From the NCBI GenBank assembly GCA_016933515.1, contig JAFGAV010000063.1, positions 3,629-67,628 of the forward strand: 64,000 nt of DNA. The letters run 5' to 3'. The notes beneath the pieces are model-generated. The model had not been told where the DNA came from, did not search any database, and worked only from the letters and a program-made list of their open reading frames with translations. How positions within the stretch are numbered: position 1 is the first letter of the stretch; each line of letters starts with the position of its first letter. This DNA is from Candidatus Aminicenantes bacterium (GTDB lineage Bacteria > Acidobacteriota > Aminicenantia > Aminicenantales > JAFGAV01). Of the stretch, positions 1-64,000 are shown piece by piece. The translations under genes and the position numbers were made by a program.

Positions 1-100
1 AGTAGCTCTTGAGAAGACTTTCCTCGGGCTTGGATGTGCAGCTCGTCAATGTCAAGAGGAAAGCGACGGCGCCGATAGCAAAAAGGCATTTTCTTCCCAT
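1..100 (-). CDS. lipoprotein, N-terminal fragment (gene continues past the left edge)
   Basis: Reverse-strand ATG at 100..98 with AGGAGG at 110..105. Translation MGRKCLFAIGAVAFLLTLTSCTSKPEE is a signal peptide plus lipobox L-T-S-C. Confidence 0.5.
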   Translation of the reverse strand, partial: MGRKCLFAIGAVAFLLTLTSCTSKPEESLLKSY

Positions 101-282
101 GGATCCTCCTTCCGTATTCATAAGCATTCTGCATTAATATTATAAGATTTTCAACCTCGAAAGCAAGCCGCGGCGGGCTCCATGGCGTTTCGTGCGGTCC
201 TTTAGCGTGAGCCTTGGGCCTGGGGGAGGGCTTCGGCGCCCGGCCGCGGTTTTTCACGCCGCGGCGCAAGGCAAGAAATCTG

Positions 283-312
283 TTGACACGGTCCGGCGCG
301 TAGAAATAAAAT
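283..312 (+). promoter_or_regulatory. candidate sigma-70-type promoter for the hdr-nuo-mvh operon
   Basis: TTGACA (283-288), 18-nt spacer, TAAAAT (307-312). It lies about 235 nt upstream of the hdrC ATG, in the only AT-rich patch of this intergenic region. Confidence 0.35.
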
Positions 313-546
313 TTGTTTTCATTATGTGAGATTCCTTACGTCTCCCATAATGCCTCCGCCTTGGGCGCAGAAACTTCAAAACGGCGCGGGCCGGCGGCGC
401 GGGGCGGGGATTTTTTTAGATGCCGCCCATGAGATCATGGCCATATATGGGCCTCTCTGCGGTCCTCTCCGCGGGGTCGTCCCTCGCGCCGTCCGCAACG
501 TCAACCGGTTGTCGTCCGAAACCCATTCCGCTGGAAAGGAGGCTTC

Positions 547-1128
547 ATGGACATCCAGCGTAAAGTCAAATACGAACATGAGCTGGACCCCGGGTTCTTG
601 GCCAAGATCAAGCGCCTCTCTCACTGCGAAGAAATCGACCGCTGCATCCAGTGCGGGACCTGCAGCAGCTCCTGCCCCATGTCCGTTTACATGGACCACC
701 CTCCCCGCCAGATCATCGGCTTCATCAAGAACGGGTATCGGGAGGAGGCCCTGAGCAGCTTCACCGTTTGGCTCTGTTCCTCCTGTTACACCTGCCAGGT
801 CCGCTGCCCGGCCAAAATCAAGATCACCGACGTCATGTACGCCCTCAAGCGCGAGGCCATCGAGAACAAAATCTATCCCCACCGCTTCTCCATCCCCCTG
901 CTGGATAAAGAAATGACCAAGCTCATCGCCCGCGACGGCCGCAATTCCGAGATGCGGCTGATCCTCAGGCTTTATCTCAAGTCTTTCAAGCCGTTCAATC
1001 TTCTCAAGATGACGCCCCTCGGTTTGAAGCTCATGAAAACGGGCCGCATGAGCCTGAAGAGAAACCGCATCAAGGGACGCAAACAGCTTCGGGCGCTCGT
1101 CAAGGCCATCAAGGAGAACGGCAAATGA
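547..1128 (+). CDS. hdrC: heterodisulfide reductase subunit C-like (2x[4Fe-4S])
   Basis: ATG 547 follows AAGGAGG (536-542). Two CxxCxxCxxxCP motifs (CIQCGTCSSSCP, CSSCYTCQVRCP). ATGA overlap with the next gene. Confidence 0.85.
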   Translation: MDIQRKVKYEHELDPGFLAKIKRLSHCEEIDRCIQCGTCSSSCPMSVYMDHPPRQIIGFIKNGYREEALSSFTVWLCSSCYTCQVRCPAKIKITDVMYALKREAIENKIYPHRFSIPLLDKEMTKLIARDGRNSEMRLILRLYLKSFKPFNLLKMTPLGLKLMKTGRMSLKRNRIKGRKQLRALVKAIKENGK

Positions 1129-2012
1129 AAGATTATGCCTATTTCCCCGGCTGCTCCCTGAAGGAAAATTCCAAGCATTACGAGGAATCCATCCTGCCGG
1201 TGTTCAAGGCGATCGGCCATCCCTTGGAGGAGCTCGAAGACTGGAACTGCTGCGGCGCGACGGCCTATTTTTCGGTCGACAACGACATGGCCGCGGCCGT
1301 CTGCGGACGCAACCTTTCCCTGGCTGAGAAACAGGGCAAGGACATCCTGGCCCCCTGCGCCGGATGCTACCTGACCCTGAAAAAATCCAACCTCTTTCTC
1401 CAGAGCGGGGCGCCGGAAGCCAAAAAAATCCTGGGCGACCTCAAGCGTTCCGGATGCGAATACCAGGGCCGGTCCGTGGTCAAGCACCCGCTCGAGGTCC
1501 TGGTCAGGGAGATCGGACTCGACGTCATCCGGAAAAAAGTCGTCCGGAAACTCACCGGCCTCAAGGTCGCCTGTTACTACGGCTGCCAGGTCGTCCGGCC
1601 TTACACCGATTTCGACGACCCCGACCACCCGACGTCCCTCGACGCCCTGATGGAAGCCCTGGGCGCCGAGCCCGTGGATTATTCGGCCAAGACCCGATGT
1701 TGCGGGGGGCTTTTGACCGGAACGATCGAGAACGTCGGCCTCAGGCTGAACCATCTTCTTCTCAAGGAGGCCAAACGCAAGGGAGCGGATGTCATCGTGA
1801 CCGTCTGTCCCTTGTGTCTCTTCAACCTGGAGCTTTTCCAGGACAAAATCATCAAGACTTATAAAGAGGACGTCCGCATCCCCATCTTGTTTTTCAGCCA
1901 GCTCATGGGGTTGGCCTTGGGATTGTCCCGGGACGACCTCGGATTTTCCCGCTCCACAATCCCTCTGGATGCCTTCTGGGCCAAGATTCGGAACGGAGGA
2001 CAAAATGTCTGA
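1125..2012 (+). CDS. hdrB: heterodisulfide reductase subunit B-like (two CCG domains)
   Basis: 295 aa with two CCG-type cysteine motifs (DWNCCGATAYF and KTRCCGGLLTG). Translationally coupled to hdrC and to the following hdrA fragment. Confidence 0.85.
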   Translation: MKDYAYFPGCSLKENSKHYEESILPVFKAIGHPLEELEDWNCCGATAYFSVDNDMAAAVCGRNLSLAEKQGKDILAPCAGCYLTLKKSNLFLQSGAPEAKKILGDLKRSGCEYQGRSVVKHPLEVLVREIGLDVIRKKVVRKLTGLKVACYYGCQVVRPYTDFDDPDHPTSLDALMEALGAEPVDYSAKTRCCGGLLTGTIENVGLRLNHLLLKEAKRKGADVIVTVCPLCLFNLELFQDKIIKTYKEDVRIPILFFSQLMGLALGLSRDDLGFSRSTIPLDAFWAKIRNGGQNV

Positions 2013-2862
2013 GAACGGCAATCCGAGAATCGGAGTCTTTGTCTGTCATTGCGGCACCAACATCGCCGGGAAGGTCAACGTCCCCGAGGTCGTGGAGTTC
2101 GCCTCCCACTTGGACTCCGTGGTCGTGGCCAAGGAATACAAATTCATGTGCTCCGATCCCGGGCAGGAACTGATCAAACAGAGCATCAAGGATCACGGCC
2201 TGAACAGGGTGGTGGTGGCCTCCTGCTCCCCGCTGATGCATGAGCCCACGTTCCGCGGAGTGACCGCCTCCGGAGGCCTCAATCCCTTCTTTTTCCAAAT
2301 GTCCAACATCCGGGAACACGTCTCCTGGGTCACGGAAGACCCCGAGCAGGCCACCAAGAAAGCCAAAGCCCTGATTTCCGCCGCCGTCCGCCGCGTGGCT
2401 CTCCACGAGCCGCTGCTGAAAAAGGAGGTCCCCGTCCGCCCCGAGGTGCTGATCATCGGCGGAGGCATCGCCGGCATCCATGCCGCTCTGACTTATGCCA
2501 ACTCGGGCAAGAAGGTTTATCTCGTGGAGAAGGAGCCCTCGATCGGCGGACACATGGCCCAATTGGACAAGACCTTCCCCACCCTGGACTGCTCGGCCTG
2601 CATCTTGACCCCCAAGATGAGTGAAGTGGGCAAGCACCCGAACATCACGCTTCTGACCATGAGCCGGGTCGAGGAGATCTCGGGCTTCGTGGGAAATTTC
2701 AAGATCAAAATGCGCAAAAAGGCCCGCTTCGTGGACACGGCCAAATGCAACGGCTGCGGCGCCTGCTGGGAAAACTGCCCGACGACCGTGACTCCGGCGG
2801 AAAGAATCATCCGCAAAGGCAAGATGATCATCAAAACGGTGGAAAAACCCCGCCCCAATTGA
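2005..2862 (+). CDS. hdrA: HdrA-like flavoprotein, N-terminal half only
   Basis: ATG 2005 follows GGAGGA (1995-2000). Motifs: IGVFVCHCGTNIAG, VVVASCSP, FAD fold VLIIGGGIAGIHAAL, FPTLDCSACILTPKM, and a single ferredoxin motif CNGCGACWENCP. Stop at 2860-2862. Confidence 0.8.
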   Translation: MSENGNPRIGVFVCHCGTNIAGKVNVPEVVEFASHLDSVVVAKEYKFMCSDPGQELIKQSIKDHGLNRVVVASCSPLMHEPTFRGVTASGGLNPFFFQMSNIREHVSWVTEDPEQATKKAKALISAAVRRVALHEPLLKKEVPVRPEVLIIGGGIAGIHAALTYANSGKKVYLVEKEPSIGGHMAQLDKTFPTLDCSACILTPKMSEVGKHPNITLLTMSRVEEISGFVGNFKIKMRKKARFVDTAKCNGCGACWENCPTTVTPAERIIRKGKMIIKTVEKPRPN

Positions 2863-2863
2863 C

Positions 2864-3682
2864 ATGACCTTGAGAGACGCGTGCGACATCCTTCAGGCCG
2901 ACATCCTCACCGGAGAGGAGCATCTTGACCGGGAAGTGAAAATCGTGGGCGCTTCGGACCTGATGAGCGACGTTTTGGCCTTCGGCCAGCCCGGTCTGCT
3001 CCTGCTGACCGGACTGGCCAACGTCCAGGCCGTCCGCACGGCGGACATCATCGAAGCGGGCGGTGTGATCTTCGTCCGGGGGAAACGTCCCGACCAGGAC
3101 AGCGTGGACCTGGCGCGCCGGAACGGGCTGCCCCTCATGGCCACGAGCCTGATGATGTTTCCCGCCTGCGGCCGCCTCTACGAAAAAGGGCTTCACGGCG
3201 TGACGAAAACCGTCTCCTCCGCCCGGACGTCTTCCGTTTCGGAAGAACTCCTGACCCGGACCTTCGAGATCGCGGGCGGAGACTTCAGCAAAGCCGGGCA
3301 CGTCTCCATGGAAATCAAGGACATTCTCCAGGAACTGGGCATCTCTTCCGATCTCATCCGCCGCACGGCCATCGCCGCCTATGAGGCGGAGATGAACATC
3401 GTCATGTACGCCGCCCGGGGAACGCTGCGCCTTGATCTTTCCCCCCAGGCCCTCGTGATCGAGGTTGCCGACGAGGGGCCCGGAATCCCCGACATCGATA
3501 AGGCCATGACCGAGGGCTTCTCCACGGCCACACCCGAGATGCGTGAAATGGGCTTCGGCGCCGGGATGGGCCTGCCGAACATCAAGAGGAATTCCGACGA
3601 TTTCTCGATCCGATCGACGGTCGGCCGGGGAACGGATCTGCGTCTGAGCTTCCGCTTGAACAAAGGAACGGCCGAGGAATGA
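2864..3682 (+). CDS. DRTGG domain fused to an anti-sigma-factor-type Ser kinase / HATPase domain
   Basis: N-terminal part: VGASDLMSDVLAFGQPGLLLLTGLANVQAVRTA (DRTGG-like). C-terminal part: EVADEGPGIPDIDKAM...GFGAGMGLPNIKRNSD (GHKL ATPase N/G boxes). This protein type accompanies HydABC-type operons. Confidence 0.75.
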   Translation: MTLRDACDILQADILTGEEHLDREVKIVGASDLMSDVLAFGQPGLLLLTGLANVQAVRTADIIEAGGVIFVRGKRPDQDSVDLARRNGLPLMATSLMMFPACGRLYEKGLHGVTKTVSSARTSSVSEELLTRTFEIAGGDFSKAGHVSMEIKDILQELGISSDLIRRTAIAAYEAEMNIVMYAARGTLRLDLSPQALVIEVADEGPGIPDIDKAMTEGFSTATPEMREMGFGAGMGLPNIKRNSDDFSIRSTVGRGTDLRLSFRLNKGTAEE

Positions 3683-5031
3683 ACCAGTATCTGCATTCCA
3701 TCCGCGTCGATCCCGATCGCTGCAAGGGTCTGATGAAGTGCATGCATCGCTGCCCCACCCAGGCCATCCGCGTCCGGAACCGAAAGGCCGTTATCCTCGA
3801 CGAGAAATGCGTCGACTGCGGCGAATGCATCAACGCCTGCCCCAACGGGGCCATCGTGCCCTTGACGAATCCCATCGGCGATCTTTCGAAGTTCCGGCGC
3901 ACGGTCGCCATCCCTTCGCCGGCCCTCTACGCCCAATTCGGGCGGGACATCTTTCCCGACCGGATCCTGAGCGGTCTGAAAAAGCTCGGTTTCGACGACG
4001 TCCACGACCTGGCTCAGACCTGCGGGGAGGTCAGCTTCGCCATCCAGGAGTTTCTCAAGGACTACCACGGGCCGAAACCCCTCATTTCCAACACCTGTCC
4101 GGTCATCATCCGTCTTCTTCAAGTCCGTTATCCCAACCTCATCGATCAGATCCTGCCCATTGAAGCCCCGCGGGAGCTGGCCGCCCGGGAGATCAAGCGA
4201 AGCCTCGCGGAACGGTACGGCCTTCCGGAACGGGACATCGGCGCCTTTTATCTGACGCCCTGCCCGGTCAAGATGGTATCCATCATGCAGCCCGCCGAAA
4301 AGGGACGGTCCTTCCTGGACGGCGCGATCTCCATCACGGACATTTACCGGCCTCTTTTGACCTCCATGGATCCTTCGCCCCGGGAAAGCGGCCATCGGAG
4401 CCTGGAGAACCTCTGCATTCTGGGCCTCGGCTGGGCGATCGTGGGCGGGATCAGCCGCACTCTCAGACTCAGAAACTCCCTCTCCGTTTCCAGCCTGAGC
4501 GAAGTCGTGAGGGTGTTCGACGACATCGAACGGGGCAAACTGACCGACATCGATTTCATCGAAGCCTATTCCTGCCCCCAGGGCTGCGTCGGAGGCTCAT
4601 TGAACGTGGAGAACATCTATTCCTCTTACAACAAGATCCTCAAGATCATCGAAACGCTGGAGTTCGAAAAAATCCGGGCCTGTCCCGACATTCGCAAGGT
4701 CCGCCGAAAATACTCCGAGAACTTCTTCTCGCTCGAAGGCACCGTCGAGCCCCGGCCGCCCAAGCCGCTTCATCCCGATCTGTCGGAAGCCATCAGAAAA
4801 TTGAAGGAAAGGGACGAAATCCATCGTCGGCTGCCGAAAATCGACTGCGGCGCCTGCGGCGCGCCGACCTGTCTCGCTTTCGCCGAGGACGTCGTCCGCG
4901 GCGAAGCGAAGCTCGAGGACTGCCCCGTCCGGGAGGCGGAGCGTCTCCGTGCCGGCGGTCCGAAAAAAGACGAGCCCGAGGGGCCCGGCCTCAACAGCCG
5001 GACCGAGAACACCACGCGAGGATCATCATGA
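3679..5031 (+). CDS. [FeFe]-hydrogenase-like H-cluster-domain protein with N-terminal 2x[4Fe-4S] and C-terminal FeS (CX2CX4C...C) domain; putative sensor, not a catalytic HydA
   Basis: CVDCGECINACP ferredoxin motif. Degenerate H-cluster motifs SNTC140P, TPC195PVK198, SC299PQGC303VGG. C-terminal CGACGAPTC...DCP. ATGA overlaps at both ends. Confidence 0.75.
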   Translation: MNQYLHSIRVDPDRCKGLMKCMHRCPTQAIRVRNRKAVILDEKCVDCGECINACPNGAIVPLTNPIGDLSKFRRTVAIPSPALYAQFGRDIFPDRILSGLKKLGFDDVHDLAQTCGEVSFAIQEFLKDYHGPKPLISNTCPVIIRLLQVRYPNLIDQILPIEAPRELAAREIKRSLAERYGLPERDIGAFYLTPCPVKMVSIMQPAEKGRSFLDGAISITDIYRPLLTSMDPSPRESGHRSLENLCILGLGWAIVGGISRTLRLRNSLSVSSLSEVVRVFDDIERGKLTDIDFIEAYSCPQGCVGGSLNVENIYSSYNKILKIIETLEFEKIRACPDIRKVRRKYSENFFSLEGTVEPRPPKPLHPDLSEAIRKLKERDEIHRRLPKIDCGACGAPTCLAFAEDVVRGEAKLEDCPVREAERLRAGGPKKDEPEGPGLNSRTENTTRGSS

Positions 5032-5372
5032 CCGTTGAAGAAATCGCCCGTTCCCTCGACTTGACCGTTCTCAGCGGCGGGCCGAGGCTGTCCCAACCGG
5101 TCGCCGGAGGCTACGCCAGCGACCTGCTGAGCGACGTCATGGCCAACAGCCGGGAGGGGGATATCTGGATCACGCTTCAGACCCACCAGAACATCATCGC
5201 CGTGGCCAAACTCAAGAACCTGTCGGCCGTCGTTCTGGTCAATTCCCGGACGCCCGATCCCGAGACGCTTCAGAAGGCCGAGCAGGAAGGCATCGTTCTG
5301 TGCCGGACGGCCGATCCGGCTTTTGTCTTCTCGGGCAGGCTCTACGAGCTGCTCGGGAGGGGCAAAGGATAA
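5028..5372 (+). CDS. DRTGG domain protein
   Basis: 114 aa: GGYASDLLSDVMANSREGDIWITLQTHQNIIAVA..., paralogous to the N-terminal half of 2864-3682. Confidence 0.65.
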   Translation: MTVEEIARSLDLTVLSGGPRLSQPVAGGYASDLLSDVMANSREGDIWITLQTHQNIIAVAKLKNLSAVVLVNSRTPDPETLQKAEQEGIVLCRTADPAFVFSGRLYELLGRGKG

Positions 5373-5374
5373 GG

Positions 5375-6106
5375 ATGCTCAGAGTGTTCAAAGCCGACCT
5401 TCACGTTCACACCTGCCTTTCGCCCTGCGGCGATTTGGAGATGGCGCCGGAGAGGATCGCTCTCGAGGCGCGGCGCCGGGACATCTCGATCCTCGGCATC
5501 TGCGACCATAACACCGCCGAAAACACTCCGGCTCTTCTCCGCGCCGGAGAGCGGAACGGGGTTTCCGTCCTGCCCGGGCTGGAAGTGACTTCCCAAGAAG
5601 AAGTTCACATCCTGGCGCTGTTCGACCGCGTGGAGTCGGCTCTGGAGATGCAAAAAACCGTCTACGACCACCTGCCCGGAGAAAACGACGAGGATGCCTT
5701 CGGTCCTCAGGTCGTCGTCAACGACCGGGGCGAAGTCCTGGGGTTCAACCCCCGCCTTCTCATCGGCGCCACCACCCTGCCCCTGGGGGATGTCGTGCGC
5801 CGGATCCACGAGCTCGACGGGCTGGCCATCGCCGCTCACGTCGACCGTGAGAGCTACAGTCTGATCGGCCAGCTGGGGCTCATTCCGGACGACCTGGACC
5901 TGGACGCCCTGGAGGTCTCGCCCCGAACGACCTTGGCCGAAGCCCGTTCCCGTTATGGAAATCGATTTCCCCTGACAACCGCCTCGGACGCCCATTTCCT
6001 CAGGGACATCGGAGCGGCCGTCACGGAATTCGTGCTCGAGGACGGCACGGTGCCGGAAATCCGTCTGGCGCTCGAAGGACGCGACGGACGGCGCCTCGGA
6101 CATTGA
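5375..6106 (+). CDS. PHP-domain metal-dependent phosphoesterase
   Basis: Internal ATG 5375 lies 2 nt after the upstream stop. MLRVFKADLHVHTCLSPCGD...ILGICDHNT is the PHP His motif pattern. The upstream part of the track ORF (from 5300, GTG) overlaps the previous gene and is rejected. Confidence 0.75.
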   Translation: MLRVFKADLHVHTCLSPCGDLEMAPERIALEARRRDISILGICDHNTAENTPALLRAGERNGVSVLPGLEVTSQEEVHILALFDRVESALEMQKTVYDHLPGENDEDAFGPQVVVNDRGEVLGFNPRLLIGATTLPLGDVVRRIHELDGLAIAAHVDRESYSLIGQLGLIPDDLDLDALEVSPRTTLAEARSRYGNRFPLTTASDAHFLRDIGAAVTEFVLEDGTVPEIRLALEGRDGRRLGH

Positions 6107-6663
6107 AAGGACGCATGGAAGACTTGTCGCTGCACATTCTCGACGTCGCGGAGAACTCGGTGCGGGCCGGGGCCGGCACGGTTGCCATCCGCGTCGAGGA
6201 AGACAGCCGCGGCGATGTCCTTTCTCTCGAAATCGAGGACGACGGCGAGGGCATGGATGAAACGACGAAGAAAAAGATCCTGGATCCTTTCTTCACCACC
6301 CGGACGACGCGGCGGATCGGCCTGGGCCTGCCGCTCCTGGCCGAGGCGGCCCGGGCGGCCGAAGGGCGCCTGTCCGTCGATTCCGCCCCGGGAAAAGGAA
6401 CGCGCGTCACGGCCGTCTTCCGCCGCAGCCATATCGACCGCAAGCCGCTGGGCGACATCGTCCAAACCCTGGTGGCTCTTATCCTGGGCCATCCCGGAAC
6501 GCATTTCGTCTACCGGCAGGCCGTCGACGGGCGGACCTTCCTTTTCGACACACGGACGCTGCGTGTCGAGTTGGAAGACGCGCCGCTCGACTCTCCGTCA
6601 GCCATCTCCCTCATCCGAAAAAGACTGCAGGAAGGCCTGGCTTCCCTAAGGAGGACAACATGA
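6103..6663 (+). CDS. GHKL/HATPase-domain protein (histidine-kinase-like ATPase, no HisKA)
   Basis: LHILDVAENSVRAGA...LEIEDDGEGMD...DPFFTTR...IGLGLPLL...GKGTRV (N, G1, G2 boxes). ATGA overlaps on both sides. Confidence 0.7.
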   Translation: MKGRMEDLSLHILDVAENSVRAGAGTVAIRVEEDSRGDVLSLEIEDDGEGMDETTKKKILDPFFTTRTTRRIGLGLPLLAEAARAAEGRLSVDSAPGKGTRVTAVFRRSHIDRKPLGDIVQTLVALILGHPGTHFVYRQAVDGRTFLFDTRTLRVELEDAPLDSPSAISLIRKRLQEGLASLRRTT

Positions 6664-7115
6664 GCAACAGCAAGGTCATGGAAATTCTCGGCCGGTACGA
6701 GTCCGACCCGGGCGCCATCATCTCCATTCTCCAGGATGTTCAGGAAGCCTATCGCTACCTCCCCCGCGACGTCCTGGCCGACGTCTCCCGGGAGATCAAT
6801 ATCCCCCTGAGCCGCATTCTCAGCCTGGCCACCTTTTACAAGGCCTTCAGCCTGAAACCCAAGGGCAGGCACGCCTTTCATGTCTGTCTGGGCACCGCCT
6901 GCCACGTCCGCGGCGCTCAGCTCGTTCTGGAGAAGCTCGAGCGGGAATTGGGCATCTCCGCCGGCGAGACGTCCGAGGACCTGGCGTACAGTCTGGACGC
7001 CGTCCGCTGCGTGGGATGCTGCGGACTGGCGCCGGTCGTCATGGTCGGGGAGGAAGTCCACGGCAAAATCACCCAGACCAAAGTCTCCGGCCTCGTGAAA
7101 AAATATTCTAGATAG
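6660..7115 (+). CDS. NuoE/HydC-type [2Fe-2S] subunit of NADH-linked flavoprotein module
   Basis: AIISILQDVQEAYRYLP...HVCLGTACHVRG...VRCVGCCGLAPV is the classic NuoE thioredoxin-like 2Fe-2S pattern. Confidence 0.9.
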   Translation: MSNSKVMEILGRYESDPGAIISILQDVQEAYRYLPRDVLADVSREINIPLSRILSLATFYKAFSLKPKGRHAFHVCLGTACHVRGAQLVLEKLERELGISAGETSEDLAYSLDAVRCVGCCGLAPVVMVGEEVHGKITQTKVSGLVKKYSR

Positions 7116-7126
7116 GGGAAGACCTC

Positions 7127-7525
7127 ATGCCGAAACTCACCCTGGAAGAACTGGCGAAAGTGCGGGAGCAGGCGCGAAAGAAAACCCATCTCCGCGAGGG
7201 CGGAGAGGTCCGGGCCAAGGTGACGGTCCATATGGGAACGTGCGGCATCGCGGCCGGCGCGCGGACCATCATGAGCACTCTGCTGTCCGAGATCGAGAGC
7301 CGGGACGTCCGCGACGTCCAGGTGACGAACTCGGGATGCGCGGGGCTGTGCAGCCGGGAGCCGATGATCACCGTGGAGCTGGCCGGCGAGGCGCCGGTCA
7401 AATACGTGGACCTCAATCCGGACAAGATGAAAACCATCTTCGCAGAGCATGTCCTCGGCGGGAAGATCGTCGCGAAATACGCCCTGGGCATCGGCAGCGA
7501 AAAAACGGACTTTCCCAAGGAGTGA
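7127..7525 (+). CDS. small thioredoxin-like (2Fe-2S) ferredoxin (HydD-like)
   Basis: VTVHMGTCGIAAGA...SGCAGLCSREPM; 132 aa; located between the nuoE-like and nuoF-like genes. Confidence 0.8.
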   Translation: MPKLTLEELAKVREQARKKTHLREGGEVRAKVTVHMGTCGIAAGARTIMSTLLSEIESRDVRDVQVTNSGCAGLCSREPMITVELAGEAPVKYVDLNPDKMKTIFAEHVLGGKIVAKYALGIGSEKTDFPKE

Positions 7526-7528
7526 GCC

Positions 7529-9361
7529 ATGCCCGAAAAACACGCGGAGACGGCCCATCGTCTCCATCTCATGGTCTGCGCCGGGACGGCCTGCGTCTCC
7601 AATCATTCCTTCGCCATCAAGGACGCCCTGGAGAAAGAGATCCGGAAACACGGCCTGGAGAACGAAGTCCTGGTCGTCACCACGGGCTGCAACGGGTTCT
7701 GTGAGCGCGGCCCCCTTCTCGTCGTCCAGCCGGGGAACATCTTTTACCAGCAGCTCACCGTCAAGGACATCCCGCATCTCGTGGAAGAGCACTTTCTCAA
7801 GGGACGACCGGTCAGCCGGCTGATGTACACGCCGCCCAAGGAGAAAAAACCCGTTCCGGTCCTGAGCGACATCGATTTTTTCAAGAAACAGGTGCTCATC
7901 GCTCTTAGAAACAGAGGCCTGATCGACCCCGAAAAAATCGAGGAGAGCATCGCCCGGGACGGCTACAAAGCCATGGCCAAAGCCCTGACGGAAATGACGC
8001 CCGCCCAGATCATTATGGAGATCAAACAGTCCGGGCTGCGGGGACGAGGCGGAGCGGGCTTTCCCACCGGCTTGAAATGGGAGATGGTCCGCAACGCCGT
8101 GAGCACGAACGGCGGGGGCAAGTACCTGATTTGCAACGGCGACGAGGGCGACCCGGGCGCGTTCATGGATCGAAGCATCCTGGAGGCCGACCCCCATTCC
8201 GTCATCGAAGGCATGGTCATCGGCGCCAAGGCCGTGGGCGCCACCGAGGGCGTGCTCTACGTCCGGAACGAATACCCGCTGGCCGTCAAAAGGCTCCAAA
8301 TCGCACTCGCCCAGGCCCGAGAGTACGGCCTGCTGGGCGAGGACATCCTGGGCACGAAGTTCAGCTTCGACATCAAGGTCCACCGGGGCGCCGGCGCTTT
8401 CGTCTGCGGCGAGGAGACCGCTCTCATCGCCTCGATCGAGGGCCGGCTGGGCGAACCCCGGCCCCGTCCCCCCTACCCGGCCCAGAGCGGCCTCTACGGC
8501 CGGCCGACGCTCATCAATAACGTCGAGACCTGGGCCAACGTGCCCGTGATCATCGACCGGGGATCTTCCTGGTTCTCCTCGATCGGCACGGAGACGAGCA
8601 AGGGCACCAAAGTCTTCTCCCTCGTGGGCAAGATCAACAACACCGGCCTGGTCGAAGTGCCCATGGGCATCACCCTGCGGGAGATCATCTACGACATCGG
8701 CGGGGGCATCCCCGGCGGGAAGGCCTTCAAAGCCGTTCAGACGGGCGGACCCTCGGGAGGCTGCATCCCCGCGGACATGATCGACTTGCCGATCGATTAC
8801 GAGAGCCTGAGCCAGGCCGGATCGATGATGGGCTCGGGCGGCATGGTCGTCATGGACGAGGACACCTGCATGGTGGACGTGGCCCGTTATTTCCTGTCCT
8901 TCACCAAGGACGAGTCCTGCGGCAAATGCACGCCCTGTCGCGAAGGCACAAAGATCATGTTCGACATCCTGACGCGGATCTGCGAAGGCCGGGGAACGGA
9001 AGCGGACCTGGAGCTCCTGGAAAGCCTGGCCCCTTCGATCAAAGACTCGGCGCTCTGCGGCCTGGGCAAAACCGCGCCCAATCCCGTCCTCACCACGCTG
9101 CGCTATTTCCGCTCCGAGTATGAGGCCCACATCCGGGACAAGAAATGTCCGGCTCACGTGTGCCGGCAGCTCAACACCTACACCATCGACGAAAAGATCT
9201 GCCTCGAAGCCGGACATGGATGCGATGTCTGCCGCCGCAATTGCGCTTCCGACGCCATCCGGGGCGAGAAAAACACGGCTCACTCCATCAACCAGGACAA
9301 GTGCATCAAATGCGGCGTATGTCTCGACGTCTGCAAATTCCACGCCGTCAAGGTCGAATAG
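7529..9361 (+). CDS. NuoF/HydB-type FMN/NAD(H)-binding subunit with extra N-terminal 2Fe-2S and C-terminal 2x[4Fe-4S] domains
   Basis: LRGRGGAGFPTGLKW and NGDEGDPGAF (NADH/FMN motifs); ESCGKCTPCREG (N3 cluster). N-terminal MVCAGTACVS...GCNGFCERGP. C-terminal CDVCRRNCASDAI and CIKCGVCLDVC. Confidence 0.9.
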   Translation: MPEKHAETAHRLHLMVCAGTACVSNHSFAIKDALEKEIRKHGLENEVLVVTTGCNGFCERGPLLVVQPGNIFYQQLTVKDIPHLVEEHFLKGRPVSRLMYTPPKEKKPVPVLSDIDFFKKQVLIALRNRGLIDPEKIEESIARDGYKAMAKALTEMTPAQIIMEIKQSGLRGRGGAGFPTGLKWEMVRNAVSTNGGGKYLICNGDEGDPGAFMDRSILEADPHSVIEGMVIGAKAVGATEGVLYVRNEYPLAVKRLQIALAQAREYGLLGEDILGTKFSFDIKVHRGAGAFVCGEETALIASIEGRLGEPRPRPPYPAQSGLYGRPTLINNVETWANVPVIIDRGSSWFSSIGTETSKGTKVFSLVGKINNTGLVEVPMGITLREIIYDIGGGIPGGKAFKAVQTGGPSGGCIPADMIDLPIDYESLSQAGSMMGSGGMVVMDEDTCMVDVARYFLSFTKDESCGKCTPCREGTKIMFDILTRICEGRGTEADLELLESLAPSIKDSALCGLGKTAPNPVLTTLRYFRSEYEAHIRDKKCPAHVCRQLNTYTIDEKICLEAGHGCDVCRRNCASDAIRGEKNTAHSINQDKCIKCGVCLDVCKFHAVKVE

Positions 9362-9373
9362 GAGGTCCCCCTC

Positions 9374-11131
9374 ATGATCACCCTGAGCATAGACGGAAAA
9401 CCGATCCAGGTCGAGGAAGGCACGACCCTCCTCGAAGCCGCCCGCAAGCTGGACATTCCCATTCCGACGCTCTGCCATCATCGGGTCATCGAACCCTACG
9501 CCGCGTGCCGGGTGTGCCTGGTCGAGGTCTCGCTCAAAGGGAGGACGGATCTTGTCCCCTCCTGCAACACCAAGGCCGTCGAGGGCATGGAGGTCCGGAC
9601 CCAGTCGCCCCGCGCCCTCAACGCCAGAAAAATGAACGTCGAGATGCTCCTGGCTAGGGCGCCGGCCGCCGAGCCGGTGCGGGAGATCGCCCGCTCGCTG
9701 GGCATCACCGAAACGCGCTTCGAGGTCAAAGAGCCGACAAGGAAGTGCATCCTGTGCGGCCTGTGCGTCCGGGCCTGCGAGGACATCGTCGGCGCCAACG
9801 CCATCAGCTTTCTCGAGCGCGGTGCGGAACGGAGGGTGTCCACTCCTTTCGACGAACCGTCCGAGGCTTGCATCGGCTGCGCGGCCTGCGCCTTTTTCTG
9901 TCCCACGGGAGCCATCACCGTCGAGGATCTGCGGGGCCGCAAAGTCCTCCACGACGAGTTCACCCTCGGACCCTCGACAGCCATCCGCATCCCCACCCGG
10001 CAGGCCGTCCCCATGGTGCCCTTCATCGACGAGGACGCCTGCATTCACTTCAAAACGGGGAAATGCGGCGTCTGCGCCAAGGTGTGCGACCGGGAAGCGG
10101 TCAATCACGAGATGCAGGACGAGATCATCGAGTTCGAGGTGGGCTCGATCATCGTCGCCTCGGGCTTCAAATCCTTCGACGCCCGGAGGATCCCGGCCTA
10201 CGGCTACGGACGCTATCCCAACGTCCTCACCGCCGAAGAGTTCGAGCGGATGGTCAACGCCTCGGGCCCCACGGGCGGGAAGATCAAGCTGACCGACGGC
10301 CGCGAGCCGCAGGCCGTGGGCATCGTCCACTGCGTCGGCTCGCGCGACGTCAACTTCAACGAGTACTGCTCCCGAGTGTGCTGCATGTATTCCCTGAAAT
10401 TTGCGCATCTCATCAAGGAAAAAACGAACGCGGCGATCTACGACTTCTACATCGACATGCGCACCTACGGCAAAGGCTACGAGGAATTCTACCACCGGCT
10501 CCTCGAGGAGGGGACTCACTTCATCCGCGGCCGCGTGTCGGAGATCACGGACATGGCGACGACGGACGCCGAAGAAGGAAAACTCATCATCCGGGTCGAG
10601 GACACGCTTCTCGGGTCGGTGCGGCGCATCCCCGTGGACATGGTCGTCTTGGCCACGGGGCTCGAGCCGAGCCTGGACCACAACCTCCTGGCGAAGACGC
10701 TCGGCATCTCCTGCAGCCAGGACGCGTTTTTCCTTGAGCGCCATCCCAAGCTCGCCCCCTTGGCCACCTATTCCGACGGGATTTTCCTGGCCGGCACCTG
10801 CCAGGCGCCCCGCGACATTCCCGATACGGTCGCCCAGGCCGGGGGCGCGGCGGCCGAGGCCCTGGCCCTGGCCGACAAGGGAACGTTCGCCCTGGAGCCC
10901 ATCACCGCCGTGATCGACAAGGACATCTGCGCCGGCTGCCAGATCTGCGTCGGCCTGTGCCCGTTTACGGCCATCACCTTCGACAAGGAGCAGGGCGTTT
11001 CCGTCATCAACGACGCGCTGTGCAAGGGTTGCGGAACCTGCGTGGCGGCCTGCCCGAGCGGCGCGGCCCAACAGAAGCATTTTCGCGACACGCAGATTTT
11101 CGCCGAGATCGAGGGGATTTTCCTGGCATGA
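9374..11131 (+). CDS. hdrA: fusion protein: NuoG/HydA-like N-terminal [2Fe-2S]+2x[4Fe-4S] module joined to the C-terminal two-thirds of HdrA
   Basis: C34/C45xxC48/C64 2Fe-2S pattern; CILCGLCVRAC; CIGCAACAFFCP. HdrA-collinear sequence follows: CIHFKTGKCGVCAKVC, IIVASGF, VHCVGSRD, YCSRVCCMYSLK, FLAGTCQAPRDIP, CAGCQICVGLCP, CKGCGTCVAACP. Confidence 0.8.
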   Translation: MITLSIDGKPIQVEEGTTLLEAARKLDIPIPTLCHHRVIEPYAACRVCLVEVSLKGRTDLVPSCNTKAVEGMEVRTQSPRALNARKMNVEMLLARAPAAEPVREIARSLGITETRFEVKEPTRKCILCGLCVRACEDIVGANAISFLERGAERRVSTPFDEPSEACIGCAACAFFCPTGAITVEDLRGRKVLHDEFTLGPSTAIRIPTRQAVPMVPFIDEDACIHFKTGKCGVCAKVCDREAVNHEMQDEIIEFEVGSIIVASGFKSFDARRIPAYGYGRYPNVLTAEEFERMVNASGPTGGKIKLTDGREPQAVGIVHCVGSRDVNFNEYCSRVCCMYSLKFAHLIKEKTNAAIYDFYIDMRTYGKGYEEFYHRLLEEGTHFIRGRVSEITDMATTDAEEGKLIIRVEDTLLGSVRRIPVDMVVLATGLEPSLDHNLLAKTLGISCSQDAFFLERHPKLAPLATYSDGIFLAGTCQAPRDIPDTVAQAGGAAAEALALADKGTFALEPITAVIDKDICAGCQICVGLCPFTAITFDKEQGVSVINDALCKGCGTCVAACPSGAAQQKHFRDTQIFAEIEGIFLA

Positions 11132-11177
11132 ACCCCTCGGATTTCCGCTCGTTTTCCCGGAACGGCAATCCGGGGAT

Positions 11178-11199
11178 GACCGGGAGAGAATTCCCGGTC
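11178..11199 (+). other. intercistronic stem-loop (8-bp stem GACCGGGA/TCCCGGTC, 6-nt loop)
   Basis: Read directly from the sequence in the 107-nt gap between the HdrA-fusion gene and mvhD. No T-run follows, so it is not a classical terminator. Confidence 0.3.
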
Positions 11200-11238
11200 T
11201 CCCCGCTCAAAAGGTCTTCTCAACGAGGAGAACACAAA

Positions 11239-11679
11239 ATGCAGGAAGAACCGTTTGAGCCCAATCTGGTCGGGTTTTTGTGCACCTGGTGCTCCTACAC
11301 CGGGGCCGATTTTGCGGGGACGGCCCGCATGACCTATGCGCCCAACGTGAAGATCATCCGCGTGATGTGCAGCGGCCGTGTGGATCCCCAATTCGTGCTC
11401 AAGGCGTTCCGGGAGGGCGCCGACGGAGTTCTCATCTCGGGCTGCCACCCGGGCGACTGCCATTATAAAGAAGGGAACTATCGGACCCTGCGCCGATACC
11501 GGCTCCTGATCCGAGTGCTGGAACAGATGGGGATCGAGCCCGCAAGGCTCCGGCTGGAATGGGTCTCGGCCGCCGAAGGCGCTAGGTTTCAACGGGTCTG
11601 CAACGAATTCACGGAACAGATCCGGGCCCTGGGACCTCTCAGCCTGAATGGAGGAAAACATGAGCAACACCAAGCCTAA
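11239..11679 (+). CDS. mvhD: MvhD-like (methyl-viologen-reducing hydrogenase delta subunit) [2Fe-2S] protein
   Basis: ATG 11239 follows GAGGAG (11225-11230). FLCTWCSYTGADFAG...IRVMCSGRVDP...ADGVLISGCHPGDCHY is the MvhD/FlpD signature. Confidence 0.85.
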   Translation: MQEEPFEPNLVGFLCTWCSYTGADFAGTARMTYAPNVKIIRVMCSGRVDPQFVLKAFREGADGVLISGCHPGDCHYKEGNYRTLRRYRLLIRVLEQMGIEPARLRLEWVSAAEGARFQRVCNEFTEQIRALGPLSLNGGKHEQHQA

Positions 11680-12640
11680 GGTCGCCTTTTACTGGTGCGC
11701 CTCCTGCGGGGGGTGCGAGGAGTCGATCATCGACCTGGCCGAGGACATCCTCAAGGTCGCGGCGGCGGTGGACATCGTGTTCTGGCCCGTGGCCCTGGAT
11801 TTCAAGAGGAAAGACGTCGAGGCCATGGAAGACGGTTCGATCGCCGCGAGTTTCATCAACGGCGCCGTCCGCAACAGCGAACAGGAGGACATGGTCAAGC
11901 TCCTCCGCCGCAAGTCCCGGATCGTCGTGGCCCACGGCTCGTGCTCCCACTTGGGCGGCATCCCCGGCCTGGCCAACTTCTGGGACAAGGAGACGATCTT
12001 CAGGCGGGCCTACCTGACCACGCCTTCGACCGACAATCCCCAGGGAGTCGTGCCCCTGGAAAAAAGCGCGGTCGACGGCTGCGAGCTCGAGCTGCCCCGT
12101 TTCTACGACACCGTTTTCTCACTGGACCAGGTGATCGACGTGGATTATTACCTTCCCGGCTGCGCCCCCCCGCGGGATCTCATCCTGAGCGCCTTTCAGG
12201 CCCTCCTGGAGGGCACTCTCCCGCCCAAGGGCTCGGTCCTATCGCCCAACAAGTCCGAGTGCGACGAGTGCGACCGCAACGACACGAAGCCGGAGAAGCT
12301 CGAGATCAAGGAGGTCAAGCGCCCCTGGGAGGTTCACCTCGACCCTGAAGTCTGCTTCCTCGCCCAGGGCGTGATCTGCATGGGCCCGGCCACCCGGGCG
12401 GGGTGCGGACAGCGCTGCATTTCGGCCAACATGCCCTGCCGCGGCTGTTTCGGTCCCACGGACCAGGTCTACGACCAGGGAGCCAAGTTCCTCTCGGCCT
12501 TCGCTTCGATCCTGGCCACCGACGACGAAAAGGAAATCGAGAACATCGTCCAGACCATCGTCGACCCGGCGGGCACGTTCTACCGGTTCAGCCTGCCGAG
12601 CAGCATCCTCAGGCGAAAGAGATTGGAGGCGGTCAAATGA
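11660..12640 (+). CDS. mvhG: [NiFe] hydrogenase small subunit, cytoplasmic group-3c (MvhG)-like
   Basis: KVAFYWCASCGGCEESIID is the proximal-cluster motif, and there is no Tat signal. The start is either ATG 11660 (GGAGGA at 11650-11655) or ATG 11648. ATGA overlap with the large subunit. Confidence 0.85.
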   Translation: MSNTKPKVAFYWCASCGGCEESIIDLAEDILKVAAAVDIVFWPVALDFKRKDVEAMEDGSIAASFINGAVRNSEQEDMVKLLRRKSRIVVAHGSCSHLGGIPGLANFWDKETIFRRAYLTTPSTDNPQGVVPLEKSAVDGCELELPRFYDTVFSLDQVIDVDYYLPGCAPPRDLILSAFQALLEGTLPPKGSVLSPNKSECDECDRNDTKPEKLEIKEVKRPWEVHLDPEVCFLAQGVICMGPATRAGCGQRCISANMPCRGCFGPTDQVYDQGAKFLSAFASILATDDEKEIENIVQTIVDPAGTFYRFSLPSSILRRKRLEAVK

Positions 12641-14106
12641 CGACCCGCGGCAAGAAAATCACCATCGACCCCATCACCCGGCTGGAGGGGCACGGCAAGA
12701 TCGAAATCTTTCTCGACGACAAGGGGGACGTCCACCGGGCCATCCTCCAGATTCCGGAGCTCCGGGGCTTCGAGCAGTTCGCCGTCGGCCGGCCCGTTGA
12801 AGAAATGCCCCGCATCACCCCCCGCATCTGCGGCGTCTGTCCCACGGCCCACCATATGGCCGCCACCAAGACCGTGGACGCCGTCTTCCATGTCGAGCCC
12901 ACGCCCGCCGGCCGCATGATCCGGGAACTCATCTACAACACCTTCATGTTCGAGGACCACACGCTCCACTTTTTCTTCCTCGGCGGTCCGGACTTCGTCG
13001 TCGGCCCCACCGCGCCGAAAGGCGAGCGGAACATCCTGGGCGTCATCGGCAAGGTCGGGTTGGAAATCGGCGGCCGGGTCATCAAGGCCCGCCGCGAAAC
13101 CCGGGACATCATCAATCACCTGGGCGGCAAAATCATCCATCCCGTGTGCGGCCTGCCGGGCGGCGTTTCCAAGGGGCTGGACGAGGAGCACCGGCTGAAG
13201 TTCCTCGAGGTGGCCAAAAACACCGTGGAGTTCGCCCAATTCGCCCTCACCATCTTCGACGACGTCGTCTTAAAGAACAAGCAGTACGTCGACCTTGTTC
13301 TGAGCGACGCCTTCACCATCAAGACGCATTACATGGGGCTCGTGGACGAAAAGAACAGGGTCAATTTCTACGACGGCGATCTCCGCGTCGTCACTCCCGA
13401 GGGCAAGGAATTCGTCAAATTCAAGCCCGACCGGTATCTGGACGTCATCGCCGAGCACGTCGAGCCGTGGACGTACATCAAATTTCCGTTCCTGAAAAAG
13501 ATCGGCTGGAAGGGGTTTCAGGACGGTCCGGACAGCGGGGTTTTCCGCGTGGCTCCCCTGGCTCGGCTCAACGCCTCGGACGGCATGGCCACCCCGAGAG
13601 CTCAGGCCGAATACGAGAAGATGTACTCCGTCCTGGGCGGAAAGCCCGTCCACAACACGCTCGCCTTCCACTGGGCCCGCCTGATCGAGGCGCTCCAGGC
13701 GGCCGAGGCCATGGTCGGCCTGCTCGAGGACAAGGCCATCACCGACCCCAACATCCGCAACATCCCCACCGCCGTTCCGGACGAGGGCGTGGGCATCGTC
13801 GAGGCTCCCCGCGGCGTCCTCATCCACCACTACAAGACCGATCCGCGGGGAATCGTCACCGAGGCCAACCTCATCGTGGCCACGGTGAACAACGCCGCGG
13901 CCATCAACATGTCCATCGAAAAGGCGGCTAGAGCGTTCATCAAGGGAGGAAAAATCGACGACGGCCTGCTCAACATGGCCGAGATGGGATTCCGCCCTTA
14001 CGACCCCTGCCACGCCTGCGGCACACACGCCCTGGGCGGGGAGGCCCCTCTGGTCGTCGACGTGTTCGACAAGGACGGCAACCTCGTCCGCCGACTGACG
14101 CGCTGA
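12637..14106 (+). CDS. mvhA: [NiFe] hydrogenase large subunit, group-3c (MvhA)-like
   Basis: Internal ATG 12637 overlaps the small-subunit stop. ITRLEGHG; N-terminal RICGVCPTAHH; C-terminal DPCHACGTH followed by a 25-aa cleavable extension. The upstream 78 codons of the track ORF are rejected. Confidence 0.9.
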   Translation: MTTRGKKITIDPITRLEGHGKIEIFLDDKGDVHRAILQIPELRGFEQFAVGRPVEEMPRITPRICGVCPTAHHMAATKTVDAVFHVEPTPAGRMIRELIYNTFMFEDHTLHFFFLGGPDFVVGPTAPKGERNILGVIGKVGLEIGGRVIKARRETRDIINHLGGKIIHPVCGLPGGVSKGLDEEHRLKFLEVAKNTVEFAQFALTIFDDVVLKNKQYVDLVLSDAFTIKTHYMGLVDEKNRVNFYDGDLRVVTPEGKEFVKFKPDRYLDVIAEHVEPWTYIKFPFLKKIGWKGFQDGPDSGVFRVAPLARLNASDGMATPRAQAEYEKMYSVLGGKPVHNTLAFHWARLIEALQAAEAMVGLLEDKAITDPNIRNIPTAVPDEGVGIVEAPRGVLIHHYKTDPRGIVTEANLIVATVNNAAAINMSIEKAARAFIKGGKIDDGLLNMAEMGFRPYDPCHACGTHALGGEAPLVVDVFDKDGNLVRRLTR

Positions 14107-14114
14107 GCTTCCCG

Positions 14115-14146
14115 GGGGGACAGGCGCTGACGTGCGGCCGTCCCCC
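14115..14146 (+). terminator. weak stem-loop after mvhA (GGGGGAC ... GTCCCCC)
   Basis: 7-bp GC stem with an 18-nt loop, 9 nt after the mvhA stop. There is no clear T-run. Confidence 0.25.
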
Positions 14147-14261
14147 TGTTCTCCTCGGCCTTCCGGCGCCGGAGCGCTTTCCCCGGCCTCCGGGTTGTTC
14201 CGAAACGTTCGGTAACCGTCCGGATCTCCCGCCGCGGACGGGCGCACGGGACGCGGCGGTG

Positions 14262-14270
14262 TGATACAAT
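14262..14270 (+). promoter_or_regulatory. candidate extended -10 promoter element (TGaTACAAT) for the kinase/activator pair
   Basis: TG-n-TACAAT lies 25 nt upstream of ATG 14295. No good -35 element. Confidence 0.3.
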
Positions 14271-14294
14271 CGGGAGAAGATTCCCGAGGCGGCC

Positions 14295-16273
14295 ATGACA
14301 TTTCAGACCCTGTCTTTGAGGAGAAAACTCCTCTTCACCTTCGTGGCCGTCATCGTCATCGGGGGACTGGCCTCCCTTCTCGTCGGCTCCCGGCTGGTGC
14401 GGGAAACGCTCATCAGCCAGGCTCAGAGCAAGGTCCGGCACGACCTTTCGGCGGCCCGCATGGTCTTCGACGAAAAGCTCAAAGACATCCGGGACCTTAT
14501 CGGCGTCACCGCCGCCCGGGAAGGCCTTCGGGAAGCCGTTTCCTCGGGCCGGGTCGACACCCTGCATCGATATCTCAACCGGGTCAGGATGGATTCCGGC
14601 CTGGACACGCTCAACGTCACCGACAACGCGGGCCGGATTTTGGTGAGAACGCGGCGCCCCGAAGCCCCGTCCGATGACCTGTCCTCGGACGATCTGGTGC
14701 GCCGGGCCCTTCGGGGAGGGCTCCACTCCGGAGTCCAGATCATCTCCCGCGAGGAGCTTCTCCGGGAAGGAGAGGATCTGGCCGTCCGGGCCCGCATAAA
14801 CATCCTGCCCACGCCCCGAGCCGCCGATCAGGCGAAGACCGTGGAGACGAGCGGCATGATGCTCCGCGCCGCGGCGGCCCTTCAAGGCGAGGACGGACGG
14901 ATACTGGGGGCGCTCTGCGGCGGGATCCTCATCAATCGCAACTACGAGATCGTGGACCGCGTCAAGGAGCTCGTCTACAAGGGAGAAAGATACAAGGGCC
15001 GGGAGATCGGAACGGCGACGATTTTCCAGAACGACCTCCGCATTTCGACCAACGTCCGCAACCGGAACGGCGATCGGGCGGTGGGCACGCGCGTTTCCCG
15101 TCAAGTGAGGGAAGCGGTGCTTGTCCGCGGCCGGCCCTGGATCGATCGCGCCTTCGTGGTCAACGATTGGTATATCACCGCCTACGAGCCCCTCCGGAAC
15201 CCGGAGGGGGACATCATCGGCGTCCTCTACGTGGGCCTGCTTGAAAAACCTTACCTCGACACCGCAGCCCGCGTCATGTCGGCTTTCATCCTTTTGGCCG
15301 GATTGTGCGTCCTGTTCCTTCTTCTCATGCTGTTCCTCATCACCGGCCGGATCACAAAGCCCCTGAGGAACATCGCCGTGGCGACCCAGGAAATCGCCCG
15401 CGGCGACCTCTCCCACCGCGTGAAAGTGGAGTCGCGCGACGAGGTCGGCCGCCTGGCCGATTCCTTCAACCGCATGACCGACAACCTTGAGAAGGCGAAC
15501 GAGTCGCTCCTCGAATGGACCCGGACCCTGGAGAAACGCGTCGAGGAGCGCACTCGGGAACTGCAGGAAGCCCAGGCCGGGCTCGTCCAGTCGGAGAAAC
15601 TGGCCTCTCTGGGAAAGCTGGCGGCCGGCATCGCACACGAAATCAACAATCCTCTGGGCGGCATCCTGATCTACAGTCATCTGACGCTGGAGGACACCCC
15701 CCAGGACAGCCCGGCCTACGAAAATTTGAGGAAGATCGTCAAGGAAACGACGCGCTGCAAGAACATCGTCCGGGGCCTTCTGGAATTCGCCCGGCCCAAA
15801 GACCCGGAAATGATCCTGACTTCCGTTGCCGACATTATTGAAAAAGCGCTGGCCCTCCTGGAACGGCAGACCCTGTTTCAAAACATCGTCATTCGCAAGG
15901 ACTTTGCGCCCCTGCCTCGGCTTGTGGTCGACGTCGCCCAGCTGCAGCAGGTGTTCATGAACATCATCATCAACGCCGCGGAAGCGATGGCCGGCCGCGG
16001 CACGCTCACCATCCGGGCCGCGGCCGACAAGAAGGCCGGATGGCTGAGCGTGGAGTTCATCGACACCGGACACGGGATCAAGCCCGAGGATCGGGAGCGG
16101 CTGTTCGATCCCTTTTTCACGACCAAGGAGGTCGGGAGAGGGACGGGCCTGGGACTGTCCATCAGCTACAGCATCATCAAAAAGCACAGCGGCAAAATTC
16201 TGGTCCGCAACGAGCAGGGGGGAGGGGCCGTCTTCTCCGTCCTTCTGCCTTTGAACAGAGCGAAGGTCGAAGA

Positions 16274-16277
<4 letters not shown>
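14295..16277 (+). CDS. sensor histidine kinase (TM - large extracytoplasmic Cache-like domain - TM - HAMP - HisKA - HATPase)
   Basis: Two hydrophobic segments flank about 300 aa. HAMP: ITKPLRNIAVATQEIARGDLSHRV. H-box: AAGIAHEINNPL. N/G boxes: NIIINAAEAM, DTGHGI, GTGLGLSISY. Confidence 0.9.
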
Positions 16278-17653
<1,376 letters not shown>

Positions 17654-17665
17654 TCGATCATTCTC

Positions 17666-17712
17666 TGTTTTTTCCGTCTCCATATCCAATATAAGAGACA
17701 GAAATCAAAACA
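17666..17712. repeat. imperfect 47-bp palindrome (TGTTTT..GTCTC-N14-GAGAC..AAAACA), candidate enhancer (UAS) for the NtrC-like activator or terminator of the kinase operon
   Basis: Arms read directly from the sequence. An adjacent perfect 8-bp palindrome ATGCGCAT lies at 17714-17721. The centre is about 65 bp upstream of the sigma-54 -24 element. Confidence 0.3.
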
Positions 17713-17751
17713 AATGCGCATTCAATTTTTTTGGTTTTTTTCACTTGCCTC

Positions 17752-17767
17752 GGGAACATTCCTTGCC
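17752..17767 (+). promoter_or_regulatory. candidate sigma-54 (-24/-12) promoter of the group-3b hydrogenase operon
   Basis: gGGaAC-ATTCC-TTGCc compared with consensus TGGCAC-N5-TTGCW. The invariant GG (17753-54) and GC (17765-66) are separated by exactly 10 nt. It lies about 80 nt upstream of ATG 17845 and directly downstream of a sigma-54 activator gene. Confidence 0.5.
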
Positions 17768-17844
17768 TTAATTTAATCAGGCTTCTTTGCATATCGAACC
17801 GGCCGCGGCCGAGGCGGAGAGGGCGCGGACCTCAAAGGAGAAAC

Positions 17845-18903
17845 ATGAGAATCGTCAAGCTCAAAAAAGAGTATTTTCATCCCTTCCTGGACGTCATTTC
17901 CCGACAGGCTGAGCTTTGGGCGCCGGTGAAGAAGGGGGACAAGCACATCTTCGACCGTGTCGAGGACTTCAATCGGATCGAAATGAAAACGACGCGGACT
18001 CTTCTTCCCCCCAAGAAGCTTCTGGTCCCGCCCGCATTCAACACCTTCACCTTCAACGCGGAGGGGTACCAGGAGGACCTGTCTCACGTATCCTCCAAAA
18101 TTCTGTTCGGCATCCACCCCTGCGACATTCACGGCTTGCTCACCCTGGACAAGCTGTTCATGCATGAGTATACCGACCCTTACTACGTCAAAGCGCGCCA
18201 GAAAACGCTGATTCTCGGACTGTCCTGCTGGCCGGACGAATACTGTTTCGCCAAGTCCACACGGACGCACATCATCGACGAGGGATTCGATCTGTTTTTC
18301 ACCGACCTGGAGGATTTTTTCCTGGTCTGGGTCGGCTCCAGCCAAGGCGACGACCTCCTGCGCATGAAGCCCGACCTGTTCGAGGAAACGCTCAGTGATT
18401 CCGACATCCAGCGCTACATCCGCTGGCAAACGGAACGGGACAAGGCCTATCGGACCGAGATCAATTTCATGGCCATGCCCGACCTTATGGAGCTCAAATA
18501 CAAAGCCCCCTTCTGGGAGGAGGCGGGCCGGGCCTGCCTGGCCTGCGGATCCTGCTCCATGGTCTGCCCCACCTGCAACTGCTACAACGTTCTGGACAAG
18601 CTCGCCCTGGGCGGGAAGCCGGGGCGCCGCCTCCGGCTCTGGGATTCCTGCACGCTGGTCGAATATTCCGAGGTGGCCGGCGGAGAAAATTTCCGGGAGC
18701 ACAAGGCCGACCGCTTGCGCCTGTGGTACACCCACAAGCTGCAGGCCTACGTCAGCAAATACGGCAAGCCGAGCTGCGTCGGCTGCGGACGCTGTCTCGT
18801 GACCTGCCCGGTGGAGATCAACGTCCGGACGATCTCCAAGGCTCTCGAGGGCGAAGACCCCAAGGCCTTTTGGTACCGACTCCCAAGCGAGGTGAAACCA
18901 TGA
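17845..18903 (+). CDS. group-3b [NiFe] hydrogenase beta subunit-like (HydB/AsrA-type 4Fe-4S protein)
   Basis: ATG 17845 follows AAAGGAG. CLACGSCSMVCPTCNC and CVGCGRCLVTCP cluster motifs. The upstream 38 codons of the track ORF span the promoter region and are rejected. Confidence 0.8.
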   Translation: MRIVKLKKEYFHPFLDVISRQAELWAPVKKGDKHIFDRVEDFNRIEMKTTRTLLPPKKLLVPPAFNTFTFNAEGYQEDLSHVSSKILFGIHPCDIHGLLTLDKLFMHEYTDPYYVKARQKTLILGLSCWPDEYCFAKSTRTHIIDEGFDLFFTDLEDFFLVWVGSSQGDDLLRMKPDLFEETLSDSDIQRYIRWQTERDKAYRTEINFMAMPDLMELKYKAPFWEEAGRACLACGSCSMVCPTCNCYNVLDKLALGGKPGRRLRLWDSCTLVEYSEVAGGENFREHKADRLRLWYTHKLQAYVSKYGKPSCVGCGRCLVTCPVEINVRTISKALEGEDPKAFWYRLPSEVKP

Positions 18904-19760
18904 ACGGAGAAACACGCTGCCGGGAAGAAGGCAACCCCTTTCTCCCCCATCCGGCGCGCATCGTCCGGACTTACCCTCTGACCCAGGACGTGAAGTTTTT
19001 TCAGATCCGCTTTCTGAACATGGATCAGGCCCTGGCCTTCAAATACAAGCCGGGCCAGTTCGCCATGATCTCGGTCTTGGGAGCGGGGGAAGCTCCCTTC
19101 TGCCTGTCGTCTCCCCCCTCGCGGCCCGGGCTGCTCGAATTCTGCATCCGGAAAGCGGGCTCCGTGACCGGCGCCCTCTTCGACCTCAAGGAAAACGCCA
19201 TGATCGGCGTCCGAGGTCCGTACGGCAACGGCTTCCCCATCGAACAGATGGCGGGCCGGGACATCCTGATCACCATCGGCGGCCTGGGCGTCGCCCCTCT
19301 CCGCTCGGTGCTGCTTTACTGCCTGGACAACCGCGATCAGTTCGGCAAGGTCTCCGTCCTCTACGGCGCCAAGAAGCCTTCGGAAATGATCTTCCGCGAG
19401 GAATATTTCGCCCTCAAGGAACGGGGGGACCTGGAGTGCCACCTGGCCGTGGACGCGGACGACACGGGCTCCTGGACGGAGAACGTCGGCGTGGTGACGA
19501 CCCTCTTTCCCAAGCTGTCCAAGGTCAATCCGGAGAACACCTACGCCCTCGTCTGCGGGCCGCCCGTCATGTACAAGTTCGTCCTCCGCGAGTTCGTCAA
19601 GCTCAGCATCCCCAAGAACCAGATCCTCATGACCCTCGAACGCCGGATGAAGTGCGGCGTGGGCAAGTGCGGACACTGCGCCATCGATTACATCTACACC
19701 TGTCTGGACGGCCCCGTTTTCACGTACTGGGACGTCCTCCACATGCGGGAGCTCATCTGA
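18900..19760 (+). CDS. group-3b hydrogenase gamma subunit-like (FAD/NAD(P)H-binding, [2Fe-2S]; HydG/AsrB-type)
   Basis: ATGA overlap with the beta subunit. FKYKPGQFAMIS, GPYGNGF, IGGLGVAPLRS, CGPPVMYKF, C-terminal CGVGKCGHCA. Confidence 0.85.
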   Translation: MNGETRCREEGNPFLPHPARIVRTYPLTQDVKFFQIRFLNMDQALAFKYKPGQFAMISVLGAGEAPFCLSSPPSRPGLLEFCIRKAGSVTGALFDLKENAMIGVRGPYGNGFPIEQMAGRDILITIGGLGVAPLRSVLLYCLDNRDQFGKVSVLYGAKKPSEMIFREEYFALKERGDLECHLAVDADDTGSWTENVGVVTTLFPKLSKVNPENTYALVCGPPVMYKFVLREFVKLSIPKNQILMTLERRMKCGVGKCGHCAIDYIYTCLDGPVFTYWDVLHMRELI

Positions 19761-19770
19761 GGAGGCGGCC

Positions 19771-20553
19771 ATGAAAAAAGACAAGCTGAAAATCGGGATC
19801 TACGAGCTGACGGGCTGCGCCGGGGACGCCCTTCTCATCCTCGACTGCGAGGACGAGCTCATCAACATATTCCATGCCGCGGACATCCGGTCGTTCCTGA
19901 TGGCCAAAAGCGACAACATCGACGGCGAGCTCGATGTCGCCCTCGTCGAGGGCTCGGTCAGCACGGAAAGGGACCTCCAGGAGCTTCTCGACATCCGGAA
20001 ACGGTCCAAAGTGCTCGTGGCCATCGGGCTCTGCGCCACCGCGGGAGGAAACCAGGCCGCGTTCCTCGACCCCCGGGAGTGGGAGGACAATCTGAAGAAG
20101 GTCTACGGCCGGACCGAGATGACCCACACCAAACCCCTTCAATCCAAACCCCTCAACGCCTACGTCAAGGTCGATCATTACCTGCCCGGATGTCCCATCG
20201 ACCGGGAGCAGTTTCTCTCGACCCTCACCCGCCTCCTGGCCGGACATCCCCCGGAGCTGCACCGCTTTCCCGTCTGCGTGGAGTGCAAATGGCGGGAGAA
20301 CGACTGCCTCCTCAATCGGGGCATCCTCTGCCTCGGCCCCTTGACGGCCGCGGGGTGCCGGGCGGTCTGTCCCAGCCACAACCTGCCCTGCGTCGGCTGC
20401 TGGGGGCCGGCCGAGGAGGCCAACTACACGGCCGAGTATCAGCTCCTGATGGAAAAGGGGTTCGACCGGGAGATGATCCTGCGCAAGATGTCCACCTTCA
20501 GCGGAACGGCCATCGCCGATTTCGCCGCCCGCATCCGAGGAGTAAAGAAATGA
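19771..20553 (+). CDS. group-3b [NiFe] hydrogenase small (delta) subunit
   Basis: KIGIYELTGCAGDALLILD (NuoB-like proximal cluster) and GCPI...CVECK...CLGP...GCRAVCP...CVGCWGP distal clusters. No Tat signal. Confidence 0.85.
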   Translation: MKKDKLKIGIYELTGCAGDALLILDCEDELINIFHAADIRSFLMAKSDNIDGELDVALVEGSVSTERDLQELLDIRKRSKVLVAIGLCATAGGNQAAFLDPREWEDNLKKVYGRTEMTHTKPLQSKPLNAYVKVDHYLPGCPIDREQFLSTLTRLLAGHPPELHRFPVCVECKWRENDCLLNRGILCLGPLTAAGCRAVCPSHNLPCVGCWGPAEEANYTAEYQLLMEKGFDREMILRKMSTFSGTAIADFAARIRGVKK

Positions 20554-22283
20554 AGACCATCAGCATCAGCCATCTGGCCCGCGTCGAGGGGGCCGGGGGC
20601 GTCACGGCCACGATCGACGGCCAGGTCGTGACCGACGTCAAGTTCATCATCAACGAAGGCCCGCGCCTGTTCGAACGCCTGACGATCGGCAAGACTCCCG
20701 AGGAAGACCTCAACATCGTCCCCCGCATCTGCGCCATCTGCACGCTGTCCCACCGCTACGCCGCCCTGCGCGCCCTGGAAAAAGCCCTGGCGATCAAGGA
20801 GCCGCCCAAGGTCCTGCTCCTGAGAGAGCTCATGCACCTGGGGGAAATGATCGAAAGCCATTCCCTGCATGTCTATCTCCTGGCCCTTCCCGATTACCTC
20901 GGCTATCCGAACGCCATCGCCATGGCCTCCAAATACGGCTTCGAGGCCAAGGTCGGCCTGGAGATGAAGCAGTTCGGCAACCACATCATGAAAACCCTGA
21001 GCGGACGGTTCGTCCACGGCGAGAATCCCATTCTCGGAGGCTTCGGCCGCTTCCCGACCCGCGAGGAGCTGGTCTTCATCAAGAACCGCGCCGTGCAATT
21101 CCTGCCCTTCGCCCTGAAAACCGTGCAGCTCATGTGCGAACTGCCCTATCCCGAGATCCCTGAGTCGGACACTCTGTTCGTCTGCTGCCACCCCGCCGCC
21201 GGGCAATTCGGCTTCATGGGCGACGAGGTCATCCTCTCCAACGGCGACCTCGTCGACGCTCAGGAGTACAAAAAGGTCACCAACGAGTTCATCGTCTCCC
21301 ATTCCTTCTGCAAGCGCAGCCAATATGACGGCAAGCCCTATTCCGTGGGCGCCCTGGCGCGGATCAACAATCTGGGAGAGAGGCTGGAAGGAGAGGCCGG
21401 ACGCGCCTTCAAAAAGTATTTCAACGCCCGCTGGAAGAAGAACCCCCTGTTCAACAACGCCGCGCAGGCCCTGGAGATCCTCTACAGTTTCGAGCGCATC
21501 CCCCAAGTCATCGAGGAAGCCCTCAAGATGCCCGACCCGGAACCGGTCGGATGGGGCCGGGACACGGGGAAAGCCGTCGGCGCCGTCGAGGCCCCGCGCG
21601 GCATCCTGTTCCACGCCTATGACGTTTCCGCCGGACGCATCGCCCACACCGATATCGTCACCCCCACGGCTCAAAACGCGGAGGACATCGAGCGTTACTG
21701 TTTCATCGCCGCGCAAACGCTCTTGAAAAAAGGGGAAGAGGCCAAAATCAGGGACCGTATGGATCTCGTGATCCGCGCGTTCGACCCGTGCATCAGCTGC
21801 TCGGCCCACATGGTCCAGGTCAAACAGGCTCCGAACGAAGATTGGAAAACCCGTCTCCAAGAGCTGGCGTCCGGGGGGGAGACGGCCTTCGTCGGTCTCG
21901 GCCGTGAAGACCGGTCGGACGACGCCGCCGGACTGGAGCTGGCCCGCCTCCTCAGAGACCGCGGCTCAAAAAACGTTCGGCTGGCCGAGGACCTGTCGGA
22001 GGAGACCGCACCGGCCGTCGGAACGCGACCGCTCGTTTTTCTCGACGCCGTGGATTTCGGCGAAAAGCCGGGCAAAATCTGTCTCCTTCCCCTGCGCTTT
22101 GTCCTCTGGAACACGTCCCTGAGCCACAGACTGGCCGCCCTGACCGGACTGCCCCTCGATTCCGAACAGCTTCTAGGGGCCCATCTTCTGGGCATCCAGC
22201 CGGCTTCCATCGCCGAGGGCGGCCCGATATCGGCCGAAGTCCGGGAAGCCATGAACGAAATCCTGGAAATGCTCGGCAACTGA
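20550..22283 (+). CDS. group-3b [NiFe] hydrogenase large (alpha) subunit fused in frame to a HybD/HycI-type maturation endopeptidase domain
   Basis: ATGA overlap with the small subunit. LARVEGAG; RICAICTLSH; DPCISCSAH (His420). The frame then continues 157 codons without a stop: AFVGLGREDRSDDAAGLELARLL...LVFLDAVDFG...SLSHRL...LLGIQP are endopeptidase motifs. Confidence 0.85.
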   Translation: MKTISISHLARVEGAGGVTATIDGQVVTDVKFIINEGPRLFERLTIGKTPEEDLNIVPRICAICTLSHRYAALRALEKALAIKEPPKVLLLRELMHLGEMIESHSLHVYLLALPDYLGYPNAIAMASKYGFEAKVGLEMKQFGNHIMKTLSGRFVHGENPILGGFGRFPTREELVFIKNRAVQFLPFALKTVQLMCELPYPEIPESDTLFVCCHPAAGQFGFMGDEVILSNGDLVDAQEYKKVTNEFIVSHSFCKRSQYDGKPYSVGALARINNLGERLEGEAGRAFKKYFNARWKKNPLFNNAAQALEILYSFERIPQVIEEALKMPDPEPVGWGRDTGKAVGAVEAPRGILFHAYDVSAGRIAHTDIVTPTAQNAEDIERYCFIAAQTLLKKGEEAKIRDRMDLVIRAFDPCISCSAHMVQVKQAPNEDWKTRLQELASGGETAFVGLGREDRSDDAAGLELARLLRDRGSKNVRLAEDLSEETAPAVGTRPLVFLDAVDFGEKPGKICLLPLRFVLWNTSLSHRLAALTGLPLDSEQLLGAHLLGIQPASIAEGGPISAEVREAMNEILEMLGN

Positions 22284-22301
22284 CGGTGCGACACGTTTCC
22301 G

Positions 22302-22363
22302 GAAAGGGAGTCCCGCCTGGTGAGTAAGGCCCAAGCGACGCCCGGCTCCCTTTCTCTTTTTTT
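22302..22363 (+). terminator. putative intrinsic terminator of the group-3b hydrogenase operon
   Basis: 9-bp stem GAAAGGGAG / CTCCCTTTC (22302-10 / 22346-54) with a long 35-nt loop, followed by TCTTTTTTT. It starts 19 nt after the stop codon. Confidence 0.45.
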
Positions 22364-22612
22364 CCCGCCGCCGGATCGTCCGGCATGGCCGCTCTCATGC
22401 GCCTTCATCCGGCATCGATTCTCCATGACCGGACGATCCCCTTCTTTCCATGAGGGAAGATTTTTTCGGCTCCCGGGGAGACGTTCTTCGGCGCTCCTTT
22501 CCGCGAAACGCTTTTGGGAAACGGTGTTTTTTATTGATCAAGGCCGGCTTGCGGGGAGCGGCGTCGTTTTGGCCCGTCGATGGCTTTTATCGGGTCGGAA
22601 AAACCGGATTCC

Positions 22613-23404
22613 ATGACTCCGAACGAGAACCGCCTCCTGATTGTTGATCCCGACCCGCGCGTTCGCCAAGCGCTGACCGAAACATTAAGCCGCGCGGGTC
22701 GCGGCCTCGACACGGCCTGCAATCTCGCGGAGGCCATAAAAAAAATCCCCGGCGGCGGCTTCTCCTGCCTGGTCATGGACGTCGACCTTCCGGAGATGAA
22801 GGGTTATGAGGCCGTGCCCGTCCTGAAAAATCTCGACCCGGGCCTGAAAATCATCATGACCACCCGCCGCAATTCCAAAAAACTCGAAGCCCGCGTCCGG
22901 AGGGAGGACATTTTTTACTATTTCATCAAGCCCTTCGGAACCGAGGAATTGAGGCTGGCCGTTGACAGCGCCTTCAATAAAAAAAAAGAGGAGGAAGCCA
23001 TGAGCGATGATCCCAAAATTCTGGTGATCGACGACGACCCGGACTTTCGGGCGGCCGTGACGCCCATCCTGAAGTCCGCTCTGTATGAGGTCGTCACCGC
23101 ATCTTCACTGGAGGAGGGGAAAAAGACGATCTTGGCCGAGAAGCCCGACCTCATCCTTCTGGACATCATGATGGACAGCCTGTTCGACGGATTCTCTCTC
23201 TGCAACGACATCAAGACTTCCCCTGAGTTCCGGGAAGTCCGGGGAACCCCGGTGATCTTTTGCTCCGCGGTCAAAGACATGGCCGGCAGCCGGTTTCAAT
23301 TCCCGGGCGACGAGGAGGGTCTGGCCGGGCCCGACGACTACATCGACAAACCCGTCAAGCCCAAAGACCTCCTGGCCAGAATTCAGAAATTGTTGAAAAA
23401 GTAG
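22613..23404 (+). CDS. tandem-receiver (REC-REC) response regulator without output domain
   Basis: Two receiver domains: LLIVDPD...LVMDVDLPEMKG...KPF and ILVIDDD...ILLDIMMD...DKPV. Start taken at ATG 22613; the track ORF starts at 22580. Confidence 0.8.
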   Translation: MTPNENRLLIVDPDPRVRQALTETLSRAGRGLDTACNLAEAIKKIPGGGFSCLVMDVDLPEMKGYEAVPVLKNLDPGLKIIMTTRRNSKKLEARVRREDIFYYFIKPFGTEELRLAVDSAFNKKKEEEAMSDDPKILVIDDDPDFRAAVTPILKSALYEVVTASSLEEGKKTILAEKPDLILLDIMMDSLFDGFSLCNDIKTSPEFREVRGTPVIFCSAVKDMAGSRFQFPGDEEGLAGPDDYIDKPVKPKDLLARIQKLLKK

Positions 23405-23531
23405 CATCACGCGGCGCCCTCAGCCTTGCGGTCGGCTGAAATCGGGGTTGTTTTCGTGTACAATGAAGCCATAAAGCGGAAGGACAATCCATCGCTCCCC
23501 GGACGGAAATGTCCGCTGGATTGAAGAAAAC

Positions 23532-24647
23532 ATGGCAGGCGAAGTTTTGACCATTTTAGTCATCGACGACGAAGAGTCCATGCGCGATTCCTGCAGCCAG
23601 ATTTTTCTCAAAGACGGCTTCCGGGCGGAAACCGCCGAGAACGGCGAGGTCGGCCTGAAAAAAATCGAGGAGCTTCATCCTCACCTTGTCCTCGTCGACC
23701 TGAAAATGGCCGGTCTCAGCGGCTTCGAAGTCCTGGAGCGCGGCCTTCAGCTCGACAAGGACCTGGTCTTTGTGGTCATCACCGGCTATGCCACCGTGGA
23801 ATCGGCCGTGGAGGCCATGAAAAAGGGGGCCTATGACTTCCTGCCCAAGCCGTTTTCGCCCGAGGAGCTGCGGATGATCATCCGCCGCGGGCTCGAGCGG
23901 CGCCTTCTCCTCCTGGAAACCAAAGCGCTGCGGCGGGAAAAAAAGCTCATGGAGGAAAATTTCGTGACCATGGTCTCCCACCAGCTCCGCAGCCCCCTGG
24001 CGGCCATCGAGCAGTACTTCGAGGTTCTTCTGGCGGGCATGGTCGCGCCTCTTGACGCGGGCGTCAAGGAGATGCTGACCCGGGCCGAGGAGCGTCTGGC
24101 GGGGCTTCTGCAACTCATCAATGACTGGCTGGACCTCTCCCGCCTGGGTCAAGTCCGGACGACAGACGCAATGAAGCCTGTCGCCCTTCGCCCCCTGCTC
24201 GGCCGCCTGACGGAGTTCTGGCGTCCGGCGGCGGCCAAAAGCGGCGTCACGCTCTCCCTGCGAAAAACAATAGGCTCGGATCGCGCGTGGGGGGACGAAC
24301 AAAGCCTGGAACAGATCTTCTCCAACCTGCTCAGCAACGCCGTCAAGTACAACCGGCCGGGCGGGACGGTCGCGCTCGCCGTTCGAGAAGAGGTCGCCGC
24401 CGTGGCCGTCGAAATCCGGGATACGGGCGTCGGCATCCCCGCCGAGCACATGCCCCGCCTCTTCGATCCGTTCTTTCGGGTCAAGCGCACTGAGGACCGG
24501 GAAGAGAAGGGAACGGGTTTGGGATTGCCGATCGCCAAAAAAATCGCGGAATCCCACGGCGGCCGCATCGAGGTTGAGAGCAAGGAAGGCCGGGGATCGA
24601 CCTTCACCGTCTTCCTTCCGAAAGAAAAAAAGGAGACGGACCATTAG
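23532..24647 (+). CDS. hybrid REC-HisKA-HATPase histidine kinase (cytoplasmic)
   Basis: ILVIDDEESMRD...VLVDLKMAG...KPF; H-box MVSHQLRSPLAAI; NLLSNAVKYN; DTGVGI; GTGLGLPIAK. No TM segments. Confidence 0.85.
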   Translation: MAGEVLTILVIDDEESMRDSCSQIFLKDGFRAETAENGEVGLKKIEELHPHLVLVDLKMAGLSGFEVLERGLQLDKDLVFVVITGYATVESAVEAMKKGAYDFLPKPFSPEELRMIIRRGLERRLLLLETKALRREKKLMEENFVTMVSHQLRSPLAAIEQYFEVLLAGMVAPLDAGVKEMLTRAEERLAGLLQLINDWLDLSRLGQVRTTDAMKPVALRPLLGRLTEFWRPAAAKSGVTLSLRKTIGSDRAWGDEQSLEQIFSNLLSNAVKYNRPGGTVALAVREEVAAVAVEIRDTGVGIPAEHMPRLFDPFFRVKRTEDREEKGTGLGLPIAKKIAESHGGRIEVESKEGRGSTFTVFLPKEKKETDH

Positions 24648-25173
24648 CGGCGGAAAAACGCTCGTCCTGGGCCTGGGGAACGACCTCTACGGAGACGACG
24701 GCGTGGGGATCGAGGTCGTCCGCCGGCTGAGGGAAGAAACGGCGACGGTCCGCAACGAGGAACACACCGTCTTCGAGGAATGCACGCTCACGGGTCTGGC
24801 GCTTCTGGATGTCATCACCGGCTACGACCGCCTGATCCTCGTCGACACGATCAAGAGGCCGCGGCCCCGGACCGGCAGAGTCAGCATTTTGAGGGCGGAG
24901 GATCTGAGGTCCCTCCCCGGCCCTTCGCCCCATTATGTGTCCGTCCCCCAGACCATCGAGATCGGCCGCCGCGTCGGCCTCCCTGTCCCCTCGACGATCA
25001 TCGTCGTCGCCGTCGAGTCGAAGAACATGCACCGCCTCGGCGAAGGACTCTCGGAGGACATGAGGCGGTCGCTGCCCCGCATCATGGAGACAGTGAGGGA
25101 GGCTCTGAAAAACGACGCCACCGGCAAAAAAATCACCGGTTCCGCCCGGGGGGCCCGAGGACGGCGCCCATGA
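24574..25173 (+). CDS. stand-alone [NiFe] hydrogenase maturation endopeptidase (HyaD/HybD/HycI family); start codon uncertain
   Basis: LVLGLGNDLYGDDGVGIEVV, LILVDT, SPHYVSV motifs. The track start (TTG 24574) overlaps the kinase gene by 74 nt. AGGAGA at 24631-36 sits 6 nt before an in-frame ATT at 24643. Confidence 0.8.
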   Translation: MRARKAGDRPSPSSFRKKKRRRTISGGKTLVLGLGNDLYGDDGVGIEVVRRLREETATVRNEEHTVFEECTLTGLALLDVITGYDRLILVDTIKRPRPRTGRVSILRAEDLRSLPGPSPHYVSVPQTIEIGRRVGLPVPSTIIVVAVESKNMHRLGEGLSEDMRRSLPRIMETVREALKNDATGKKITGSARGARGRRP

Positions 25174-25850
25174 AGCGCAAGGACGTGGAGGTCTACGAGG
25201 ACATCCTCAAGTCGAACGTCGCCGCGGCCGCGGAGGTCCGGCGCCGCTTTCGGGAACAGGGCGTTCTCGTCGTCAATCTCTTAAGCTCACCGGGGGCGGG
25301 AAAGACCACGCTCCTCGAGCGGCTCATCGACAGGCTCCCGCCCCCCGCCCGACTGGCCGTCATCGAGGGCGACATCGAAACCGAGCGCGACGCCGAGCGC
25401 ATCCGGGCCAAGGGCGTCCCGGCCTGGCAGATCCAGACGGGCGGCGCCTGCCATCTCGAAGCCAAGATGATCGGCCGGCTCCTGGGGGAACTGCCCTCCG
25501 ATTTGGACTTCCTGTTCATCGAGAACGTGGGCAATCTCGTCTGCCCCGCCGCCTTCGACTTGGGCGAAAGCCTCCGCGTGGTGCTGTTGTCCGTTCCCGA
25601 GGGCGACGACAAGCCGAAAAAATACCCCAAGGCGTTCCTGACCGCCCAGGCCCTCGTCCTCAGCAAGGCGGACCTTGTCGGCCTGCTGCCCTTCGATCCC
25701 GAGCGGGCCCGCGGAGAAGCCCTGGAGATCAATCCTTCCCTCGCGGTCTTCCGCGTCTCGGCCCTCACCGGGGAGGGTCTCGACGACCTGGTCGCTTATC
25801 TCCACCTCGCGCGGGCCGGGCTCGCCGCCGAAGACGGCCGCCATGCATGA
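25170..25850 (+). CDS. hypB: hydrogenase nickel-incorporation GTPase HypB
   Basis: ATGA overlap with the endopeptidase gene. SSPGAGKTTLL (P-loop), GGACHLEA (CH motif), ENVGNLVCPA, LSKADL. Confidence 0.9.
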   Translation: MKRKDVEVYEDILKSNVAAAAEVRRRFREQGVLVVNLLSSPGAGKTTLLERLIDRLPPPARLAVIEGDIETERDAERIRAKGVPAWQIQTGGACHLEAKMIGRLLGELPSDLDFLFIENVGNLVCPAAFDLGESLRVVLLSVPEGDDKPKKYPKAFLTAQALVLSKADLVGLLPFDPERARGEALEINPSLAVFRVSALTGEGLDDLVAYLHLARAGLAAEDGRHA

Positions 25851-26205
25851 GATGTCGCTCATCGCCGGGCTCTTCGAAATCCTCGAGGAGAAAGCCCGCG
25901 AGCACAAAGCCCGCAGCGTCACGGCCGTGAGACTGCGGGTGGGGACGCTCTCGGGCGCAGTGCCGGAGCTCCTCGAGACCGCCTTCGACATGTACAAAAA
26001 GGGGACGCTGGCCGAAAAGGCCGCGCTGGTCACCATCGCCGTGCCGGTCAAGGTCCGCTGCCGCGCCTGCGGCTCGGAGTTCGAGGTCGACGATTATGTT
26101 TTCCACTGCCAGTTCTGCGGAGCGGCCGACCTGGAAATTCTCTCCGGGACCGATCTCCTCGTGGAATCGATCGAGCTCGAAACCGAGGACGAGACGCCGG
26201 CCTGA
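25843..26205 (+). CDS. hypA: hydrogenase nickel-insertion protein HypA
   Basis: Starts MHEMSL (MHE nickel site) and carries the zinc motif CRACG...CQFCG. 120 aa; 8-nt overlap with hypB. Confidence 0.85.
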   Translation: MHEMSLIAGLFEILEEKAREHKARSVTAVRLRVGTLSGAVPELLETAFDMYKKGTLAEKAALVTIAVPVKVRCRACGSEFEVDDYVFHCQFCGAADLEILSGTDLLVESIELETEDETPA

Positions 26206-26264
26206 ACATGTCCCTCCTTCCTCGGCCCGGCCGTCGCATTCCGTCCGCTCATCAGCCGGCAGTC

Positions 26265-26294
26265 CCCCCCGGACATTGTTTTCGTTCCGGGGGG
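26265..26294. terminator. strong stem-loop between convergent hypA and pstB (9-bp stem CCCCCCGGA/TCCGGGGGG, 12-nt loop)
   Basis: Read directly from the sequence. It is flanked by an A-run on the + strand side only, so orientation and efficiency are uncertain. Confidence 0.4.
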
Positions 26295-26347
26295 AAAAAC
26301 ACCTCGGGAAATCGTTCTCCGCGGATGGGAAAGACGCCGGTCCGCGG

Positions 26348-27112
26348 TCAGCTGATTTCGCCTGTCAGGTAGGCCCGGGTGCGGGGGTCGCGGGGCCGTT
26401 CGAACACTTTCTCGGCCGGGCCGTGCTCCACGACTTCGCCCAGGTAGAGGAAGACGATATAATCGGCGATCCGCTTGGCCTGCCGCAGAATGTGAGTGAC
26501 AACGACGACGGTGTAATCCGATTTGAGGTCGATGAGGCGCTGTTCGACATGCTTGGAAGACTGGGGATCGAGGGCCGAGGTCGGCTCGTCGCCCAGGATG
26601 ATCCCGGGCTCGGCCGCCAGGCCGCGCGCCAGGCACAGCCGCTGCTGCTGGCCGACCGAAAGCTCGGAGGCCGGGGTCGCCAAGCGGTCCTTGACTTCTT
26701 CCCACAGGCCGGCCAGCTTCAAATAGTGCTCCACCGTCCGGGCCAGCGTCTTTTTCTCGCGCAAGCCGTGTATGCGGGGGGCAAACGCCACGTTGTCGAA
26801 GATCGACATGGGCAGCACCTGGGGTTTCTGGGAGAGCAGGCCCATTTTCCGCCGGATGTGGGTCACCTCGACGTCCGGACTGTAAATGTTCTCGCCGTCG
26901 ACCAGGATCCGGCCATGGACCCGAAGGCCTTCAGAGGGATCGAGGAGGCGGTTGAGGGACTTGAGGAGCGTCGTCTTGCCGCAGCCCGACGGGCCGACGA
27001 TGACCGTGATCCGGCGGTCGGGGATGTCGAGAGTGATGTCCTTGAGGATGCGCCGGCTTCCGTGATTGACGTTGAGATTCTGAATGCTGATGTGCGTTCT
27101 GAAGCCTTCCAT
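26348..27112 (-). CDS. pstB: phosphate ABC transporter ATP-binding protein PstB
   Basis: GPSGCGKTTLLKSLNRL, LSVGQQQRLCLAR, ILGDEPTSALD, with the characteristic PstB C-terminus PRDPRTRAYLTGEIS. Confidence 0.95.
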   Translation of the reverse strand: MEGFRTHISIQNLNVNHGSRRILKDITLDIPDRRITVIVGPSGCGKTTLLKSLNRLLDPSEGLRVHGRILVDGENIYSPDVEVTHIRRKMGLLSQKPQVLPMSIFDNVAFAPRIHGLREKKTLARTVEHYLKLAGLWEEVKDRLATPASELSVGQQQRLCLARGLAAEPGIILGDEPTSALDPQSSKHVEQRLIDLKSDYTVVVVTHILRQAKRIADYIVFLYLGEVVEHGPAEKVFERPRDPRTRAYLTGEIS

Positions 27113-27123
27113 GGTCCCCTCTC

Positions 27124-28077
27124 CTAACGGATCGTGTGCCTTGAATATTTCCTGACCGCGGCGCGTGAGATCAGGCTTATGGCCAGGATGAGGACGGTCA
27201 AGACGGCCGCCGAGGCATAGGCCCGCTCCCGGACCTCGGCGAAGGGCGTGCCGAGCTGAAAAAAGATGGCCAGGGGCAGCGTGGCCGCCGGCTGGAGGAG
27301 CGATGTCGGCACCCGGTCCGTGAACCCGGCGGTGAACAGGACCGAAGCTGCGTCACCGATCCCGCGGCCGAAAGCGATGAGCACGGCCGTCAGGATGCCG
27401 GGCAGAGTCTGGCGGACGACGACCCGAAAGGCCGTCTCCAGACGCGTGGCGCCCAAAGAGTAGGCGGCGTCCGTCAAGTCGCGGGGCACGAGGCGGACGA
27501 CTTCGTCCATGGCCCGGCTCATGATCGGCAGCTCAAGCAGGGCCACGGTGAGGATGCCGGCCAGAAGCGAGGTCCGGAGCCCGATGAAGACCATGAGCAG
27601 GAAGCCGAAGGCGCCGTAAACGATCGACGGCACGCCCCACAGGACATCAAAAGAAAAGCGGATGAAACCGGCCGTCCGGGAACGGCGGCCCGTATAGACA
27701 TTGAGATAAAGAACGATGGGCAGGCTGACGAGGAGAGCGAGCAGCGTCGCCCCCCCGGCCAGGGCGAGCGAGCCCAGGATGGCGTTGAGGATGCCGCCCT
27801 CCTTGCCCAGGTAGAATCCTCCCTTAGGGGTCTGGAAAATCATGGACAGCTTGAGTGCCGGAAGGCCTTTCCAGACGATCGTGCCGACAATGAAGACCAG
27901 GCAACCGACGACAAGGAAAAGGGCCAGGCCCATCAGAGCCTTGAACGCCTTCTCCTCAGCCTTGCGCCTCCGCCACCAGCCTGGACTCTGCCCGCCGAGA
28001 AGATCGAGCCGGCCATGGAGGGCGGCGCTCGATCCGGGGCTTTTCGGTCTTCCGCCGGCCGGACGCTTTCTCCTCAC
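27124..28077 (-). CDS. pstA: phosphate ABC transporter permease PstA
   Basis: Multi-TM permease with EAA-like loop DAAYSLGATRLETAFRVV. The proposed GTG start at 28077 forms a GTGA overlap with the pstC stop. The longer track ORF (to 28395) overlaps pstC and is rejected. Confidence 0.8.
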   Translation of the reverse strand: MRRKRPAGGRPKSPGSSAALHGRLDLLGGQSPGWWRRRKAEEKAFKALMGLALFLVVGCLVFIVGTIVWKGLPALKLSMIFQTPKGGFYLGKEGGILNAILGSLALAGGATLLALLVSLPIVLYLNVYTGRRSRTAGFIRFSFDVLWGVPSIVYGAFGFLLMVFIGLRTSLLAGILTVALLELPIMSRAMDEVVRLVPRDLTDAAYSLGATRLETAFRVVVRQTLPGILTAVLIAFGRGIGDAASVLFTAGFTDRVPTSLLQPAATLPLAIFFQLGTPFAEVRERAYASAAVLTVLILAISLISRAAVRKYSRHTIR

Positions 28078-29063
28078 CCCGCCGTCCTCTCGGCCCGGAT
28101 GAGTATCATGCGGGCGGCGACATTGAAAGTCAAAACGACAAGCATCAGGATCAGGGCGGCCAGCATCAAAGCCGAGTCGTAGAGCGGCACGGACATCATT
28201 TCCCCGTAGTTGTTGGCCAGCAAGGCCGGAAGGGGGTAACCGGGATCGAAAAGAGATTTCGGGACGCGGGGGATGTTGCCCACGACCATGAGAACGGCCA
28301 TGGTCTCGCCGAAAGCGCGCGAAAGACCCAGGACCACGGCGGCGATGATCCCCTGACGGCTTTTGCGCAGCACGACTTTTTTCGCGACTTCCCACCGGTT
28401 GGCCCCCAGGGACAGGGCCGCGTCCCTGAGGTCCTTGGAAACCGAGGAGAACACTTCCAGGGAGACGTGGATGATCGTGGGGAACACCATGATGGCCAGG
28501 ACGATCCCGCCGGCCAGGATGCTGTAGCCGCTGGAAGAGACGCCCAGCATGCTGGCAAGCCTTTCCACAAAAGGCACGATCACGAGAACGCCCCAGACGC
28601 CGTAAACCACCGAAGGCAGTCCGGCGAGGAGATCGACCATGGGCCGGGCGGCATGGCGCATCCGCCGGGGCGCGTATTCGGAAAGGGTAACGGCGGTGAG
28701 CAGCGAGATGGGGACGGCGATGACCATGGCCACAACGGTCACGGCCAGCGTTCCGGCCAGGAAAGCCAGCATGCCGAACTCTCCCTGGCTGGGCTTCCAG
28801 GTCGTTCCGAGCAGCAGCCGCCCGAGAGGCTTCACGGCCAGGATGGCCCGGGCCTTCCAGAAGAGCCCGAACAGCATGACGAACACGAGAAGTCCCGGAA
28901 CGAGCGTCAGGCCGAACAGGAACCGCCGGGCCGCGAGATCCTTGATCAGCCGCCTTTTCCTTGAAGGAGCGGGGCCGTCTGTCTCGAGGACGGCCAGAAT
29001 CCCGTCCGTTCTCTGAGGCTTTTTCCCAACTCCGTCGCTTTTTTGAAGAAGCCGAAATCTCAT
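28074..29063 (-). CDS. pstC: phosphate ABC transporter permease PstC
   Basis: Multi-TM permease with DAALSLGANRWEVAKKVVL loop; gene order pstS-C-A-B. Confidence 0.9.
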   Translation of the reverse strand: MRFRLLQKSDGVGKKPQRTDGILAVLETDGPAPSRKRRLIKDLAARRFLFGLTLVPGLLVFVMLFGLFWKARAILAVKPLGRLLLGTTWKPSQGEFGMLAFLAGTLAVTVVAMVIAVPISLLTAVTLSEYAPRRMRHAARPMVDLLAGLPSVVYGVWGVLVIVPFVERLASMLGVSSSGYSILAGGIVLAIMVFPTIIHVSLEVFSSVSKDLRDAALSLGANRWEVAKKVVLRKSRQGIIAAVVLGLSRAFGETMAVLMVVGNIPRVPKSLFDPGYPLPALLANNYGEMMSVPLYDSALMLAALILMLVVLTFNVAARMILIRAERTAG

Positions 29064-29168
29064 TCGGTCACTCCCGCCCTATGACGCGAATCCGGGAAAC
29101 GATGATCGGCCTGAACGAAACGCTCCGGGCAAAGGACGAATCCCGTGAACGCATGTCCCGGCCCGGAA

Positions 29169-30254
29169 TCATGAATCGCGCTCCAAAACCCGGTTCCCGA
29201 TCAGCGTCCTCCGGCTTTCGATTGTATCGGACGCCAAAGGTATGTATCCCGCTTCGCGCACGAATTTCTGCCCTTCTTTGAGGATCCACGCCAGGAATCG
29301 CCTGACTACGGGACGGGAAGGCCTTCCTTTGGTGACAAAATAGAGCTCGCGGGCGGGCGGCGAGGGATACGCTCCCCGCTCGATGGCGGCGATGATCTCG
29401 TTGCGTCCGCCGAAAAAGTCCTCCTCTGCGTCCACGCATCCGTTTCCGTTCCCGTCCACGGGGATGACGACCAGCCCGTTCACCGGCTTCAAGGTTGCGG
29501 GATCATAAGCGAAATTGATGTTGTTGTAGCCCACGGCCAGAGGATCGCGGATGACGGCGTCGGCCAGGCCCGGGTCGCCGTAAACGGCGATGCCCAAAAG
29601 ATCCTCCTGTTTTTTCCTAAAAAAAGCGGCCCATGTTTCGGCCGCCCCGCAGGCGTCCGAACGGGTGAAAACATGAATATCGGCCTTGGCGCCGTTGGCC
29701 AGGACGTCGTTCCAGGACCTCGCCCGGCCGGTGATGAAGATCGCCTCGAACTCGCTTTTCTTCACCCCTCGTCTCAGGAGGTCTTTGAGAAAAGGATTCC
29801 GCCCCGAAATCGTGGGAACGACGGCGTCTTTTGTGACCGCCAAGGCGAAGGCGCCCCTGGCCGTCTCCTGGGGATGAAGATCCCGGGAGACCATGCCGAT
29901 ATCGACCATGCCCGACAGGGCGTCGGCGATTCCCTTGCCCGCTCCGCCGGCCTGGATGTCGATGCGCACCCCGGGGTGCGCCTTGCGGAATTCCTCGGCC
30001 CACCTGACGGCCATGGGGTAGAGCGCCCAGGCGCCCGAGAGGCTGATCGTGCCCTTGAGCGCCTCGGCCGTGGTCGGAGAGGGAACGCGGGCGGAACGGC
30101 CGATAACCAGGAACAGAAACGCGAGGGCGGACACGAGGAGAACGGCCGCCGCAGGCTTCCTCATCCTCCTTGCCGAAAAGCCCCGCTCGGTTTTCGGTCC
30201 GGTCGGAGCGTTCATGGTTTCGTTTCCTGTCCCGCGCTTCGCCTCGGTGCTCAT
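29169..30254 (-). CDS. pstS: phosphate-binding periplasmic protein (PstS family)
   Basis: Signal/anchor segment AAAVLLVSALAFLFLV, then ISLSGAWALYP...IQAGGAGKGIADAL...TRSDACGAAE (PBP-like-2 pattern). The start may instead be the internal Met (MRKPAAAV). Confidence 0.85.
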   Translation of the reverse strand: MSTEAKRGTGNETMNAPTGPKTERGFSARRMRKPAAAVLLVSALAFLFLVIGRSARVPSPTTAEALKGTISLSGAWALYPMAVRWAEEFRKAHPGVRIDIQAGGAGKGIADALSGMVDIGMVSRDLHPQETARGAFALAVTKDAVVPTISGRNPFLKDLLRRGVKKSEFEAIFITGRARSWNDVLANGAKADIHVFTRSDACGAAETWAAFFRKKQEDLLGIAVYGDPGLADAVIRDPLAVGYNNINFAYDPATLKPVNGLVVIPVDGNGNGCVDAEEDFFGGRNEIIAAIERGAYPSPPARELYFVTKGRPSRPVVRRFLAWILKEGQKFVREAGYIPLASDTIESRRTLIGNRVLERDS

Positions 30255-30341
30255 GCCGCCTCCCCGAAACGGACGGACAGTACGGGCGGGTTTTTTTTGA
30301 TGAGATCAAATGATTCGGTCAACAGTCGGCCTTCAAAAGAA

Positions 30342-30794
30342 TCATCTTTTTTTCTTACGGATCCCTCCGGCGGCCGGAAGCCGGCGAGCCCTGCGGGCCA
30401 GGTCGGCGAAGGTCGTCCGTTCCAGGATCCGGGCCACGGCGTCCCGCACATCCTTCCAGAGCCAGCGCAGCCCGCAGGTGGCCTCCAAAGGGCAGACCTC
30501 GTGGGCCGTGACCGAAACGCAATCGATGGGCGCCAGGGGGCCGTCCATGACTCGGATGACCTCGGCGACGGTGATTTCCGCGGGCGGCCGGGCCAAATGG
30601 TAGCCGCCGTGCGGCCCCTTCTTGCTTCTCAGGTAGCCGGCCCGTTTGAGCAAAAGCAGGATCTGCTCCAAAAACCGCTCGGGGATGTGCTGGGCCTGCG
30701 AGATGTCGCGGATGTGGAGCGGCCGGCGGGGCCAGTTCAGGGAGAGCTCGAGCATGGCCCGGCTGGCGTATTCGCCTCTCGTCGAAAGCCTCAT
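30342..30794 (-). CDS. Rrf2-family transcriptional regulator with a three-Cys cluster
   Basis: MRLSTRGEYASRAMLEL...ISQAQHIPERFLEQILLLLKRAGYL (wHTH), then C-x9-C-x5-C (DCVSVTAHEVCPLEATCG). ATG 30794 has GAGG 9 nt upstream. Confidence 0.85.
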   Translation of the reverse strand: MRLSTRGEYASRAMLELSLNWPRRPLHIRDISQAQHIPERFLEQILLLLKRAGYLRSKKGPHGGYHLARPPAEITVAEVIRVMDGPLAPIDCVSVTAHEVCPLEATCGLRWLWKDVRDAVARILERTTFADLARRARRLPAAGGIRKKKR

Positions 30795-30812
30795 GTTCGG
30801 CGGCCTCAATAA

Positions 30813-30835
30813 TAGTCGATAATTTCAATTGACTA
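30813..30835. promoter_or_regulatory. inverted repeat TAGTC-N13-GACTA in the Rrf2/kinase divergent region (candidate operator)
   Basis: Perfect 5-bp arms centred on CAATTG, 19-41 nt upstream of the Rrf2 start codon. Confidence 0.25.
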
Positions 30836-30849
30836 ACTATCATAATGAC

Positions 30850-30874
30850 GGGCCGCCTGTCAAGCGGCCCTTTT
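30850..30874 (+). terminator. terminator-like hairpin in the leader of the second kinase gene (GGGCCGC-N7-GCGGCCC-TTTT)
   Basis: 7-bp GC stem, 7-nt loop and T4 run, + strand, 40 nt upstream of ATG 30915. No + strand gene lies upstream. Confidence 0.4.
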
Positions 30875-30914
30875 CTCCCGACGGCACTTGAGCTATCATA
30901 TTTCTCCCCCGAAC

Positions 30915-32912
30915 ATGAAAAGACGCCGCCGTTGGCTCCGGTTTTCCGACCTGCCTCTGAGACTGAAGTTCTTCCTCGGCTTCCTGGCGGTCATCTTTTT
31001 CGGCGGGATCCTGTCGCTTTTCTTCGGCACTCGTCTCGAACACAAAACGATTTTCGACCTGGCCCAGGCCAAAGTGCGCCATGACCTCTCTTCCGCCCGG
31101 ATGGTCTACAGCGAACGGTTGAACGACATCCGCGACATCGTCCGACTCAACGCCGGACGGGAGTCCGTCCGCGCGGGTTTGGGCGCCGGGGACTTTGACG
31201 CTCTCCGGGCGGCCCTCGCCCCCATTCGGCACGAGTTCGGCTTGGACATCATCACCCTGACCGACGCCCGGGGCCGCGTGGTCTTCCGGCTGCGCAACCC
31301 GGAAGTGGCCGGGGACGACCAGTCGCGCGACTCCCTCGTGCGCCGGGCTCTCCGGCGGGCGACCGTCGTCGGAACGGAAATCATGACTCGGGAGGAGCTT
31401 CTCAAGGAAGGCGAAGACTTGGCCCGAAAGGCCCTTCTGCCCGTCAAGCCCACGCCCATGGCCGCGCCTCGGATCGACGATCGGGAGGAAAACGGGATGC
31501 TTCTCAAGGCCGCTTCGCCGGTCCTGGACGGGGACGGCGCCCTTCTGGGCGTCCTCGTGGGAGGGATTCTCCTCAACCGCAATTACGACATCGTCGACCG
31601 GGTCAAGGACACCGTCTTCAAGGGAGAGCGCTACAAAGGCAAGGAGATCGGAACGGTGACGATCTTTCAAAACGACCTCCGCATCTCGACCAACGTCAAG
31701 GACGAGAGCGGCGGCCGGGCCGTCGGCACGCGGGTCTCGCGCGAGGTCAACCAGGCCGTCCTCCAGGAAGGGAGGCCGTGGATCGGGCGGGCCTTCGTCG
31801 TCAGCCACTGGTACATCACCGCCTATGAGCCTATCCGGAACCTCGACGGCCGCACCATCGGCATGCTCTACGTGGGCATGCTGGAGAAGCCTTATATCGA
31901 CCTCCGCAACCGGGTCATGCTGACCTTCACCGGGATCGCCGCGGCCTGCACCGCCCTCCTTCTGCTGCTGATGTTCGTCATCATCACCTCGGTCATCGAA
32001 CCCCTGCGCCGGATGGTGACCGCCACCCAGCGCATCGCCCAGGGAGATCTGGACCACAAAGTCGTCCGCGACTCCCAGGACGAAATCGGCCAACTGGCTC
32101 TATCCTTCAACCGCATGACCGACAAGCTCAAAGAGGCCAATGAAGGCCTCCTCCAATGGACGCACACCCTGGAGGGCCGCGTCGAGGAGCGCGCCGAGGA
32201 GCTCCGCCGCATGCAGGACGTCCTTGTCCAGTCGGAAAAGATGGCCTCCTTGGGCAAGATCAGCGCCGGCGTGGCCCACGAAATCAACAACCCTTTGACC
32301 TCCATCCTCCTCAACACCCATCTGATGCTGGAAAAAATCGATGCCTCGCATCCCTTCCATGAAAGCCTGAGCCTCATCGCCGACGAGACCACCCGCTGCT
32401 CCCAGATCGTCAAGGGCCTCCTGGAGTTCGCCCGCCAGAACCCGCCGCAGAAGGTCAAGGCGGACATCAACGTCCTGCTGGAGAAAACGGTGGGCCTCCT
32501 TGAAAACCAGGCGGCCTTCCACAACATTATCATCGTCAGGAGCCTGGCCGACGGCCTCCCCGCCCTTTGGCTGGACAAGACGAAAATCCAACAGGTCTTC
32601 TGGAACCTGATGATCAACGCCGCCGAGTCCATGCCGCGGGGGGGAACGCTGATGATTTCCAGCCGCCTTGCGGCCGACGCACAGGGCGTCGAAGTGCGGT
32701 TCACGGATTCGGGGACGGGAATCCCCCCCGAAATCCTGGACAAGCTGTTCGACCCCTTCTTCACCACCAAGAGCTCGGGCACCGGCCTGGGCCTGTCGAT
32801 GTGTTACGGCATCGTGGAGCAGCACCGGGGAAAAATCACCGTGGAAAGCGACCTGGGACACGGTGCGTCCTTCACCGTCAGCCTGCCTATCGAACAGGAC
32901 GGGCAATCCTGA
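30915..32912 (+). CDS. sensor histidine kinase, paralogue of 14295-16277 (TM - Cache-like - TM - HAMP - HisKA - HATPase)
   Basis: Collinear with the first kinase, sharing long identical runs (FKGERYKG, TIFQNDLRISTNV, AVGTRVSR, WYITAYEP, VQSEK.ASLGK, AHEINNPL). ATG 30915 is preferred over TTG 30888. Confidence 0.9.
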   Translation: MKRRRRWLRFSDLPLRLKFFLGFLAVIFFGGILSLFFGTRLEHKTIFDLAQAKVRHDLSSARMVYSERLNDIRDIVRLNAGRESVRAGLGAGDFDALRAALAPIRHEFGLDIITLTDARGRVVFRLRNPEVAGDDQSRDSLVRRALRRATVVGTEIMTREELLKEGEDLARKALLPVKPTPMAAPRIDDREENGMLLKAASPVLDGDGALLGVLVGGILLNRNYDIVDRVKDTVFKGERYKGKEIGTVTIFQNDLRISTNVKDESGGRAVGTRVSREVNQAVLQEGRPWIGRAFVVSHWYITAYEPIRNLDGRTIGMLYVGMLEKPYIDLRNRVMLTFTGIAAACTALLLLLMFVIITSVIEPLRRMVTATQRIAQGDLDHKVVRDSQDEIGQLALSFNRMTDKLKEANEGLLQWTHTLEGRVEERAEELRRMQDVLVQSEKMASLGKISAGVAHEINNPLTSILLNTHLMLEKIDASHPFHESLSLIADETTRCSQIVKGLLEFARQNPPQKVKADINVLLEKTVGLLENQAAFHNIIIVRSLADGLPALWLDKTKIQQVFWNLMINAAESMPRGGTLMISSRLAADAQGVEVRFTDSGTGIPPEILDKLFDPFFTTKSSGTGLGLSMCYGIVEQHRGKITVESDLGHGASFTVSLPIEQDGQS

Positions 32913-32941
32913 TATGATGGACATCCTTTAGGGAGGCATTC

Positions 32942-33709
32942 ATGAGTGAACCATCCAAAACCCGCATTCTTGTCGTCGACGACGAGATCACCGTCTGCAA
33001 GAGCATTCGTCAGGTTCTCCTCTCCGAAGACGTCGAAGTCGACACCGCCCTGAGCGGCGAAGAGGCCCTCAAAAAAGACGAGGACACCTCGTTCGACGTC
33101 GTCATCACCGACCTGATGATGCCCGGCATCAGCGGTCTCGAGCTCCTCGAGCGCCTCAAGGTTCGCCGCCCGGCCGTGAGCCTCATCATGATCACCGGCT
33201 ATCCGACGATCAAGACCGCCGTCCAAGCCGTCAAACTCGGCGCGTTCGATTACCTGCCCAAGCCCTTCACGCCGGCCGAGCTGAGGAGCTTGGTTTCCCG
33301 GGCTCATCGAAAAGCGGGCGGCGCCGATGAAGACCCAGTGAGCCGGAAAATGCCCGCCGGCCTGCATTACATGCTGGGGCACACCTGGCTCAAGACGGAA
33401 AAGGGCGCGACCGGCCGGGTCGGCGTGGTCCACGAATTCAGCCGGACCCTTCCGCCCCTGAAACAGGTCGAACTCCCGGAAAAAGGCTCTTTCGTCGCTC
33501 AGGGGGAAATGTGCGCCCGGGTTATCGGCGAAGACGGCCTCGTTCATCGCATCTGGTCGCCGGCCGGCGGCAGAATCATCGAGGTCAATTCGCAGCTCCC
33601 GGACGAGCCGTCTCTTCTCAAAACTTCGCCCTACCACCAAGGCTGGATTTTCCGGCTCGAAACAAGCAACCTGGACGAGGACCTCAAGGGCCTCATCCAG
33701 TCGAAATGA
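32942..33709 (+). CDS. response regulator: receiver domain fused to a glycine-cleavage-H-like (lipoyl-fold) domain lacking the lipoyl lysine
   Basis: REC: ILVVDDE...VITDLMMPG...KPF. C-terminal HYMLGHTWLK...GRVGVVHEF...VELPEKGSFVAQGE...SPAGGRIIEVN...SPYHQGWIFRLE aligns by eye with GcvH. Confidence 0.8.
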   Translation: MSEPSKTRILVVDDEITVCKSIRQVLLSEDVEVDTALSGEEALKKDEDTSFDVVITDLMMPGISGLELLERLKVRRPAVSLIMITGYPTIKTAVQAVKLGAFDYLPKPFTPAELRSLVSRAHRKAGGADEDPVSRKMPAGLHYMLGHTWLKTEKGATGRVGVVHEFSRTLPPLKQVELPEKGSFVAQGEMCARVIGEDGLVHRIWSPAGGRIIEVNSQLPDEPSLLKTSPYHQGWIFRLETSNLDEDLKGLIQSK

Positions 33710-33731
33710 GGGGCCGGGCCGCCGCGGATTC

Positions 33732-36700
33732 ATGGCGCCTCCGTCACCGACACCTCCCCGCGCCCGGGATATCGCCGAAGAGCTTTTTGCGCTCCTCAAA
33801 GGCGCGGACCGACGCCGGACCGTCTTTCTCGACGGCGCGGGTGAATGGGCCGAAGATCCGGTCCTTCTCGAAGACCGGATCGTCCATCATGTCCTCTTTC
33901 GTCTTCCGGACTTCGCCGGGGGAAAAAGGCTGACGGCCGCGGCCGTTCTGGCTCCTGTTCTCGCTCCTGAAATCCGCCGGGCTCTTCTTTCCCTGAGCGG
34001 GGGAAAAACTCCGGTGATAGAGGCCGCGGGCTTGATTCGCGGCCTCGCCGTTCTTCTGCGGAAAGAAGTCTGGAAGCACAACGCCCGGCGCCTCGTGCCG
34101 GATTGGAGGCGAGAGGAAACGAGACGACGCCGGGACGACCTCGCCCGGCTGGCCGAGGAAGAAACCCGTTTCCGAGCCCTTCTGAACCAGGAGACAAGGG
34201 ATCGTCTCGAGGAGATTCTCCGCGGCCCGGAGCCCGCGGCGGAATTCTTCAAAACTTTGGTGCCTCTCGCGGCGAAGGAAGAAAGGCTGCTGTCCGAAAT
34301 CCGGGATCTCCGCCGGGAGCTTGATGACCCGGAACGGGCGGAGGAAGCGGCCGGCCGCCTCCTCGAAAAAATCCACCCCCCCCTGGGCATCGTCACCAAC
34401 ACCTCGCCCGCCCTTCTCCTTCCCTGTCTCATGCTGTTGAATGACGAAAGCCTCAATCCGGACTTGGGGATTCCCTACGCCGCCTCGGTCATTTTGAGCA
34501 TTCTCCGAGATCCGCGCTCGACCGCGCATCTGTTCCGCGCACTGAGGCGTTTTCCTCCCCCTTGCTCCAAAATCAGGGAGAACGTCATCTACACCCTCGG
34601 GGGTCTCCGCGAAACGAGCGCCGTCCCGGAGTTTGTCGCCATGATTGACGGCCCCGACGAAGCCTCCGAAGGGGACGGCCGCGTCCGCCTCCTGGTCGGA
34701 CAGAAGATCGAGGCCGTCTGGGCGCTGGGAAGGATCGGAGCGGAGGCGATGGCCGCCGTTCCGGCCCTGGCGCGCTGCGCCGGCCATGACTCGCCCGACA
34801 TCAAGACGTGCGCGGCCTGGGCCTTGGGGGAGATCGGCCGCGCGCAGAAAGACAAGCTGGGGGGGCTCGACGCCGATGTCGTCATCGCCCTCCTCACGCT
34901 TCTCAAACTCAAGGACAGGCGGGTCTACGAAGAAACGGTCGGCGCCCTGCGCAAGATCGACCTCCCCGAGTTCGTCCACTCCCTTTATCTTTACCACGCC
35001 GGGGCGGTCAGCCTGCAGGGACTGGTTCCGGCCCAGCGCGGATTGTATGATCTTTCGGAGACGCTCCATTTCCTGATCCGCTCCAAGGGCCGGGCGATCA
35101 TGGCCGTCACCGGCGACTCGGGAACGGGGAAAACATATTTCTGTCAAGCCATCGCCGGCGGGTTCGGCACCCTTCGGTCCGGCGACATTTTGTACCTGAT
35201 GCGGGACGACATAAGAGGCCGCAAAGTCTTCAACCGGATTCTCGGCCTCCGCTGGCTGAAAAAACACATCGACCCGGTCACCTACCATGATTATCCCCTG
35301 AGCGAGGAGGAGGACGATCCCCGCTCTTTCCTCGACGGGTTTCTCGAGGCCAACGCGCACAAGAAGCTCATCATCCTCGACGGCTGCCGGGATCGGGATT
35401 ATTTCCAGCGGGTGATCGACACGTTCTATGAACAGGGCGCCCTCGACCTTGACGTGACCTTCCGGGCGACGTTTTCCACCCGGCGTCTGAACCTCGAAGA
35501 GCGCGAAACGGCCCTCGAAAGCGTCAAAACTCACCTGGCCTTTCAGGAAGAGCCCATACTGGAAGACACGCCTTTCTACCGGGAGGGGGTTGTCCTCGTC
35601 TACGACCTCGACAACTCCGTGGGGGCGCGCCTCGATCGGGACGAGACTTTGGAGCTCTTCGACAGACAGAAAATCGAAAGCTGGGGCGGATTCATCCGCC
35701 TCGGCTCCTTCGAGCGCGGCAGACGGGAATGGCCGTCGGTCTCCTCCAAGCTTGACCTCGGCGTCGAGTCGATCTCATGCCGGGAGACGGCCGCTCCCCG
35801 GGCCGCGGCCCATCCCTTTCGCCAGCACGAGCGGCACATCCGTCCCCTGGTGAACGACAACCCGGAGGCCGCTCCGAACCTCCTCGAGACGTTCGACCTC
35901 GGGGATCTCTCTGCCGACAGACTGAGGCTCTACGCCCGGAATCAGGTGGCCGGAACCGCCGAGGACGGCAGGGCGTTCGTTCTGAGCTTCATAGACAACC
36001 GGCTTTTTCTCGCTCCCGGGCGGGAAGAAAAGGCCGTAGGATTGGCGCTCCTCGGCCGGGACCTGGCCGTTCTTTCCGAAGAAGGCGGCCTGTCCCTCGT
36101 CTCGTTCGAACACGACGAGATCACGGATTTGGGCGAGAGGGAGACGACCGCGCCCGCCCGATCCCTCGGTTCCTCGGGCCGGACGACGCTCGCCTCAGGA
36201 CACGAGGACGGTTCGGTCATGATCCGCGACCTTGAGGAGGGGATGATCCGCGCTTTCCGCTTCGGCCGCGGCGCGGTCCGGGCGTTGGCGTGCGACCTTC
36301 GAGGCCGGGTCTGCGCGGGAACAAACGACGGGTGGCTTTTCAGGCTCGACCCTCAATCCGGAAGAGCGGACGTCGCCCGGTTCGAGGGACAGAGCGTCAC
36401 CTTGGTCAAAACAATCCTCCGGGACAAGATGCTGGTCGTGACCGAAGAGCCGAAGGCCGCGGCGGGGGCAGGCCGCATTCACATCCTCGACTTCGGGGCC
36501 GGGACGTTGAAGACGATCGGGATCGAGCCCGGGAGACGGGTGACAAGCGTCAGCGCGGACTGCGACGGCCGGATCGTCGCCGGCCTCGACAACGGCGGAC
36601 GGGGCGCCCCCTTCCGGCCGAGCCTTCTCATCGTCGCGTTCGAGGGGGAACGCGTCTTCCGCAGCGAGCTCTCCGGCCACCCCCGGGGAACGAGCGACTG

Positions 36701-36845
36701 CCTGACCATGGGCCCCAAAATCATCAGCTGCGGAAGGGAGGAAACGGGCGGGACCGCACTGCGCGTTTGGGGGGCGGAGCATTATGTCCGGACCGAGCTC
36801 GGCAAGCTGGCCGTCAGCACGGTTTGGCCTTCTTCTTTGCGCTGA
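33732..36845 (+). CDS. 1037-aa multidomain protein: N-terminal helical/HEAT-repeat region, P-loop kinase-like NTPase, C-terminal WD40-like beta-propeller; function unknown
   Basis: HEAT-like AVWALGRIGAEAMAAVPAL...CAAWALGEIG. Walker A AVTGDSGTGKTYF with Walker-B-like LIILDG. C-terminal repeats such as LASGHEDGSVMIRDL, CAGTNDGWLFRLD, VAGLDNGG. Confidence 0.65.
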   Translation: MAPPSPTPPRARDIAEELFALLKGADRRRTVFLDGAGEWAEDPVLLEDRIVHHVLFRLPDFAGGKRLTAAAVLAPVLAPEIRRALLSLSGGKTPVIEAAGLIRGLAVLLRKEVWKHNARRLVPDWRREETRRRRDDLARLAEEETRFRALLNQETRDRLEEILRGPEPAAEFFKTLVPLAAKEERLLSEIRDLRRELDDPERAEEAAGRLLEKIHPPLGIVTNTSPALLLPCLMLLNDESLNPDLGIPYAASVILSILRDPRSTAHLFRALRRFPPPCSKIRENVIYTLGGLRETSAVPEFVAMIDGPDEASEGDGRVRLLVGQKIEAVWALGRIGAEAMAAVPALARCAGHDSPDIKTCAAWALGEIGRAQKDKLGGLDADVVIALLTLLKLKDRRVYEETVGALRKIDLPEFVHSLYLYHAGAVSLQGLVPAQRGLYDLSETLHFLIRSKGRAIMAVTGDSGTGKTYFCQAIAGGFGTLRSGDILYLMRDDIRGRKVFNRILGLRWLKKHIDPVTYHDYPLSEEEDDPRSFLDGFLEANAHKKLIILDGCRDRDYFQRVIDTFYEQGALDLDVTFRATFSTRRLNLEERETALESVKTHLAFQEEPILEDTPFYREGVVLVYDLDNSVGARLDRDETLELFDRQKIESWGGFIRLGSFERGRREWPSVSSKLDLGVESISCRETAAPRAAAHPFRQHERHIRPLVNDNPEAAPNLLETFDLGDLSADRLRLYARNQVAGTAEDGRAFVLSFIDNRLFLAPGREEKAVGLALLGRDLAVLSEEGGLSLVSFEHDEITDLGERETTAPARSLGSSGRTTLASGHEDGSVMIRDLEEGMIRAFRFGRGAVRALACDLRGRVCAGTNDGWLFRLDPQSGRADVARFEGQSVTLVKTILRDKMLVVTEEPKAAAGAGRIHILDFGAGTLKTIGIEPGRRVTSVSADCDGRIVAGLDNGGRGAPFRPSLLIVAFEGERVFRSELSGHPRGTSDCLTMGPKIISCGREETGGTALRVWGAEHYVRTELGKLAVSTVWPSSLR

Positions 36846-36905
36846 TCCCCGAATCCCCGTCCCGCCGGGAGAAAGGCGCATCCCGAATTTCCTCGGCTTT
36901 TCGGG

Positions 36906-36911
36906 TATAAT
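36906..36911 (+). promoter_or_regulatory. perfect TATAAT -10 box upstream of the peptidase gene
   Basis: TATAAT lies 44 nt upstream of ATG 36955. No convincing -35 element. Confidence 0.3.
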
Positions 36912-36954
36912 GTCGTTCATGCCGCAACATCATGCTCTGAAAGGAGATCGCTCC

Positions 36955-39177
36955 ATGTTTCACCGCAAGCTTTCGGCCGCCGCAGCCCTGGCCGCATTTT
37001 TTTTCGCCCTCGCCGTGCCGGCATCTGCGGCCCCGGCGAGGACGGAGGCCAAGAAAAAACTGACTTACGAACAGGCGTTCCTGAATAAAGGCCCCCTTCT
37101 TCTCAAGCCCCTGACCGCGTCCGGAGAGTGGCTGGACGACGAACATTATCTCGTGACCGAAATCGACAAAGTGACGAAAACGTCCAAGATGTATAAAGTC
37201 AGGGCCCGAACCGGAGAAAAAGAGCTGTTCCTGGACTTCGAGGCCGTAAAGAAAAACGCCCCGGAAGGCTTCCCCGCGGCGGCGGGAATCGGGAGATTCG
37301 GCGGGCTGACCGTCGGTCATACCGAGGACTGGAGCGGACTGCTGTATTCCTTCAAGAATGACCTCTATTTTTACCGGGTCAAGGAGGGCCGGATGGCCCG
37401 GCTGACCCATGACGACGATGAGGAAAAGAACCCGCGCCTGTCGCCGACGGGCGATCGGGTGGCCTTCACCAGGAACAACAATCTCTTCACCGTTACGCTC
37501 TCCGAGGGTCGGGAAGCCCAGCTCACCCGGGACGGCGGCGAACTCATCTCGAACGGCCGGGCTTCGTGGGTGTACTTCGAGGAAATCCTGGGCCGCGCTT
37601 CCCGCTATGCCGCCTTCTGGTGGTCGCCCGACGGGGAAAAAATCGCCTTCCTGCGCTTCGACGACAATCCCGTCCCGGAATTTCCCATTTACGACGCCGA
37701 GGGCCGGCACGGCCGCCTGGAGCGGCAGCGCTATCCCAAGGCCGGCGACCCGAATCCCAAAGTCCGCCTGGGCGTCGTCCCCGCCGCGGGCGGGCCCGTT
37801 GTCTGGGCCGACTTCGACGAGGACGCCGACCATTACGTGGCCTGGCCGTTCTGGCTGCCCGATTCGTCGCGCCTGAGCGTCCAGTGGATGAACCGCGCCC
37901 AGGACACGATCAGAATCTATCTCCTCGACCCGGCCACCGGCAAAAAGTCCGCTCTCTACGAAGAAACGCAGCCGTCGTGGGTGGAATTCTTCGAAGACCT
38001 CTATTTCTTCAAAGACGGCAGCGGCTTCCTCCTCAGGAGCGACAAGAGCGGCTGGCGCCACCTCTATCTTTACGACGGGAACGGCCGCCTCCGAAGGCAG
38101 CTTACGGACGGGCCGTGGTCCGTCCAAGGGATCTCCCTGGTCGATGAAAAGAACAAGCGGATTTATTTTACGGCCAATAGGGACGCCGAGACCGAGAACC
38201 ATCTCTACCGCATCCGTCTGGACGGGCGGGGATTGGAAAGGCTGACCCCGGACGCCGGAACGCATTTCGTACAGGTCTCGCCGGGCGGCGGTTATTTTCT
38301 CGACACGCATTCCCAGATCGCCCGGCCGACGAAACTCGACCTTCGGAGCGGGAACGGCGCTCTGGTCCGCCTCCTGGAAGACAGCCGCGCTCCGGAGATG
38401 GACGATTACGCTCTGGGCCGCGTCGAGCTCTTCACGATCCCCACCTCGGACGGCTGGAACCTCCCCGCCTCCTGGATCCTCCCGCCGGACTTCGATCCCG
38501 GGAAAACCTACCCCGTTCTTTTAACCGTTTACGGCGGCCCGGCCACGCCCCGGGTGTATAATTCCTTTCCCCCGCTTTCGTCCTTTTATCTCGCCCAGGA
38601 GGGGATCATCGTCCTCACCGCCGACCACCGCGGGTCCGGCCATTTCGGGAAACAGGGCACGGCCCTGATGCACCGCTCGCTCGGCAAATGGGAAATCCAT
38701 GACTGGGTCGAGGCCGTCAAATGGCTGCGCGGCAAGCCTTTCGTCGACCCGGCCCGAGTGGGCATCACCGGCGGCAGCTACGGAGGCTACGCCACCTGCC
38801 TGGCCCTGACCGCCGCGGCCGACTTCTTCACCCACGGATTTGCCCGGGCCTCGGTCACGGATTGGCATCTCTACGACACGGTCTACACCGAACGCTACAT
38901 GGACACGCCGGCCGAAAATCCCGAGGGGTACAAAAACGGATCGGTGATGACCCACGCCCCGAACTTCAAGGGCGTCCTGCACATCGAGCACGGCGCTCTG
39001 GACGACAATGTGCACGCCCAGAACAGCATTCAGCTCATCGACCGCCTCATCGACCTGGACAAGGACTTCACCTTCATGCTCCTGCCCAAGCAGCGTCACG
39101 GCTCCGTGGATAAAAAGAGGGAATTCTCCAACCGCCAGTTCGTCGCCTTTTGGCTCAGACATTTTCTCGGCCGTTGA
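36955..39177 (+). CDS. secreted dipeptidyl-peptidase IV / prolyl oligopeptidase family S9 serine peptidase
   Basis: ATG 36955 lies 8 nt after AAGGAG. Signal peptide MFHRKLSAAAALAAFFFALAVPASA. Propeller region with WSPDG repeats. Catalytic GGSYGGY, and D...H in the C-terminal alpha/beta-hydrolase part. Confidence 0.85.
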   Translation: MFHRKLSAAAALAAFFFALAVPASAAPARTEAKKKLTYEQAFLNKGPLLLKPLTASGEWLDDEHYLVTEIDKVTKTSKMYKVRARTGEKELFLDFEAVKKNAPEGFPAAAGIGRFGGLTVGHTEDWSGLLYSFKNDLYFYRVKEGRMARLTHDDDEEKNPRLSPTGDRVAFTRNNNLFTVTLSEGREAQLTRDGGELISNGRASWVYFEEILGRASRYAAFWWSPDGEKIAFLRFDDNPVPEFPIYDAEGRHGRLERQRYPKAGDPNPKVRLGVVPAAGGPVVWADFDEDADHYVAWPFWLPDSSRLSVQWMNRAQDTIRIYLLDPATGKKSALYEETQPSWVEFFEDLYFFKDGSGFLLRSDKSGWRHLYLYDGNGRLRRQLTDGPWSVQGISLVDEKNKRIYFTANRDAETENHLYRIRLDGRGLERLTPDAGTHFVQVSPGGGYFLDTHSQIARPTKLDLRSGNGALVRLLEDSRAPEMDDYALGRVELFTIPTSDGWNLPASWILPPDFDPGKTYPVLLTVYGGPATPRVYNSFPPLSSFYLAQEGIIVLTADHRGSGHFGKQGTALMHRSLGKWEIHDWVEAVKWLRGKPFVDPARVGITGGSYGGYATCLALTAAADFFTHGFARASVTDWHLYDTVYTERYMDTPAENPEGYKNGSVMTHAPNFKGVLHIEHGALDDNVHAQNSIQLIDRLIDLDKDFTFMLLPKQRHGSVDKKREFSNRQFVAFWLRHFLGR

Positions 39178-39178
39178 G

Positions 39179-40096
39179 ATGGAGACGCGGACGGACATCC
39201 TTGTGCCGGCGACGTCCTGCCCCGTCTGCGGCGGGCGGGATCTCTCCGCCTGGAAGCGCGCAAACTTCGACGCCGCGCGCCTGAGTTCGGCCCACATCAA
39301 GATCACCGACAGCGAATACGGGAAAGTCTGGGATCTGAGCCGATGCCGGCGCTGCGGGCACATCTTCGCCGATCCCGGTCCCTCTCCCGCGGCTCTCGCC
39401 GCCCTCTACGCGGAGGTCGTCGATCCCCGGTATGAAGAAGAAGCCGCCGGCCGGTCTCAGAATTTCCTCCGCCTTCTCAGCCGCATGGAAAAGCACCGGC
39501 CGGGCAAGGGCCGGCTGTTCGACGTCGGCGCGGCCACGGGCATCCTGCTCGACCTCGCCCGGAGAAGAGGCTGGGACCCCGCGGGCGTTGAAGTCTCTTC
39601 CTGGGCGGCCGGCGTGGCGGCCGAAAAATACGGCCTGAGCGTGAACGTCGGCGACTTCGTCGAGACCGACATCGCCCGCGACCGCTTCGACGCGGTGGCC
39701 ATGGTGGACATCATTGAGCACCTCGCCCGGCCTGTTCCGGCCGCGGTCAAGGCCCGGGAAATCCTGAAGCCGGGAGGGATTCTCTGTCTCGTGACCCCGG
39801 ACATTCACAGCCCGGCGGCCCGGATGGCCGGCCCCCGATGGTGGCATCTGCGGCCGGGGCACCTGGCCTATTTTTCCCTTCGCAGTCTGGCCGTGCTTCT
39901 CGGCCGCGCCGGTTTCCGCGTCCTGGAGCTGCGCCGCTACGCCTGGACGTTCAGCGCCCAGTACCTTCTTTCCCGGCTGCCCCCTTTGCGCGCCTGGGCC
40001 GATTCCGGCCCGGCTTCATTCTTGAGGAGCATTCCTATAAAATTGGCTCTCGGCGACTCCTTTGAAATCTACGCCGAAAAGGTGAACAGGGATTGA
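39179..40096 (+). CDS. class I SAM-dependent methyltransferase with N-terminal zinc-ribbon
   Basis: CPVCGG...CRRCGH, then FDVGAATGILLDLA (motif I) and AMVDIIEHL. ATG lies 2 nt after the peptidase stop. Confidence 0.8.
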   Translation: METRTDILVPATSCPVCGGRDLSAWKRANFDAARLSSAHIKITDSEYGKVWDLSRCRRCGHIFADPGPSPAALAALYAEVVDPRYEEEAAGRSQNFLRLLSRMEKHRPGKGRLFDVGAATGILLDLARRRGWDPAGVEVSSWAAGVAAEKYGLSVNVGDFVETDIARDRFDAVAMVDIIEHLARPVPAAVKAREILKPGGILCLVTPDIHSPAARMAGPRWWHLRPGHLAYFSLRSLAVLLGRAGFRVLELRRYAWTFSAQYLLSRLPPLRAWADSGPASFLRSIPIKLALGDSFEIYAEKVNRD

Positions 40097-41001
40097 ATCC
40101 TTATCTGAAGGCGGTCCGGCCCGAACGGTGGCCGCGCAGTTTGGCGATCTTTCTCGGCCCGGCCGCTTTCATCTTCCTTTATAGGGATGCGCTCGCCGGC
40201 CTCTCCTTTTTCGAGGCCGCAGGGCGCCTGGCTCTGGGCTTTCTTCTTACGTGGGGCATCTCCACGGCCAATTATGTGGTCAACGAAATCGCCGACATGC
40301 CCACGGACATCCACCACCCGAGCAAGAAACACCGGCCGCTTCTCCGGGGGGAAATCCGGAAAACGCCGTTCGCCCTGCTGGGCGCGGCTCTGGCTTTGCT
40401 GTGCCTGGCCATCGCCTTTCTCGCTTTTTCCCGGCCCTTCTTTTTCTCCCTTCTGGCGCTCCTCGTGGCCGGGTTCATCTACAACGTCAAACCCGTGCGG
40501 ACCAAGGACATTCCCTTTCTCGATTCCCTGTCCGAGTCGATGAACAATCCCATTCGTCTTTTCATCGGCTGGTTCGCCTTGGCTCCCGCCTCCCTGTTCC
40601 CGCCCCTCAGCCTCGTTCTGAGCTGGTGGGCTTTCGGGAACCTGCTCATGGTGGCCAAGCGCCTTTCGGAGTTCCGGTCCCTCAAGGAGAAAGCCGAGGA
40701 ATACCGCGCTTCCCATAAAGCCTACAGCCGGGCTTCTCTCCTTCTGGGCATGACGGCCAGCACCGTTATCTTCTTCGCTTCCTACTTCTGGTTCGCCCGG
40801 TCGTTCAAACTCCAATCGTTCTTCTTTTATTCCGTCGTCCTCCTCCTCCTGGTGGTCATCGTCTTCCGCAAAACCCTGCGCGAGGAGGAAGTCATGGAAG
40901 AACCGGAAAAGCTCTTCGGCACGCGTCTTGTGGCCGGACTGCTGATCGTTCTGCTCGCCCTGTTCGTCCTGTCTTTTTTCCTGGATTCGGTCGGCCGGTG
41001 A
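40093..41001 (+). CDS. UbiA-family prenyltransferase (integral membrane)
   Basis: NYVVNEIADMPTDIHHP (NxxxDxxxD motif) and multiple TM segments. TTG start in a TTGA overlap with the methyltransferase stop. Confidence 0.8.
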   Translation: MNPYLKAVRPERWPRSLAIFLGPAAFIFLYRDALAGLSFFEAAGRLALGFLLTWGISTANYVVNEIADMPTDIHHPSKKHRPLLRGEIRKTPFALLGAALALLCLAIAFLAFSRPFFFSLLALLVAGFIYNVKPVRTKDIPFLDSLSESMNNPIRLFIGWFALAPASLFPPLSLVLSWWAFGNLLMVAKRLSEFRSLKEKAEEYRASHKAYSRASLLLGMTASTVIFFASYFWFARSFKLQSFFFYSVVLLLLVVIVFRKTLREEEVMEEPEKLFGTRLVAGLLIVLLALFVLSFFLDSVGR

Positions 41002-41624
41002 TGAGCCCCTCCCCGCCTCCGAGAAAAAAGCTTCTGGCGGCCACAACCAATGCCGGCAAGGCCCGGGAGATCGCCCGGGTCCTGGAATGCCTTCCCTTCG
41101 ACATCCTGACGCTCGAGGTCTTGGAGCCGATTCCTCCGGCCCCGGAGGAAGGGCGGACTTTCCTGGAAAACGCCAGGCAGAAAGCCGTGTTCTATTCGCG
41201 GCGGAGTCCGATGCTGACCCTGGCCGAGGACTCCGGCCTTGAGATCGATCATCTGGACGGCGCGCCCGGCGTGTTTTCAGCGCGCTTCTCCGGTCCGGAA
41301 TCGAACGACGCGCGGAACATCGCCAAAGTGCTCGAGCTTCTTCGGGGCGTTCCGGAACAAAAGAGAACGGCCCGGTTTGTCTGCTGCGCCATTTTGTGCC
41401 GAGGCGGGGAGACGCTGACCGAGACGACCGGGCGCGCGGAGGGAATAATCAGCCTCGAACCCCGGGGAGGCGGCGGGTTCGGTTACGACCCGATTTTCTT
41501 TTACCCGCCTCTGGGGCGGACGTTCGCCGAGCTCTCCCCCGAAGAAAAAAACTCGGTCAGCCACCGGGGAAAAGCCCTGAGGATGGTCCGGGATTTCCTC
41601 CGCTCTCACGCTGTCGAAGCCTGA
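40998..41624 (+). CDS. rdgB: RdgB/HAM1-family non-canonical purine NTP pyrophosphatase
   Basis: LLAATTNAGKAREI, AEDSGLEIDHLDGAPGV.SARF, GGGFGYDPIF, SHRGKAL. Start is GTG 40998 or ATG 41001. Confidence 0.85.
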   Translation: MMSPSPPPRKKLLAATTNAGKAREIARVLECLPFDILTLEVLEPIPPAPEEGRTFLENARQKAVFYSRRSPMLTLAEDSGLEIDHLDGAPGVFSARFSGPESNDARNIAKVLELLRGVPEQKRTARFVCCAILCRGGETLTETTGRAEGIISLEPRGGGGFGYDPIFFYPPLGRTFAELSPEEKNSVSHRGKALRMVRDFLRSHAVEA

Positions 41625-41651
41625 AAGGAGGGGGACGGCCCCCTCCTTTTT
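41624..41651. terminator. bidirectional intrinsic terminator between convergent rdgB and comEA
   Basis: Perfect 11-bp stem AAAGGAGGGGG/CCCCCTCCTTT with a 4-nt loop and flanking T/A runs. It fills exactly the space between the two stop codons. Confidence 0.7.
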
Positions 41652-41965
41652 CATTTGGCCTGGGCGTCGGAGCCGACCGTCACCAGGTCCTTGAGGCTGC
41701 GGAACATCTTCTCCCCGATGCCTTTGACCTTCAATAGGTCCTCGGCCCTCTTGAAAGGACCGTGTTCCTTGCGGTAGTCCAGGATCCTCTGGGCGAGCTT
41801 GGGCCCGACGCGGGGCAGGGACTGAAGCTCGTTCAATCCGGCGGAGTTGATGTTCACCTTGGCCTTGCCCGTGTCCGCCTGCGCGCGGCCCATGGCCGCC
41901 AGGGGGACGAGCAGAAAACACACCAGCACCGCCAGGGCGGCGCTTTTTCTGAAAAGATGATTCAT
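41651..41965 (-). CDS. comEA: ComEA-like helix-hairpin-helix DNA-binding protein (secreted)
   Basis: Signal peptide MNHLFRKSAALAVLVCFLLVPLAAMG, then INSAGLNELQSLPRVGPKLAQRILDYR...LLKVKGIGEK (HhH motifs). Confidence 0.8.
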   Translation of the reverse strand: MNHLFRKSAALAVLVCFLLVPLAAMGRAQADTGKAKVNINSAGLNELQSLPRVGPKLAQRILDYRKEHGPFKRAEDLLKVKGIGEKMFRSLKDLVTVGSDAQAK

Positions 41966-42183
41966 GAAAACCTCCTTCCGGCGATGGCAATGCAAATGCC
42001 GGGCCAGAATTCGGCGGGCGGAATCTTCCATGAATACAGCCTGTTGGATGTCGGGCGGGATCCGGATTGTCCTCGCCGGTTGGCGGAAACCGCCCCGCGG
42101 CGGAAACCCGGGTTGTCGGCTTTGCGCCCCTCGCGTCCGAAGTCCCGTTTCAGAAAAAACCGGGACAGGGGCAGGACGAAACG

Positions 42184-43068
42184 CTAGGAGCGGGGATGGG
42201 TTTTGCGGTAGGTCTCCATGAGCTGCCGCAGGTCGAGATGCGTATATTTCTGGGTCGTGGCCAGGCTCTCGTGGCCGAGGAGTTCCTGGATGACCCTCAG
42301 GTCCGCCCCGCGGCCCAGAAGGTGCGAGGCGAAGGAATGGCGCAGGGAATGGGGGCTGATCTTCCGGCGGACCGCTGAGCGGCGGAGATACTTGCCCACC
42401 GCCCGCTGCACGGAACGGGTTGTCAGCCGCGTCCCCCGCCGGTTGAGGAAAACCGCCTTCTCCCCGGTTTTGACGGGCTCGAGTTCGGCCCGAACCTTCA
42501 GATAGGCCTTCAGGCTCTCTTCGGCCTTGCGGCCGAAGGGAACGAGGCGTTCTTTTCTGCCCTTGCCGCGCACGCGCACCAGCCGCTCGGAGAAGCCGAT
42601 GTCCTCGAGGTTCAGGGCCGCGAGCTCGCTGACCCTCATGCCCGTGGCGTACAGGAACTCGAGAAACGCCCGGTCGCGGAGGCCGAGGAAGTCGTCGCCG
42701 CGGGGCAAGTCCATGAAAGCGGCCGTTTCCTCCTCGGAGAGAAAAGAGGGCACGGGGCGGTCGAGCTTGGGTCCGGGGAGCAGCCGGGCCGGATTGTCGT
42801 CGCGCCAGCGGCGCTTGACGGCGTATTGAAGAAAGGAGCGGACGGCGGCCAGCTTGCGGGAGACCGTGGATTTCTTCTGCCGGCGCTCATGAAGGCGCAC
42901 AAGATACGCACGCAGCAGCGTGTTGTCCGCGTCGCGGACTTTTCTGTCCCTTTCCCGGAGAAATGCGGCGAACTGCTCGAGATCTCTCCGATAGGCGGAC
43001 AGGGTATGGGGCGAGGCGTTTTTTTCATGCCGCAGATGGGAGAGAAACTCTTCGAGCTCGAATGTCAT
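42184..43068 (-). CDS. xerC: tyrosine site-specific recombinase XerC/XerD
   Basis: FLSHLRHEKNASPHTLSAYRRDL, ATGMRVSEL, HSLRHSFASHLL, LGHESLATTQKYTH (R-H-R-Y pattern). Confidence 0.9.
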   Translation of the reverse strand: MTFELEEFLSHLRHEKNASPHTLSAYRRDLEQFAAFLRERDRKVRDADNTLLRAYLVRLHERRQKKSTVSRKLAAVRSFLQYAVKRRWRDDNPARLLPGPKLDRPVPSFLSEEETAAFMDLPRGDDFLGLRDRAFLEFLYATGMRVSELAALNLEDIGFSERLVRVRGKGRKERLVPFGRKAEESLKAYLKVRAELEPVKTGEKAVFLNRRGTRLTTRSVQRAVGKYLRRSAVRRKISPHSLRHSFASHLLGRGADLRVIQELLGHESLATTQKYTHLDLRQLMETYRKTHPRS

Positions 43069-45410
43069 TCCTTCTCCGGCCCGGACGGGGGCTCGGGCGT
43101 CGAATCCGTTTCAGAACCGGCCTTTTCGTCCGGGACCTCTTCCTCGATTTCGTATCCGCAGGCTTCTTCGCGGCAATGGAGGAGAGGCGGCTTGTTTTTT
43201 CTCAGTTTTCGGAAGAGGACGGGTTTCCCGCAGCGCGGACAGGGCCGGGGAACAGGCTCTTCCCATGAGGCGAACCGGCACTTGGGAAAGAGGCTGCAGC
43301 CGTAAAACACCCGCCCGCGTCGGGTCGTGCGCCGAAGAAGGGTTCCTCCGCAGCCGGCGGGGCAGGGGATTCCCGTATCGACACTCTCCTTCTTTTTCAC
43401 GTAATCGCACTGGGGATAATTCGAGCACGAGACGAAAAAGCCGTAGCGCCCCCTCTTCTGAACGAGCCGGCTCCCGCACTTGGGGCAAGTTTCCTCCAGG
43501 AGGAGGACTTCCTTTTTCACCAGGCTCTGCTTGAACTGGCATTCGGGGTATCCCGAGCAGGCCTTGAAGCGCCCGAAGCGGCCGCTCTTGATCACCAGCG
43601 GTTTCCCGCACAACGGGCAGGTTTCCTCCATGGGGATGCCGGTTCTCGTCACGCCCTCGACCTCCATGGCCTTGTCCAGGTCCGTCCGAAGACGTTCGTA
43701 GTAGGATTTCAAGGACTCCAACCAGAGGTATTCCCCGTCGCTGATCCGGTCGAGCTCTTCCTCCATGCGGGCCGTGAACTGGACATCCATGAGGTCGGGA
43801 AAATGCTGAACGAGATAATCGGTGACGAATATGCCCAATTCCGTGGGGATGAATTTCCCCGCCTCCTTGAAGACATAAACCCGGTTCTGGATGGTGGCGA
43901 TAATGGGCGCGTAGGTGCTGGGCCGGCCGATCCCCTTGGCTTCGAGTTCCTTGACCAGCGATCCTTCCGTGTATCGGGGCGGCGGCTGGGTGAAATTTTG
44001 CTTGGACTCGAGATCGAGCAGAGTCAGGGTTTCCCCCTGGGCCGCCTTGGGCAGCGTTTTGGCCGCCGCCTCGGGCGGCAGGCCGTCGATTTCCTCTCCG
44101 TTTTTTTCCGCCTCTTCCTCCAAGGCCTTAGCCCTTTCCCTTTTCTGGTCTTCATAAAGGGCCAGGAAGCCGTAATGAAGAACGACCTCGCCCTTGGCGG
44201 CGAACTGGCACTCGGCGGCCCGAATGTCGAACTCGGTCTCCTCGATCTGAGCCGAGGCCATCTGACAGGCGATGAACCGGTTCCAGACCATCCGGTAGAC
44301 GTTGAATTCCTCTCTCTTCAGGAAGGGCTTGACGGCCTCGGGCGGGAGATCCATCGAGGAGGGGCGGATGGCTTCATGAGCGTCCTGAGCCTTTTTCCTG
44401 CTCTTGAAGACGCGGGGGACTTCCGGCAGGTAGTCCGGAGACCATCGCCGGCCTATGTAGTCCCGCGCCCCGTTGACCGCTTCGTCCGACAGGCGGAAGG
44501 AGTCGGTGCGCATGTAGGTGATCAGGCCCACGAGCCCGCGGTCCCCGATTTCCAGCCCCTCGTAGAGCCGCTGGGCCAAGGCCATCGTCTTCTTGACGGT
44601 GTAGCGGTGCAGGCGGAAGGCCTCCTGCTGGAGGGTGCTGGTGATGTGCGGCGGCGGCGGATCCTTTTTTTTCTTCCGGACGATAACGTCGTTGAGGACG
44701 AAGGGCGTCCCGCGAAGCCGATCCACGAGCCGGCCGGCCGTCTCCCCGTCCGTAATCCTGGCTTTCCGGCCGTCGATCTTGACCAGGGCCGCCCGGAAAT
44801 CCGGAGGTCCTGAAGCCCGCAGGGCGGCGGTGACGGTCCAGTACTCCTCGGCAACGAAGGCTTTGATCTCCTTCTCACGCTCGCAGATGATCCGGAGGGC
44901 GATGGACTGGACGCGGCCGGCGCTCAACCCCCGGCCGATTTTTTTCCACAACAGAGGGCTGATGAGGTAGCCGACCAGGCGGTCGAGAATGCGCCGCGTC
45001 TGCTGAGCCTTGAACTTGTCGGCGTCGAGATCCTTCTTGTTCTTGAAAGCCTCGAGGACGGCCGGGCGGGTGATTTCATGGAAAAGAACGCGGCGGATGT
45101 TGGAGTTCGCCTCGCTGAGGAGCTCCTTGAGATGCCAGCAGATGGCCTCGCCCTCGCGGTCGGGGTCGGCGGCCAGGACGACCTCGTCGCAAACTCCGGC
45201 CGCTTTCTTGAGGGCGGTCACCACCTTGCGCCGGTCGGGGATGACGAGGTATTTGGGAGTGAAGTCGTTCTCGACGTCGACGCCCAGGGAGCTCTTGGGC
45301 AGGTCGCGGATGTGTCCCATGGAGGGCTGAACGTCATAATCGGGGCCCAAGTAACGGTTGATGGTTTTGGCCTTGGCCGGAGATTCGACGATAACAAGGG
45401 ATCGGGGCAT
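43065..45410 (-). CDS. topA: DNA topoisomerase I with C-terminal zinc-ribbon repeats
   Basis: LVIVESPAKAKTI (TOPRIM), LAADPDREGEAI, ITYMRTDS (active-site Tyr), and several CPxCG...C..C zinc fingers. Confidence 0.95.
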   Translation of the reverse strand: MPRSLVIVESPAKAKTINRYLGPDYDVQPSMGHIRDLPKSSLGVDVENDFTPKYLVIPDRRKVVTALKKAAGVCDEVVLAADPDREGEAICWHLKELLSEANSNIRRVLFHEITRPAVLEAFKNKKDLDADKFKAQQTRRILDRLVGYLISPLLWKKIGRGLSAGRVQSIALRIICEREKEIKAFVAEEYWTVTAALRASGPPDFRAALVKIDGRKARITDGETAGRLVDRLRGTPFVLNDVIVRKKKKDPPPPHITSTLQQEAFRLHRYTVKKTMALAQRLYEGLEIGDRGLVGLITYMRTDSFRLSDEAVNGARDYIGRRWSPDYLPEVPRVFKSRKKAQDAHEAIRPSSMDLPPEAVKPFLKREEFNVYRMVWNRFIACQMASAQIEETEFDIRAAECQFAAKGEVVLHYGFLALYEDQKRERAKALEEEAEKNGEEIDGLPPEAAAKTLPKAAQGETLTLLDLESKQNFTQPPPRYTEGSLVKELEAKGIGRPSTYAPIIATIQNRVYVFKEAGKFIPTELGIFVTDYLVQHFPDLMDVQFTARMEEELDRISDGEYLWLESLKSYYERLRTDLDKAMEVEGVTRTGIPMEETCPLCGKPLVIKSGRFGRFKACSGYPECQFKQSLVKKEVLLLEETCPKCGSRLVQKRGRYGFFVSCSNYPQCDYVKKKESVDTGIPCPAGCGGTLLRRTTRRGRVFYGCSLFPKCRFASWEEPVPRPCPRCGKPVLFRKLRKNKPPLLHCREEACGYEIEEEVPDEKAGSETDSTPEPPSGPEKE

Positions 45411-46535
45411 TCACAGGCTCCTGGTGTAGTATTTTCCCGGCGACGGCCTAACGAGGCCGCGGAGTTCCATGTCCAGAAGAACGGCCAACAAGTCGGGCAC
45501 GGGGACTTCCGAACGGGACGCGAGCTCGTCGATGTGAACGGAGCCGCCGGCGGCGAGACACCCTAGGATTTTCCTTTCTTCGCCGGTGCGGGCGGCCGCT
45601 TCCTCGGCTCCGCCGCGGCCCGCTTTAAGCACTCTGTCGTTCAGCGGCGGGGGCAATTCCTCGGCCACGTCCTGCCAGCAGGTGGCCGGCCTGGCGCCCG
45701 CCCGGATCAGGGCGTTCGTTCCGACGCTCAGCTTCGACGTGATCGCACCCGGCACGGCCAGGACTTCCCGGTTCTGCTCCAGGGCCAGTTTGGCGGTGAT
45801 GAGCGATCCGCTCTTCGGGGCGGCCTCGACCACCACCAGGGCCAGGCTCAATGCGCTGATCAGTCGGTTCCTTTGAGGAAAGTGGCGACCCGCCGGCTCG
45901 GAACCGAGAGGGAACTCGGTGACCAGGGCGCCCTCCGCGGCGATTCTCTCCGCAAGCTTTCTGTTCTGTCTCGGATAACAGACATCGAGCCCGGTTCCCA
46001 GAACGGCGACCGTCCGGCCGCCGTCGAGAGCGCCCACGTGGGCCCGGGTGTCGATGCCCTCGGCCAGGCCGCTGATCACGACCAGCCCGCGGCATGCCAG
46101 CTCCCGGGCCAGGCTTTCGGCCACGGTCCGTCCGTAAGACGAAGGATTCCTGGCGCCGACGATGCCTATGGCCGGCTCGCTCCAAATCCGGCCGTCGCCG
46201 CGAGCATACAGAACGAGGGGCGGGTCCGGGATGCGTTTCAAAAGCGGCGGGTAACCGTTCTCCCCGAAACCCACGGCCCGGGCCCCCAGCTTCCGGAGAC
46301 GGCGGTCTTCCTCGGCCGCTCTTTCGTGCCAGAGACCGGACAGCGCGTCTTGAATCTGATCTTCGGCCAAACGCAGGCTTTCGAGCTCGTCCCGCGTCGC
46401 CCGCAGGACGTCCGGAGGATGGGGATAAAAAGACAGAATCCTGGGGATGATCCTGAAGCTTTCCGATGTCATCAGCCCCAGAGCGATCCAGTCGAGTCCG
46501 TTTCCGGCCATAGCGCTCCTGTTATCCCCGGACAA
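45411..46535 (-). CDS. dprA: DNA-processing protein DprA (Smf)
   Basis: AIGIVGARNPSSYG, VISGLAEGIDTRAH, VLGTGLDVCYP, and a C-terminal winged-helix. The stop abuts the topA start. Confidence 0.9.
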   Translation of the reverse strand: MSGDNRSAMAGNGLDWIALGLMTSESFRIIPRILSFYPHPPDVLRATRDELESLRLAEDQIQDALSGLWHERAAEEDRRLRKLGARAVGFGENGYPPLLKRIPDPPLVLYARGDGRIWSEPAIGIVGARNPSSYGRTVAESLARELACRGLVVISGLAEGIDTRAHVGALDGGRTVAVLGTGLDVCYPRQNRKLAERIAAEGALVTEFPLGSEPAGRHFPQRNRLISALSLALVVVEAAPKSGSLITAKLALEQNREVLAVPGAITSKLSVGTNALIRAGARPATCWQDVAEELPPPLNDRVLKAGRGGAEEAAARTGEERKILGCLAAGGSVHIDELASRSEVPVPDLLAVLLDMELRGLVRPSPGKYYTRSL

Positions 46536-46652
46536 GATAAGACGTCCAAAAAGGCCCTTATTTTATCAGGAAGGAAAAAAAACACAAGAAGCCGCAAATG
46601 TAGAACGCCGGGGAGGATCGAGGCGCCATGCCCAAAAAAACCGGATCGGCGG

Positions 46653-47963
46653 CTACCGGCCGAGAAGGATCGAGCCGCCGGTGACGAAGGCGCCGGCCAC
46701 GGCCGCGGTCTGCAGGCTGGCCAGGGTCGCGGCCAGCAGGGCGCGGAGGCTCGTCCGGGACAAATCCCGGAGGCGCTCGGGCACAAGGGCGCCCGCCCCG
46801 CCGACGAAGATGGCCAGGGAGGCGACATGAGCGAATCCGCACAGGGCATAGGAAGCGATGACGGCCGACCGAGGGTGGACCAGGGCGCCGGTTTTGATGA
46901 GACCGGCCAGATGCTGATAGGAAACGACTTCCGTGGCCACCGTCCGTTCCCCGATGAGGCGGGCCACTGTCGTCGCGTCCTGGGGAGGCACGCCCAGAAG
47001 CAAGGTGAAAGGATAGAAGATCAGCCCCAGAAGCGAACTGAGCGACCACTGCGCGTTCCAGCCGAACCACTGGTTTACGTTCCCCCCCATCCAGCCCAGA
47101 AAGAGATCGACGAGAGCGAGCAGCCCCAGGAAAGCCAGCAACAGGGCGACGATCCCGCCCAGGAGCTTCAGGCCGCCGTGGGCGCCGTTGATCACGGCCA
47201 TGATGATGTTCTCTTCGCGCTCATAGGCGGGTTTGACGTCGCGGCCGAGGGTTTTCGGCTTGCCGGTCTCCGGCACGAGGAGCTTGGACATGACCACCGC
47301 CGCCGGCGCGGAGAGGACCGAGGCCGAGATGAGATGACCGGCGATCGTAGGCAGGACGTCGCGCAGGAGCGTGACGTACAAGGCCAAAACGGTCGAGGCG
47401 ATGGTCGCCATGCCGGCGGTCAAAATGGTCGTGAGCTCCGAGACGGTCATGTCTCGGAGGTAGGGACGGACGACGAGCGCCGACTCGACGCCGACGAAAA
47501 TGTTGCTCGACGCGCACAGCGACTCCGCGCCGCTGAGGTGCATGGTCCCGCTGAAGAGCCGGGCGAAGAGACGGATCAGAACGGGCATGATCCGGAGGTA
47601 ATAGAGAACCGAGATCAGGGCGGCGAAAAAGACGATGGTCGGAAGGGCCTGGGTGATGAGAATGCTTCCCAGGGACGTCTCCCCCGCTTCGCCGACGGCG
47701 CCCGGCGGCAGGGCCAGGCGGCCGAAGAGAAACCGGGTCCCGGCTGTGGCGCTGTCCAGGAGGCGGACCACGACGCGGTTGAGAAACAGAAACACGCGCC
47801 CCCCCCAGGGAACGACGAAGACAAAAAAGCCGAAAAGGAGCTGGAGCCCGATTCCCCAGCCGACGACCCGGAAGCTCACCGCGCGCCGCCGGGAGGAACA
47901 GAGCCAGGCGAACGCGGGAAGGGCGACGACGCCCAAGAGGCTGACGAGATTATAGACGTTCAT
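46653..47963 (-). CDS. nupC: NupC/CNT-family nucleoside transporter
   Basis: About 10 TM segments. GAESLCASSNIFVG, MATIASTVL and CGFAHVASL motifs are typical of concentrative nucleoside transporters. Confidence 0.85.
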   Translation of the reverse strand: MNVYNLVSLLGVVALPAFAWLCSSRRRAVSFRVVGWGIGLQLLFGFFVFVVPWGGRVFLFLNRVVVRLLDSATAGTRFLFGRLALPPGAVGEAGETSLGSILITQALPTIVFFAALISVLYYLRIMPVLIRLFARLFSGTMHLSGAESLCASSNIFVGVESALVVRPYLRDMTVSELTTILTAGMATIASTVLALYVTLLRDVLPTIAGHLISASVLSAPAAVVMSKLLVPETGKPKTLGRDVKPAYEREENIIMAVINGAHGGLKLLGGIVALLLAFLGLLALVDLFLGWMGGNVNQWFGWNAQWSLSSLLGLIFYPFTLLLGVPPQDATTVARLIGERTVATEVVSYQHLAGLIKTGALVHPRSAVIASYALCGFAHVASLAIFVGGAGALVPERLRDLSRTSLRALLAATLASLQTAAVAGAFVTGGSILLGR

Positions 47964-48244
47964 CCTCTCCTCCCTCCTTTCCGGGTCTTCCGTCCCGCGC
48001 CCGCCAGCTCCACGAGCTTCAGGCGCGACGCCGCGCCGCCGATGATGCGGACGGCGTCGAGAGGAAGACCGAAATGCGCGGCCAGGAGGCGGACGGCCTC
48101 CCCATTGGCCTTTCCCTTGTCGGGCGGGGCATGGACGGCGACAGTGATGTCTCCGGTGGCGTCCTCCACGACGCCGGCCCGGGACGAGCGGGGTTTGACC
48201 CTGACTCTCAGAACCCGGCGGCCGGCAACCGGCATGTCGTTCAC
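47960..48244 (-). CDS. DUF167 (YggU-like) protein
   Basis: LRVRVKPRSSRAGV...VAVHAPPDKGKANGEAVRLLAAHFG is the YggU signature. 4-nt overlaps with both neighbours. Confidence 0.75.
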   Translation of the reverse strand: MNDMPVAGRRVLRVRVKPRSSRAGVVEDATGDITVAVHAPPDKGKANGEAVRLLAAHFGLPLDAVRIIGGAASRLKLVELAGAGRKTRKGGRRG

Positions 48245-49023
48245 CGAAGTCGGTCTTTGTTCCGTTTCAGAAATTCCCGGACTTGGCCGGGCGTGGCGAT
48301 GTAGCCGCTCAGGCCGAAGGACAGCGCCTGGCGGGACGGATCGTTGGAGCGGAAAAGCACGTATTCTCGCACAACGCCCTTGCGGCCGGGAAGCTTGAGC
48401 CTCAAGAAGAGCTTTTTTTCCTTTCCGGCGGCGATTCTCAGAGGAAAAGCCGCCGGACGCCCCCCGCTGAAAAACTCGGCGTTTCTGTGCTCGCAGCCTA
48501 CGACCAGCTCGAGCTCGCCCCTGTTCCGCAGCGCGACTTCGGTCTCGATGGCTTCTCCCTCAAGGAGAAGACCCAGTTCGGCGGTGTACGGCGCGATCTC
48601 GAACCGGGGCTGGGGAGGCGTCTCGACATCGGCGGCGACGGCCAGCTGGACCCGGCTCCGGCGCGGATCGTTGGAAAAGACAAAGACGTGCTTGGTCACC
48701 CGACCGCGGTAACCGGCCGTGGCGAACGCGACCTTGATCCGGCCCTCTTGCCCGGGCTCGAGCTTCTTGTCGGAAACGAGAGCGGCCGTGCAGCCGCAGG
48801 TCGTTTCGACCTTGCTGACGACCAGCGTCTCCCCGCCGTCGTTCCTGAAGAGGAATTCGTGTTCCGGACGATCCCCCTGTTTGACACGGCCGAAATCCCA
48901 GGCTTCGCGTTCGAAAAGAATTTTGGGCTTCCCGGCCGATTGAGCGGCGACGCCGGCGAGCGCAGCCAGCGCCAGAAGAGCCAGGCCCGTCATCATCAGA
49001 GCTTTTCCGGGAGAGAAGGCCAT
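48241..49023 (-). CDS. secreted DUF1573-domain protein
   Basis: Signal peptide MAFSPGKALMMTGLALLALAALAGVAAQ and DFGRVKQGDRPEHEFLFRNDGGETLVVSKVETTCGCTAA (DUF1573 hallmark). Confidence 0.75.
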   Translation of the reverse strand: MAFSPGKALMMTGLALLALAALAGVAAQSAGKPKILFEREAWDFGRVKQGDRPEHEFLFRNDGGETLVVSKVETTCGCTAALVSDKKLEPGQEGRIKVAFATAGYRGRVTKHVFVFSNDPRRSRVQLAVAADVETPPQPRFEIAPYTAELGLLLEGEAIETEVALRNRGELELVVGCEHRNAEFFSGGRPAAFPLRIAAGKEKKLFLRLKLPGRKGVVREYVLFRSNDPSRQALSFGLSGYIATPGQVREFLKRNKDRLR

Positions 49024-49118
49024 GTCGTCCTCCTTCGGCACCCCCAAGATTACTCATTTTTCGCGGCCGATTGCAAGGGCCGGACGGGACGGCCCGGGCC
49101 GGAAAGCGGAAAGAGACA

Positions 49119-49146
49119 TTGACAAAACGCCTTCGGGCTGTAGAAT
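49119..49146 (+). promoter_or_regulatory. sigma-70-type promoter of the OMP gene
   Basis: TTGACA (49119-24), 16-nt spacer, TAGAAT (49141-46), 39 nt upstream of ATG 49185. Confidence 0.55.
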
Positions 49147-49184
49147 GAACCCAACGCTTGAATTCCACAATCGGGGAAGACACC

Positions 49185-50069
49185 ATGAAAAAAGCTCTCG
49201 GCATCGCCGCCGCCTTGGTCCTGCTGAATTCGGCGGCCATCGCCCAGTTCGGATACCGCGCGGACGACAGGTTCAGTTTCAGCTTTTACGGAGGATTCGG
49301 CCTCAGCCGGGCCGAGGGCGTTTCGTCCTACGCCGACACTTGGGACGCTTATGTTCACAAGAACATCAGCGAATATGCCGATATCGCTTACCAGGCCGAG
49401 GACGGAATCGCCTTCGGCGGAGCGTTCACCCTCCTGTTCGACCGGAATATCGGCCTGGAGTTCGGAGGCGCCTTGTTCGGCCGGACCATGCCCACCGAGA
49501 TTGTCTCGGGATGGGAAGTTTTCGCGGACTCGACCCGTTACGCCGACACGTATGCTTTCAGCGGCGGCGGCCGGCTGTCGAGCGTTCCCCTGTTTCTGAA
49601 CTTCGTCGTCCGGTACCCGTCCGGCATCATGGATCTCCACCTTTCGGCCGGACCGGCGCTCTTTCTGAACACGGCGAAGGCCGACGCCACGGGCATCTAC
49701 GGCGACTCCTACTGGTATCAGGTTCTGTGGATCATTTACGAATGGATCGATTTCCTGCCGGTGGCCATGGAAATCCCTTCGACATCCTGGATAGGCGTGG
49801 GCGGGAATTTCGGGCTGGGGATCGATCTCAACTTTTCCCCGATGTTCGCTTTTTTCCTGGAGGCGCGCGCTTTTCTCTGCGGCTCCAAGAATCTGGAATG
49901 GGAATACATTACGGGACATTACGACGGCCTGAGGGGCATCTTTTCCGATTGGGAATTCGGTCAATCGCAAGTGGATTATCTCATCGAAAACTCGCTGACC
50001 TCGCCGCTCAAGATCAATCCTTCCTTCTTCTTCGTCAGCGCCGGCATCAAGCTGCGTTTCGGCCTCTGA
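49185..50069 (+). CDS. outer-membrane beta-barrel protein (putative)
   Basis: Signal peptide MKKALGIAAALVLLNSAAIAQ. Alternating aromatic/Gly-rich strands (GGAFTLLFD, LEFGGALFG, GLGIDLNF), with the last strand ending in GIKLRFGL. Confidence 0.6.
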   Translation: MKKALGIAAALVLLNSAAIAQFGYRADDRFSFSFYGGFGLSRAEGVSSYADTWDAYVHKNISEYADIAYQAEDGIAFGGAFTLLFDRNIGLEFGGALFGRTMPTEIVSGWEVFADSTRYADTYAFSGGGRLSSVPLFLNFVVRYPSGIMDLHLSAGPALFLNTAKADATGIYGDSYWYQVLWIIYEWIDFLPVAMEIPSTSWIGVGGNFGLGIDLNFSPMFAFFLEARAFLCGSKNLEWEYITGHYDGLRGIFSDWEFGQSQVDYLIENSLTSPLKINPSFFFVSAGIKLRFGL

Positions 50070-50137
50070 CCCCGGCGCCGGGCCCGCAGCCCGCCGCTTG
50101 CTCCTGATCATGCCCCCGGGTTAGAATATCCCGTGGT

Positions 50138-51301
50138 ATGACGCACAAACGCGGAGCCGCTCTCCTCGCCGCCGCCCTCGCCCTTTTCCTCGTCGTCCGA
50201 ATCGGCGCGGCGGTCCGGATCCGGGTCACCGCCGAGGTGGCCAACCTTCGGCTCCGGCCCGACATCGGCTCGGCCATCATCCGGCTAATCCCCCGCGGGA
50301 CTCTTCTCCTCTCCACGGCCAAAGAGGGCGACTGGTACCTGGTGAGCGTGACGACGGAATCCGGGCGGACAGAGACGGGTTATGTCCATGAAAGCCTGGT
50401 CACCCTCCTGTCACCTGAAGGCGAGCCGGAGCCGGGCCGGGAGCCGCAGCCGGCCGAGCCCGCCGGGCCGCCGCCCAAGCCCCCGGAACAAAAACCCGCC
50501 CCCCGGGAAACAGCCTCCTCTTTCTTCTCCCGGGGAAATCTGTTCTCCCTGATCCTGGGCGGGGGGGGCGTTTTGGTCCGCGGAGGAGACCTCAATTTGG
50601 GCGCGCAAGGACTGGCCGTTTTTTTTGAGGACAGCCTGGCCGCCGTCACGGAAGACCCGGTCAATCCCTTGCGTTTCGGCTACGCGGCGGGGGCGGAATG
50701 GCTCCTTCCGCTGGCGGAAAGAGTTTCCCTGGGACTGGGAGCCGAATTTCTCCGAAGCCGCCGGCAAAGCGCGGTGCTGTACCGGAAAGGGGCGGACGAG
50801 TACGCCTACACCGTGACGCTCTCGGTATGGGACCTGCCCCTCAAAGCCTATCTGGATTTTGCTCCCGTCTCCTTCGTACATCTGAAAATCGGCGTCGAAT
50901 ATCACATCGCCCGGGCGGGCTACGAGTATCTCTGGGAAACGAAGGACGGCTGGCAGGAATGGACGGGCAACGCCGGCGGCCGGGGTCTGGGCGTCTTCGG
51001 CGGCCTGGCATTGGAATGGCCCCTCGCCTCTTCCTTCAGCCTGGTGCTCGACTTCGGAGGCCGCTATGCTCCGCTCACCGGCTTCTCCGGAACGGGGACC
51101 TATCTCGACTCGGAAGGGATTTCCTCCGAAGAAAACGGCACGCTTTACTACTACGAAACCCGCATCGCGGGCCGCCCCCCCTACGCCTTGCTGTTCATCC
51201 GCAGCCGCGTTCCCTCGGAGGGCGGCGTTTACAACCCCCGCGCCGCCGAGGTGGACTTCACCGGGCTCGTCCTCAAAGCGGGATTCAAAATGACGTTCTG
51301 A
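50138..51301 (+). CDS. secreted SH3-domain protein with Pro-rich linker and C-terminal beta-barrel-like domain
   Basis: Signal peptide; ANLRLRPDIGSAIIRLIPRGTLLLSTAKEGDWYLV (bacterial SH3); PEPGREPQPAEPAGPPPKPPEQKP linker; terminal ...LKAGFKMTF (OMP-like C-terminal Phe). Confidence 0.6.
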   Translation: MTHKRGAALLAAALALFLVVRIGAAVRIRVTAEVANLRLRPDIGSAIIRLIPRGTLLLSTAKEGDWYLVSVTTESGRTETGYVHESLVTLLSPEGEPEPGREPQPAEPAGPPPKPPEQKPAPRETASSFFSRGNLFSLILGGGGVLVRGGDLNLGAQGLAVFFEDSLAAVTEDPVNPLRFGYAAGAEWLLPLAERVSLGLGAEFLRSRRQSAVLYRKGADEYAYTVTLSVWDLPLKAYLDFAPVSFVHLKIGVEYHIARAGYEYLWETKDGWQEWTGNAGGRGLGVFGGLALEWPLASSFSLVLDFGGRYAPLTGFSGTGTYLDSEGISSEENGTLYYYETRIAGRPPYALLFIRSRVPSEGGVYNPRAAEVDFTGLVLKAGFKMTF

Positions 51302-51953
51302 TCCTTGCCTTCCTGAGGAGGACGAAACACTGAGCATGCAGGCCGGGGAAGAGGCCCTTTTCCGTGATCACCCGGAACCCGGCCCGCAGCGCGTCCTCGC
51401 GGAATTCGGAGGCGGCGATCATGTTGATGTTTCTCCGGCTCCGCTTGACGGCCCGCCGCAAAACGCGCTGGCAGCGGTGAAAGGGATTCAGGCGGTAGTA
51501 AGAGACCACCGCCCACTCCTCCGCGACCCGGGCCAGTTCACTCAGCACCTCACGTCGGTGGTCCCTCTCGCGGAGATGGTGAAAAAAGCGGATCGAAAAG
51601 ACCAGGCCGAACGCGCCGTCGTGAAAAGGCAAACCCCGTTTGGCGTCGGCCGCGGCGCCGAGGCGCTTCTCCGGGGACCCGGTCCGGCGGAGAGCCCGCG
51701 CGACCATCGCCGGCGAATAATCGCTCGAGACGCGTCTCGCGCCGGTTCCCTCGAGCAGTTCCGCGAACCGTCCGTAGCCGCAGGGCATGTCCAGGATCCG
51801 GTCGGGCCGCAGCGGCCGGGCGGCACGCAACAGATCCCTCAGGATGCGCTTCTCCCGGACGTGAACCAGCTTTTGGTCGATGCCGCGGTAGCGCCGGCGT
51901 TCATAGTCCGCGACTTCGGGCGCGGTGAAGAAGCGTTTAGCCGAAGTGGACAT
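51285..51953 (-). CDS. class I SAM-dependent methyltransferase
   Basis: Start taken at MSTSAKRFF (51953). ILDMPCGYGRF (motif I) and VFSIRFFHHL. The longer track ORF overlaps the upstream gene. Confidence 0.75.
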   Translation of the reverse strand: MSTSAKRFFTAPEVADYERRRYRGIDQKLVHVREKRILRDLLRAARPLRPDRILDMPCGYGRFAELLEGTGARRVSSDYSPAMVARALRRTGSPEKRLGAAADAKRGLPFHDGAFGLVFSIRFFHHLRERDHRREVLSELARVAEEWAVVSYYRLNPFHRCQRVLRRAVKRSRRNINMIAASEFREDALRAGFRVITEKGLFPGLHAQCFVLLRKARIRTSF

Positions 51954-53208
51954 AGAGAGGACTCCCGTCAAGAGTGATTTCCCGGCCGACGAATCCGATC
52001 TCCCGGCCGCCCCGGTCGAGGACGGCCCGAACCTCCCGGTCGAACCTGCGCCGGACGCTCCGTCCCGAAGACCAGCACACGGCGAAGCTTCGGCCTTCTT
52101 TTTGGAAATGAAAGACATGCCCCCCGCCGTCCGCGGATCGTCCCAGAAAACGGCTGCCGTCGACATGCCGCACAAGCGTTTGGAAGGCATGATAGGAGGG
52201 ACGGAGACGCCAGGGATTCTCCAAACTGTTCACCAGGCCGTACCCCGGAGCGGCGAGCTGCCACCAGTACACTCTTTCCACAAATCCTCCCGCCAGGCAG
52301 AGGACAAAATAGCGGACCAGGTAATCGGCCTGATTCTCCTCGCTGACGTTGGGCTGGCCCGACGCGGGAGAGTAAGGCCCCATGCCCTTCAGGGGCCAAT
52401 TGACCTCGGTGACCCACAGGCCGCGGCCGCCCGTTGCGGAAACGTCCACCGCAGCCTTGAGCAAGGCCACTTTGGCCGCGGTCGTCCAACCGGCCTGGGC
52501 GTTTTCCGGAGCGCCCACCCGGTCGACGTAAAGCAGCGAACTGACCTTGTCGAAGGGGAGCCGGGCCAGGAGGGGGGGATAGAGGTGGAACTCGAAATCG
52601 ATGACCGCCGGCCCGACGAGTCGGATCCCGCGGGCTGACGCCGCGTCGAAGGCCGATTCGGCCAGAGCCAGATATTCCTCGAAATCCCAAACGCCCCACT
52701 TGGTCCGGTTCCAGGCGTGGCCGACCTCGAAGCGCTCGGCGATCCCGCCGAGTCGGTCGAAAGCGTCCTTGAGGAACGCCCGCCATCCCGCGGGCCGGAG
52801 GACATCCTCCCGACGCTGAAGGAGAGCGGCAGTCAGGCCGAAGCCTTCGGCCTTGAGCCTCTCCAGGAACCGGGCCGTCCCTCCGAGCTTGTCCCTTTCC
52901 CAGGAAGCGACGCGGACCAGGGTTTCCCGGGCTCCGGTCAGGCGCAGGAGCCGGATGACCTCGTCCTCGGCGCCCGGCACGGGGGACACGGCGAGTCCGC
53001 AGGCGCGCCCGATGTCCGACGGTTCGAGGTGTTGGCGGCGCCGGTATCTCCGGTAAAGACCGAGGGCGGGGAGAAGCACCTTGACGTTCGCCCCGGCCAG
53101 TCGGAGATAGCCGGGAATCCGGCGCAAGTGGTGGCGCATCCTCTCCCGGCGGGGCGCGACGTTGTGCGGCTGGTCGGCCAGGTCGTTCCAGTCGAACGGG
53201 AATTCCAA
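51937..53208 (-). CDS. hypothetical TIM-barrel glycoside-hydrolase-like protein
   Basis: EVGHAWNRTKWG and LWVTEVNWP resemble clan GH-A acid/base and nucleophile strands. The assignment is weak. Confidence 0.45.
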   Translation of the reverse strand: MEFPFDWNDLADQPHNVAPRRERMRHHLRRIPGYLRLAGANVKVLLPALGLYRRYRRRQHLEPSDIGRACGLAVSPVPGAEDEVIRLLRLTGARETLVRVASWERDKLGGTARFLERLKAEGFGLTAALLQRREDVLRPAGWRAFLKDAFDRLGGIAERFEVGHAWNRTKWGVWDFEEYLALAESAFDAASARGIRLVGPAVIDFEFHLYPPLLARLPFDKVSSLLYVDRVGAPENAQAGWTTAAKVALLKAAVDVSATGGRGLWVTEVNWPLKGMGPYSPASGQPNVSEENQADYLVRYFVLCLAGGFVERVYWWQLAAPGYGLVNSLENPWRLRPSYHAFQTLVRHVDGSRFLGRSADGGGHVFHFQKEGRSFAVCWSSGRSVRRRFDREVRAVLDRGGREIGFVGREITLDGSPLYVHFG

Positions 53209-53209
53209 T

Positions 53210-54031
53210 TCACTGCACTCCCATTTTTTTGGCCAGCGTTCTCAGTCGGAGAGCTTTCTTGGTCCGGACCCAAGATGCATACCACGATTTCCGGAACGCG
53301 TACCAGAGGGCGAAGATCTTCCCGGGCGGACATCCGCCGGCGTAATAAGTGAGAAAATCTTTCCGCTTCTCCCGCGGAACGCCCAGCCGCACAAGATTCG
53401 CCGCGGCGCGCAAACCCTTCACCTTTTTCAGAATCCGCACCCTGTTGGTGTCAAGAAGATAGAAATCGTAGCCGCCTTTCCCGTCCTCCGCGACCAGGAC
53501 GTTTCCGTCCGAGAGGTCCCGGTGCCAAATCCCCCGGTCGTGGCATGTCTTCAAGAACCGGGCCAGGGAGCGGATCAGACGGTCCAGGCGTTCGCTCTCC
53601 AGGCCGAGAAACTGCTCCCTCACTTCCCGGACGTTCTCCGCCATCTCGGCCAGGAAATATCCCTCGGCCGTCGTTCCCGCCCTGCGGCTTTCGAGCCAGG
53701 CCAGGGGGCGCGGCGTGGGGATGCCTCGCTCGACGAGAGCACGCGCTCCGCGCCAGGCCTTGAGGGGCTTGGGCGCGAGGACAAGAGTCTTCAGCCTGTC
53801 CACGCCTCGCGGACGGAAACGCTTCAGGACGACTTCCCGGCGGCCGCGTCCGGGAACGTCGAGACGGAGCGCCGCCAGGCGGTTGCGCCCGGCATGAATC
53901 ACGGTCCCGCTCCTCATGAGCTTTTCGGGATCCGACAGGGAGGCAAGAAAAGCCGGCTCATGGAGAGCGGCATCGACCGCGCCCCGGTATTGTCCCAGGT
54001 CGACCGGCCTTTCCTCCGCAAGCGGCGTCAC
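53210..54031 (-). CDS. lipopolysaccharide kinase (Kdo/WaaP/InaA) family protein
   Basis: VVLKRF, YFLAEM, GIWHRDLSDGNVLV (catalytic loop), LLDTNR. Located in an LPS-core gene context. Confidence 0.75.
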   Translation of the reverse strand: MTPLAEERPVDLGQYRGAVDAALHEPAFLASLSDPEKLMRSGTVIHAGRNRLAALRLDVPGRGRREVVLKRFRPRGVDRLKTLVLAPKPLKAWRGARALVERGIPTPRPLAWLESRRAGTTAEGYFLAEMAENVREVREQFLGLESERLDRLIRSLARFLKTCHDRGIWHRDLSDGNVLVAEDGKGGYDFYLLDTNRVRILKKVKGLRAAANLVRLGVPREKRKDFLTYYAGGCPPGKIFALWYAFRKSWYASWVRTKKALRLRTLAKKMGVQ

Positions 54032-55128
54032 CGCCGTCCTCCTTTCGGCGGCCGGAAGCGGCGTTCAAGGACATCGAGCAGCCGTCTTCCCAAGGGTTGC
54101 GTCGCGTAACGGCTCCGGACGAGATCGAGGCCGTTCCCGCCGATGGCGGCGCGCAGCCCGCTGTCCGCCTTCAGTTCCAGGACGGCTTCGGCCAGCGATA
54201 CGGGCCCTGGCGGGTCGCAGAAAAAGAGATGCTCCCGATGGCGGAAAAACTCCTCGGCGGCCGGCGTCCTGGCGGTGACGACCGGCCGGCCCATGCCCAG
54301 GGCCTGAAAGATCTTGTGGGGCACGACGCGCGCCGTCTTCTCCGTCCGGCCGAAGATGCCCAGGCAGACGTCGGCCCGGCCGATGCGTCCGGGCAGGTCC
54401 TCGAGGCGCGACCAGCCGTCGAAACGAATATTGTCCGCGCTGAGATCTTTTGCCAGCGCCGCCGCGGCGGGGCGGGTCTGGCCGTCGCCCACGAGGCGGA
54501 AGACGACCGATCGGTCCTTGCGGCCGACGATGGCCGCGGCCCGGACGATCGAGTCCACGCCGTGAAGCGGGAGGAAGGAGCCGACGAAAAGAACCGTGAA
54601 TTCCCCCGTGCGTTCCCTCTTCTCCGCGCCCAAGGGAGAGAACAGCCGGTCGTCATACCCCACCGGCACGACGGCCGTCCTGAGCGGCTCGAGCCCGAAA
54701 CGCGAGCGGAAATATTCCGCGTGGGTCGCGGTATCGGCCAGGACGAGGCCGGGCATCCCGAAGGCCCAGCGGTCGATCGCCAGGTTCCACCAGGCCTCGA
54801 CCGAGGATGGGGGATTTCTCCGCCAGTCCAGGATCTTGGTTTCATACCTCGAGGCCAGGGGGTCGTGGACAAGGAGACGGCCGGTCCAGGCGGAGATCAG
54901 GCGGGCGAGGGGGACGTCCTTTTGCCGGAACTCGGGGACGAAGACGACGTCCGCGCGGCGGGCGGCGGCCAGGCCGCGGAGGAACAGACGCGGATAGCGC
55001 AGCCAGAATTTCTCCCTTCCGGGAGCTCGGCATTCGACGACCTCGGCTCCGTTCCGCCGCAGTCCTTCCCGGAGAACGGCGTTCCGCGGATAGAGCGGAT
55101 CGTAACCCCCGAAAAAGCAAATTTTCAC
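54028..55128 (-). CDS. glycosyltransferase family 4 (GT-B, GT1-like)
   Basis: GTG start 55128 (MKICFFGGYDP). C-terminal half FVGSFLPLHG...GDG...PHKIFQALGMGRPVV (E-x7-E-like region). Confidence 0.85.
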   Translation of the reverse strand: MKICFFGGYDPLYPRNAVLREGLRRNGAEVVECRAPGREKFWLRYPRLFLRGLAAARRADVVFVPEFRQKDVPLARLISAWTGRLLVHDPLASRYETKILDWRRNPPSSVEAWWNLAIDRWAFGMPGLVLADTATHAEYFRSRFGLEPLRTAVVPVGYDDRLFSPLGAEKRERTGEFTVLFVGSFLPLHGVDSIVRAAAIVGRKDRSVVFRLVGDGQTRPAAAALAKDLSADNIRFDGWSRLEDLPGRIGRADVCLGIFGRTEKTARVVPHKIFQALGMGRPVVTARTPAAEEFFRHREHLFFCDPPGPVSLAEAVLELKADSGLRAAIGGNGLDLVRSRYATQPLGRRLLDVLERRFRPPKGGRR

Positions 55129-55153
55129 GTTAAAGACTTAACCTTGACGCCGG

Positions 55154-55190
55154 GAGAAGTCAAGCCGGACGGCCGCCGTCTTGACTTCTC
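55154..55190. repeat. perfect 11-bp inverted repeat GAGAAGTCAAG-N15-CTTGACTTCTC in the GT4 / Ser-Thr-kinase divergent region
   Basis: Read directly from the sequence. The right arm contains the TTGACT -35 candidate of the kinase promoter. Confidence 0.6.
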
Positions 55191-55210
55191 TTGAAGCTCT
55201 GGAATATAAA
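55181..55210 (+). promoter_or_regulatory. candidate sigma-70 promoter of the Ser/Thr kinase gene
   Basis: TTGACT (55181-86), 18-nt spacer, TATAAA (55205-10), 31 nt upstream of ATG 55241. The TTG that opens the track ORF is this -35 box. Confidence 0.4.
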
Positions 55211-55240
55211 GCGGATAGAAGTCAGGGAAAACTTCCCGGC

Positions 55241-57958
<2,718 letters not shown>

Positions 57959-58057
57959 CCGGCTGCGGCCCCGGACGGCGGCATCGGCGGCCGGTTCTCC
58001 GGACGCGATTGACGCCGGGGAGAGAGGTGGGATAAGATTCGCAGCAGGAGCGACGCC

Positions 58058-58420
58058 ATGGCCATCGACCCTGAACTTCTCGAAATCCTCGCCTGTCCGG
58101 TCTGCAAGACCTCCGTGACCCTGACCCGGGACGGGAAGGGCCTGTTCTGCAGCCGGTGCCGGCGCCTTTACCCCATCGTGGACGACATCCCGGTGATGCT
58201 TGTCGAGGAAGCCGTCCTGGTGAAGAAGGCCGGCGCGGCGGCCGGGCGGCCCAAAAAAAAGGCTGCCGGCGGCAAAGCAAAGCCGGCGACAAAGAAAAAG
58301 ACCGGGCTTCGGACGAAAGCAAAATCCAAGGCCAAGACAAAGCCCAGGTTCAAGACACGGCCTAAGGCCAAAGCCAAATCCAAAGCCAGGCCGAAACCCA
58401 AAATCCGGCGAAAACGCTGA
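58058..58420 (+). CDS. Trm112/YcaR-family zinc-ribbon protein with Lys/Ala/Pro-rich histone-H1-like C-terminal tail
   Basis: LLEILACPVCK...LFCSRCRRLYPIVDDIPVML, then about 65 aa of KKAAGGKAKPATKKK...KAKAKSKARPKPK. Confidence 0.75.
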   Translation: MAIDPELLEILACPVCKTSVTLTRDGKGLFCSRCRRLYPIVDDIPVMLVEEAVLVKKAGAAAGRPKKKAAGGKAKPATKKKTGLRTKAKSKAKTKPRFKTRPKAKAKSKARPKPKIRRKR

Positions 58421-58434
58421 GCCTTGCTCAACCC

Positions 58435-59436
58435 TTGAAGATCCTCCTCATCCGGCTGAGGCGGACGGGCGATATCGTTCTGACAACGCCGGCCGTCGCC
58501 GCCCTGAAGGCGGCTTTCCCGGATTCCTCCCTGACCTATGTCGTCGAGAAACCCTTCGCCAGGCTTGTCCAGGGCCATCCGCACATCGACCACGTCATCG
58601 TCCTGGACCCGAAGCCGCGTCGCCGGGAATTCCCGGCCCTCATCCGGAAAATCCGTCGGGAAAAATTCGACGCCGTCCTGGACTTCCACGGCGGGCCCAA
58701 GGCTTCTCTCCTCGCCTTCCTCTCCGGGGCCCGGATCCGGGTGGGCTACGCGGTGAAATACCGGCGCTTCATTTACAACCGCCGCATCCCCCGGGCTTAT
58801 GCGGAAGGGCCCGTCCACAGCGCGCTCAATCACCTGAACCTTGTCAAAGCCCTGGGCGCGCAAGTGCCCAAGGACCCGCCGCTCACGCTCCCCGAAGCCA
58901 CGGCGGCGGAAAAAAAGAACGTTCAACGGCTGATGAGGGAAACAGGACGGGGAAAAAGGGTCGTCCTCCACATCGGCGCGGGAAACCGTTTCCGGGACTG
59001 GGGCGTCGAGAACATCTCCCGATTTATCGGGCTGATCGGCGGCCTTCGAGGGGTCCGCATCGTCCTTGTCGGCGGCCGAGAGGACCGGGAGGCCGAGGAA
59101 GAAATCCAAAGGCGCTCCGGCGGCCGCGTTTCCTCGTTTGTCGGCCGGGTGAACCTGATCGAGCTGAGGGAAGTCATCCGCAGGGCGGCGCTGTTTATCG
59201 GACCGGACAGCGGTCCGATGCACATCGCCGCCTCGACTCCGACACCCATCGTGGCCGTTTTCGGGCCCACGCTTCCGGCTCATTTCGCGCCCTGGAAGGC
59301 CCGGGCGGTCATCGTGCAAAAAGACCTCGACTGCCGGCCCTGCCGGCAGAGAAAATGCGTCACCGGCGATTATCGCTGCCTGCGGGACATCACCCCGGAG
59401 CAGGTTTTCAAGGCCTGCCGTCGCTTTCTGCGCTAG
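58435..59436 (+). CDS. glycosyltransferase family 9 (LPS heptosyltransferase)
   Basis: TTG start, MKILLIRLRRTGDIVLTTPA; HIGAGNRFRDWG; IGPDSGPMHIAAS (typical GT9 motifs). Confidence 0.85.
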   Translation: MKILLIRLRRTGDIVLTTPAVAALKAAFPDSSLTYVVEKPFARLVQGHPHIDHVIVLDPKPRRREFPALIRKIRREKFDAVLDFHGGPKASLLAFLSGARIRVGYAVKYRRFIYNRRIPRAYAEGPVHSALNHLNLVKALGAQVPKDPPLTLPEATAAEKKNVQRLMRETGRGKRVVLHIGAGNRFRDWGVENISRFIGLIGGLRGVRIVLVGGREDREAEEEIQRRSGGRVSSFVGRVNLIELREVIRRAALFIGPDSGPMHIAASTPTPIVAVFGPTLPAHFAPWKARAVIVQKDLDCRPCRQRKCVTGDYRCLRDITPEQVFKACRRFLR

Positions 59437-59565
59437 GGCAAAGAAAGAGCCGCAGCGGAACGCGCCGTTCCGCAGCGATTCGAACCGCGCCGGGCGCTGA
59501 GGCCCTTCCTTCCGGCCTGAGCAGCCGAACCGCAGCGTTGGCCAAACGGACGGGCTTGTAGTAAA

Positions 59566-60828
59566 ATGCTGTTTTATTTTATGCCCTGCGTCCCGAACAT
59601 GACCATCATGACGGCAGAAGTGAAGAACGGAGGCGGTCCGGGCCTGTTCTTGTGGCTCTTTCTCTGCGGAACCCTGCTCTTCGCCCTGGTGTCCATCAGC
59701 GCCGCGCAGATTTTCCTTGCCGCGGCGCTCGCGGCCTGGCTTCTGCTTCTGGCCGTCAAGAAAGAACGGCCCGCGTTTCCTGCGTTTTTCTGGCTCCTCC
59801 TGGCCTATGCCGGGCTGTCCCTCGTTTCCGCCGCCTTCTCCATCGACCCGGCGACGAGTTTCAAGGACTGCCGCGAGCTCCTGCTCTTCCTTGCCGTCCC
59901 TCTGGTTTTCGCGGCCTTTCTTTCGCTCCCCCGAACGAAGGCCGGCGCCGCCTGCCTGCTCGCCTCGGCTATGGCATCGTGCGGCTATTCGCTTTTCCAT
60001 TTTGTCCTCAGGTCTTCTCCGGGGGAACGGGCGACGGGCTTCATGGGCCATACGATGACCCAGGGCGGGCTGCTGATGCTCTTCAGCCTGCTGGCCCTGG
60101 CTCTTTTCCTTTTTCTAAAGGAAAAGCTCCGCTGGCTGTGGGCCGCGGCCCTGATCCCTTCTCTCGCCTGCCTGGTTCTGACCCAGACGCGCAGCGCCTG
60201 GCTCGGGTTTCTTGTGGGCGCCACCGCGCTCCTCGGAATCTACAAGCCCAAGCTCCTGGTCCTTCCGCCTCTGCTTGTCGGCCTCTTTTTCCTGCTGTCC
60301 CAACCGCTTCACAAGCGTTTTTCTCTCGTCTCCGAACTCCGGGAACGGGCCCTAAGCGTTTTCAGCCTGAAAGACAAGTCCAACAGGGACCGCCTGGAAT
60401 ACCTGCGGGCCGGTTGGAAAGTCATCACCCTCAGGCCGTTGCTCGGAACCGGGCCGGACACGGTGGACGAAGTCTTCACCGACCCGTCGCTCGCCCTGTC
60501 GGGGCGGGCCGCGCAAAACGTCCATCTCCACAACAACCTCGTCCAGATCGCCGCCGAGCGGGGGCTCCCGGCCGCGGCGGTCTGGATCGCGTTCCTGGCC
60601 TGGGCCGCGGTCTCCGCGCTGCGCGTTTTCCGCCGGGACGAGCCCTGGCCGAAGGCTCTGGCGGGAACGGCGTTGGCGGCCGTGATTTCTCTGTTCGTTG
60701 CCGGGATGTTTGAGTACAACTTCGGAGATTCCGAAATCACCGTTCTGTTCCTCATCCTGATCACTTTGCCTCTCGGCCTGGACGCCGCAACCCGGAGGGC
60801 GGCGACGGCCGGGACCGAAATCCCATGA
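59566..60828 (+). CDS. O-antigen ligase (Wzy_C) family membrane protein
   Basis: About 10 TM segments; LVLTQTRSAWLGFLVG and a periplasmic loop with HLHNNLVQIAAERG. The start is uncertain (several in-frame Met). Confidence 0.8.
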   Translation: MLFYFMPCVPNMTIMTAEVKNGGGPGLFLWLFLCGTLLFALVSISAAQIFLAAALAAWLLLLAVKKERPAFPAFFWLLLAYAGLSLVSAAFSIDPATSFKDCRELLLFLAVPLVFAAFLSLPRTKAGAACLLASAMASCGYSLFHFVLRSSPGERATGFMGHTMTQGGLLMLFSLLALALFLFLKEKLRWLWAAALIPSLACLVLTQTRSAWLGFLVGATALLGIYKPKLLVLPPLLVGLFFLLSQPLHKRFSLVSELRERALSVFSLKDKSNRDRLEYLRAGWKVITLRPLLGTGPDTVDEVFTDPSLALSGRAAQNVHLHNNLVQIAAERGLPAAAVWIAFLAWAAVSALRVFRRDEPWPKALAGTALAAVISLFVAGMFEYNFGDSEITVLFLILITLPLGLDAATRRAATAGTEIP

Positions 60829-61985
60829 GCGAAAATCACGCGCCGCGCCGGTCCCGTTTCCGAAAAAGGACGTTCGTCCTGGCCGCCGCGGGCGCCGTCT
60901 TCCTGGGCTACGCCGCCTGGCTGCTCATCCAGATTTTGTCTTATCGCGTCTACCCCACGGGCTTCGCCGCGCCTTTTCAGGAAATCGAAGGCGCCTATCA
61001 CATCCACAGCCTCCATTCCGACGGCCGGGCCGATGTCGATACGATCGCCGCCGCGGGCGCCGCGACCGGCCTGGACTTTCTCGTGCTCACCGATCACGGA
61101 TCCCCCAACCACGCCTCCCTCGCCGAGCAGGGCTGGCGGGACGGAGTGCTCGTTCTGGCCGGCACGGAGATCTCCACCAGCCGGGGCCACCTCGTCGGGC
61201 TGGGATTCGATCCGGCGCCCGAGCGCTTCGCTCAAAACGCGGAGGAGTCGCTTCGGGAAATCAACCGCCGGGGCGGGATGGGCATCATTTCCCATCCCTA
61301 TCACAAAGCGCGTTGGTCCTGGGGACCGATGGAAGGCTACGCGGGGATGGACATCCTCAACGGCAATTCCCTGCTGAAGAGCGGCTGGGCCCGCATTCTG
61401 CTCTACCTTCCCGCTCTCCCCATCGACGGCCGGTTTTTCCTCCTCAAGCTGACGCGGCCCTTTCCCCGGGAGCTCGACAAATGGGACGAGCTCAACGCCC
61501 GACACCGCATCTACGGTTTCTACACCGTGGACGCCCACCTGTTTTACCGGGCCATGTTTTCCTTCCTCCGCCTGCATGTCATTCTCGATCGGCCCCTTTC
61601 CCGGGATTTTCAAGAGGCCCGGCGCCAGGTCTTGGAGGCGATCCAAGCCGGAAAATTCTACAGCGCCGTGGACGCCGCCGCCCAGGCCCGCGGCTTCCGG
61701 TTCTGGGGCGAGAAAGAAGGGCGGAGAATCCCCATGGGTCGGGAGCCGCTCTATGAACCGCCCTGCAGCCTGCGGGTGAAGGCCCGCTTCGATTTCGACG
61801 TCGAGACGCGGCTCATCAGAGACGGCCGCGTCATCCATTCCACGCGCCAAAAGGAATTTCTGTTCGAAGCGCCGGGGCCGGGCGTCTACCGGTCCGAGGT
61901 GTACCTGCGCTCCCGAACCCCTCTCGACCGCCGGGTGCCGTGGATCATCTCCAACCCCATCTTCTTCCGGAAGGTGTCTCCATGA
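60825..61985 (+). CDS. membrane-anchored PHP/CehA-McbA-family metallophosphoesterase
   Basis: N-terminal TM; GAYHIHSLHSDGRAD...DFLVLTDHG...GTEIST..GHLVGLGF. ATGA overlaps with both neighbours. Confidence 0.7.
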   Translation: MSENHAPRRSRFRKRTFVLAAAGAVFLGYAAWLLIQILSYRVYPTGFAAPFQEIEGAYHIHSLHSDGRADVDTIAAAGAATGLDFLVLTDHGSPNHASLAEQGWRDGVLVLAGTEISTSRGHLVGLGFDPAPERFAQNAEESLREINRRGGMGIISHPYHKARWSWGPMEGYAGMDILNGNSLLKSGWARILLYLPALPIDGRFFLLKLTRPFPRELDKWDELNARHRIYGFYTVDAHLFYRAMFSFLRLHVILDRPLSRDFQEARRQVLEAIQAGKFYSAVDAAAQARGFRFWGEKEGRRIPMGREPLYEPPCSLRVKARFDFDVETRLIRDGRVIHSTRQKEFLFEAPGPGVYRSEVYLRSRTPLDRRVPWIISNPIFFRKVSP

Positions 61986-62974
61986 AAACGGAAGAAACCA
62001 AAAAACTCCAGAAAATCATCGGCCGATTCGAAGACCGGAAGGTCGTGGTCCTGGGCGATTTGATGCTGGACCGCTACATCTGGGGACGCGTGTCGCGCAT
62101 TTCCCCGGAGGCGCCGGTTCCCGTGGTGGAGGTGTCGCAGAGCACGTCCAGCCTGGGCGGGGCGGGGAACGTGGCTCACAATCTGCTGAATCTGGGCGCC
62201 GCCCCCATCCTGGTGGGCGTGGTCGGCGACGACGAAGAGGGGCGCTGGATCCGGGGCCTCATGTCCGAAAACCGTGGCATTGTCACGGACTCCAAGAGGC
62301 CGACCACGGTCAAGACGCGCATCATCGCCCATCACCAGCAGGTCGTCCGCGTCGACCAGGAACGACGGCGTCCCGTCTCTCCCGCGGTCGAGTCGGCCAT
62401 CGCGGATTTCCTCAAGAGCCGGGATTTCGACGGCCTCATCATCTCCGACTACAACAAGGGCATCGTCACCCGGACGCTCATGGCCAAGGTGCTCGCCCTC
62501 GCCCGGAGCCGGAAGGCGCCCGTGTTCGTCGACCCTAAAGTCGAGAACATTCGACTCTTCTCTCCGGCGACGCTCCTCGCTCCCAACCACCTGGAGGTGG
62601 AGAGGATCGTCCACCTGTCCTGCCGAACGGACGCCGAAGCCGAGCAGGCCGGACGGCGCCTCATGGAGACGGTCTCCAGCCGTTACCTGATCATCAAGCG
62701 CGGCGAGCAGGGCATGTCCGTCTTCGAGAGGGGCCGCAAGGCGATCCATCTGCCCACCAATGCCCGGGAAGTGTTCGACGTCACCGGCGCCGGCGACACG
62801 GTCCTGGCCGTCTCCGCCCTGGCGCTGCTCTCCGGAGCCTCGATCCGGGAGGCGGCCGTCCTGGCCAACACGGCGGGCGGAATCGTCGTGGGCAAGATCG
62901 GCACGGCCACGGTCACGCCGGCCGAGCTCCGTCAGGGTCTGCGGCGGGCCAACAATTTACGGAAACAGTCCTGA
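61982..62974 (+). CDS. hldE: D-glycero-beta-D-manno-heptose-7-phosphate kinase (RfaE/HldE domain I, PfkB family)
   Basis: VVVLGDLMLDRYIWGRVSRISPEAPVPVV; GGAGNVAHNL; DVTGAGDTV. Kinase domain only. Confidence 0.85.
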   Translation: MKTEETKKLQKIIGRFEDRKVVVLGDLMLDRYIWGRVSRISPEAPVPVVEVSQSTSSLGGAGNVAHNLLNLGAAPILVGVVGDDEEGRWIRGLMSENRGIVTDSKRPTTVKTRIIAHHQQVVRVDQERRRPVSPAVESAIADFLKSRDFDGLIISDYNKGIVTRTLMAKVLALARSRKAPVFVDPKVENIRLFSPATLLAPNHLEVERIVHLSCRTDAEAEQAGRRLMETVSSRYLIIKRGEQGMSVFERGRKAIHLPTNAREVFDVTGAGDTVLAVSALALLSGASIREAAVLANTAGGIVVGKIGTATVTPAELRQGLRRANNLRKQS

Positions 62975-63050
62975 CGATCCGCCGGCGGGAGATGCCGGCT
63001 CCCGATTCGGTCGCGGCCGCGCGGCCCTGTAACGGCGGCAAAAAAAAGAG

Positions 63051-63056
63051 TATAAT
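63051..63056 (+). promoter_or_regulatory. perfect TATAAT -10 box upstream of purF
   Basis: TATAAT lies 58 nt upstream of ATG 63114, preceded by an A8 run. The -35 is weak. Confidence 0.35.
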
Positions 63057-63113
63057 GAAGTGTGGTCGGCCTGTTTTGAAGATTCCTGTTTCCGCCCGGG
63101 TGAGGAAGAGTTC

Positions 63114-64000
63114 ATGTGCGGCGTAATCGGCATCCTGGGGAACGGCGATGTGTTCCGCGACCTCTACCAAGGCCTGCTGGCCATCCAGCACCGCGGCCAG
63201 GACGCGGCCGGCATCATCACCTACGACGGCCGGTTCCACACCAAAAAAGGGAACGGTCTGGTGCGGGACATCTTCAGCCCGGCGCATGCCGAAAGGCTGC
63301 GCGGCCCGGTCGGCATCGGTCACACCCGCTACCCGACGATCGGCGGCGGCGCTGGCGAGGACGCCCAGCCCTTCCAAACCAACGCTCCCTTCGGCATCAT
63401 CCTGGCCCACAACGGGAACGTCGTCAATTACCGGGAGCTCAAGACCGAGCTCTTCGACAAGCATCACCGCCTGCTCAACTCCGACTGCGACGCGGAGATC
63501 ATCCTTAACGTTTTCGCCCAGGGGCTTCCCCAACGCCGGATCAAATCGCTCTCCCCGGAAGACATCTCCGCCGCCGTCAGGAACGTCTACGCCAAGGTCA
63601 AGGGCAGCTACTCCGTGGCGGCCTACATCGCCGAGCAGGGCCTGGTCGCCTTCCGCGATCCCTACGGCATCAAACCCTTGGCCTACGGTGTCCGCCATGA
63701 CGGCGTCCTGCCGTCTTACGCCGTGGCGTCGGAAACGGTGGCCCTGAACATCCTGAATTTCGAGGACATCCGGACGATCGAAGCCGGCCAAGCGCTGTTC
63801 ATCGACCGGGACCGCCGGGTTCACGTCCGCAAGCTTCTCCGCAAGCCCCACTCGCCCTGCCTGTTCGAATGGGTCTACTTCGCCCGCCCCGATTCTCTCG
63901 TCGACGACGCCCACGTCTATGAATGCCGGGTCAATCTGGGAAAGCTCCTGGCGCGGCGGATCAAGGCGCTGCGCCTCAAGATCGACGTCGTCGTTCCCGT
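63114..64000 (+). CDS. purF: amidophosphoribosyltransferase, 5' partial (runs off the right edge)
   Basis: My own translation from ATG 63114: MCGVIGILGNGDVFRDLYQGLLAIQHRGQDAAGIITYDG...GIGHTRYPT (Ntn Cys1 glutaminase domain). This ORF is not in the track because it is open-ended. Confidence 0.9.
   Translation, partial: MCGVIGILGNGDVFRDLYQGLLAIQHRGQDAAGIITYDGRFHTKKGNGLVRDIFSPAHAERLRGPVGIGHTRYPTIGGGAGEDAQPFQTNAPFGIILAHNGNVVNYRELKTELFDKHHRLLNSDCDAEIILNVFAQGLPQRRIKSLSPEDISAAVRNVYAKVKGSYSVAAYIAEQGLVAFRDPYGIKPLAYGVRHDGVLPSYAVASETVALNILNFEDIRTIEAGQALFIDRDRRVHVRKLLRKPHSPCLFEWVYFARPDSLVDDAHVYECRVNLGKLLARRIKALRLKIDVVVP

Follow-up and report, generated by a model that had tools for sequence, protein, structure and literature searches.

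Split hdrA, Bfu and [NiFe]-hydrogenase genes of an Aminicenantes bacterium point to a candidate hydrogen-handling complex with two coupling sites

The locus studied here raises the question of whether Hdr, Bfu and Mvh [NiFe]-hydrogenase genes that lie together in the DNA of an Aminicenantes bacterium, an uncultured organism from sediment, encode a single enzyme or several. In the window (the whole stretch analysed, 64,000 nucleotides), 15 genes with intact open reading frames occupy positions 547–14106, all on the + strand, as an earlier note on this DNA had placed them; the note spoke of sixteen genes, but its own list holds 15. Gene identities from Pfam, NCBIfam and PDB searches bear out the order that it gave: hdrC, hdrB, the hdrA N-half, five regulatory-type genes, bfuC, a small 2Fe–2S gene, bfuB, a bfuA_N::hdrA_C fusion, mvhD, mvhG and mvhA. 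In agreement with the ATGA-type overlaps and gaps of up to about 110 nt first described, neighbouring genes overlap by 4 nt (ATGA-type) or lie 1–12 nt apart, with three exceptions: mvhD is preceded by a gap of 107 nt, and two nominal overlaps, of 32–44 nt, depend on the choice of start codon. Upstream of hdrC, a sigma-70-type promoter-like site (283..312, + strand; TTGACA, 18-nt spacer, TAAAAT) agrees with the consensus at 11 of 12 positions and is the sole strong + strand match in positions 1–18000; as a consensus match only, it is functionally putative. No consensus + strand terminators were found at the gene boundaries of the cluster. The 107-nt spacer between the fusion gene and mvhD (11132..11238, + strand) is structured, with hairpins that lack a U-tract (MFE −44.4 kcal/mol, z = −2.36), and contains no promoter or terminator consensus. 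Directly 3′ of the mvhA stop codon lies a G+C-rich hairpin with a weak U-tract (14113..14148, + strand; MFE −53.7 kcal/mol, z = −2.0), a possible terminator. The single strong promoter-like site upstream, the lack of a terminator consensus at the boundaries and the overlapping stop and start codons suggest one operon, in which the 15 genes would be co-transcribed.

The most informative feature of the cluster is its divided hdrA. The N-half (1969..2862, + strand) aligns with residues 3–263 of 5odc_A (E = 1.5e-102) and probably starts at 2005 rather than 1969, as the ATG at 2005 is preceded by GGAGGA. Its product, HdrA-N, has the N-terminal cluster domain and runs through the beginning of the FAD/TrxR domain as far as the first Cys motif (CNGCGACWENCP) of the inserted ferredoxin domain; a tail of about 20 aa then leads to the stop codon. 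The rest of HdrA is found beyond the five regulator genes, bfuC, the small 2Fe–2S gene and bfuB, in the fusion gene (9374..11131, + strand; HdrA 8rvu_a, E = 3e-119; BfuA-like 9mqx_A, E = 1.5e-36). Residues 1 to about 194 of the fusion are a short BfuA, and residues 195–585 are the remaining HdrA, with the second of the two Cys motifs in the inserted ferredoxin domain (C223/231/234/238), the TrxR/FAD domain and, at the C terminus, a further ferredoxin domain. The proposed NuoG-like/HdrA-C fusion is present, but its NuoG-like part is short (about 190 residues) and lacks the His-ligated cluster, carrying only one 2Fe–2S motif (C34/45/48/64) and two 4Fe–4S motifs (C125–135 and C166–176). In an alignment of relatives, the cysteines of the fusion are invariant.

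The break point in hdrA falls exactly in the loop that joins the two Cys motifs of the inserted ferredoxin domain. HdrA-N (model positions 1–258), fusion residues 195–581 (262–639) and MvhD (644–774) tile the NCBIfam HdrA2 model with neither gaps nor overlaps, and HdrA-N concatenated with the fusion from residue 195 onwards aligns colinearly with full-length HdrAs through the junction. Because neither half contains a complete FAD domain, the two must associate. As the halves would not be flavoproteins singly and BfuA is covalently attached to HdrA-C, a single Mvh–Hdr–Bfu complex with two energy-coupling sites is strongly implied. An AlphaFold2 prediction of the fusion protein alone gave a poor model (pLDDT 62, pTM 0.38).

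The Bfu module is otherwise encoded by bfuC (nuoE/hydC-like; 6660..7115, + strand), which specifies a Trx-like [2Fe–2S] protein (PF01257, E = 2.4e-47; HoxE/NuoE models; Cys 76, 81, 117 and 121), and by bfuB (nuoF/hydB-like; 7529..9361, + strand), which specifies a bifurcating-type flavoprotein (7t2r_B, E = 1.6e-260; 7q4v_B, E = 8e-255). BfuB contains an N-terminal 2Fe–2S domain, an FMN/NAD(H) domain, the NuoF 4Fe–4S site, a KCPAxxC motif and a C-terminal 2×[4Fe–4S] domain; residues 10–607 match residues 4–594 of 7t2r_B, a structurally solved bifurcating HydB, end to end, and the extra N- and C-terminal cluster domains described earlier are thus in place. Between the two genes, 7127..7525 (+ strand) encodes a small Trx-like 2Fe–2S ferredoxin (PF01257, E = 4e-4, below cutoff), which we take to be HydD-like, as in tetrameric HydABCD. 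Every related locus that has the regulator genes also has this gene, and so do the Chloroflexota loci.

At the 5′ end of the cluster, the hdrC-like gene (547..1128, + strand; 193 aa), which has a GGAGG ribosome-binding site, encodes a Fer4_8 protein (E = 2e-12) with two CxxCxxCxxxC motifs for 2×[4Fe–4S] at residues 33 and 77. The hdrB-like gene (1125..2012, + strand; 295 aa) matches PF02754 (CCG) twice (E = 5e-31), and its two complete CCG motifs (C-X31-CC-X34-CxxC at residues 10–81, the second at 154–231) supply ligands for both non-cubane [4Fe–4S] clusters. HdrC scores 79 bits against TIGR03290, under the 160-bit cutoff, and HdrB 206 bits against TIGR03288, under the 345-bit cutoff; these curated cutoffs are those for the CoM–CoB enzyme, and missing them counts against a disulfide as the acceptor. 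So does the HdrBC-like BamD of class II benzoyl-CoA reductase, which gives electrons to ETF and reduces no disulfide (bioRxiv 10.64898/2026.04.10.717634). Neither the window nor the conserved flanking genes reveal a disulfide substrate or a pathway that would regenerate a disulfide.

The 3′ end encodes a complete Mvh hydrogenase: the [2Fe–2S] adaptor MvhD (11239..11679, + strand; FlpD, E = 1e-54; VhuD, E = 2e-36), the small subunit MvhG (11648..12640, + strand; Oxidored_q6; VhuG, E = 1e-65) and the large subunit MvhA (12637..14106, + strand). MvhA is closest to MvhA/VhuA proteins (VhuA, E = 7e-124; 9sw2_F, E = 3e-114; 5odc_F, E = 4.5e-114), with further PDB matches to 7t2r_D (E = 5e-113) and 5xf9_D (E = 1e-94). 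It has the L1 motif RICGVCPTAH, the L2 motif DPCHACGTH and, at the C terminus, a 25-aa extension of the type cleaved by a maturation protease. It belongs to group 3 and is closest to 3c, the group that had been expected.

The five regulatory-type genes (2864–6663) were counted correctly, but one of them is itself an [FeFe]-hydrogenase homologue. This HydS-like, sensory-type protein (3679..5031, + strand; Fe_hyd_lg_C, E = 3.5e-22; PF04060, E = 2.5e-16) consists of 2×[4Fe–4S], an H-domain and a C-terminal PF04060 4-Cys cluster. Alignment to 7qv7_D and 8rxj_A shows all four H-cluster Cys ligands (NTCP, TPCPVK, SCPQGC) and Thr at the proton-relay Cys position; the score against FeFe_hydrog_B1, 117 bits, is below cutoff. 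The statement that the cluster lacks a catalytic [FeFe] subunit therefore holds for a HydA-type subunit but overlooked this homologue. Its gene adjoins, here and in related loci, that of a protein with a weak PucR/DRTGG-like N terminus and an HATPase_c_2 domain (2864..3682, + strand; anti-sigma/RsbW-type Ser kinase-like). The remaining three encode a small DRTGG-like protein (5028..5372, + strand; PF07085, E = 0.0019, below cutoff), the position of which is conserved in related loci, a PHP-domain phosphoesterase (5375..6106, + strand, with a start codon chosen among candidates; PHP, E = 2.8e-6; PHP_C, E = 3.1e-6) and a stand-alone HATPase_c protein (6103..6663, + strand; histidine-kinase-like ATPase, E = 1.3e-17). 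Together with its kinase, phosphoesterase and DRTGG partners, the HydS-like sensor probably adjusts expression or activity to H2. The cassette resembles the regulator set that accompanies gene clusters of bifurcating group A3 [FeFe]-hydrogenases, which often work in the direction of H2 production, and because of this likeness the physiological direction here may also be H2 production.

The earlier note had proposed a search for the same gene order elsewhere, and it was found in more than ten phyla. Among the 80 related genome loci that were kept, a full-length bfuA::hdrA_C fusion occurs in 32, from phyla that include Acidobacteriota, Ignavibacteriota, Zixibacteria, Armatimonadota, Chloroflexota, Planctomycetota, Spirochaetes and Thermoplasmatota. 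Where flanking DNA suffices, HdrA-N lies upstream of the fusion in 19 of 22 loci and BfuC and BfuB in 26 of 29, MvhD follows the fusion in 26 of 31, and MvhG and MvhA occur in 16 of 23. By tblastn, the HdrC/HdrB module is found in 15 of the 22 family-1 loci with enough upstream DNA; another locus (L016), missed by tblastn, encodes HdrC::HdrB as one fused protein. All HdrA-N orthologues end shortly past the CxxCxxCxxxCP motif, and bacterial and archaeal loci break at the identical point. Conservation in so many phyla makes the gene order more than chance. MAGs of Planctomycetaceae and Spirochaetales encode HdrA-N as a fusion with BfuC (L017, 426 aa; L056, 423 aa), which further supports a single complex. 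Four loci (L003, L008, L009 and L022, the last with only part of the core detected) have the split-hdrA/Bfu core without adjacent mvhGA, an observation that speaks against the hydrogenase as a fixed part.

We consider it moderately probable that the 15-gene cluster specifies a single soluble redox complex of several subunits, wired as set out here, and with it an H2-sensing regulatory cassette of its own. The split, the two kinds of fusion and the 32 conserved loci lend support to the super-complex proposed at the outset, in which H2, NAD(H) and ferredoxin would be linked with an acceptor of the HdrBC type. HdrA would be built of HdrA-N and the HdrA-C part of the fusion protein, with the two [4Fe–4S] clusters of the inserted ferredoxin domain ligated across both chains. 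The short BfuA, fused just ahead of the second Cys motif, would recruit BfuC and BfuB, the latter bringing FMN, the NAD(H) site and ferredoxin-binding C-terminal clusters. H2 would be oxidized at MvhA, and MvhG and MvhD would relay its electrons to the FAD at which HdrA bifurcates. From there the high-potential electron would reach the non-cubane clusters of HdrB by way of HdrC and reduce a putative disulfide-type acceptor. The HdrA flavin of methanogen complexes releases low-potential electrons through the inserted ferredoxin domain, which touches the polyferredoxin (PMC13518236), and clusters E5 and E6 of BamE play the same part in class II benzoyl-CoA reductase (bioRxiv 10.64898/2026.04.10.717634). 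We therefore infer that the low-potential electron would pass through the inserted ferredoxin domain directly to BfuA, to be bifurcated again at the BfuBC core to NAD+ and ferredoxin. The net, reversible reaction would be 4 H2 + 2 RSSR′ + NAD+ + 2 Fd(ox) ↔ 4 thiols + NADH + 2 Fd(red). At the low H2 pressure of sediment, H2 may not be reducing enough for a reaction of the HydABC type, and an Hdr stage driven by disulfide reduction could raise electrons to the approximately −400 mV input that Bfu requires. In the direction of H2 uptake and under standard conditions, a second bifurcation of low-potential electrons seems wasteful; the low-H2 rationale is tentative. Adjacency in primary sequence is no proof that clusters are close; since HdrA works as a dimer and its domains move extensively, BfuA could touch another part of it.

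Known bifurcators were said to use either HdrA-FAD or a NuoF-type FMN, a premise that fails for class II benzoyl-CoA reductase (BCRII; BamBCDEFGHI), in which HydBC-type and HdrA-type modules operate in series (PMC9304861; bioRxiv 10.64898/2026.04.10.717634). BCRII is the closest characterised system, but its Bfu sits on the donor side. With such wiring, the Bfu of the present complex would be an input that confurcates NADH with reduced ferredoxin and serves as mid-potential donor to the HdrA flavin, and the outputs would be H2 (via MvhDGA) and the HdrBC acceptor, as in an H2-evolving fermentative enzyme. We think this unlikely, though a real possibility: similar cassettes, with a sensory [FeFe] hydrogenase beside Bfu genes, occur in the often H2-producing group A3 clusters, and the literature describes Aminicenantes and Ignavibacteria as fermenters, which have to get rid of NADH and reduced ferredoxin. 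It is also the mode of the only characterised enzyme with both Bfu and HdrA (bioRxiv 10.64898/2026.04.10.717634). However, BamI passes electrons to the C-terminal ferredoxin-like domain and BamF (MvhD) (bioRxiv 10.64898/2026.04.10.717634), whereas BfuA here is fused into the inserted-ferredoxin loop, on the low-potential arm. The donor position at MvhD is, moreover, already filled by the complete Mvh hydrogenase, as in methanogens, and the group 3c enzymes characterised so far oxidize H2 in cells (PMC11216029). If the genes do encode a single complex, it would be a hydrogen-handling enzyme with two coupling sites, its HdrA cut around a second, unrelated electron-splitting module. In keeping with the initial view that the combination was not recognisable as a characterised one, full-text literature searches found no description of the split-hdrA/Bfu/Mvh arrangement.

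HdrA might instead be a wire or scaffold without a second bifurcation, in an analogue of NiFe-HydABCSL (H2 + NAD+ + Fd). The connector to the hydrogenase would then be HdrA with MvhD in place of the C-terminal part of BfuA, and HdrBC would be a thiol redox switch or side outlet. BfuB and MvhA are about as close to NiFe-HydABCSL (7t2r_B and 7t2r_D) as to anything, and BamE carries a second FAD that does not bifurcate (bioRxiv 10.64898/2026.04.10.717634), so HdrA-like units can be structural. We nevertheless judge this improbable, given that the HdrA halves are highly similar to bifurcating HdrAs along their full length, that neither the inserted nor the C-terminal ferredoxin domain has been lost, and that HdrC/HdrB, with both CCG motifs of HdrB intact here, occur in most family-1 loci with enough upstream DNA. 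It is harder still to credit, and we regard as very improbable, that two or three independent enzymes (Mvh–Hdr, BfuABC-type and regulators) are merely co-transcribed, or that hdrA is decaying after insertion of a hyd-type cassette. The block from the regulators through bfuC and the small ferredoxin gene to bfuB does look like a cassette from a group A3 operon, and in L017 the regulator block lies at a different place within the cluster. Against this stand the inability of either HdrA half to function singly, the shared break point in two domains of life, and reading frames that stay intact with invariant Cys ligands across phyla at 38–88% identity; the HdrA-N::BfuC fusions, too, are inexplicable by co-transcription only.

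The cluster consists of 15 intact open reading frames (ORFs) on the + strand at 547–14106, as identified by ORF listing together with Pfam, NCBIfam and PDB sequence searches. These searches recovered the module order given in the earlier note, which had counted 16 genes although its own list sums to 15. The cluster opens with hdrC (547–1128), hdrB (1125–2012) and the N-terminal half of hdrA (1969/2005–2862). It continues with genes for an RsbW-like kinase with a weak DRTGG/PucR-like N terminus (2864–3682), a 450-residue [FeFe]-hydrogenase-like protein (3679–5031), a small DRTGG-like protein (5028–5372), a PHP phosphoesterase (5375–6106) and a stand-alone HATPase_c protein (6103–6663). The remaining genes are bfuC (nuoE-like, 6660–7115), a gene for a small Trx-like 2Fe–2S protein (7127–7525), bfuB (nuoF-like, 7529–9361), the bfuA_N::hdrA_C fusion (9374–11131), mvhD (11239–11679), mvhG (11648–12640) and mvhA (12637–14106). 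Seven of the junctions are 4-nt overlaps and the remaining gaps measure 1–12 nt, except for 107 nt ahead of mvhD. The only strong sigma-70-like consensus match on the + strand lies at 283–312, no consensus terminator was found at the gene boundaries within the cluster, and a G+C-rich hairpin is located 3′ of mvhA. Neither an MvhB/VhuB polyferredoxin gene nor a one-chain HdrA was found in the cluster. The sole long intergenic spacer of the operon (11132–11238) contains stable hairpins (minimum free energy −44.4 kcal/mol, z = −2.36) without a U-tract and may act in mRNA processing or stability, thereby setting the Hdr/Bfu:Mvh ratio; Rfam and tRNA scans of the window gave no matches.

HdrA is divided between two polypeptides. 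The 777 positions of the NCBIfam HdrA2 model are tiled without gap or overlap by three window proteins: positions 1–258 align with residues 20–275 of HdrA-N (the separate N-terminal half), positions 262–639 with residues 195–581 of the fusion protein, and positions 644–774 with MvhD, which follows HdrA in this fusion model as it does in the window. When aligned with three full-length HdrAs using MAFFT, HdrA-N and the fusion from residue 195 onwards are colinear across the junction. The tiling and the colinearity together place the break inside the inserted ferredoxin domain, in the loop that separates its two Cys motifs. The C terminus of HdrA-N reads CNGCGACWENCP, followed by a tail of ~20 residues, and the HdrA sequence restarts in the fusion at "EFTLGPSTAIRIPTRQAVP...", followed by C223/C231/C234/C238, with no loss and no duplication. 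The full HdrA domain set (N-terminal cluster, TrxR-like FAD domain with its 4Fe–4S cluster, and inserted and C-terminal ferredoxin domains) is spread over the two chains. A phmmer comparison seemed to put the onset of HdrA homology at residue 164 of the fusion, implying a second copy of the first Cys motif; this boundary was rejected for residue 195 on the grounds of the gap-free tiling and the MAFFT result.

Residues 1 to about 194 of the fusion constitute a short BfuA. In the Bfu family, BfuA delivers electrons to the core, and type 2 BfuA proteins are short, with a reduced cluster set (PMC9304861). The window protein carries the corresponding motifs, one for a 2Fe–2S cluster (C34/45/48/64) and two for 4Fe–4S clusters (C125–135 and C166–176), and these cysteines are invariant in homologues as distant as 38% identity; no motif for a His-ligated cluster was found in this part. 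The best structure match is a 247-residue BfuA-like chain (9mqx_A, E = 1.5e-36), and the nearest database relatives of the BfuA part are free-standing proteins of 185–265 residues. The fusion protein matches a GenBank protein from a Candidatus Aminicenantes MAG without any difference; its homologues number in the hundreds at 74–88% identity, and those with an organism name are all from Aminicenantes. K342, in the CCMYxxK region of the fusion, is invariant and is a candidate for the conserved Lys at N5 that is typical of a bifurcating FAD. An AlphaFold2 model of the fusion, built from a 43-row alignment, was poor overall (mean pLDDT 62, pTM 0.38) and confident in the BfuA part only. Because neither HdrA half has a complete FAD domain, HdrA-N and the fusion must assemble with each other, and because one of these partners is covalently a Bfu subunit, a single complex is backed far better than by operon structure alone. 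On these sequence grounds, the HdrA, Bfu and Mvh parts very probably form one complex.

The other Bfu subunits have the features expected of a bifurcating module. BfuB is colinear from end to end with solved bifurcating HydB chains (7t2r_B, E = 1.6e-260; 7q4v_B, E = 8e-255). Bfu-family BfuB proteins contain an FMN/NAD(H) site and five Fe–S clusters, namely an N-terminal 2Fe–2S, a NuoF-type 4Fe–4S, an extra 2Fe–2S and a C-terminal 2x[4Fe–4S] pair (PMC9304861). The alignment to 7t2r_B and 7q4v_B identifies the window protein as a member of this family: it keeps the N-terminal 2Fe–2S motif CxxxC...CxxxC (with a 4-residue insertion), the KCPAxxC motif and both C-terminal 4Fe–4S Cys motifs, which are the features that separate bifurcating Bfu from non-bifurcating NuoF relatives in the analysis by Schut et al. 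(PMC9304861). BfuC is a standard Trx-like [2Fe–2S] protein of the Bfu type (PF01257, E = 2.4e-47; Cys 76, 81, 117 and 121). Enzymes of the Bfu family couple NAD(H), ferredoxin and a third substrate (PMC9304861), as would be predicted for this module.

The HdrBC and hydrogenase modules are similarly complete in their motifs. HdrB contains both CCG motifs and HdrC both 4Fe–4S motifs. Against the CoB–CoM equivalog models, HdrB scored 206 bits (cutoff 345) and HdrC 79 bits (cutoff 160), so equivalence to the methanogen CoM-S-S-CoB reductase is not indicated; HdrB scored nearly as well (195 bits) against the SdhE/MFR model. Given the below-cutoff scores and the non-methanogen host, we describe both proteins as HdrBC-like rather than as a CoM-S-S-CoB reductase. 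MvhA has the L1 motif RICGVCPTAH, the L2 motif DPCHACGTH (reference motifs are quoted in PMC6085437) and a cleavable C-terminal tail. Among PDB entries it matches MvhA and VhuA best (E about 1e-114), with the NiFe-HydABCSL large subunit 7t2r_D almost level (E = 5e-113) and a group 3d enzyme behind (E = 1e-94). For MvhA, MvhG and MvhD, the top NCBIfam models are VhuA, VhuG and VhuD, with VhuA scoring 414 bits against an equivalog cutoff of 800. By similarity, the large subunit would thus fall in group 3, closest to group 3c, as anticipated in the first reading of the sequence.

That reading had placed the gene at 3679–5031 among the regulators without remarking that its 450-residue product is an [FeFe]-hydrogenase homologue. 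Alignment of the L1/L2/L3 motifs shows that the four H-cluster Cys ligands are kept and that Thr replaces the proton-relay Cys; an additional 4-Cys cluster is present at the C terminus, and no PAS domain was found. The retained ligands, the altered relay residue and the extra cluster amount to a sensory hydrogenase signature, and the altered relay Cys together with neighbouring HATPase and PHP genes matches the group C-like sensory type. We take this gene, together with the kinase, DRTGG, PHP and HATPase genes, to be the cassette type that accompanies operons for bifurcating group A3 [FeFe]-hydrogenases. Co-location of group C3 sensory and A3 [FeFe]-hydrogenase genes has been published for Hydrogenedentota.

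To survey related loci, one genome per GTDB species was scanned and 80 loci were kept, onto which the window proteins were mapped by tblastn. The search for the same gene order proposed in the earlier note showed that the arrangement recurs across phyla: 32 of the 80 loci contain the same full-length fusion (family 1). They come from Aminicenantes, other Acidobacteriota (including Bryobacterales), Ignavibacteriota, Zixibacteria/GN15, Armatimonadota, Fidelibacterota, Planctomycetota, Chloroflexota (Anaerolineae and Dehalococcoidia), Spirochaetes and Thermoplasmatota. Counting only loci whose flanking sequence is long enough, the HdrA-N gene is located upstream in 19/22 and those for BfuC and BfuB in 26/29, MvhD comes next in 26/31, MvhG and MvhA are present in 16/23, and HdrC and HdrB were detected by tblastn in 15/22; L016, in which tblastn missed these two, encodes a fused HdrC::HdrB protein. 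All HdrA-N orthologues end soon after the same CxxCxxCxxxCP motif. In two loci, from a Planctomycetaceae MAG (L017, 3391–4671, 426 residues) and a Spirochaetales MAG (L056, 6855–8126, 423 residues), HdrA-N and BfuC form a single ORF, an independent fusion by which HdrA is likewise joined to Bfu. Translated HdrA-N tails suggest the same HdrA-N::BfuC fusion in many loci of family 2.

This second family comprises 34 loci at ~40% identity with a more distant architecture (L035–L066; for example, L035, 10001–13300): bfuC, bfuB, a gene for a ~1090-residue BfuA_N::HdrA′(truncated)::HdrA(full) protein and mvhD, usually with no adjacent hydrogenase. It occurs in Desulfobacterales, Planctomycetota, Spirochaetes, Thermoplasmatota and Altiarchaeales. 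In five loci of the Desulfobacterales type (L035, L036, L041, L044 and L070), a short HdrA-N fragment upstream of bfuC contains an in-frame TGA ('...DCAM*IISP...'), which probably encodes selenocysteine, because full-length HdrAs have Cys at this position (TNDCSICIL). Four loci (L003, L008, L009 and L022) lack adjacent mvhGA, which defines Hdr–Bfu–MvhD as the conserved core; the hydrogenase appears to be an input module that can be exchanged. In two Dehalococcoidia loci (L008, 6997–11931; L009, 10001–14755), a second BfuA/BfuC/BfuB set replaces mvhDGA after the split-hdrA/Bfu unit. The regulators, by their patchy presence (HydS-like gene in only 10/29 family-1 loci, PHP gene in 14/29) and their position elsewhere in the cluster in one Planctomycetaceae locus, constitute an accessory module. 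Among the 80 loci, BfuB identity to the window protein is 59–84% where the small 2Fe–2S gene and the regulator cassette are present and 50–59% where they are not; it tracks these genes rather than the HdrA fusion type, which hints that a Bfu–regulator block may have been exchanged between the two architectures. Clustering of the flanking ORFs of 21 loci identified a HycI-type maturation protease as the sole widely shared neighbour and no conserved gene for a DsrC/TusA-like, lipoate-binding or thioredoxin-like protein. The protease gene flanks the cluster in nine loci (for example, L005, 14708–15223), after mvhA or before hdrC, and is missing from the window's cluster, although the MvhA tail is cleavable. 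A search for a cultured host, queried with a Calditrichaeota fragment (L073), yielded nothing beyond partial proteins and short BfuA proteins that stand alone; in Caldithrix abyssi, Cabys_1914–1916 have hdr genes upstream (PMC5317091).

The closest counterpart of the Hdr and Mvh parts is MvhAGD–HdrABC of methanogens (PDB 5ODC), with which the window shares all six subunit types (HdrA halves, E = 1e-102 and 1e-113; MvhA, E = 4.5e-114) and the same cofactor motifs; the VhuD and VhuG models also match the window proteins. In contrast to the methanogen enzyme, the window HdrA is two polypeptides, cut within the inserted ferredoxin domain, and compared with the related Hdr–Vhu–Fwd super-assembly (PMC13518236), a BfuABC-type NAD(H)/ferredoxin module has been inserted where polyferredoxin docks. 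Group A3 HydABC/HydABCD [FeFe] operons have counterparts of the window's HydC, small 2Fe–2S protein and HydB, and, where a sensory group C gene is adjacent, they share the sensory-type homologue beside the Bfu genes; they differ in that the window has no H-cluster-bearing HydA, its BfuA remnant is fused to HdrA and its catalytic hydrogenase is [NiFe]. NiFe-HydABCSL of Acetomicrobium mobile (NiFe-Bfu, PDB 7T2R) likewise pairs a [NiFe] hydrogenase of group 3 with a bifurcating BfuBC core. However, its HydA is a full-length BfuA (692 residues) linked directly to HydSL, it lacks HdrA, HdrBC and MvhD, and it has three substrates (H2, NAD and Fd) versus four proposed for the window system. In bacteria, FlxABCD–HdrABC connects NAD(H) reactions with HdrBC and the flavin of HdrA, and the published HdrABC–MvhD–MetFV provides the same link, as in the window; in both, the NADH modules are not of the NuoEF/Bfu type, there is no hydrogenase and HdrA is unsplit.

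The premise of the earlier note that each known system uses one flavoprotein type does not hold, since the class II benzoyl-CoA reductase (BCRII, Bam–Bfu) contains both (PMC9304861). BCRII is the only characterised enzyme that joins HydBC/Bfu-type and HdrA-type modules, with an MvhD-like adaptor and an HdrBC-like subunit. The structure of the Geobacter metallireducens enzyme, Bam[(BC)2DEFGHI]2, assigns confurcation to BamGH, followed by bifurcation at BamE (bioRxiv 10.64898/2026.04.10.717634). BamI resembles the window BfuA in having one 2Fe–2S and two 4Fe–4S clusters, as deduced from BamGHI cluster totals. BamE is a fused HdrA dimer, which the tandem HdrA of family 2 recalls, although the bam gene order differs; the window HdrA is a single unit in two chains. 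In BCRII, the Bfu part is the input, with electrons passing from BamI to the C-terminal ferredoxin-like domain of BamE and BamF (MvhD) and then to the flavin, and the inserted ferredoxin domain serves the tungsten enzyme BamBC with no hydrogenase involved. By contrast, the window Bfu is joined by fusion to the inserted ferredoxin domain, the donor side is taken by a [NiFe] hydrogenase, BamB and BamC genes are lacking, the gene order differs and the HdrBC-like subunits are genuine.

The position of the fusion bears on the electron path. In methanogen Hdr, the low-potential electron exits the bifurcating FAD through the inserted ferredoxin domain, which contacts the polyferredoxin (PMC13518236), and in BCRII the tungsten enzyme receives its electrons from the inserted-ferredoxin arm, which holds clusters E5 and E6 (bioRxiv 10.64898/2026.04.10.717634). 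In the window, BfuA is fused into this domain, and both the donor side (MvhD, MvhG and MvhA) and the high-potential side (HdrC and HdrB) are conventional. Electrons from H2 would accordingly enter through Mvh and reach the HdrA FAD, from which the high-potential electron would pass through HdrBC to a disulfide-type acceptor and the low-potential electron through BfuA to the BfuBC core, reducing NAD+ and ferredoxin. This wiring, with H2 as the input and HdrBC and Bfu as outlets, is the best-supported reading, and we consider its chances slightly better than even. We more tentatively suggest, at somewhat below even chances, the reversible net reaction 4 H2 + 2 RSSR′ + NAD+ + 2 Fd(ox) <-> 4 RSH + NADH + 2 Fd(red). 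A rationale would be that with H2 at about 1–10 Pa, the potential of the H+/H2 couple (about −270 to −300 mV) is not low enough for a HydABC-type reaction and that a first bifurcation paid for by the disulfide would lift electrons to the ~−400 mV input of Bfu. Operation towards H2 evolution would also be compatible with the regulator cassette, by analogy, and with the fermentative lifestyle ascribed to these phyla (PMC7509429), and is possible. Returning to the H2-consuming cascade, the wider proposal of a widespread, hitherto unrecognised class of two-stage electron-bifurcating hydrogenases, in which the HdrA flavin and the Bfu FMN/Fe–S core act in series through a two-chain ferredoxin domain, is more doubtful still. 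If it is true, environmental H2 at trace pressure could drive NAD+ and ferredoxin reduction, paid for by disulfide reduction, and the reverse reaction could release electrons at the thiol level as H2. It would also mean that Bfu can plug into the low-potential arm of HdrA with a polarity opposite to that in BCRII, and it would explain the role of group 3c hydrogenase/Hdr clusters in many non-methanogenic phyla.

That role, in bacteria and non-methanogenic archaea, has been called unresolved (PMC6472368, PMC5317091), and such clusters have been annotated plainly as MvhADG/HdrABC (PMC7509429) or their function called unknown (PMC5317091). Full-text literature searches returned no description of bfu genes nested in a split hdrA; an earlier mention is possible in the HdrA review of Appel et al. 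(2021). Schut et al. 2022 left out metagenomic data and listed 18 of 57 clades as uncharacterised (PMC9304861), and one of their supplementary files contains no Hdr or Mvh entry. The nested arrangement is real and conserved, a variant of known bifurcating systems that has apparently not been described before. In many lineages of sediments and the subsurface, Hdr/Mvh genes are interleaved with those of a Bfu NAD(H)/ferredoxin module, which gives metabolic models of these abundant uncultured anaerobes a different predicted reaction and a different redox balance. The complex would be the second natural coupling of HdrA-type and HydBC-type bifurcation modules within a single enzyme and the first to include a hydrogenase, and its attachment point, unlike that of BCRII, offers a direct test of module modularity. 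With the split lying across two ferredoxin Cys motifs and both fusion partners known, constructs for co-expression and cryo-EM are clear.

Directly downstream of the cluster, the window encodes a Cache–HAMP–HisKA sensor kinase (14295–16277) and then a sigma-54 NtrC-type response regulator (about 16280–17653). The same pair follows the cluster in five Aminicenantes loci (L001–L004 and L024), four of which have a distant match to a hydrogenase small subunit beyond it; in L003 (10001–15283), the whole hdr–regulator–bfu–fusion block is followed directly by the sensor kinase and NtrC gene, with no adjacent mvhDGA. In the window, a second, four-gene [NiFe] hydrogenase resembling group 3b (sulfhydrogenase type) occupies 17731–22283, with a Fer4_22 subunit (17731–18903), an NAD_binding_1 and DHODB Fe–S subunit (18723–19760), a small subunit (19771–20553) and a large subunit (ORF 20079–22283, the true start probably being later). 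Two more response-regulator and hybrid kinase genes lie at 22580–23404 and 23532–24647, followed by a CobW/HypB-family GTPase (24780–25850) that is possibly a nickel-insertion factor for both hydrogenases. A paralogous Cache–HAMP–HisKA kinase (30888–32912) is located next to − strand genes (27124–30254) for an ABC transporter that includes a PBP_like_2 binding protein.

Follow-up and report, generated by a model that had tools for sequence, protein, structure and literature searches.

The window analyzed here, a 64,000-nt stretch of DNA from an Aminicenantes genome, carries on its forward strand an open reading frame of 585 amino acids (9374-11131), preceded by a GGAGG ribosome-binding site 8 nt 5' of its start. 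Our analysis confirms that this frame is a genuine, conserved chimera in which an Fe-S electron wire is joined to the C-terminal part of the heterodisulfide reductase subunit HdrA. The surrounding genes run in the order hdrC-hdrB-hdrA_N-[five regulatory genes]-nuoE-fdx-nuoF-fusion-mvhD-mvhG-mvhA (Table 1), such that a Bfu (NuoEFG-like) cassette sits within the hdrA of an hdrCBA-mvhDGA operon. From hdrC through the fusion, neighboring genes overlap, as hdrB does with hdrC by 4 nt, or are separated by no more than 12 nt.

Table 1. Features of the hdr-bfu-mvh locus, in window coordinates
Feature	Position	Strand	Evidence
Sigma-70-like promoter candidate, 5' of hdrC	283..312	+	TTGACA-18-TAAAAT, 11/12 matches; consensus match only
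hdrC, 2x[4Fe-4S] subunit	547..1128	+	Pfam Fer4_8/Fer4_17
hdrB, two CCG domains, disulfide-reducing subunit	1125..2012	+	Pfam CCG x2 E 4.9e-31; NCBIfam CoB_CoM_SS_B E 6.9e-61
hdrA_N, N-terminal 40% of HdrA	2005..2862	+	5odc_A 3-263; HdrA2 profile
Regulatory gene 1, N-terminal domain + HATPase, anti-sigma/kinase-like	2864..3682	+	Pfam HATPase_c_2, HATPase_c; NCBIfam anti-sigma F-like
Regulatory gene 2, [FeFe]-hydrogenase-like Fe-S protein without H-cluster motifs	3679..5031	+	Pfam Fe_hyd_lg_C E 3.5e-22, PF04060, 2x Fer4
Regulatory genes 3-5	5028..6663	+	Pfam PHP/PHP_C, HATPase_c
Regulatory gene 3, small protein	5028-5372	+	
Regulatory gene 4, PHP-domain protein	about 5300-6106	+	
Regulatory gene 5, HATPase_c protein	6103-6663	+	
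bfuC, nuoE-hydC homologue, [2Fe-2S] C1	6660..7115	+	Pfam 2Fe-2S_thioredx, full length, E 2.4e-47; NCBIfam HoxE/NuoE
Small thioredoxin-like [2Fe-2S] ferredoxin, HydD position	7127..7525	+	NCBIfam fdxn_Clost E 1.9e-10; weak Pfam match
bfuB, nuoF-hydB homologue, FMN, NAD(H) site, clusters B1-B5	7529..9361	+	PDB 7t2r_B E 1.6e-260
BfuA module of fusion, residues 1-190	9374..9943	+	WorA 9mqx_A alignment
HdrA_C of fusion, residues ~191-585	9944..11131	+	8rvu_a, 5odc_A, HdrA2 profile
mvhD, [2Fe-2S] adaptor between hydrogenase and HdrA	11239..11679	+	Pfam FlpD E 1e-54; NCBIfam VhuD E 2e-36
mvhG, [NiFe]-hydrogenase small subunit	11648..12640	+	Pfam Oxidored_q6; NCBIfam VhuG E 1e-65
mvhA, [NiFe]-hydrogenase large subunit, Mvh/Vhu type	12637..14106	+	NCBIfam VhuA E 6.8e-124

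The N-terminal module of the fusion holds the three full cysteine sets required of a BfuA N terminus: C34/45/48/64 for the [2Fe-2S] cluster A1, and C125/128/131/135 and C166/169/172/176 for the [4Fe-4S] clusters A2 and A4. A preliminary description of this DNA had reported the pattern C34, C45xxC48, C64, which is present together with every other motif it listed, including CILCGLCVRAC at residue 125 and CIGCAACAFFCP at residue 166. Residues 1-78 match Pfam Fer2_4 (E 2e-20) and residues 2-185 match NCBIfam FeFe_hydrog_A6 (E 8.6e-41), with HoxU at E 3.6e-36. The module had been assigned to the NuoG/HydA type, an assignment that a failure to align would have refuted; in fact, it aligns end to end with the N termini of BfuA, HydA, and NuoG. 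Against residues 6-191 of WorA (9mqx_A) there are no gaps (E 2.2e-37), and against HydA1 (8a6t_A) the alignment is interrupted over the region of the His-ligated cluster. After C64 the next cysteine of the fusion is C125, and a match to PF10588 that would indicate this cluster (A3) is lacking. The homology of the wire, like that of the HdrA part described below, is far beyond chance, but the His-ligated [4Fe-4S] cluster is missing, and judged by its ligands the wire is the short Type 2 form of BfuA (A1, A2, and A4, as in WorA) rather than the full NuoG/HydA set. NuoG, the 75-kDa subunit of complex I, has a His-ligated N5 cluster domain and a molybdopterin-oxidoreductase-like C-terminal domain. 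Its profiles match only the first ~100 to 190 residues of the fusion, far below their cut-offs, and the protein does not qualify as a NuoG. Among Bfu enzymes, A3 occurs in Types 1 and 3 and is missing in Type 2; WorA has no A3, and electrons arrive at A4 (PMC9304861; PMC12318220). All 12 cysteines of the module are invariant across 51 homologues.

Beyond the wire, the protein is collinear with HdrA. The collinearity had been recognized previously, although it begins near residue 192 (HDEFTLGPS...) and not 215. Residues ~192-585 correspond to HdrA residues ~264-650 (PDB 8rvu_a, E 3e-119; 5odc_A, E 2.7e-113), which sets aside a generic pyridine nucleotide-disulfide oxidoreductase, and cover positions 262-639 of the 777 in the NCBIfam HdrA2 profile (E 4.7e-130). 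This segment includes CIHFKTGKCGVCAKVC at 223, VHCVGSRD at 318, YCSRVCCMYSLK at 331, and FLAGTCQAPRDIP at 471, and in it lies the second cysteine motif of the ferredoxin domain inserted in HdrA, as had been described (C223/231/234/238, nt 10040-10087). The segment further supplies what is left of the FAD/thioredoxin-reductase-like fold, in which C320/332/336/337 are the [4Fe-4S] cysteines, and, at the C terminus, a 2x[4Fe-4S] ferredoxin domain (C519-C560); the cysteines of both are invariant.

The rest of HdrA lies 6.5 kb upstream in hdrA_N, which has another possible start at 1969 and had been put forward as the partner of the fusion. That proposal is borne out at the level of sequence, where the two pieces are exactly complementary. 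HdrA_N aligns with 5odc_A (E 1.1e-102) and covers HdrA2 positions 1-258 of 777 (E 5.9e-114); together with the fusion and mvhD (644-774), three genes tile the profile. In HdrA_N lie an N-terminal domain for a [4Fe-4S] cluster, the dinucleotide-binding motif for FAD, the equivalent of Cys197, and the first cysteine motif of the inserted ferredoxin domain (motif 1; CNGCGACWENCP, nt 2746-2781), with cysteines at 14, 16, 49, 74, 196, 199, 248, 251, 254, and 258. Of these, C14/C16/C49/C74 align with 5odc_A and meet the four-cysteine requirement for the N-terminal [4Fe-4S] site, which is thus on a different polypeptide from the fusion, and C199 is the Cys197 equivalent needed for HdrA dimerization (the partner's cluster). 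When mapped against intact HdrA, the break point falls inside the inserted ferredoxin domain, directly after motif 1. Both cysteine motifs of that domain, for two [4Fe-4S] clusters, are present on separate polypeptides, and their assembly is inferred. BfuA contributes two CxxCxxCxxxC-type motifs, and HdrA_N and HdrA_C contribute one each, which makes four motifs for four clusters. Neither chain alone has a complete FAD fold, since the GGGIAG dinucleotide motif is in HdrA_N and the remainder is in the fusion, where no GxGxxG motif was found; the fusion scores 435 bits against an HdrA2 cut-off of 1100. Reconstitution of the fold from the two pieces is inferred from their complementarity. In an AlphaFold2 model of the fusion alone (51 homologues; mean pLDDT 61, pTM 0.40), BfuA was the sole confident part (pLDDT mostly 85-96 at residues 1-130) and HdrA_C was mostly below 50. 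The poor model of HdrA_C is compatible with an incomplete fold, and equally with a shallow alignment.

The genes just upstream of the fusion complete the Bfu set. The thioredoxin-like [2Fe-2S] domain that defines BfuC is matched over the whole length of its gene (PF01257). BfuB (610 amino acids) meets the definition of its family, with an FMN domain, cluster B1, an N-terminal [2Fe-2S] (B5), and a C-terminal 2x[4Fe-4S] domain (B3 and B4). Every Bfu cofactor site is present, including the diagnostic histidine of the B2 site, whose conserved ligands (C447, C485, H534, C540, and C545) align with C438/C476/H525/C531/C536 of A. mobile BfuB. Its best PDB matches are exclusively bifurcating Bfu enzymes (7t2r_B; 7q4v_B, E 8e-255; 9mqx_B; 7p5h_B). 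In one related locus (L011), the small [2Fe-2S] ferredoxin is fused to NuoF. The regulatory block is found in 32 Aminicenantes loci and is dispensable, as it is missing from three (L011, L015, and L029). Its second gene was considered as a true hydrogenase standing in for HydA, and this was rejected because motifs L1 and L2 are missing: a scan for H-cluster motifs returned no TSCCP and no MPCxxK, only CPQGCVGG. Likewise, the fusion contains no H-cluster domain (PF02906; L1, L2, and L3), and HdrA sequence follows in its place. It had been suggested that HdrA replaced that domain. The absence stands, but the synteny is described equally well by a Bfu cassette placed inside hdrA, and descent from a hydrogenase operon is not demonstrated.

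The remaining subunits are of the Hdr and Mvh types. The top NCBIfam match of hdrC is CoB-CoM heterodisulfide reductase subunit C (E 3e-22, under the curated cut-off), and those of mvhA, mvhG, and mvhD are VhuA, VhuG, and VhuD. With Ni-binding motifs at both ends of the large subunit (RICGVCPTAH and DPCHACGTH), a small subunit, and MvhD, the hydrogenase fulfills what is expected of the Mvh/Vhu type (group 3c). No Hdr or Mvh subunit of the locus reaches its NCBIfam equivalog cut-off.

A search for the same architecture elsewhere, as had been advised, revealed that it is conserved in Aminicenantes within a much wider family. The fusion occurs in 39 species-level Aminicenantes loci. It is accompanied by hdrCB and hdrA_N in all 33 loci with enough upstream DNA, three of them on complete chromosomes, and is followed by mvhDGA in 29 of 31. 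Relatives of the fusion in Aminicenantes form more than 120 protein clusters that match over the full length at 74-100% identity. All genes are under purifying selection (dN/dS 0.10-0.21; 0.12 for the HdrA_C part), and none of the 28 ligand cysteines varies. In outgroups from Zixibacteria, Elusimicrobia, and Chloroflexi, hdrA is unbroken in hdrCBA-mvhDGA. Other lineages, both bacterial and archaeal, have fusions at both ends, with HdrA_N::NuoE followed by NuoF and then BfuA::HdrA_C, in frame and at the same break point; HdrA_N::NuoE alone accounts for more than 120 clusters in other bacteria and archaea. In a neighbor-joining tree of the HdrA_C segment, fused forms are scattered at several places, and it can therefore be argued that the architecture is selected for. 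A single origin of all fused forms is not supported by this tree, in which deep nodes are weak. Some relatives (L070, L073, and L074) consist of Hdr and Bfu parts without a hydrogenase. One of them (L074) has a fusion of 497 amino acids that apparently lacks the C-terminal ferredoxin domain, which suggests that the inserted domain may be an electron entry rather than an exit in some members of the family. In databases these proteins go under labels such as "(2Fe-2S)-binding protein," "heterodisulfide reductase subunit A," or "NAD(P)H-dependent oxidoreductase subunit E."

Taken together, we give a probability of about 0.6 to the reading that the locus encodes one composite redox complex in which the low-potential arm of HdrA is wired, via BfuA clusters A4-A2-A1, into an NAD(H)/ferredoxin core. 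This reading builds on domain identities, complementary HdrA pieces, conserved ligands, synteny, and purifying selection, all of which were observed; physical assembly and stoichiometry are inferred, without expression or biochemical data. The complex would combine a bacterial Mvh-type [NiFe] hydrogenase (MvhAGD), HdrABC, and a Bfu-type module comprising BfuC/NuoE, the small 2Fe-2S ferredoxin, BfuB/NuoF, and BfuA. Because the Bfu genes lie within hdrA, HdrA is made as two polypeptides. Only once these have come together could the FAD site be complete, along with the two [4Fe-4S] clusters that they share in the inserted ferredoxin domain; FAD binding is itself an inference. In canonical HdrA, published structural work places the low-potential exit toward ferredoxin in this domain (PMC9012536). 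Here, that exit would be extended covalently by A4-A2-A1 to the FMN/Fe-S core of BfuBC, with the step from A4 to the inserted domain being inferred. Under canonical polarity, the HdrA FAD would bifurcate, sending one electron through HdrC/HdrB to a disulfide whose identity can only be inferred, and the second through the inserted domain and BfuA to BfuBC and on to NAD+ and ferredoxin. The preliminary description had envisaged a hard-wired link between FMN and FAD; such a connection would pass through the inserted ferredoxin domain of HdrA, its low-potential arm. The whole system might also run in reverse, as sequence leaves the direction of electron flow unconstrained. Some considerations weigh against this reading, among them the poor AlphaFold2 model of HdrA_C and the apparently shortened fusion of L074. 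Reduction of NAD+ by electrons from the low-potential arm would need no second bifurcation, leaving the retention of a complete, bifurcation-competent BfuBC unexplained.

Other explanations must be weighed against the composite complex. With its halves 6.5 kb apart, a block of other apparent ancestry between them, and no confident AlphaFold2 fold for HdrA_C alone, hdrA could be read as a gene broken by recent insertion, or the contig as chimeric, with the fusion being functionless. Such a pseudogene or assembly artifact can practically be discounted on grounds of conservation and selection: different species-level genomes share the arrangement in every long locus, frames are intact with both halves under purifying selection, and in independent lineages hdrA is broken at this very point, with in-frame fusions at both ends. 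A plain NADH-driven heterodisulfide reductase is harder to set aside, though we consider it unlikely. In that case the NuoEF-like module would be a mere NADH dehydrogenase without bifurcation at Bfu, feeding BfuA, the inserted domain, the HdrA FAD, and finally HdrBC as an alternative to H2/Mvh input, much as in FlxABCD-HdrABC. Electron transfer from NADH to a disulfide is downhill and makes a second bifurcation unnecessary, the hydrogenase-free relatives retain just the Hdr and Bfu parts, and the short fusion among them would have the inserted domain as its sole input. Moreover, NuoEFG-like genes by hdrA/mvhD have been interpreted as NADH input modules (PMC4046663). Yet BfuB retains all the features that distinguish bifurcating Bfu from plain NuoF (the N-terminal 2Fe-2S, the His and Cys of the B2 site, and the C-terminal 2x[4Fe-4S] ferredoxin-interacting domain), and the inserted domain of canonical HdrA is an exit, not an entry.

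It is also conceivable, if quite unlikely, that the locus encodes an H2-evolving, confurcating hydrogenase, in which NADH and reduced ferredoxin from fermentation would be merged by BfuBC and passed through BfuA and HdrA to MvhD/MvhG/MvhA. MvhAGD and HdrA would then assume the role of the HydA H-cluster domain, and HdrBC with its thiol/disulfide couple would be a side branch or regulator. The cassette order nuoE-fdx-nuoF-"hydA" is that of tetrameric HydABCD-type operons, with the fusion in the hydA position and with hydrogenase-like and kinase-like regulatory genes included, and NiFe-Bfu (7t2r) is a precedent for electrons of a [NiFe] hydrogenase entering or leaving BfuA. However, the low-potential arm of HdrA would have to serve as the way in for electrons and its normal entry route as the way out, the regulatory block is dispensable, and full conservation of HdrB and HdrC under purifying selection indicates that the disulfide branch is not vestigial. 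Returning to the composite complex, a broader proposal places the locus, as the Mvh-linked representative, in a widespread class of enzymes so far undescribed, one that would have arisen more than once. In this class, Bfu genes inserted in hdrA would hard-wire two mechanistically different bifurcation centers (the HdrA FAD and the Bfu FMN/Fe-S core) in series, and a single complex would balance four redox couples at once: H2/H+, disulfide/thiol, NAD+/NADH, and ferredoxin. We regard this proposal as tentative, and the bifurcating activities themselves are inferred.

Our findings highlight that Hdr and Bfu appear to have been merged through gene fusion, and that the point of fusion is a defined one: HdrA's low-potential exit. 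The merger translates tandem bifurcation, an idea previously proposed for the Bam complex alone, into a specific wiring scheme that can be tested. The architecture is common, yet it is concealed by generic annotation labels. We found no published description of the fusion or of a Hdr-Bfu/Hdr-Nuo merger, and term searches gave no account of the fusion in the paper classifying Bfu enzymes (PMC9304861) and a supplement to it, a paper on the evolution of flavin-based bifurcation, a survey of archaeal fusions and fissions, or genome papers; an earlier mention is not excluded. Aminicenantes inhabit anoxic sediments and the subsurface (PMC6472368, PMC7509429), and the way in which they connect their pools of H2, NADH, and ferredoxin is relevant to how hydrogen is turned over in these habitats.

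Compared with known systems, the locus closely resembles the H2:heterodisulfide/ferredoxin oxidoreductase of methanogens, MvhAGD-HdrABC (5ODC, 8RVU). It has the same six subunit types in the same order around the insertion and retains all HdrA domains, the cluster cysteines including Cys197, and the Ni-binding motifs of MvhA. It differs in that HdrA is two polypeptides, cut in the inserted ferredoxin domain, where the Bfu module lies. CoM-S-S-CoB is not expected as the disulfide because the host is a bacterium without methanogenesis. The supercomplex (Mvh-Hdr)2-Fmd4 (PMC13580544) hands low-potential Hdr electrons to a bound partner and not to free ferredoxin, in principle the same direct hand-over; there, the partner is formylmethanofuran dehydrogenase held by protein-protein contacts, whereas here it would be Bfu, joined by gene fusion.

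With the BfuABC family, and especially with Type 2 WorABCSL (9MQX) and NiFe-Bfu (7T2R), the locus shares the complete BfuB and BfuC cofactor set. As in WorA, its BfuA has A1, A2, and A4 without A3, and as in Type 2 Bfu, a separate catalytic module would give or take electrons at A4 (Schut 2022, PMC9304861; PMC12318220). What sets the locus apart is that HdrA, a flavoprotein that bifurcates in its own right, takes the place of the "third substrate" module and is covalently fused to BfuA; no type of this kind is listed in PMC9304861, nor did term searches of its text and a supplement turn one up. In Bam-Bfu, the class II benzoyl-CoA reductase BamBCDEFGHI, two serial bifurcation steps have been proposed, with BfuABC-like (BamGHI) and HdrA-like (BamE) modules in one complex (PMC9304861). 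The Bam modules, in contrast, are separate subunits with HdrA unsplit. Bfu is the proposed donor to the HdrA FAD there, whereas in our locus Bfu is at the low-potential arm and the hydrogenase is in the donor position.

NAD(H) is also coupled to HdrABC by FlxABCD-HdrABC, the NADH dehydrogenase/heterodisulfide reductase of sulfate reducers, although the FlxA-D input is unrelated to NuoEF-like Bfu and HdrA is intact. A Flox-Hdr cluster is mentioned elsewhere (PMC10327494). Finally, HdrA 9-11 of ANME-1 and the large HdrA of Desulfobacterales carry an NfnB-like insertion in the inserted ferredoxin domain (PMC9012536), and our analysis confirmed such an insertion in one HdrA (L053), where Fer4_20 and Pyr_redox_2 occupy residues 285-681, ~35 residues downstream of the break point in the window. 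In both cases the same domain is broken up by a flavoprotein module linked to NAD(P)H, as a single domain within one polypeptide in the NfnB-like form and as a multi-gene Bfu cassette encoding separate proteins in the locus described here. The locus shows that modules linked to NAD(P)H have repeatedly docked at the inserted ferredoxin domain of HdrA.

The fusion gene is an open reading frame that follows a GGAGG ribosome-binding site and encodes 585 residues. The preliminary description had read this gene, which lies in the hydA position, as a chimera of a NuoG/HydA-type wire and HdrA without an H-cluster domain. Our searches support that reading far beyond chance, and every motif that had been listed was found at or near its given position. 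Specifically, NCBIfam splits the protein cleanly in two. Residues 2-185 resemble the N terminus of NADH-dependent [FeFe] hydrogenase A6 (E 8.6e-41) and also match HoxU (E 3.6e-36) and NuoG, while residues 195-581 correspond to positions 262-639 of the 777-position HdrA2 profile (E 4.7e-130). Among solved structures, five different HdrA chains matched residues 164-583 (E 1e-105 to 3e-119), and the N terminus resembled BfuA-type subunits of bifurcating enzymes. With Pfam, we recovered a Fer2_4 [2Fe-2S] domain at residues 1-78 (E 2e-20), several 4Fe-4S dicluster domains, and only a sub-threshold pyridine-nucleotide-disulfide oxidoreductase match; the same search returned neither the H-cluster domain PF02906 nor the His-ligated NuoG cluster domain PF10588. 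Of the 30 cysteines in the protein, 28 group into recognizable cluster-binding sets.

The N-terminal wire aligns with HydA and NuoG, as had been proposed, and also with BfuA, but it lacks the His-ligated cluster. There are no cysteines between residues 64 and 125, and alignment with HydA1 of a bifurcating hydrogenase (8a6t_A) falls into two pieces that skip the region of that cluster. Alignment of residues 3-189 with WorA of a tungsten aldehyde oxidoreductase-Bfu complex (9mqx_A) is gapless (E 2.2e-37). WorA has no cluster A3, and electrons from its partner enter at A4 (PMC12318220); the cofactor set A1, A2, and A4 defines Type 2 BfuA subunits in the Bfu classification (PMC9304861). Judged from its sequence, the module is a short, Type-2-like BfuA wire. 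A single-chain structure model of the fusion was confident for this part only.

The N-terminal part of HdrA is encoded upstream, as had been suggested, by an open reading frame that starts at 2005 or 1969. Its product, HdrA_N, covers HdrA2 profile positions 1-258 (NCBIfam, E 5.9e-114) and residues 3-263 of HdrA in PDB 5ODC (E 1.1e-102). All four N-terminal cluster cysteines are present in it, as are the GGGIAG motif for dinucleotide binding, a DCSxC pair with the Cys197 equivalent among its cysteines, and the inserted ferredoxin domain's first CxxCxxCxxxCP motif. Since the mvhD product corresponds to profile positions 644-774, three separate genes tile positions 1-774 of the HdrA2 profile without overlap.

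To map the junction, both chains were aligned with intact HdrA from metagenome-assembled genomes (MAGs) of Zixibacteria (L065) and Elusimicrobia (L042). HdrA_N is collinear with intact HdrA through motif 1, after which a tail of 26 residues closes the chain. In the fusion, about 15 residues separate the last BfuA motif, CIGCAACAFFCP (residues 166-177), from the point at which HdrA sequence resumes with HDEFTLGPS..AIRIPTRQAVPMVPFIDEDAC, equivalent to SEFDEGLSKRKPVYIPFPQATPLVAVIDPETC in the alignment, and leads into motif 2 (C223-x7-C231-x2-C234-x3-C238). Collinearity with HdrA is thus present as described, but it begins near residue 192 rather than about 215. By these alignments, the break falls within the loop that connects the two cluster motifs of the inserted ferredoxin domain. 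In the fusion, the HdrA inserted ferredoxin domain comes directly after the motif by which the A2/A4 dicluster domain is completed. With two motifs in the BfuA part and a further one in each of HdrA_N and HdrA_C, the number of motifs agrees with two complete dicluster domains. The two polypeptides would have to come together to form the inserted ferredoxin domain, and the FAD site is likewise predicted to need both chains, although assembly itself is inferred.

The operon genes all lie on the + strand. From hdrC to the fusion, neighbors overlap by 4-8 nt or are separated by gaps of no more than 12 nt. Consensus scans alone indicated a good promoter-like site at 283-312 and no + strand terminator signal above background between operon genes.

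Coordinates of the operon genes in the window and of HdrA_N::NuoE fusion genes (422-440 aa) at four related loci
Feature	Coordinates	Strand	Basis
hdrC	547-1128	+	profile matches
hdrB	1125-2012	+	profile matches
hdrA_N	2005-2862	+	profile matches
five regulatory-type genes (two HATPase proteins, [FeFe]-hydrogenase-like Fe-S protein, small protein, PHP protein)	2864-6663	+	
nuoE/bfuC	6660-7115	+	profile matches
small 2Fe-2S ferredoxin	7127-7525	+	profile matches
nuoF/bfuB	7529-9361	+	profile matches
fusion (BfuA::HdrA_C)	9374-11131	+	
mvhD	11239-11679	+	profile matches
mvhG	11648-12640	+	profile matches
mvhA	12637-14106	+	profile matches
HdrA_N::NuoE, L070	L070:6858-8129		
HdrA_N::NuoE, L071	L071:2794-4065		
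HdrA_N::NuoE, L073	L073:8019-9302		
HdrA_N::NuoE, L074	L074:9001-10293		

Within the five-gene regulatory-type block, which is absent from three related loci, the gene at 3679-5031 encodes an [FeFe]-hydrogenase-like protein (Fe_hyd_lg_C plus the PF04060 Fe-S domain). It is unlikely to be a catalytic hydrogenase because H-cluster motifs L1 (TSCCP) and L2 (MPCxxK) are missing. Downstream of the operon is a second [NiFe] hydrogenase gene set of sulfhydrogenase-like composition (17731-22283), comprising a Fer4_22 protein, an FAD/NAD-binding protein with a DHODB-type Fe-S domain, and small and large subunits. Before this set come genes for a Cache/HAMP histidine kinase and a sigma-54 activator (14295-17653), and after it lie those for response regulators and a CobW/HypB-type GTPase (22580-25850).

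The NuoF homologue (610 residues) begins with a thioredoxin-like 2Fe-2S domain, continues through an FMN domain and the 4Fe-4S region of NuoF, and ends with a dicluster domain. In the PDB, its nine top-ranking matches are BfuB subunits from Bfu-type complexes of known structure (E 1e-207 to 1.6e-260); complex I NuoF and a non-bifurcating formate dehydrogenase beta subunit rank after them, at about E 1e-120. In A. mobile BfuB, the B2 site has five ligands, one of them a histidine reported from virtually all bifurcating BfuB sequences and reportedly missing in non-bifurcating homologues (PMC9304861). All five are identical in the aligned window protein (C447, C485, H534, C540, and C545). By sequence, we assign the NuoF homologue to bifurcation-type BfuB and the NuoE homologue to bifurcation-type BfuC, with bifurcating activity itself being inferred.

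Other forms of NuoF occur among the related loci. A homologue of about 1021 aa was present at 12 of 39 Aminicenantes loci (L003:6921-9986, L012, L014, L017, L018, L019, L023, L026, L031, L032, L035, and L038) and at a more distant locus (L075:96-1685). After the NuoF 4Fe-4S region, it carries an NfnB/GltD-like module (Fer4_20 plus Pyr_redox_2, residues 522-930), and the C-terminal dicluster domain of the window BfuB (residues 549-610) has no match in these forms. With this module, the complex would gain an NADPH-type flavin site, which may take the place of the ferredoxin site. Where the regulatory block is absent, the small 2Fe-2S ferredoxin and NuoF form a single fused protein of 655 aa (L011:8022-9989).

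The arrangement is conserved across Aminicenantes. A protein identical to the fusion has been deposited from a Candidatus Aminicenantes MAG, and a search for the same domain architecture, as had been recommended, yielded more than 120 clusters (90% identity) of 584-591 residues with 74-100% identity over the full length. In a scan of one genome per species, the full-length fusion occurred at 39 loci, including three complete chromosomes, all from Aminicenantes or from MAGs sharing the same synteny. Genes hdrC, hdrB, and hdrA_N lie upstream on the same strand at 33/33 loci with at least 9 kb of upstream sequence. The regulatory block is present at 32 loci, while hdrA_N is directly followed by nuoE at three (L011, L015, and L029). 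Downstream, mvhDGA was found at 29 of the 31 loci with enough sequence. Against the closest locus, L036, dN/dS was 0.10-0.21 for every gene (hdrA_N, 0.10; BfuA part, 0.21; HdrA_C part, 0.12), and all 28 candidate ligand cysteines of the fusion were invariant in 51 homologues. Synteny, these dN/dS values, and the invariant cysteines exclude a pseudogene or misassembly.

At the two exceptions, L013 and L033, mvhDGA does not directly follow the fusion; at L033, the only [NiFe] hydrogenase genes are a distant pair some 6 kb farther downstream. Several operon-bearing MAG records (L001, L003, L006, L017, L018, L021-L024, L027, L031, L033, and L039) are titled "uncultured Eubacteriales bacterium"; with 72-78% protein identity and Aminicenantes-like synteny, these titles are probably placeholders or wrong taxonomy.

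Outside this group, Zixibacteria, Elusimicrobia, Desulfolinea, and several Chloroflexi carry an intact hdrA in the order hdrC-hdrB-hdrA-mvhD-mvhG-mvhA, and both window halves are nearest to these genes. Identity to intact Zixibacteria HdrA is 72% for the HdrA_N core and 62% for HdrA_C, compared with 57% and 44% to the fused form typified by L070. A search of 50%-identity representatives added about a dozen BfuA::HdrA_C clusters (38-60% identity). In L075, a NuoF::GltD-like gene and the fusion precede MvhDGA. In L070, L071, L073, and L074, the order is hdrC-hdrB-[HdrA_N::NuoE, ~423-430 aa]-NuoF-[BfuA::HdrA_C], such that the entire BfuC-BfuB-BfuA unit sits within hdrA, fused in frame at both ends. 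Neighboring genes at L070 include those for Etf and acyl-CoA dehydrogenase; at L071, those for an Etf subunit and for MvhD in fused form; at L073, one for a second, large HdrA-like protein; and at L074, TusA/DsrE genes. The HdrA_N::NuoE fusion, labeled "NADH:ubiquinone oxidoreductase subunit E" or "NAD(P)H-dependent oxidoreductase subunit E," forms more than 120 protein clusters from archaea (among them Thermoplasmata and Methanomassiliicoccales) and bacteria (among them candidate division KSB1, Candidatus Brocadiae, and an [Eubacterium] cellulosolvens assembly), and it always adjoins NuoF and a BfuA::HdrA_C gene. Some relatives have no hydrogenase, and the third partner thus varies within the family; one of these relatives apparently lacks the C-terminal ferredoxin domain.

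In a neighbor-joining tree of the HdrA_C segment (305 columns), Aminicenantes and L075 formed a fused clade (93% bootstrap) that was sister to intact Zixibacteria and Elusimicrobia HdrA (96% for the joint clade) and stood apart from other fused groups. Repeated insertion or module recombination may account for the separate fused groups, but deeper nodes are weak and the inference is tentative. Gene order, together with the hydrogenase-like and kinase-like regulatory genes, suggests that the Bfu cassette may have come from a hydrogenase operon. The hydrogenase-like gene has no H-cluster motifs.

Other rearrangements of these modules were also observed. A 1132-aa Desulfobacterales HdrA (L053:7712-11110) contains an NfnB/GltD-like module within the inserted ferredoxin domain, just past the first cysteine of motif 2 and about 35 residues beyond the window break point; eleven further Desulfobacterota loci have, as in L053, a gap of about 1.5 kb between two HdrA halves. 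Four proteins of 1059-1101 aa (P0122, P0125, P0272 from Candidatus Sumerlaeota, and P0273) are tandem forms: after BfuA::HdrA_C, they carry another HdrA-like unit, which has its own FAD motif and ferredoxin domain.

In the published HdrABC-MvhAGD structure, the inserted ferredoxin domain is the low-potential exit of HdrA. In the window, this domain is split and extended by BfuA clusters. The evidence best supports a reading in which HdrA's low-potential arm would be hard-wired through A4-A2-A1 to the FMN/Fe-S core of BfuBC, a core predicted to handle NAD(H) and ferredoxin. If polarity is canonical, H2 would be oxidized by the complex, an unidentified disulfide would be reduced, and low-potential electrons would reach NAD+ as well as ferredoxin. 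The parts list, the complementarity of the HdrA halves, the conservation of cofactor sites, and co-inheritance are observed; assembly of the complex, inter-cluster distances, electron direction, and stoichiometry are inferred. It remains open whether the Bfu module instead serves as a plain NADH input. Likewise, an H2-evolving, confurcating mode, with HdrA and Mvh in place of the H-cluster domain, remains open.

The component families are known. HdrABC-MvhAGD supplies the Hdr and Mvh parts of the locus, and the Type-2-like BfuA belongs to the established Bfu family. Bam benzoyl-CoA reductase already combines BfuABC-like and HdrA-like subunits (PMC9304861), and NuoEFG-like genes adjoining hdrA/mvhD have been noted in Desulfotignum (PMC4046663). 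In full-text searches of the literature, including the Bfu classification paper, a survey of bifurcating-enzyme evolution, and a survey of archaeal fusion and fission, we found no description of an HdrA split by a multi-gene Bfu cassette with BfuA fused in frame to HdrA_C, nor of the HdrA_N::BfuC fusion of the relatives. While an earlier mention cannot be excluded, the apparently new element is this split together with the in-frame fusions. A known precedent is the NfnB-like insertion in the same HdrA domain published for ANME-1 (PMC9012536); such insertions are of a single domain, whereas the insert in the window is a multi-gene Bfu cassette.

Follow-up and report, generated by a model that had tools for sequence, protein, structure and literature searches.

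Maturation of [NiFe] hydrogenases

The large subunit of a [NiFe] hydrogenase receives its Fe(CN)2CO from the Hyp machinery and its nickel from HypA and HypB. Proteases of the A31 family (E. coli HybD, HycI, and HyaD; T. kodakarensis HybD and HycI; P. furiosus FrxA; HoxW) process the large subunit and share a GxG...DD/DA/H signature. The proposed metal ligands are E16, D62, and H93 in HybD and D16, D62, and H90 in HycI. The A31 proteases of solved structure are free proteins of 148–162 aa that act in trans. Their cleft contains two Asp and one His, proposed to bind nickel, as a review describes (PMC12134894). In the accepted picture, the protease is free, dedicated to its substrate and encoded near it (PMC7654741; PMC12134894), with one specific protease per hydrogenase as the rule (PMC7654741).

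The closest described systems to the one considered here are P. furiosus SHI (HydBGDA) and T. kodakarensis Hyh (HyhBGSL), each encoded by a four-gene beta-gamma-delta-alpha operon. Their precursors extend four residues past the terminal His (-VVRL in P. furiosus). Removal of -VVRL requires a dedicated, separately encoded protease, FrxA (PMC2865534); Hyh is cut by TkHybD, which is also separately encoded. Here we discuss a locus of the same architecture in which the large subunit continues for 157 residues past the His, and these residues constitute a protease in the same frame as its presumed substrate.

A group 3b operon with an extended large subunit

The locus lies in a 64,000-nucleotide stretch of contig JAFGAV010000063.1 from a Candidatus Aminicenantes bacterium, which we call the window. 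The beta-gamma-delta-alpha gene order is kept in 20 related loci:

17845..18903, + strand: beta subunit (4Fe-4S) of the group 3b operon (PF17179 Fer4_22, 112 bits; synteny in 20 loci)
18900..19760, + strand: gamma subunit, FAD/NAD(P)-binding, 2Fe-2S (PF00175, PF10418, PF00970; synteny)
19771..20553, + strand: delta (small) subunit (PF01058 Oxidored_q6, 76 bits)
20550..22283, + strand: fused [NiFe] large subunit-protease gene (577 aa; single stop at 22281-22283)
20550..21809, + strand: catalytic part of the large subunit, residues 1-420 (sulfhyd_HydA of NCBIfam, 358 bits; PDB and Foldseek matches)

The start ATG of the fused gene shares ATGA with the stop of the small-subunit gene. A scan for sigma-54 promoters near the operon found none at one mismatch or fewer; the sole candidate, at 17751-17766, has two mismatches.

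The catalytic part of this cytoplasmic hydrogenase carries the Ni/Fe cysteines in two motifs, RICAICTLSH (C61 and C64; pattern RxCxxCxxxH) and DPCISCSAH (residues 412-420; C414 and C417; pattern DPCxxCxxH), and 121 homologues show no variation at the four cysteines or at H420. SHI and Hyh share the Cys motifs and the terminal His, and their large subunits align end to end with residues 4-423 (Foldseek TMt 0.84), although in the Foldseek alignments just 35-39% of residues are identical to those of the P. furiosus and T. kodakarensis structures. The best matches in a sequence search of the PDB are 5yxy (T. kodakarensis HyhL, 337 bits) and 9nez (P. furiosus SHI alpha, 327 bits). Other hydrogenase groups score lower: 149 bits for 7t2r, the large subunit of bifurcating HydABCSL, 140 for MvhA, 136 for HoxH, and 84-142 for Frh. 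Foldseek places 9nf0, 9nez, and 9e15 on top and ranks the groups in agreement with the sequence scores. The neighboring genes at 17845-20553 encode, by Pfam, the 4Fe-4S beta, FAD/NAD(P) gamma and small delta subunits expected of a group 3b operon. The initial annotation of a group 3b-like large subunit is thus borne out (337 and 327 bits against 149 for the best other group). The scores nevertheless fall well below the equivalog cut-offs of NCBIfam NF040832 (358 vs. 880 bits) and NF040828 (335 vs. 700 bits); by sequence, the large subunit is of group 3b architecture, yet it is no equivalog of Pyrococcus HydA/ShyA.

Translation also confirms that the reading frame of 20550-22283 runs for 157 codons beyond DPCISCSAH (His420) with no stop, as initially annotated. 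The window is 63% G+C and long antisense ORFs are frequent in it, so the open frame by itself is little evidence. The codon-position G+C of the tail (0.73/0.44/0.75) is of the coding type, the dN/dS of the protease part is 0.25 against L001, and the tail evolves under purifying selection.

The fused maturation endopeptidase

The tail is made up of the following parts:

21807..21812, + strand: predicted scissile bond His420/Met421 (H420 aligned with the end of mature P. furiosus SHI alpha)
21810..21842, + strand: native short C-terminal extension or tether, M421-D431, MVQVKQAPNED (homology to un-fused ends; low pLDDT)
21843..21884, + strand: N-terminal helix region of the protease domain, W432-T445, WKTRLQEL... 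(W432 invariant; pLDDT 94 at 431-440)
21885..22283, + strand: maturation endopeptidase core, residues 446-577 and stop (profiles, AF2/Foldseek, invariant ligands)
21918-21923, 22044-22046, and 22125-22127, + strand: proposed ligand codons of D457-D458, D499, and H526 (conservation)

When scanned alone, the tail passes the curated cut-offs narrowly (TIGR00072, 48.8 vs. 47.45 bits; PF01750, 24.5 vs. 23), and in a scan of the whole protein it falls below them (44.5 vs. 47.45 and 20.9 vs. 23, respectively). Stronger, independent support comes from an HMM of 119 stand-alone protease representatives, which the tail matches at 113 bits, and a search of the protein library with the tail gave 473 matches at E <= 1e-3. 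A domain model made by AF2, with stand-alone family members as the input alignment, has a pLDDT of 88.4 and a pTM of 0.85. The top 10 PDB matches of this model in Foldseek are all proteases of the HycI/HybD/HyaD type (those to stand-alone A31 proteases having E values of 5e-9 to 6e-6 and TM 0.5-0.65), with peptidyl-tRNA hydrolases next. At the sequence level the only PDB match is TkHybD (5ija).

None of D457, D458, D499, and H526 varies among 151 fused proteins, and in 111 stand-alone sequences conservation at these positions is complete or at least 90%. The motifs that contain them, VGLGREDRSDDAAG (D457/D458), LVFLDAVDFG (D499), and SLSHRL (H526), lie where they had been placed at first. Profile, fold and ligand residues all uphold the earlier proposal of a fused endopeptidase, and the domain is predicted to be catalytically competent. 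It differs from the solved A31 proteases in being covalently C-terminal to its presumed substrate and in an extra N-terminal helix (DWKxxL), the latter common to a subfamily of stand-alone relatives. Three such relatives that were examined adjoin group 4-type hydrogenase or Mrp-like genes.

The junction

In the alignment, H420 falls on the final residue of 9e15_B and 9e1j_B, mature alpha chains of P. furiosus SHI, which agrees with the initial annotation of His420 as the position of normal protease cleavage; by analogy, cleavage here would also fall after His420. Its codon, CAC at 21807-21809, is followed directly by the ATG of M421. Ahead of 21810, nothing resembling a Shine-Dalgarno sequence marks M421 as an internal translation start. 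Among 121 sequences, the terminal His is followed by M in 100, by L in 16, and by T in two.

Un-fused close relatives end in H-LVEVRKKE*, 7-8 residues past the His, and this end is homologous to the start of the fused tail, which therefore consists of a native extension plus a protease. The region that follows aligns to N-terminal positions of the stand-alone family HMM (P0137 reads RDQWTDRISQL). By homology, then, the order at the junction is the native short extension and, after it, the protease's own N-terminal helix (DWKxxL). The distance from His to Trp is 11 in 122 of 125 sequences; inserts of 40-60 residues are tolerated at the junction in P0132, P0271, and P0277. As a tether, only ~11 flexible residues separate the scissile bond from the first helix modeled with confidence. 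Confidence of the full-length AF2 model is low at 418-425 and at 522-526.

A second hydrogenase and a stand-alone protease

The window contains further hydrogenase-related genes:

12637..14106, + strand: second [NiFe] large subunit, HoxH-like, in a group 3d-type context (PF00374; translation)
24640..25173, + strand: stand-alone maturation endopeptidase (TIGR00072, 98 bits)
25170..26205, + strand: hypB and hypA, nickel insertion (PF02492, PF01155)

The HoxH-like protein has an ordinary 25-aa C-terminal extension past DPCHACGTH, and NuoE/F/G-like genes and a small-subunit gene lie upstream of its gene. The stand-alone endopeptidase, noted earlier as a separate gene downstream, is indeed present at 24640-25173, 2.36 kb from the fused gene. 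A stand-alone protease adjoins hypB in all 10 places with HoxH (nine loci and the window) and in neither of the two loci without it, a co-occurrence with a Fisher p of 0.015 among phylogenetically related loci with 10-kb flanks rather than whole genomes. In L009 and L023, which carry the fusion, the 6-10 kb that follow it contain no stand-alone protease. Because the protease tracks HoxH, it probably serves the Hox-type hydrogenase rather than the fused one. This assignment fits the rule of one protease per hydrogenase, encoded nearby (PMC7654741).

Distribution and origin of the fusion

A search for orthologous fusions, suggested by the initial annotation, found the architecture in more than 150 full-length proteins. 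They come from Aminicenantes, Eisenbacteria, Latescibacteria, and further lineages, with clusters drawn from JGI, ENA, NCBI, and Logan assemblies; the in-frame fusion is present in ~21 independent MAG loci. The three named lineages are known solely through metagenome-assembled genomes of uncultured organisms. In the top 150 of the 473 representative tail matches, the fusions are to 3b-type large subunits, and none to another hydrogenase group was found. Two apparent cases of a split gene were set aside: that in L020 comes from Ns filling a scaffold gap, and P0124-P0130, short stand-alone representatives that start exactly at GxG, look like truncated gene calls with V or M internal starts.

A neighbor-joining tree without support values places the protease domains of both fused clades together, apart from 58 stand-alone representatives. 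The fusion probably arose once, when a large-subunit gene was joined to a downstream protease gene. Four un-fused sister proteins from an Eisenbacteria-like lineage (P0279, P0281, P0282, and P0284) are 67-70% identical to the catalytic part of fused P0132 and have the operon and neighbor genes of their fused relatives. They stop 7-8 (or 20) residues past the His, the first 7-8 being as in the fused forms, and no protease remnant was found downstream of them. Their nesting within a fused clade, in a neighbor-joining tree that also lacks support values, suggests secondary loss of the protease.

The initial annotation knew of no characterized example. This stands insofar as a natural large subunit-protease fusion was not found in a search of full-text literature with little coverage of subscription journals, nor is it mentioned in PMC6769069, PMC12727194, PMC12134894, PMC7654741, and PMC2865534; the fusion looks undescribed. 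The architecture is, however, widespread and not peculiar to this genome, and public databases already assign both Pfam domains to fused proteins.

Proposed processing

We think it likely that the 63.6-kDa precursor, composed of a group 3b large subunit (1-420), a short extension (~421-431), and a competent HybD/HycI-type (A31) protease (432-577), processes itself after His420. The Hyp machinery would first load Fe(CN)2CO, and HypA and HypB, whose genes lie 3 kb downstream, would add nickel. The tethered protease would next sense the nickel-loaded site via D458, D499, and H526 and cleave the His420/Met421 bond, most probably that of the chain to which it belongs. The products would be a 46.7-kDa mature subunit ending in His, which would close and pair with the small subunit, and a free 16.9-kDa fragment, which could act further in trans. 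We infer cleavage, its site, its dependence on nickel and its cis character. The fusion would set protease and substrate at 1:1, with nickel-dependent gating as the only checkpoint. The stricter form of the proposal, an obligately intramolecular, nickel-gated, single-turnover autoprotease, is quite possible but is offered tentatively; in this form the permanent tether would keep the protease at a very high effective concentration, and nickel insertion alone would determine when it cuts.

Alternatively, the fused protease may act mainly in trans, with precursor cutting precursor or the released 16.9-kDa domain turning over. Stand-alone family members are trans-acting by definition, the ~11-residue tether may keep the scissile bond from its own cleft, and a stable complex of protease and large subunit is known in Salmonella (PMC5299533). 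The rigid tether length (11 residues in 122 of 125 sequences) suggests instead the kind of geometric constraint that marks intramolecular reactions, and we regard predominant trans action as somewhat unlikely. The long junction inserts in P0132, P0271, and P0277 are compatible with both cis and trans cleavage.

The tail might instead be a non-catalytic, protease-derived assembly domain that holds the precursor open and is removed by the protease of 24640-25173. The stand-alone gene is close by, and C-terminal extensions are thought to be intramolecular chaperones (PMC6769069 and PMC7294309). This reading is improbable: invariance of all proposed metal ligands in 151 sequences is unexpected of a dead domain, the stand-alone protease is absent from the region in L009 and L023, and its gene follows HoxH instead of the 3b operon.

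Some [NiFe] large subunits require no processing, and the fusion might likewise never be cut, the protease-like domain staying as a permanent part of the mature enzyme. This is very improbable, given that the solved group 3b structures terminate at the His aligned with H420, that the terminal His is buried close to the active site in other [NiFe] hydrogenases, and that the un-fused sisters retain just a 7-8-residue extension. When P. furiosus SHI is left unprocessed, the protein is stable in E. coli but inactive (PMC2865534).

Finally, related assemblies are noisy, with frameshifts elsewhere in the operon in L022 and L023, but a missed stop or frameshift merging two adjacent genes is ruled out at the level of sequence data by the same in-frame junction, with conserved length and residues, in more than 150 protein clusters and ~21 independent MAG loci.

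Implications

The fusion affects annotation, since fused proteins carry inconsistent NCBI names: some are called "hydrogenase maturation protease," one "hypothetical protein," and others plain large subunits. The compact five-gene (in effect four-cistron) module may be of use for making an NAD(P)-linked hydrogenase in a heterologous host, with no separate protease to supply. The fusion also offers a built-in 1:1 complex of protease and substrate for structural and kinetic study. If the autoprotease reading is true, a ligand mutant such as H526A would be a natural, stoichiometric and covalently linked protease-substrate complex. It could then reveal structurally how an A31 protease engages a hydrogenase precursor; to our knowledge, a structure of this state has never been captured. 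More generally, the fusion bears on how maturation proteases recognize the nickel-loaded precursor, on their catalytic chemistry and on the rule of one protease per hydrogenase. Its conservation implies that recruitment of the protease is unnecessary as a control step, in which case nickel-dependent gating must suffice.

The reading frame and reality of the fusion

The fusion gene reads as 577 residues with a single stop codon at 22281-22283, and its start codon shares bases with the stop of the small-subunit gene before it (ATGA).

20550-22283, +, group-3b [NiFe] large subunit with a C-terminal maturation endopeptidase domain

The motif DPCISCSAH occupies residues 412-420, and the codon for His420 (21807-21809) is followed by ATG (M421). 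Translation bears out the initial annotation in that the frame continues for 157 codons past His420; the endopeptidase motifs that it named in this tail lie where it placed them. By itself, an open frame says little in this window, which has 63% G+C and is rich in long spurious ORFs. The tail counts for more because its codon-position G+C is of the coding type, it is conserved, and it shows purifying selection. An initial search for homologues yielded 120 clusters of 570-602 aa (61-91% identity, 99-100% coverage), those with a named source being mostly from Aminicenantes. A missed stop or frameshift is ruled out by the in-frame fusion in about 21 of the 25 MAG loci found by genome scan. An apparent split gene at one locus was a scaffold gap. 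D457, D458, D499, H526, G449, G451 and W432 are invariant in the alignment of fused homologues, the first four in 151 fused proteins, 21 of them from other lineages. Against locus L001, dN/dS is 0.10 for the catalytic part (residues 1-420) and 0.25 for the protease part. On these sequence comparisons, the tail is a functional domain under purifying selection and not an artefact.

At L022 (OY969762.1, a 3.18-Mb "complete" MAG chromosome), all four subunit genes (beta, gamma, delta, alpha) at 7283-11727 are split over several frames, which points to indel errors left uncorrected, not to pseudogenes.

The catalytic half and its operon

Over residues 4-423 the protein can be aligned without a break in coverage to Thermococcus kodakarensis HyhL (5yxy, 337 bits) and the alpha subunit of Pyrococcus furiosus soluble hydrogenase I (SHI; 9nez, 327 bits), from end to end, whereas large subunits of other hydrogenase groups in the PDB sequence search score no more than 149 bits against the catalytic part. 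In the PDB entries of the mature enzyme, chains 9e15_B and 9e1j_B terminate at the His to which H420 aligns. The same group-3b structures rank first in a structure search with the full-length AlphaFold model (pLDDT 78.9). Three genes 5' of the fusion encode 4Fe-4S beta, FAD/NAD gamma and small delta subunits (Pfam). The operon is of group-3b type, as had been proposed for the large subunit; compared with the Pyrococcus enzymes, however, this subunit falls far below the NCBIfam equivalog cut-offs.

The sequence gGGaAC-N5-TTGC at 17751-17766 differs from the sigma-54 -24/-12 consensus at two positions, a match that is not statistically supported. It lies in an AT-rich spacer between a sigma-54 activator gene (ending at 17653) and the beta gene (17845). 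A histidine kinase and sigma-54 activator pair also lies 5' of the operon in locus L019.

The protease half

The 157-residue tail alone passes the cut-offs of both curated profiles, narrowly: 48.8 bits against 47.45 for TIGR00072 and 24.5 against 23 for PF01750. Stronger evidence of its identity comes from four other tests. Exhaustive phmmer over 1.84 billion representatives gave 473 matches at E<=1e-3, nearly all of them stand-alone proteases of 150-200 aa; an HMM built from 119 of these scores the tail at 113 bits; and its only PDB sequence match is TkHybD (5ija). The ten best PDB structure matches of the AlphaFold domain model (pLDDT 88.4, pTM 0.85) are all hydrogenase maturation proteases: EcHycI, TkHycI, TkHybD, 5ttx, EcHybD and 2kml. 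Peptidyl-tRNA hydrolases come next, a kinship of fold described in a review (PMC12134894).

Close un-fused relatives end in H-LVEVRKKE*, H-LVEMKRKE* or H-LVEVRRK*, and fused tails open with the same residues (H-LVEVKRTEMPDWK...; H-MVQVKQAPNEDWK in the window protein); the precursor is therefore a large subunit, its native short extension and a protease. A conserved DWKxxL segment, a confident helix in the domain model, falls on the N-terminal part of stand-alone protease relatives in alignments. In 122 of 125 sequences the Trp lies at a distance of 11 from the His. Inserts of 40-60 residues, repetitive or of low complexity (e.g. PRTENTSRTENTPRTEN...), are found between extension and DW helix, or between helix and protease core, in the fused proteins P0271, P0277 and P0132, so linkers tolerate large insertions in some lineages.

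The second hydrogenase and the stand-alone protease

The window holds a second, Hox-type [NiFe] hydrogenase cluster (NuoE/F/G-like genes, a small subunit and a HoxH-like large subunit), and the separate downstream endopeptidase gene of the initial annotation is present.

547-14106, +, one long redox gene cluster 5' of the 3b operon: 4Fe-4S protein, HdrB-like CCG protein, FAD/NAD protein, two HATPase-type proteins, [FeFe]-hydrogenase-like protein, then NuoE/F/G-like and HoxY/HoxH-like [NiFe] hydrogenase
3679-5031, the [FeFe]-hydrogenase-like protein (Fe_hyd_lg_C and "FeS" domains), which may be sensory
12637-14106, +, HoxH-like large subunit, with an ordinary 25-residue extension after DPCHACGTH
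24640-25173, +, stand-alone protease (TIGR00072, 98 bits), grouped with hypB and hypA

The stand-alone gene is present in 10 of 10 places with HoxH upstream (nine loci and the window). Loci L009 and L023, without HoxH within 10 kb, lack it, and hypB follows instead. L008 keeps only a remnant directly 5' of hypB (10535-10876; HMM positions 14-43 only, 28 bits), which may be a decaying gene. The co-occurrence gives Fisher p = 0.015 over loci that are not phylogenetically independent. It fits the rule that each hydrogenase has its own dedicated protease, encoded nearby (PMC7654741); the fused domain would fill this role for the 3b enzyme. At L019, an Mrp/Mbh-like cluster upstream ends in a stand-alone protease of a different kind.

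Distribution and origin

In a second search, for which the query was the catalytic part of P0132, a divergent fusion, further fused proteins of 570-640 aa came up (named sources Candidatus Eisenbacteria and Latescibacteria DG_63), along with close un-fused relatives of 427-440 aa. In neighbour-joining trees, which lack support values and are indicative only, the protease domains from the two fused clades group together, apart from 58 stand-alone representatives, and the un-fused large subunits nest within a fused clade. No protease or protease remnant was found 3' of the un-fused genes or in the retrieved flanks of their loci (L032-L034). Together, these sequence patterns suggest a single fusion event followed by secondary loss; the protease for the un-fused subunits must be encoded elsewhere.

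The L032-L034 loci, of an Eisenbacteria-like lineage, share the neighbour genes of the P0132 locus (L026). Twelve MAGs with operons 58-67% identical to the query (L002, L004, L006, L008, L010-L012, L014, L015, L017, L020, L024) are labelled "uncultured Eubacteriales", "Clostridiales bacterium" or "Candidatus Desulfaltia"; wherever flanks are long enough their synteny is that of Aminicenantes-labelled loci, and the labels look unreliable. P0231 (691 aa) and P0262 (447 aa) carry a HycI-type domain after 280-530 residues of internal repeats with no Pfam match, and may reflect either faulty gene calls or a fusion unrelated to this one.

Proposed processing

SHI is inactive before its separately encoded protease, FrxA, takes off -VVRL (PMC2865534). 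By analogy, the most probable course here is cleavage after His420 by the fused domain, following nickel insertion; the products would be a mature subunit of 46.7 kDa and a fragment of 16.9 kDa (computed masses). Cleavage may be intramolecular, and the constant length of the 11-residue tether speaks for a constraint of geometry; the domain, once released, might also act again in trans.

Public databases already show the architecture: many members have precomputed pairs of Pfam domains, and among the fused members NCBI names some "hydrogenase maturation protease" and another "hypothetical protein". We found no description of a large subunit-protease fusion in full-text literature searches or in selected papers, a 2025 review included. 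The component parts and their chemistry are already known; what appears to be unreported, and so far without experimental work, is the covalent arrangement of substrate and protease, and its breadth.
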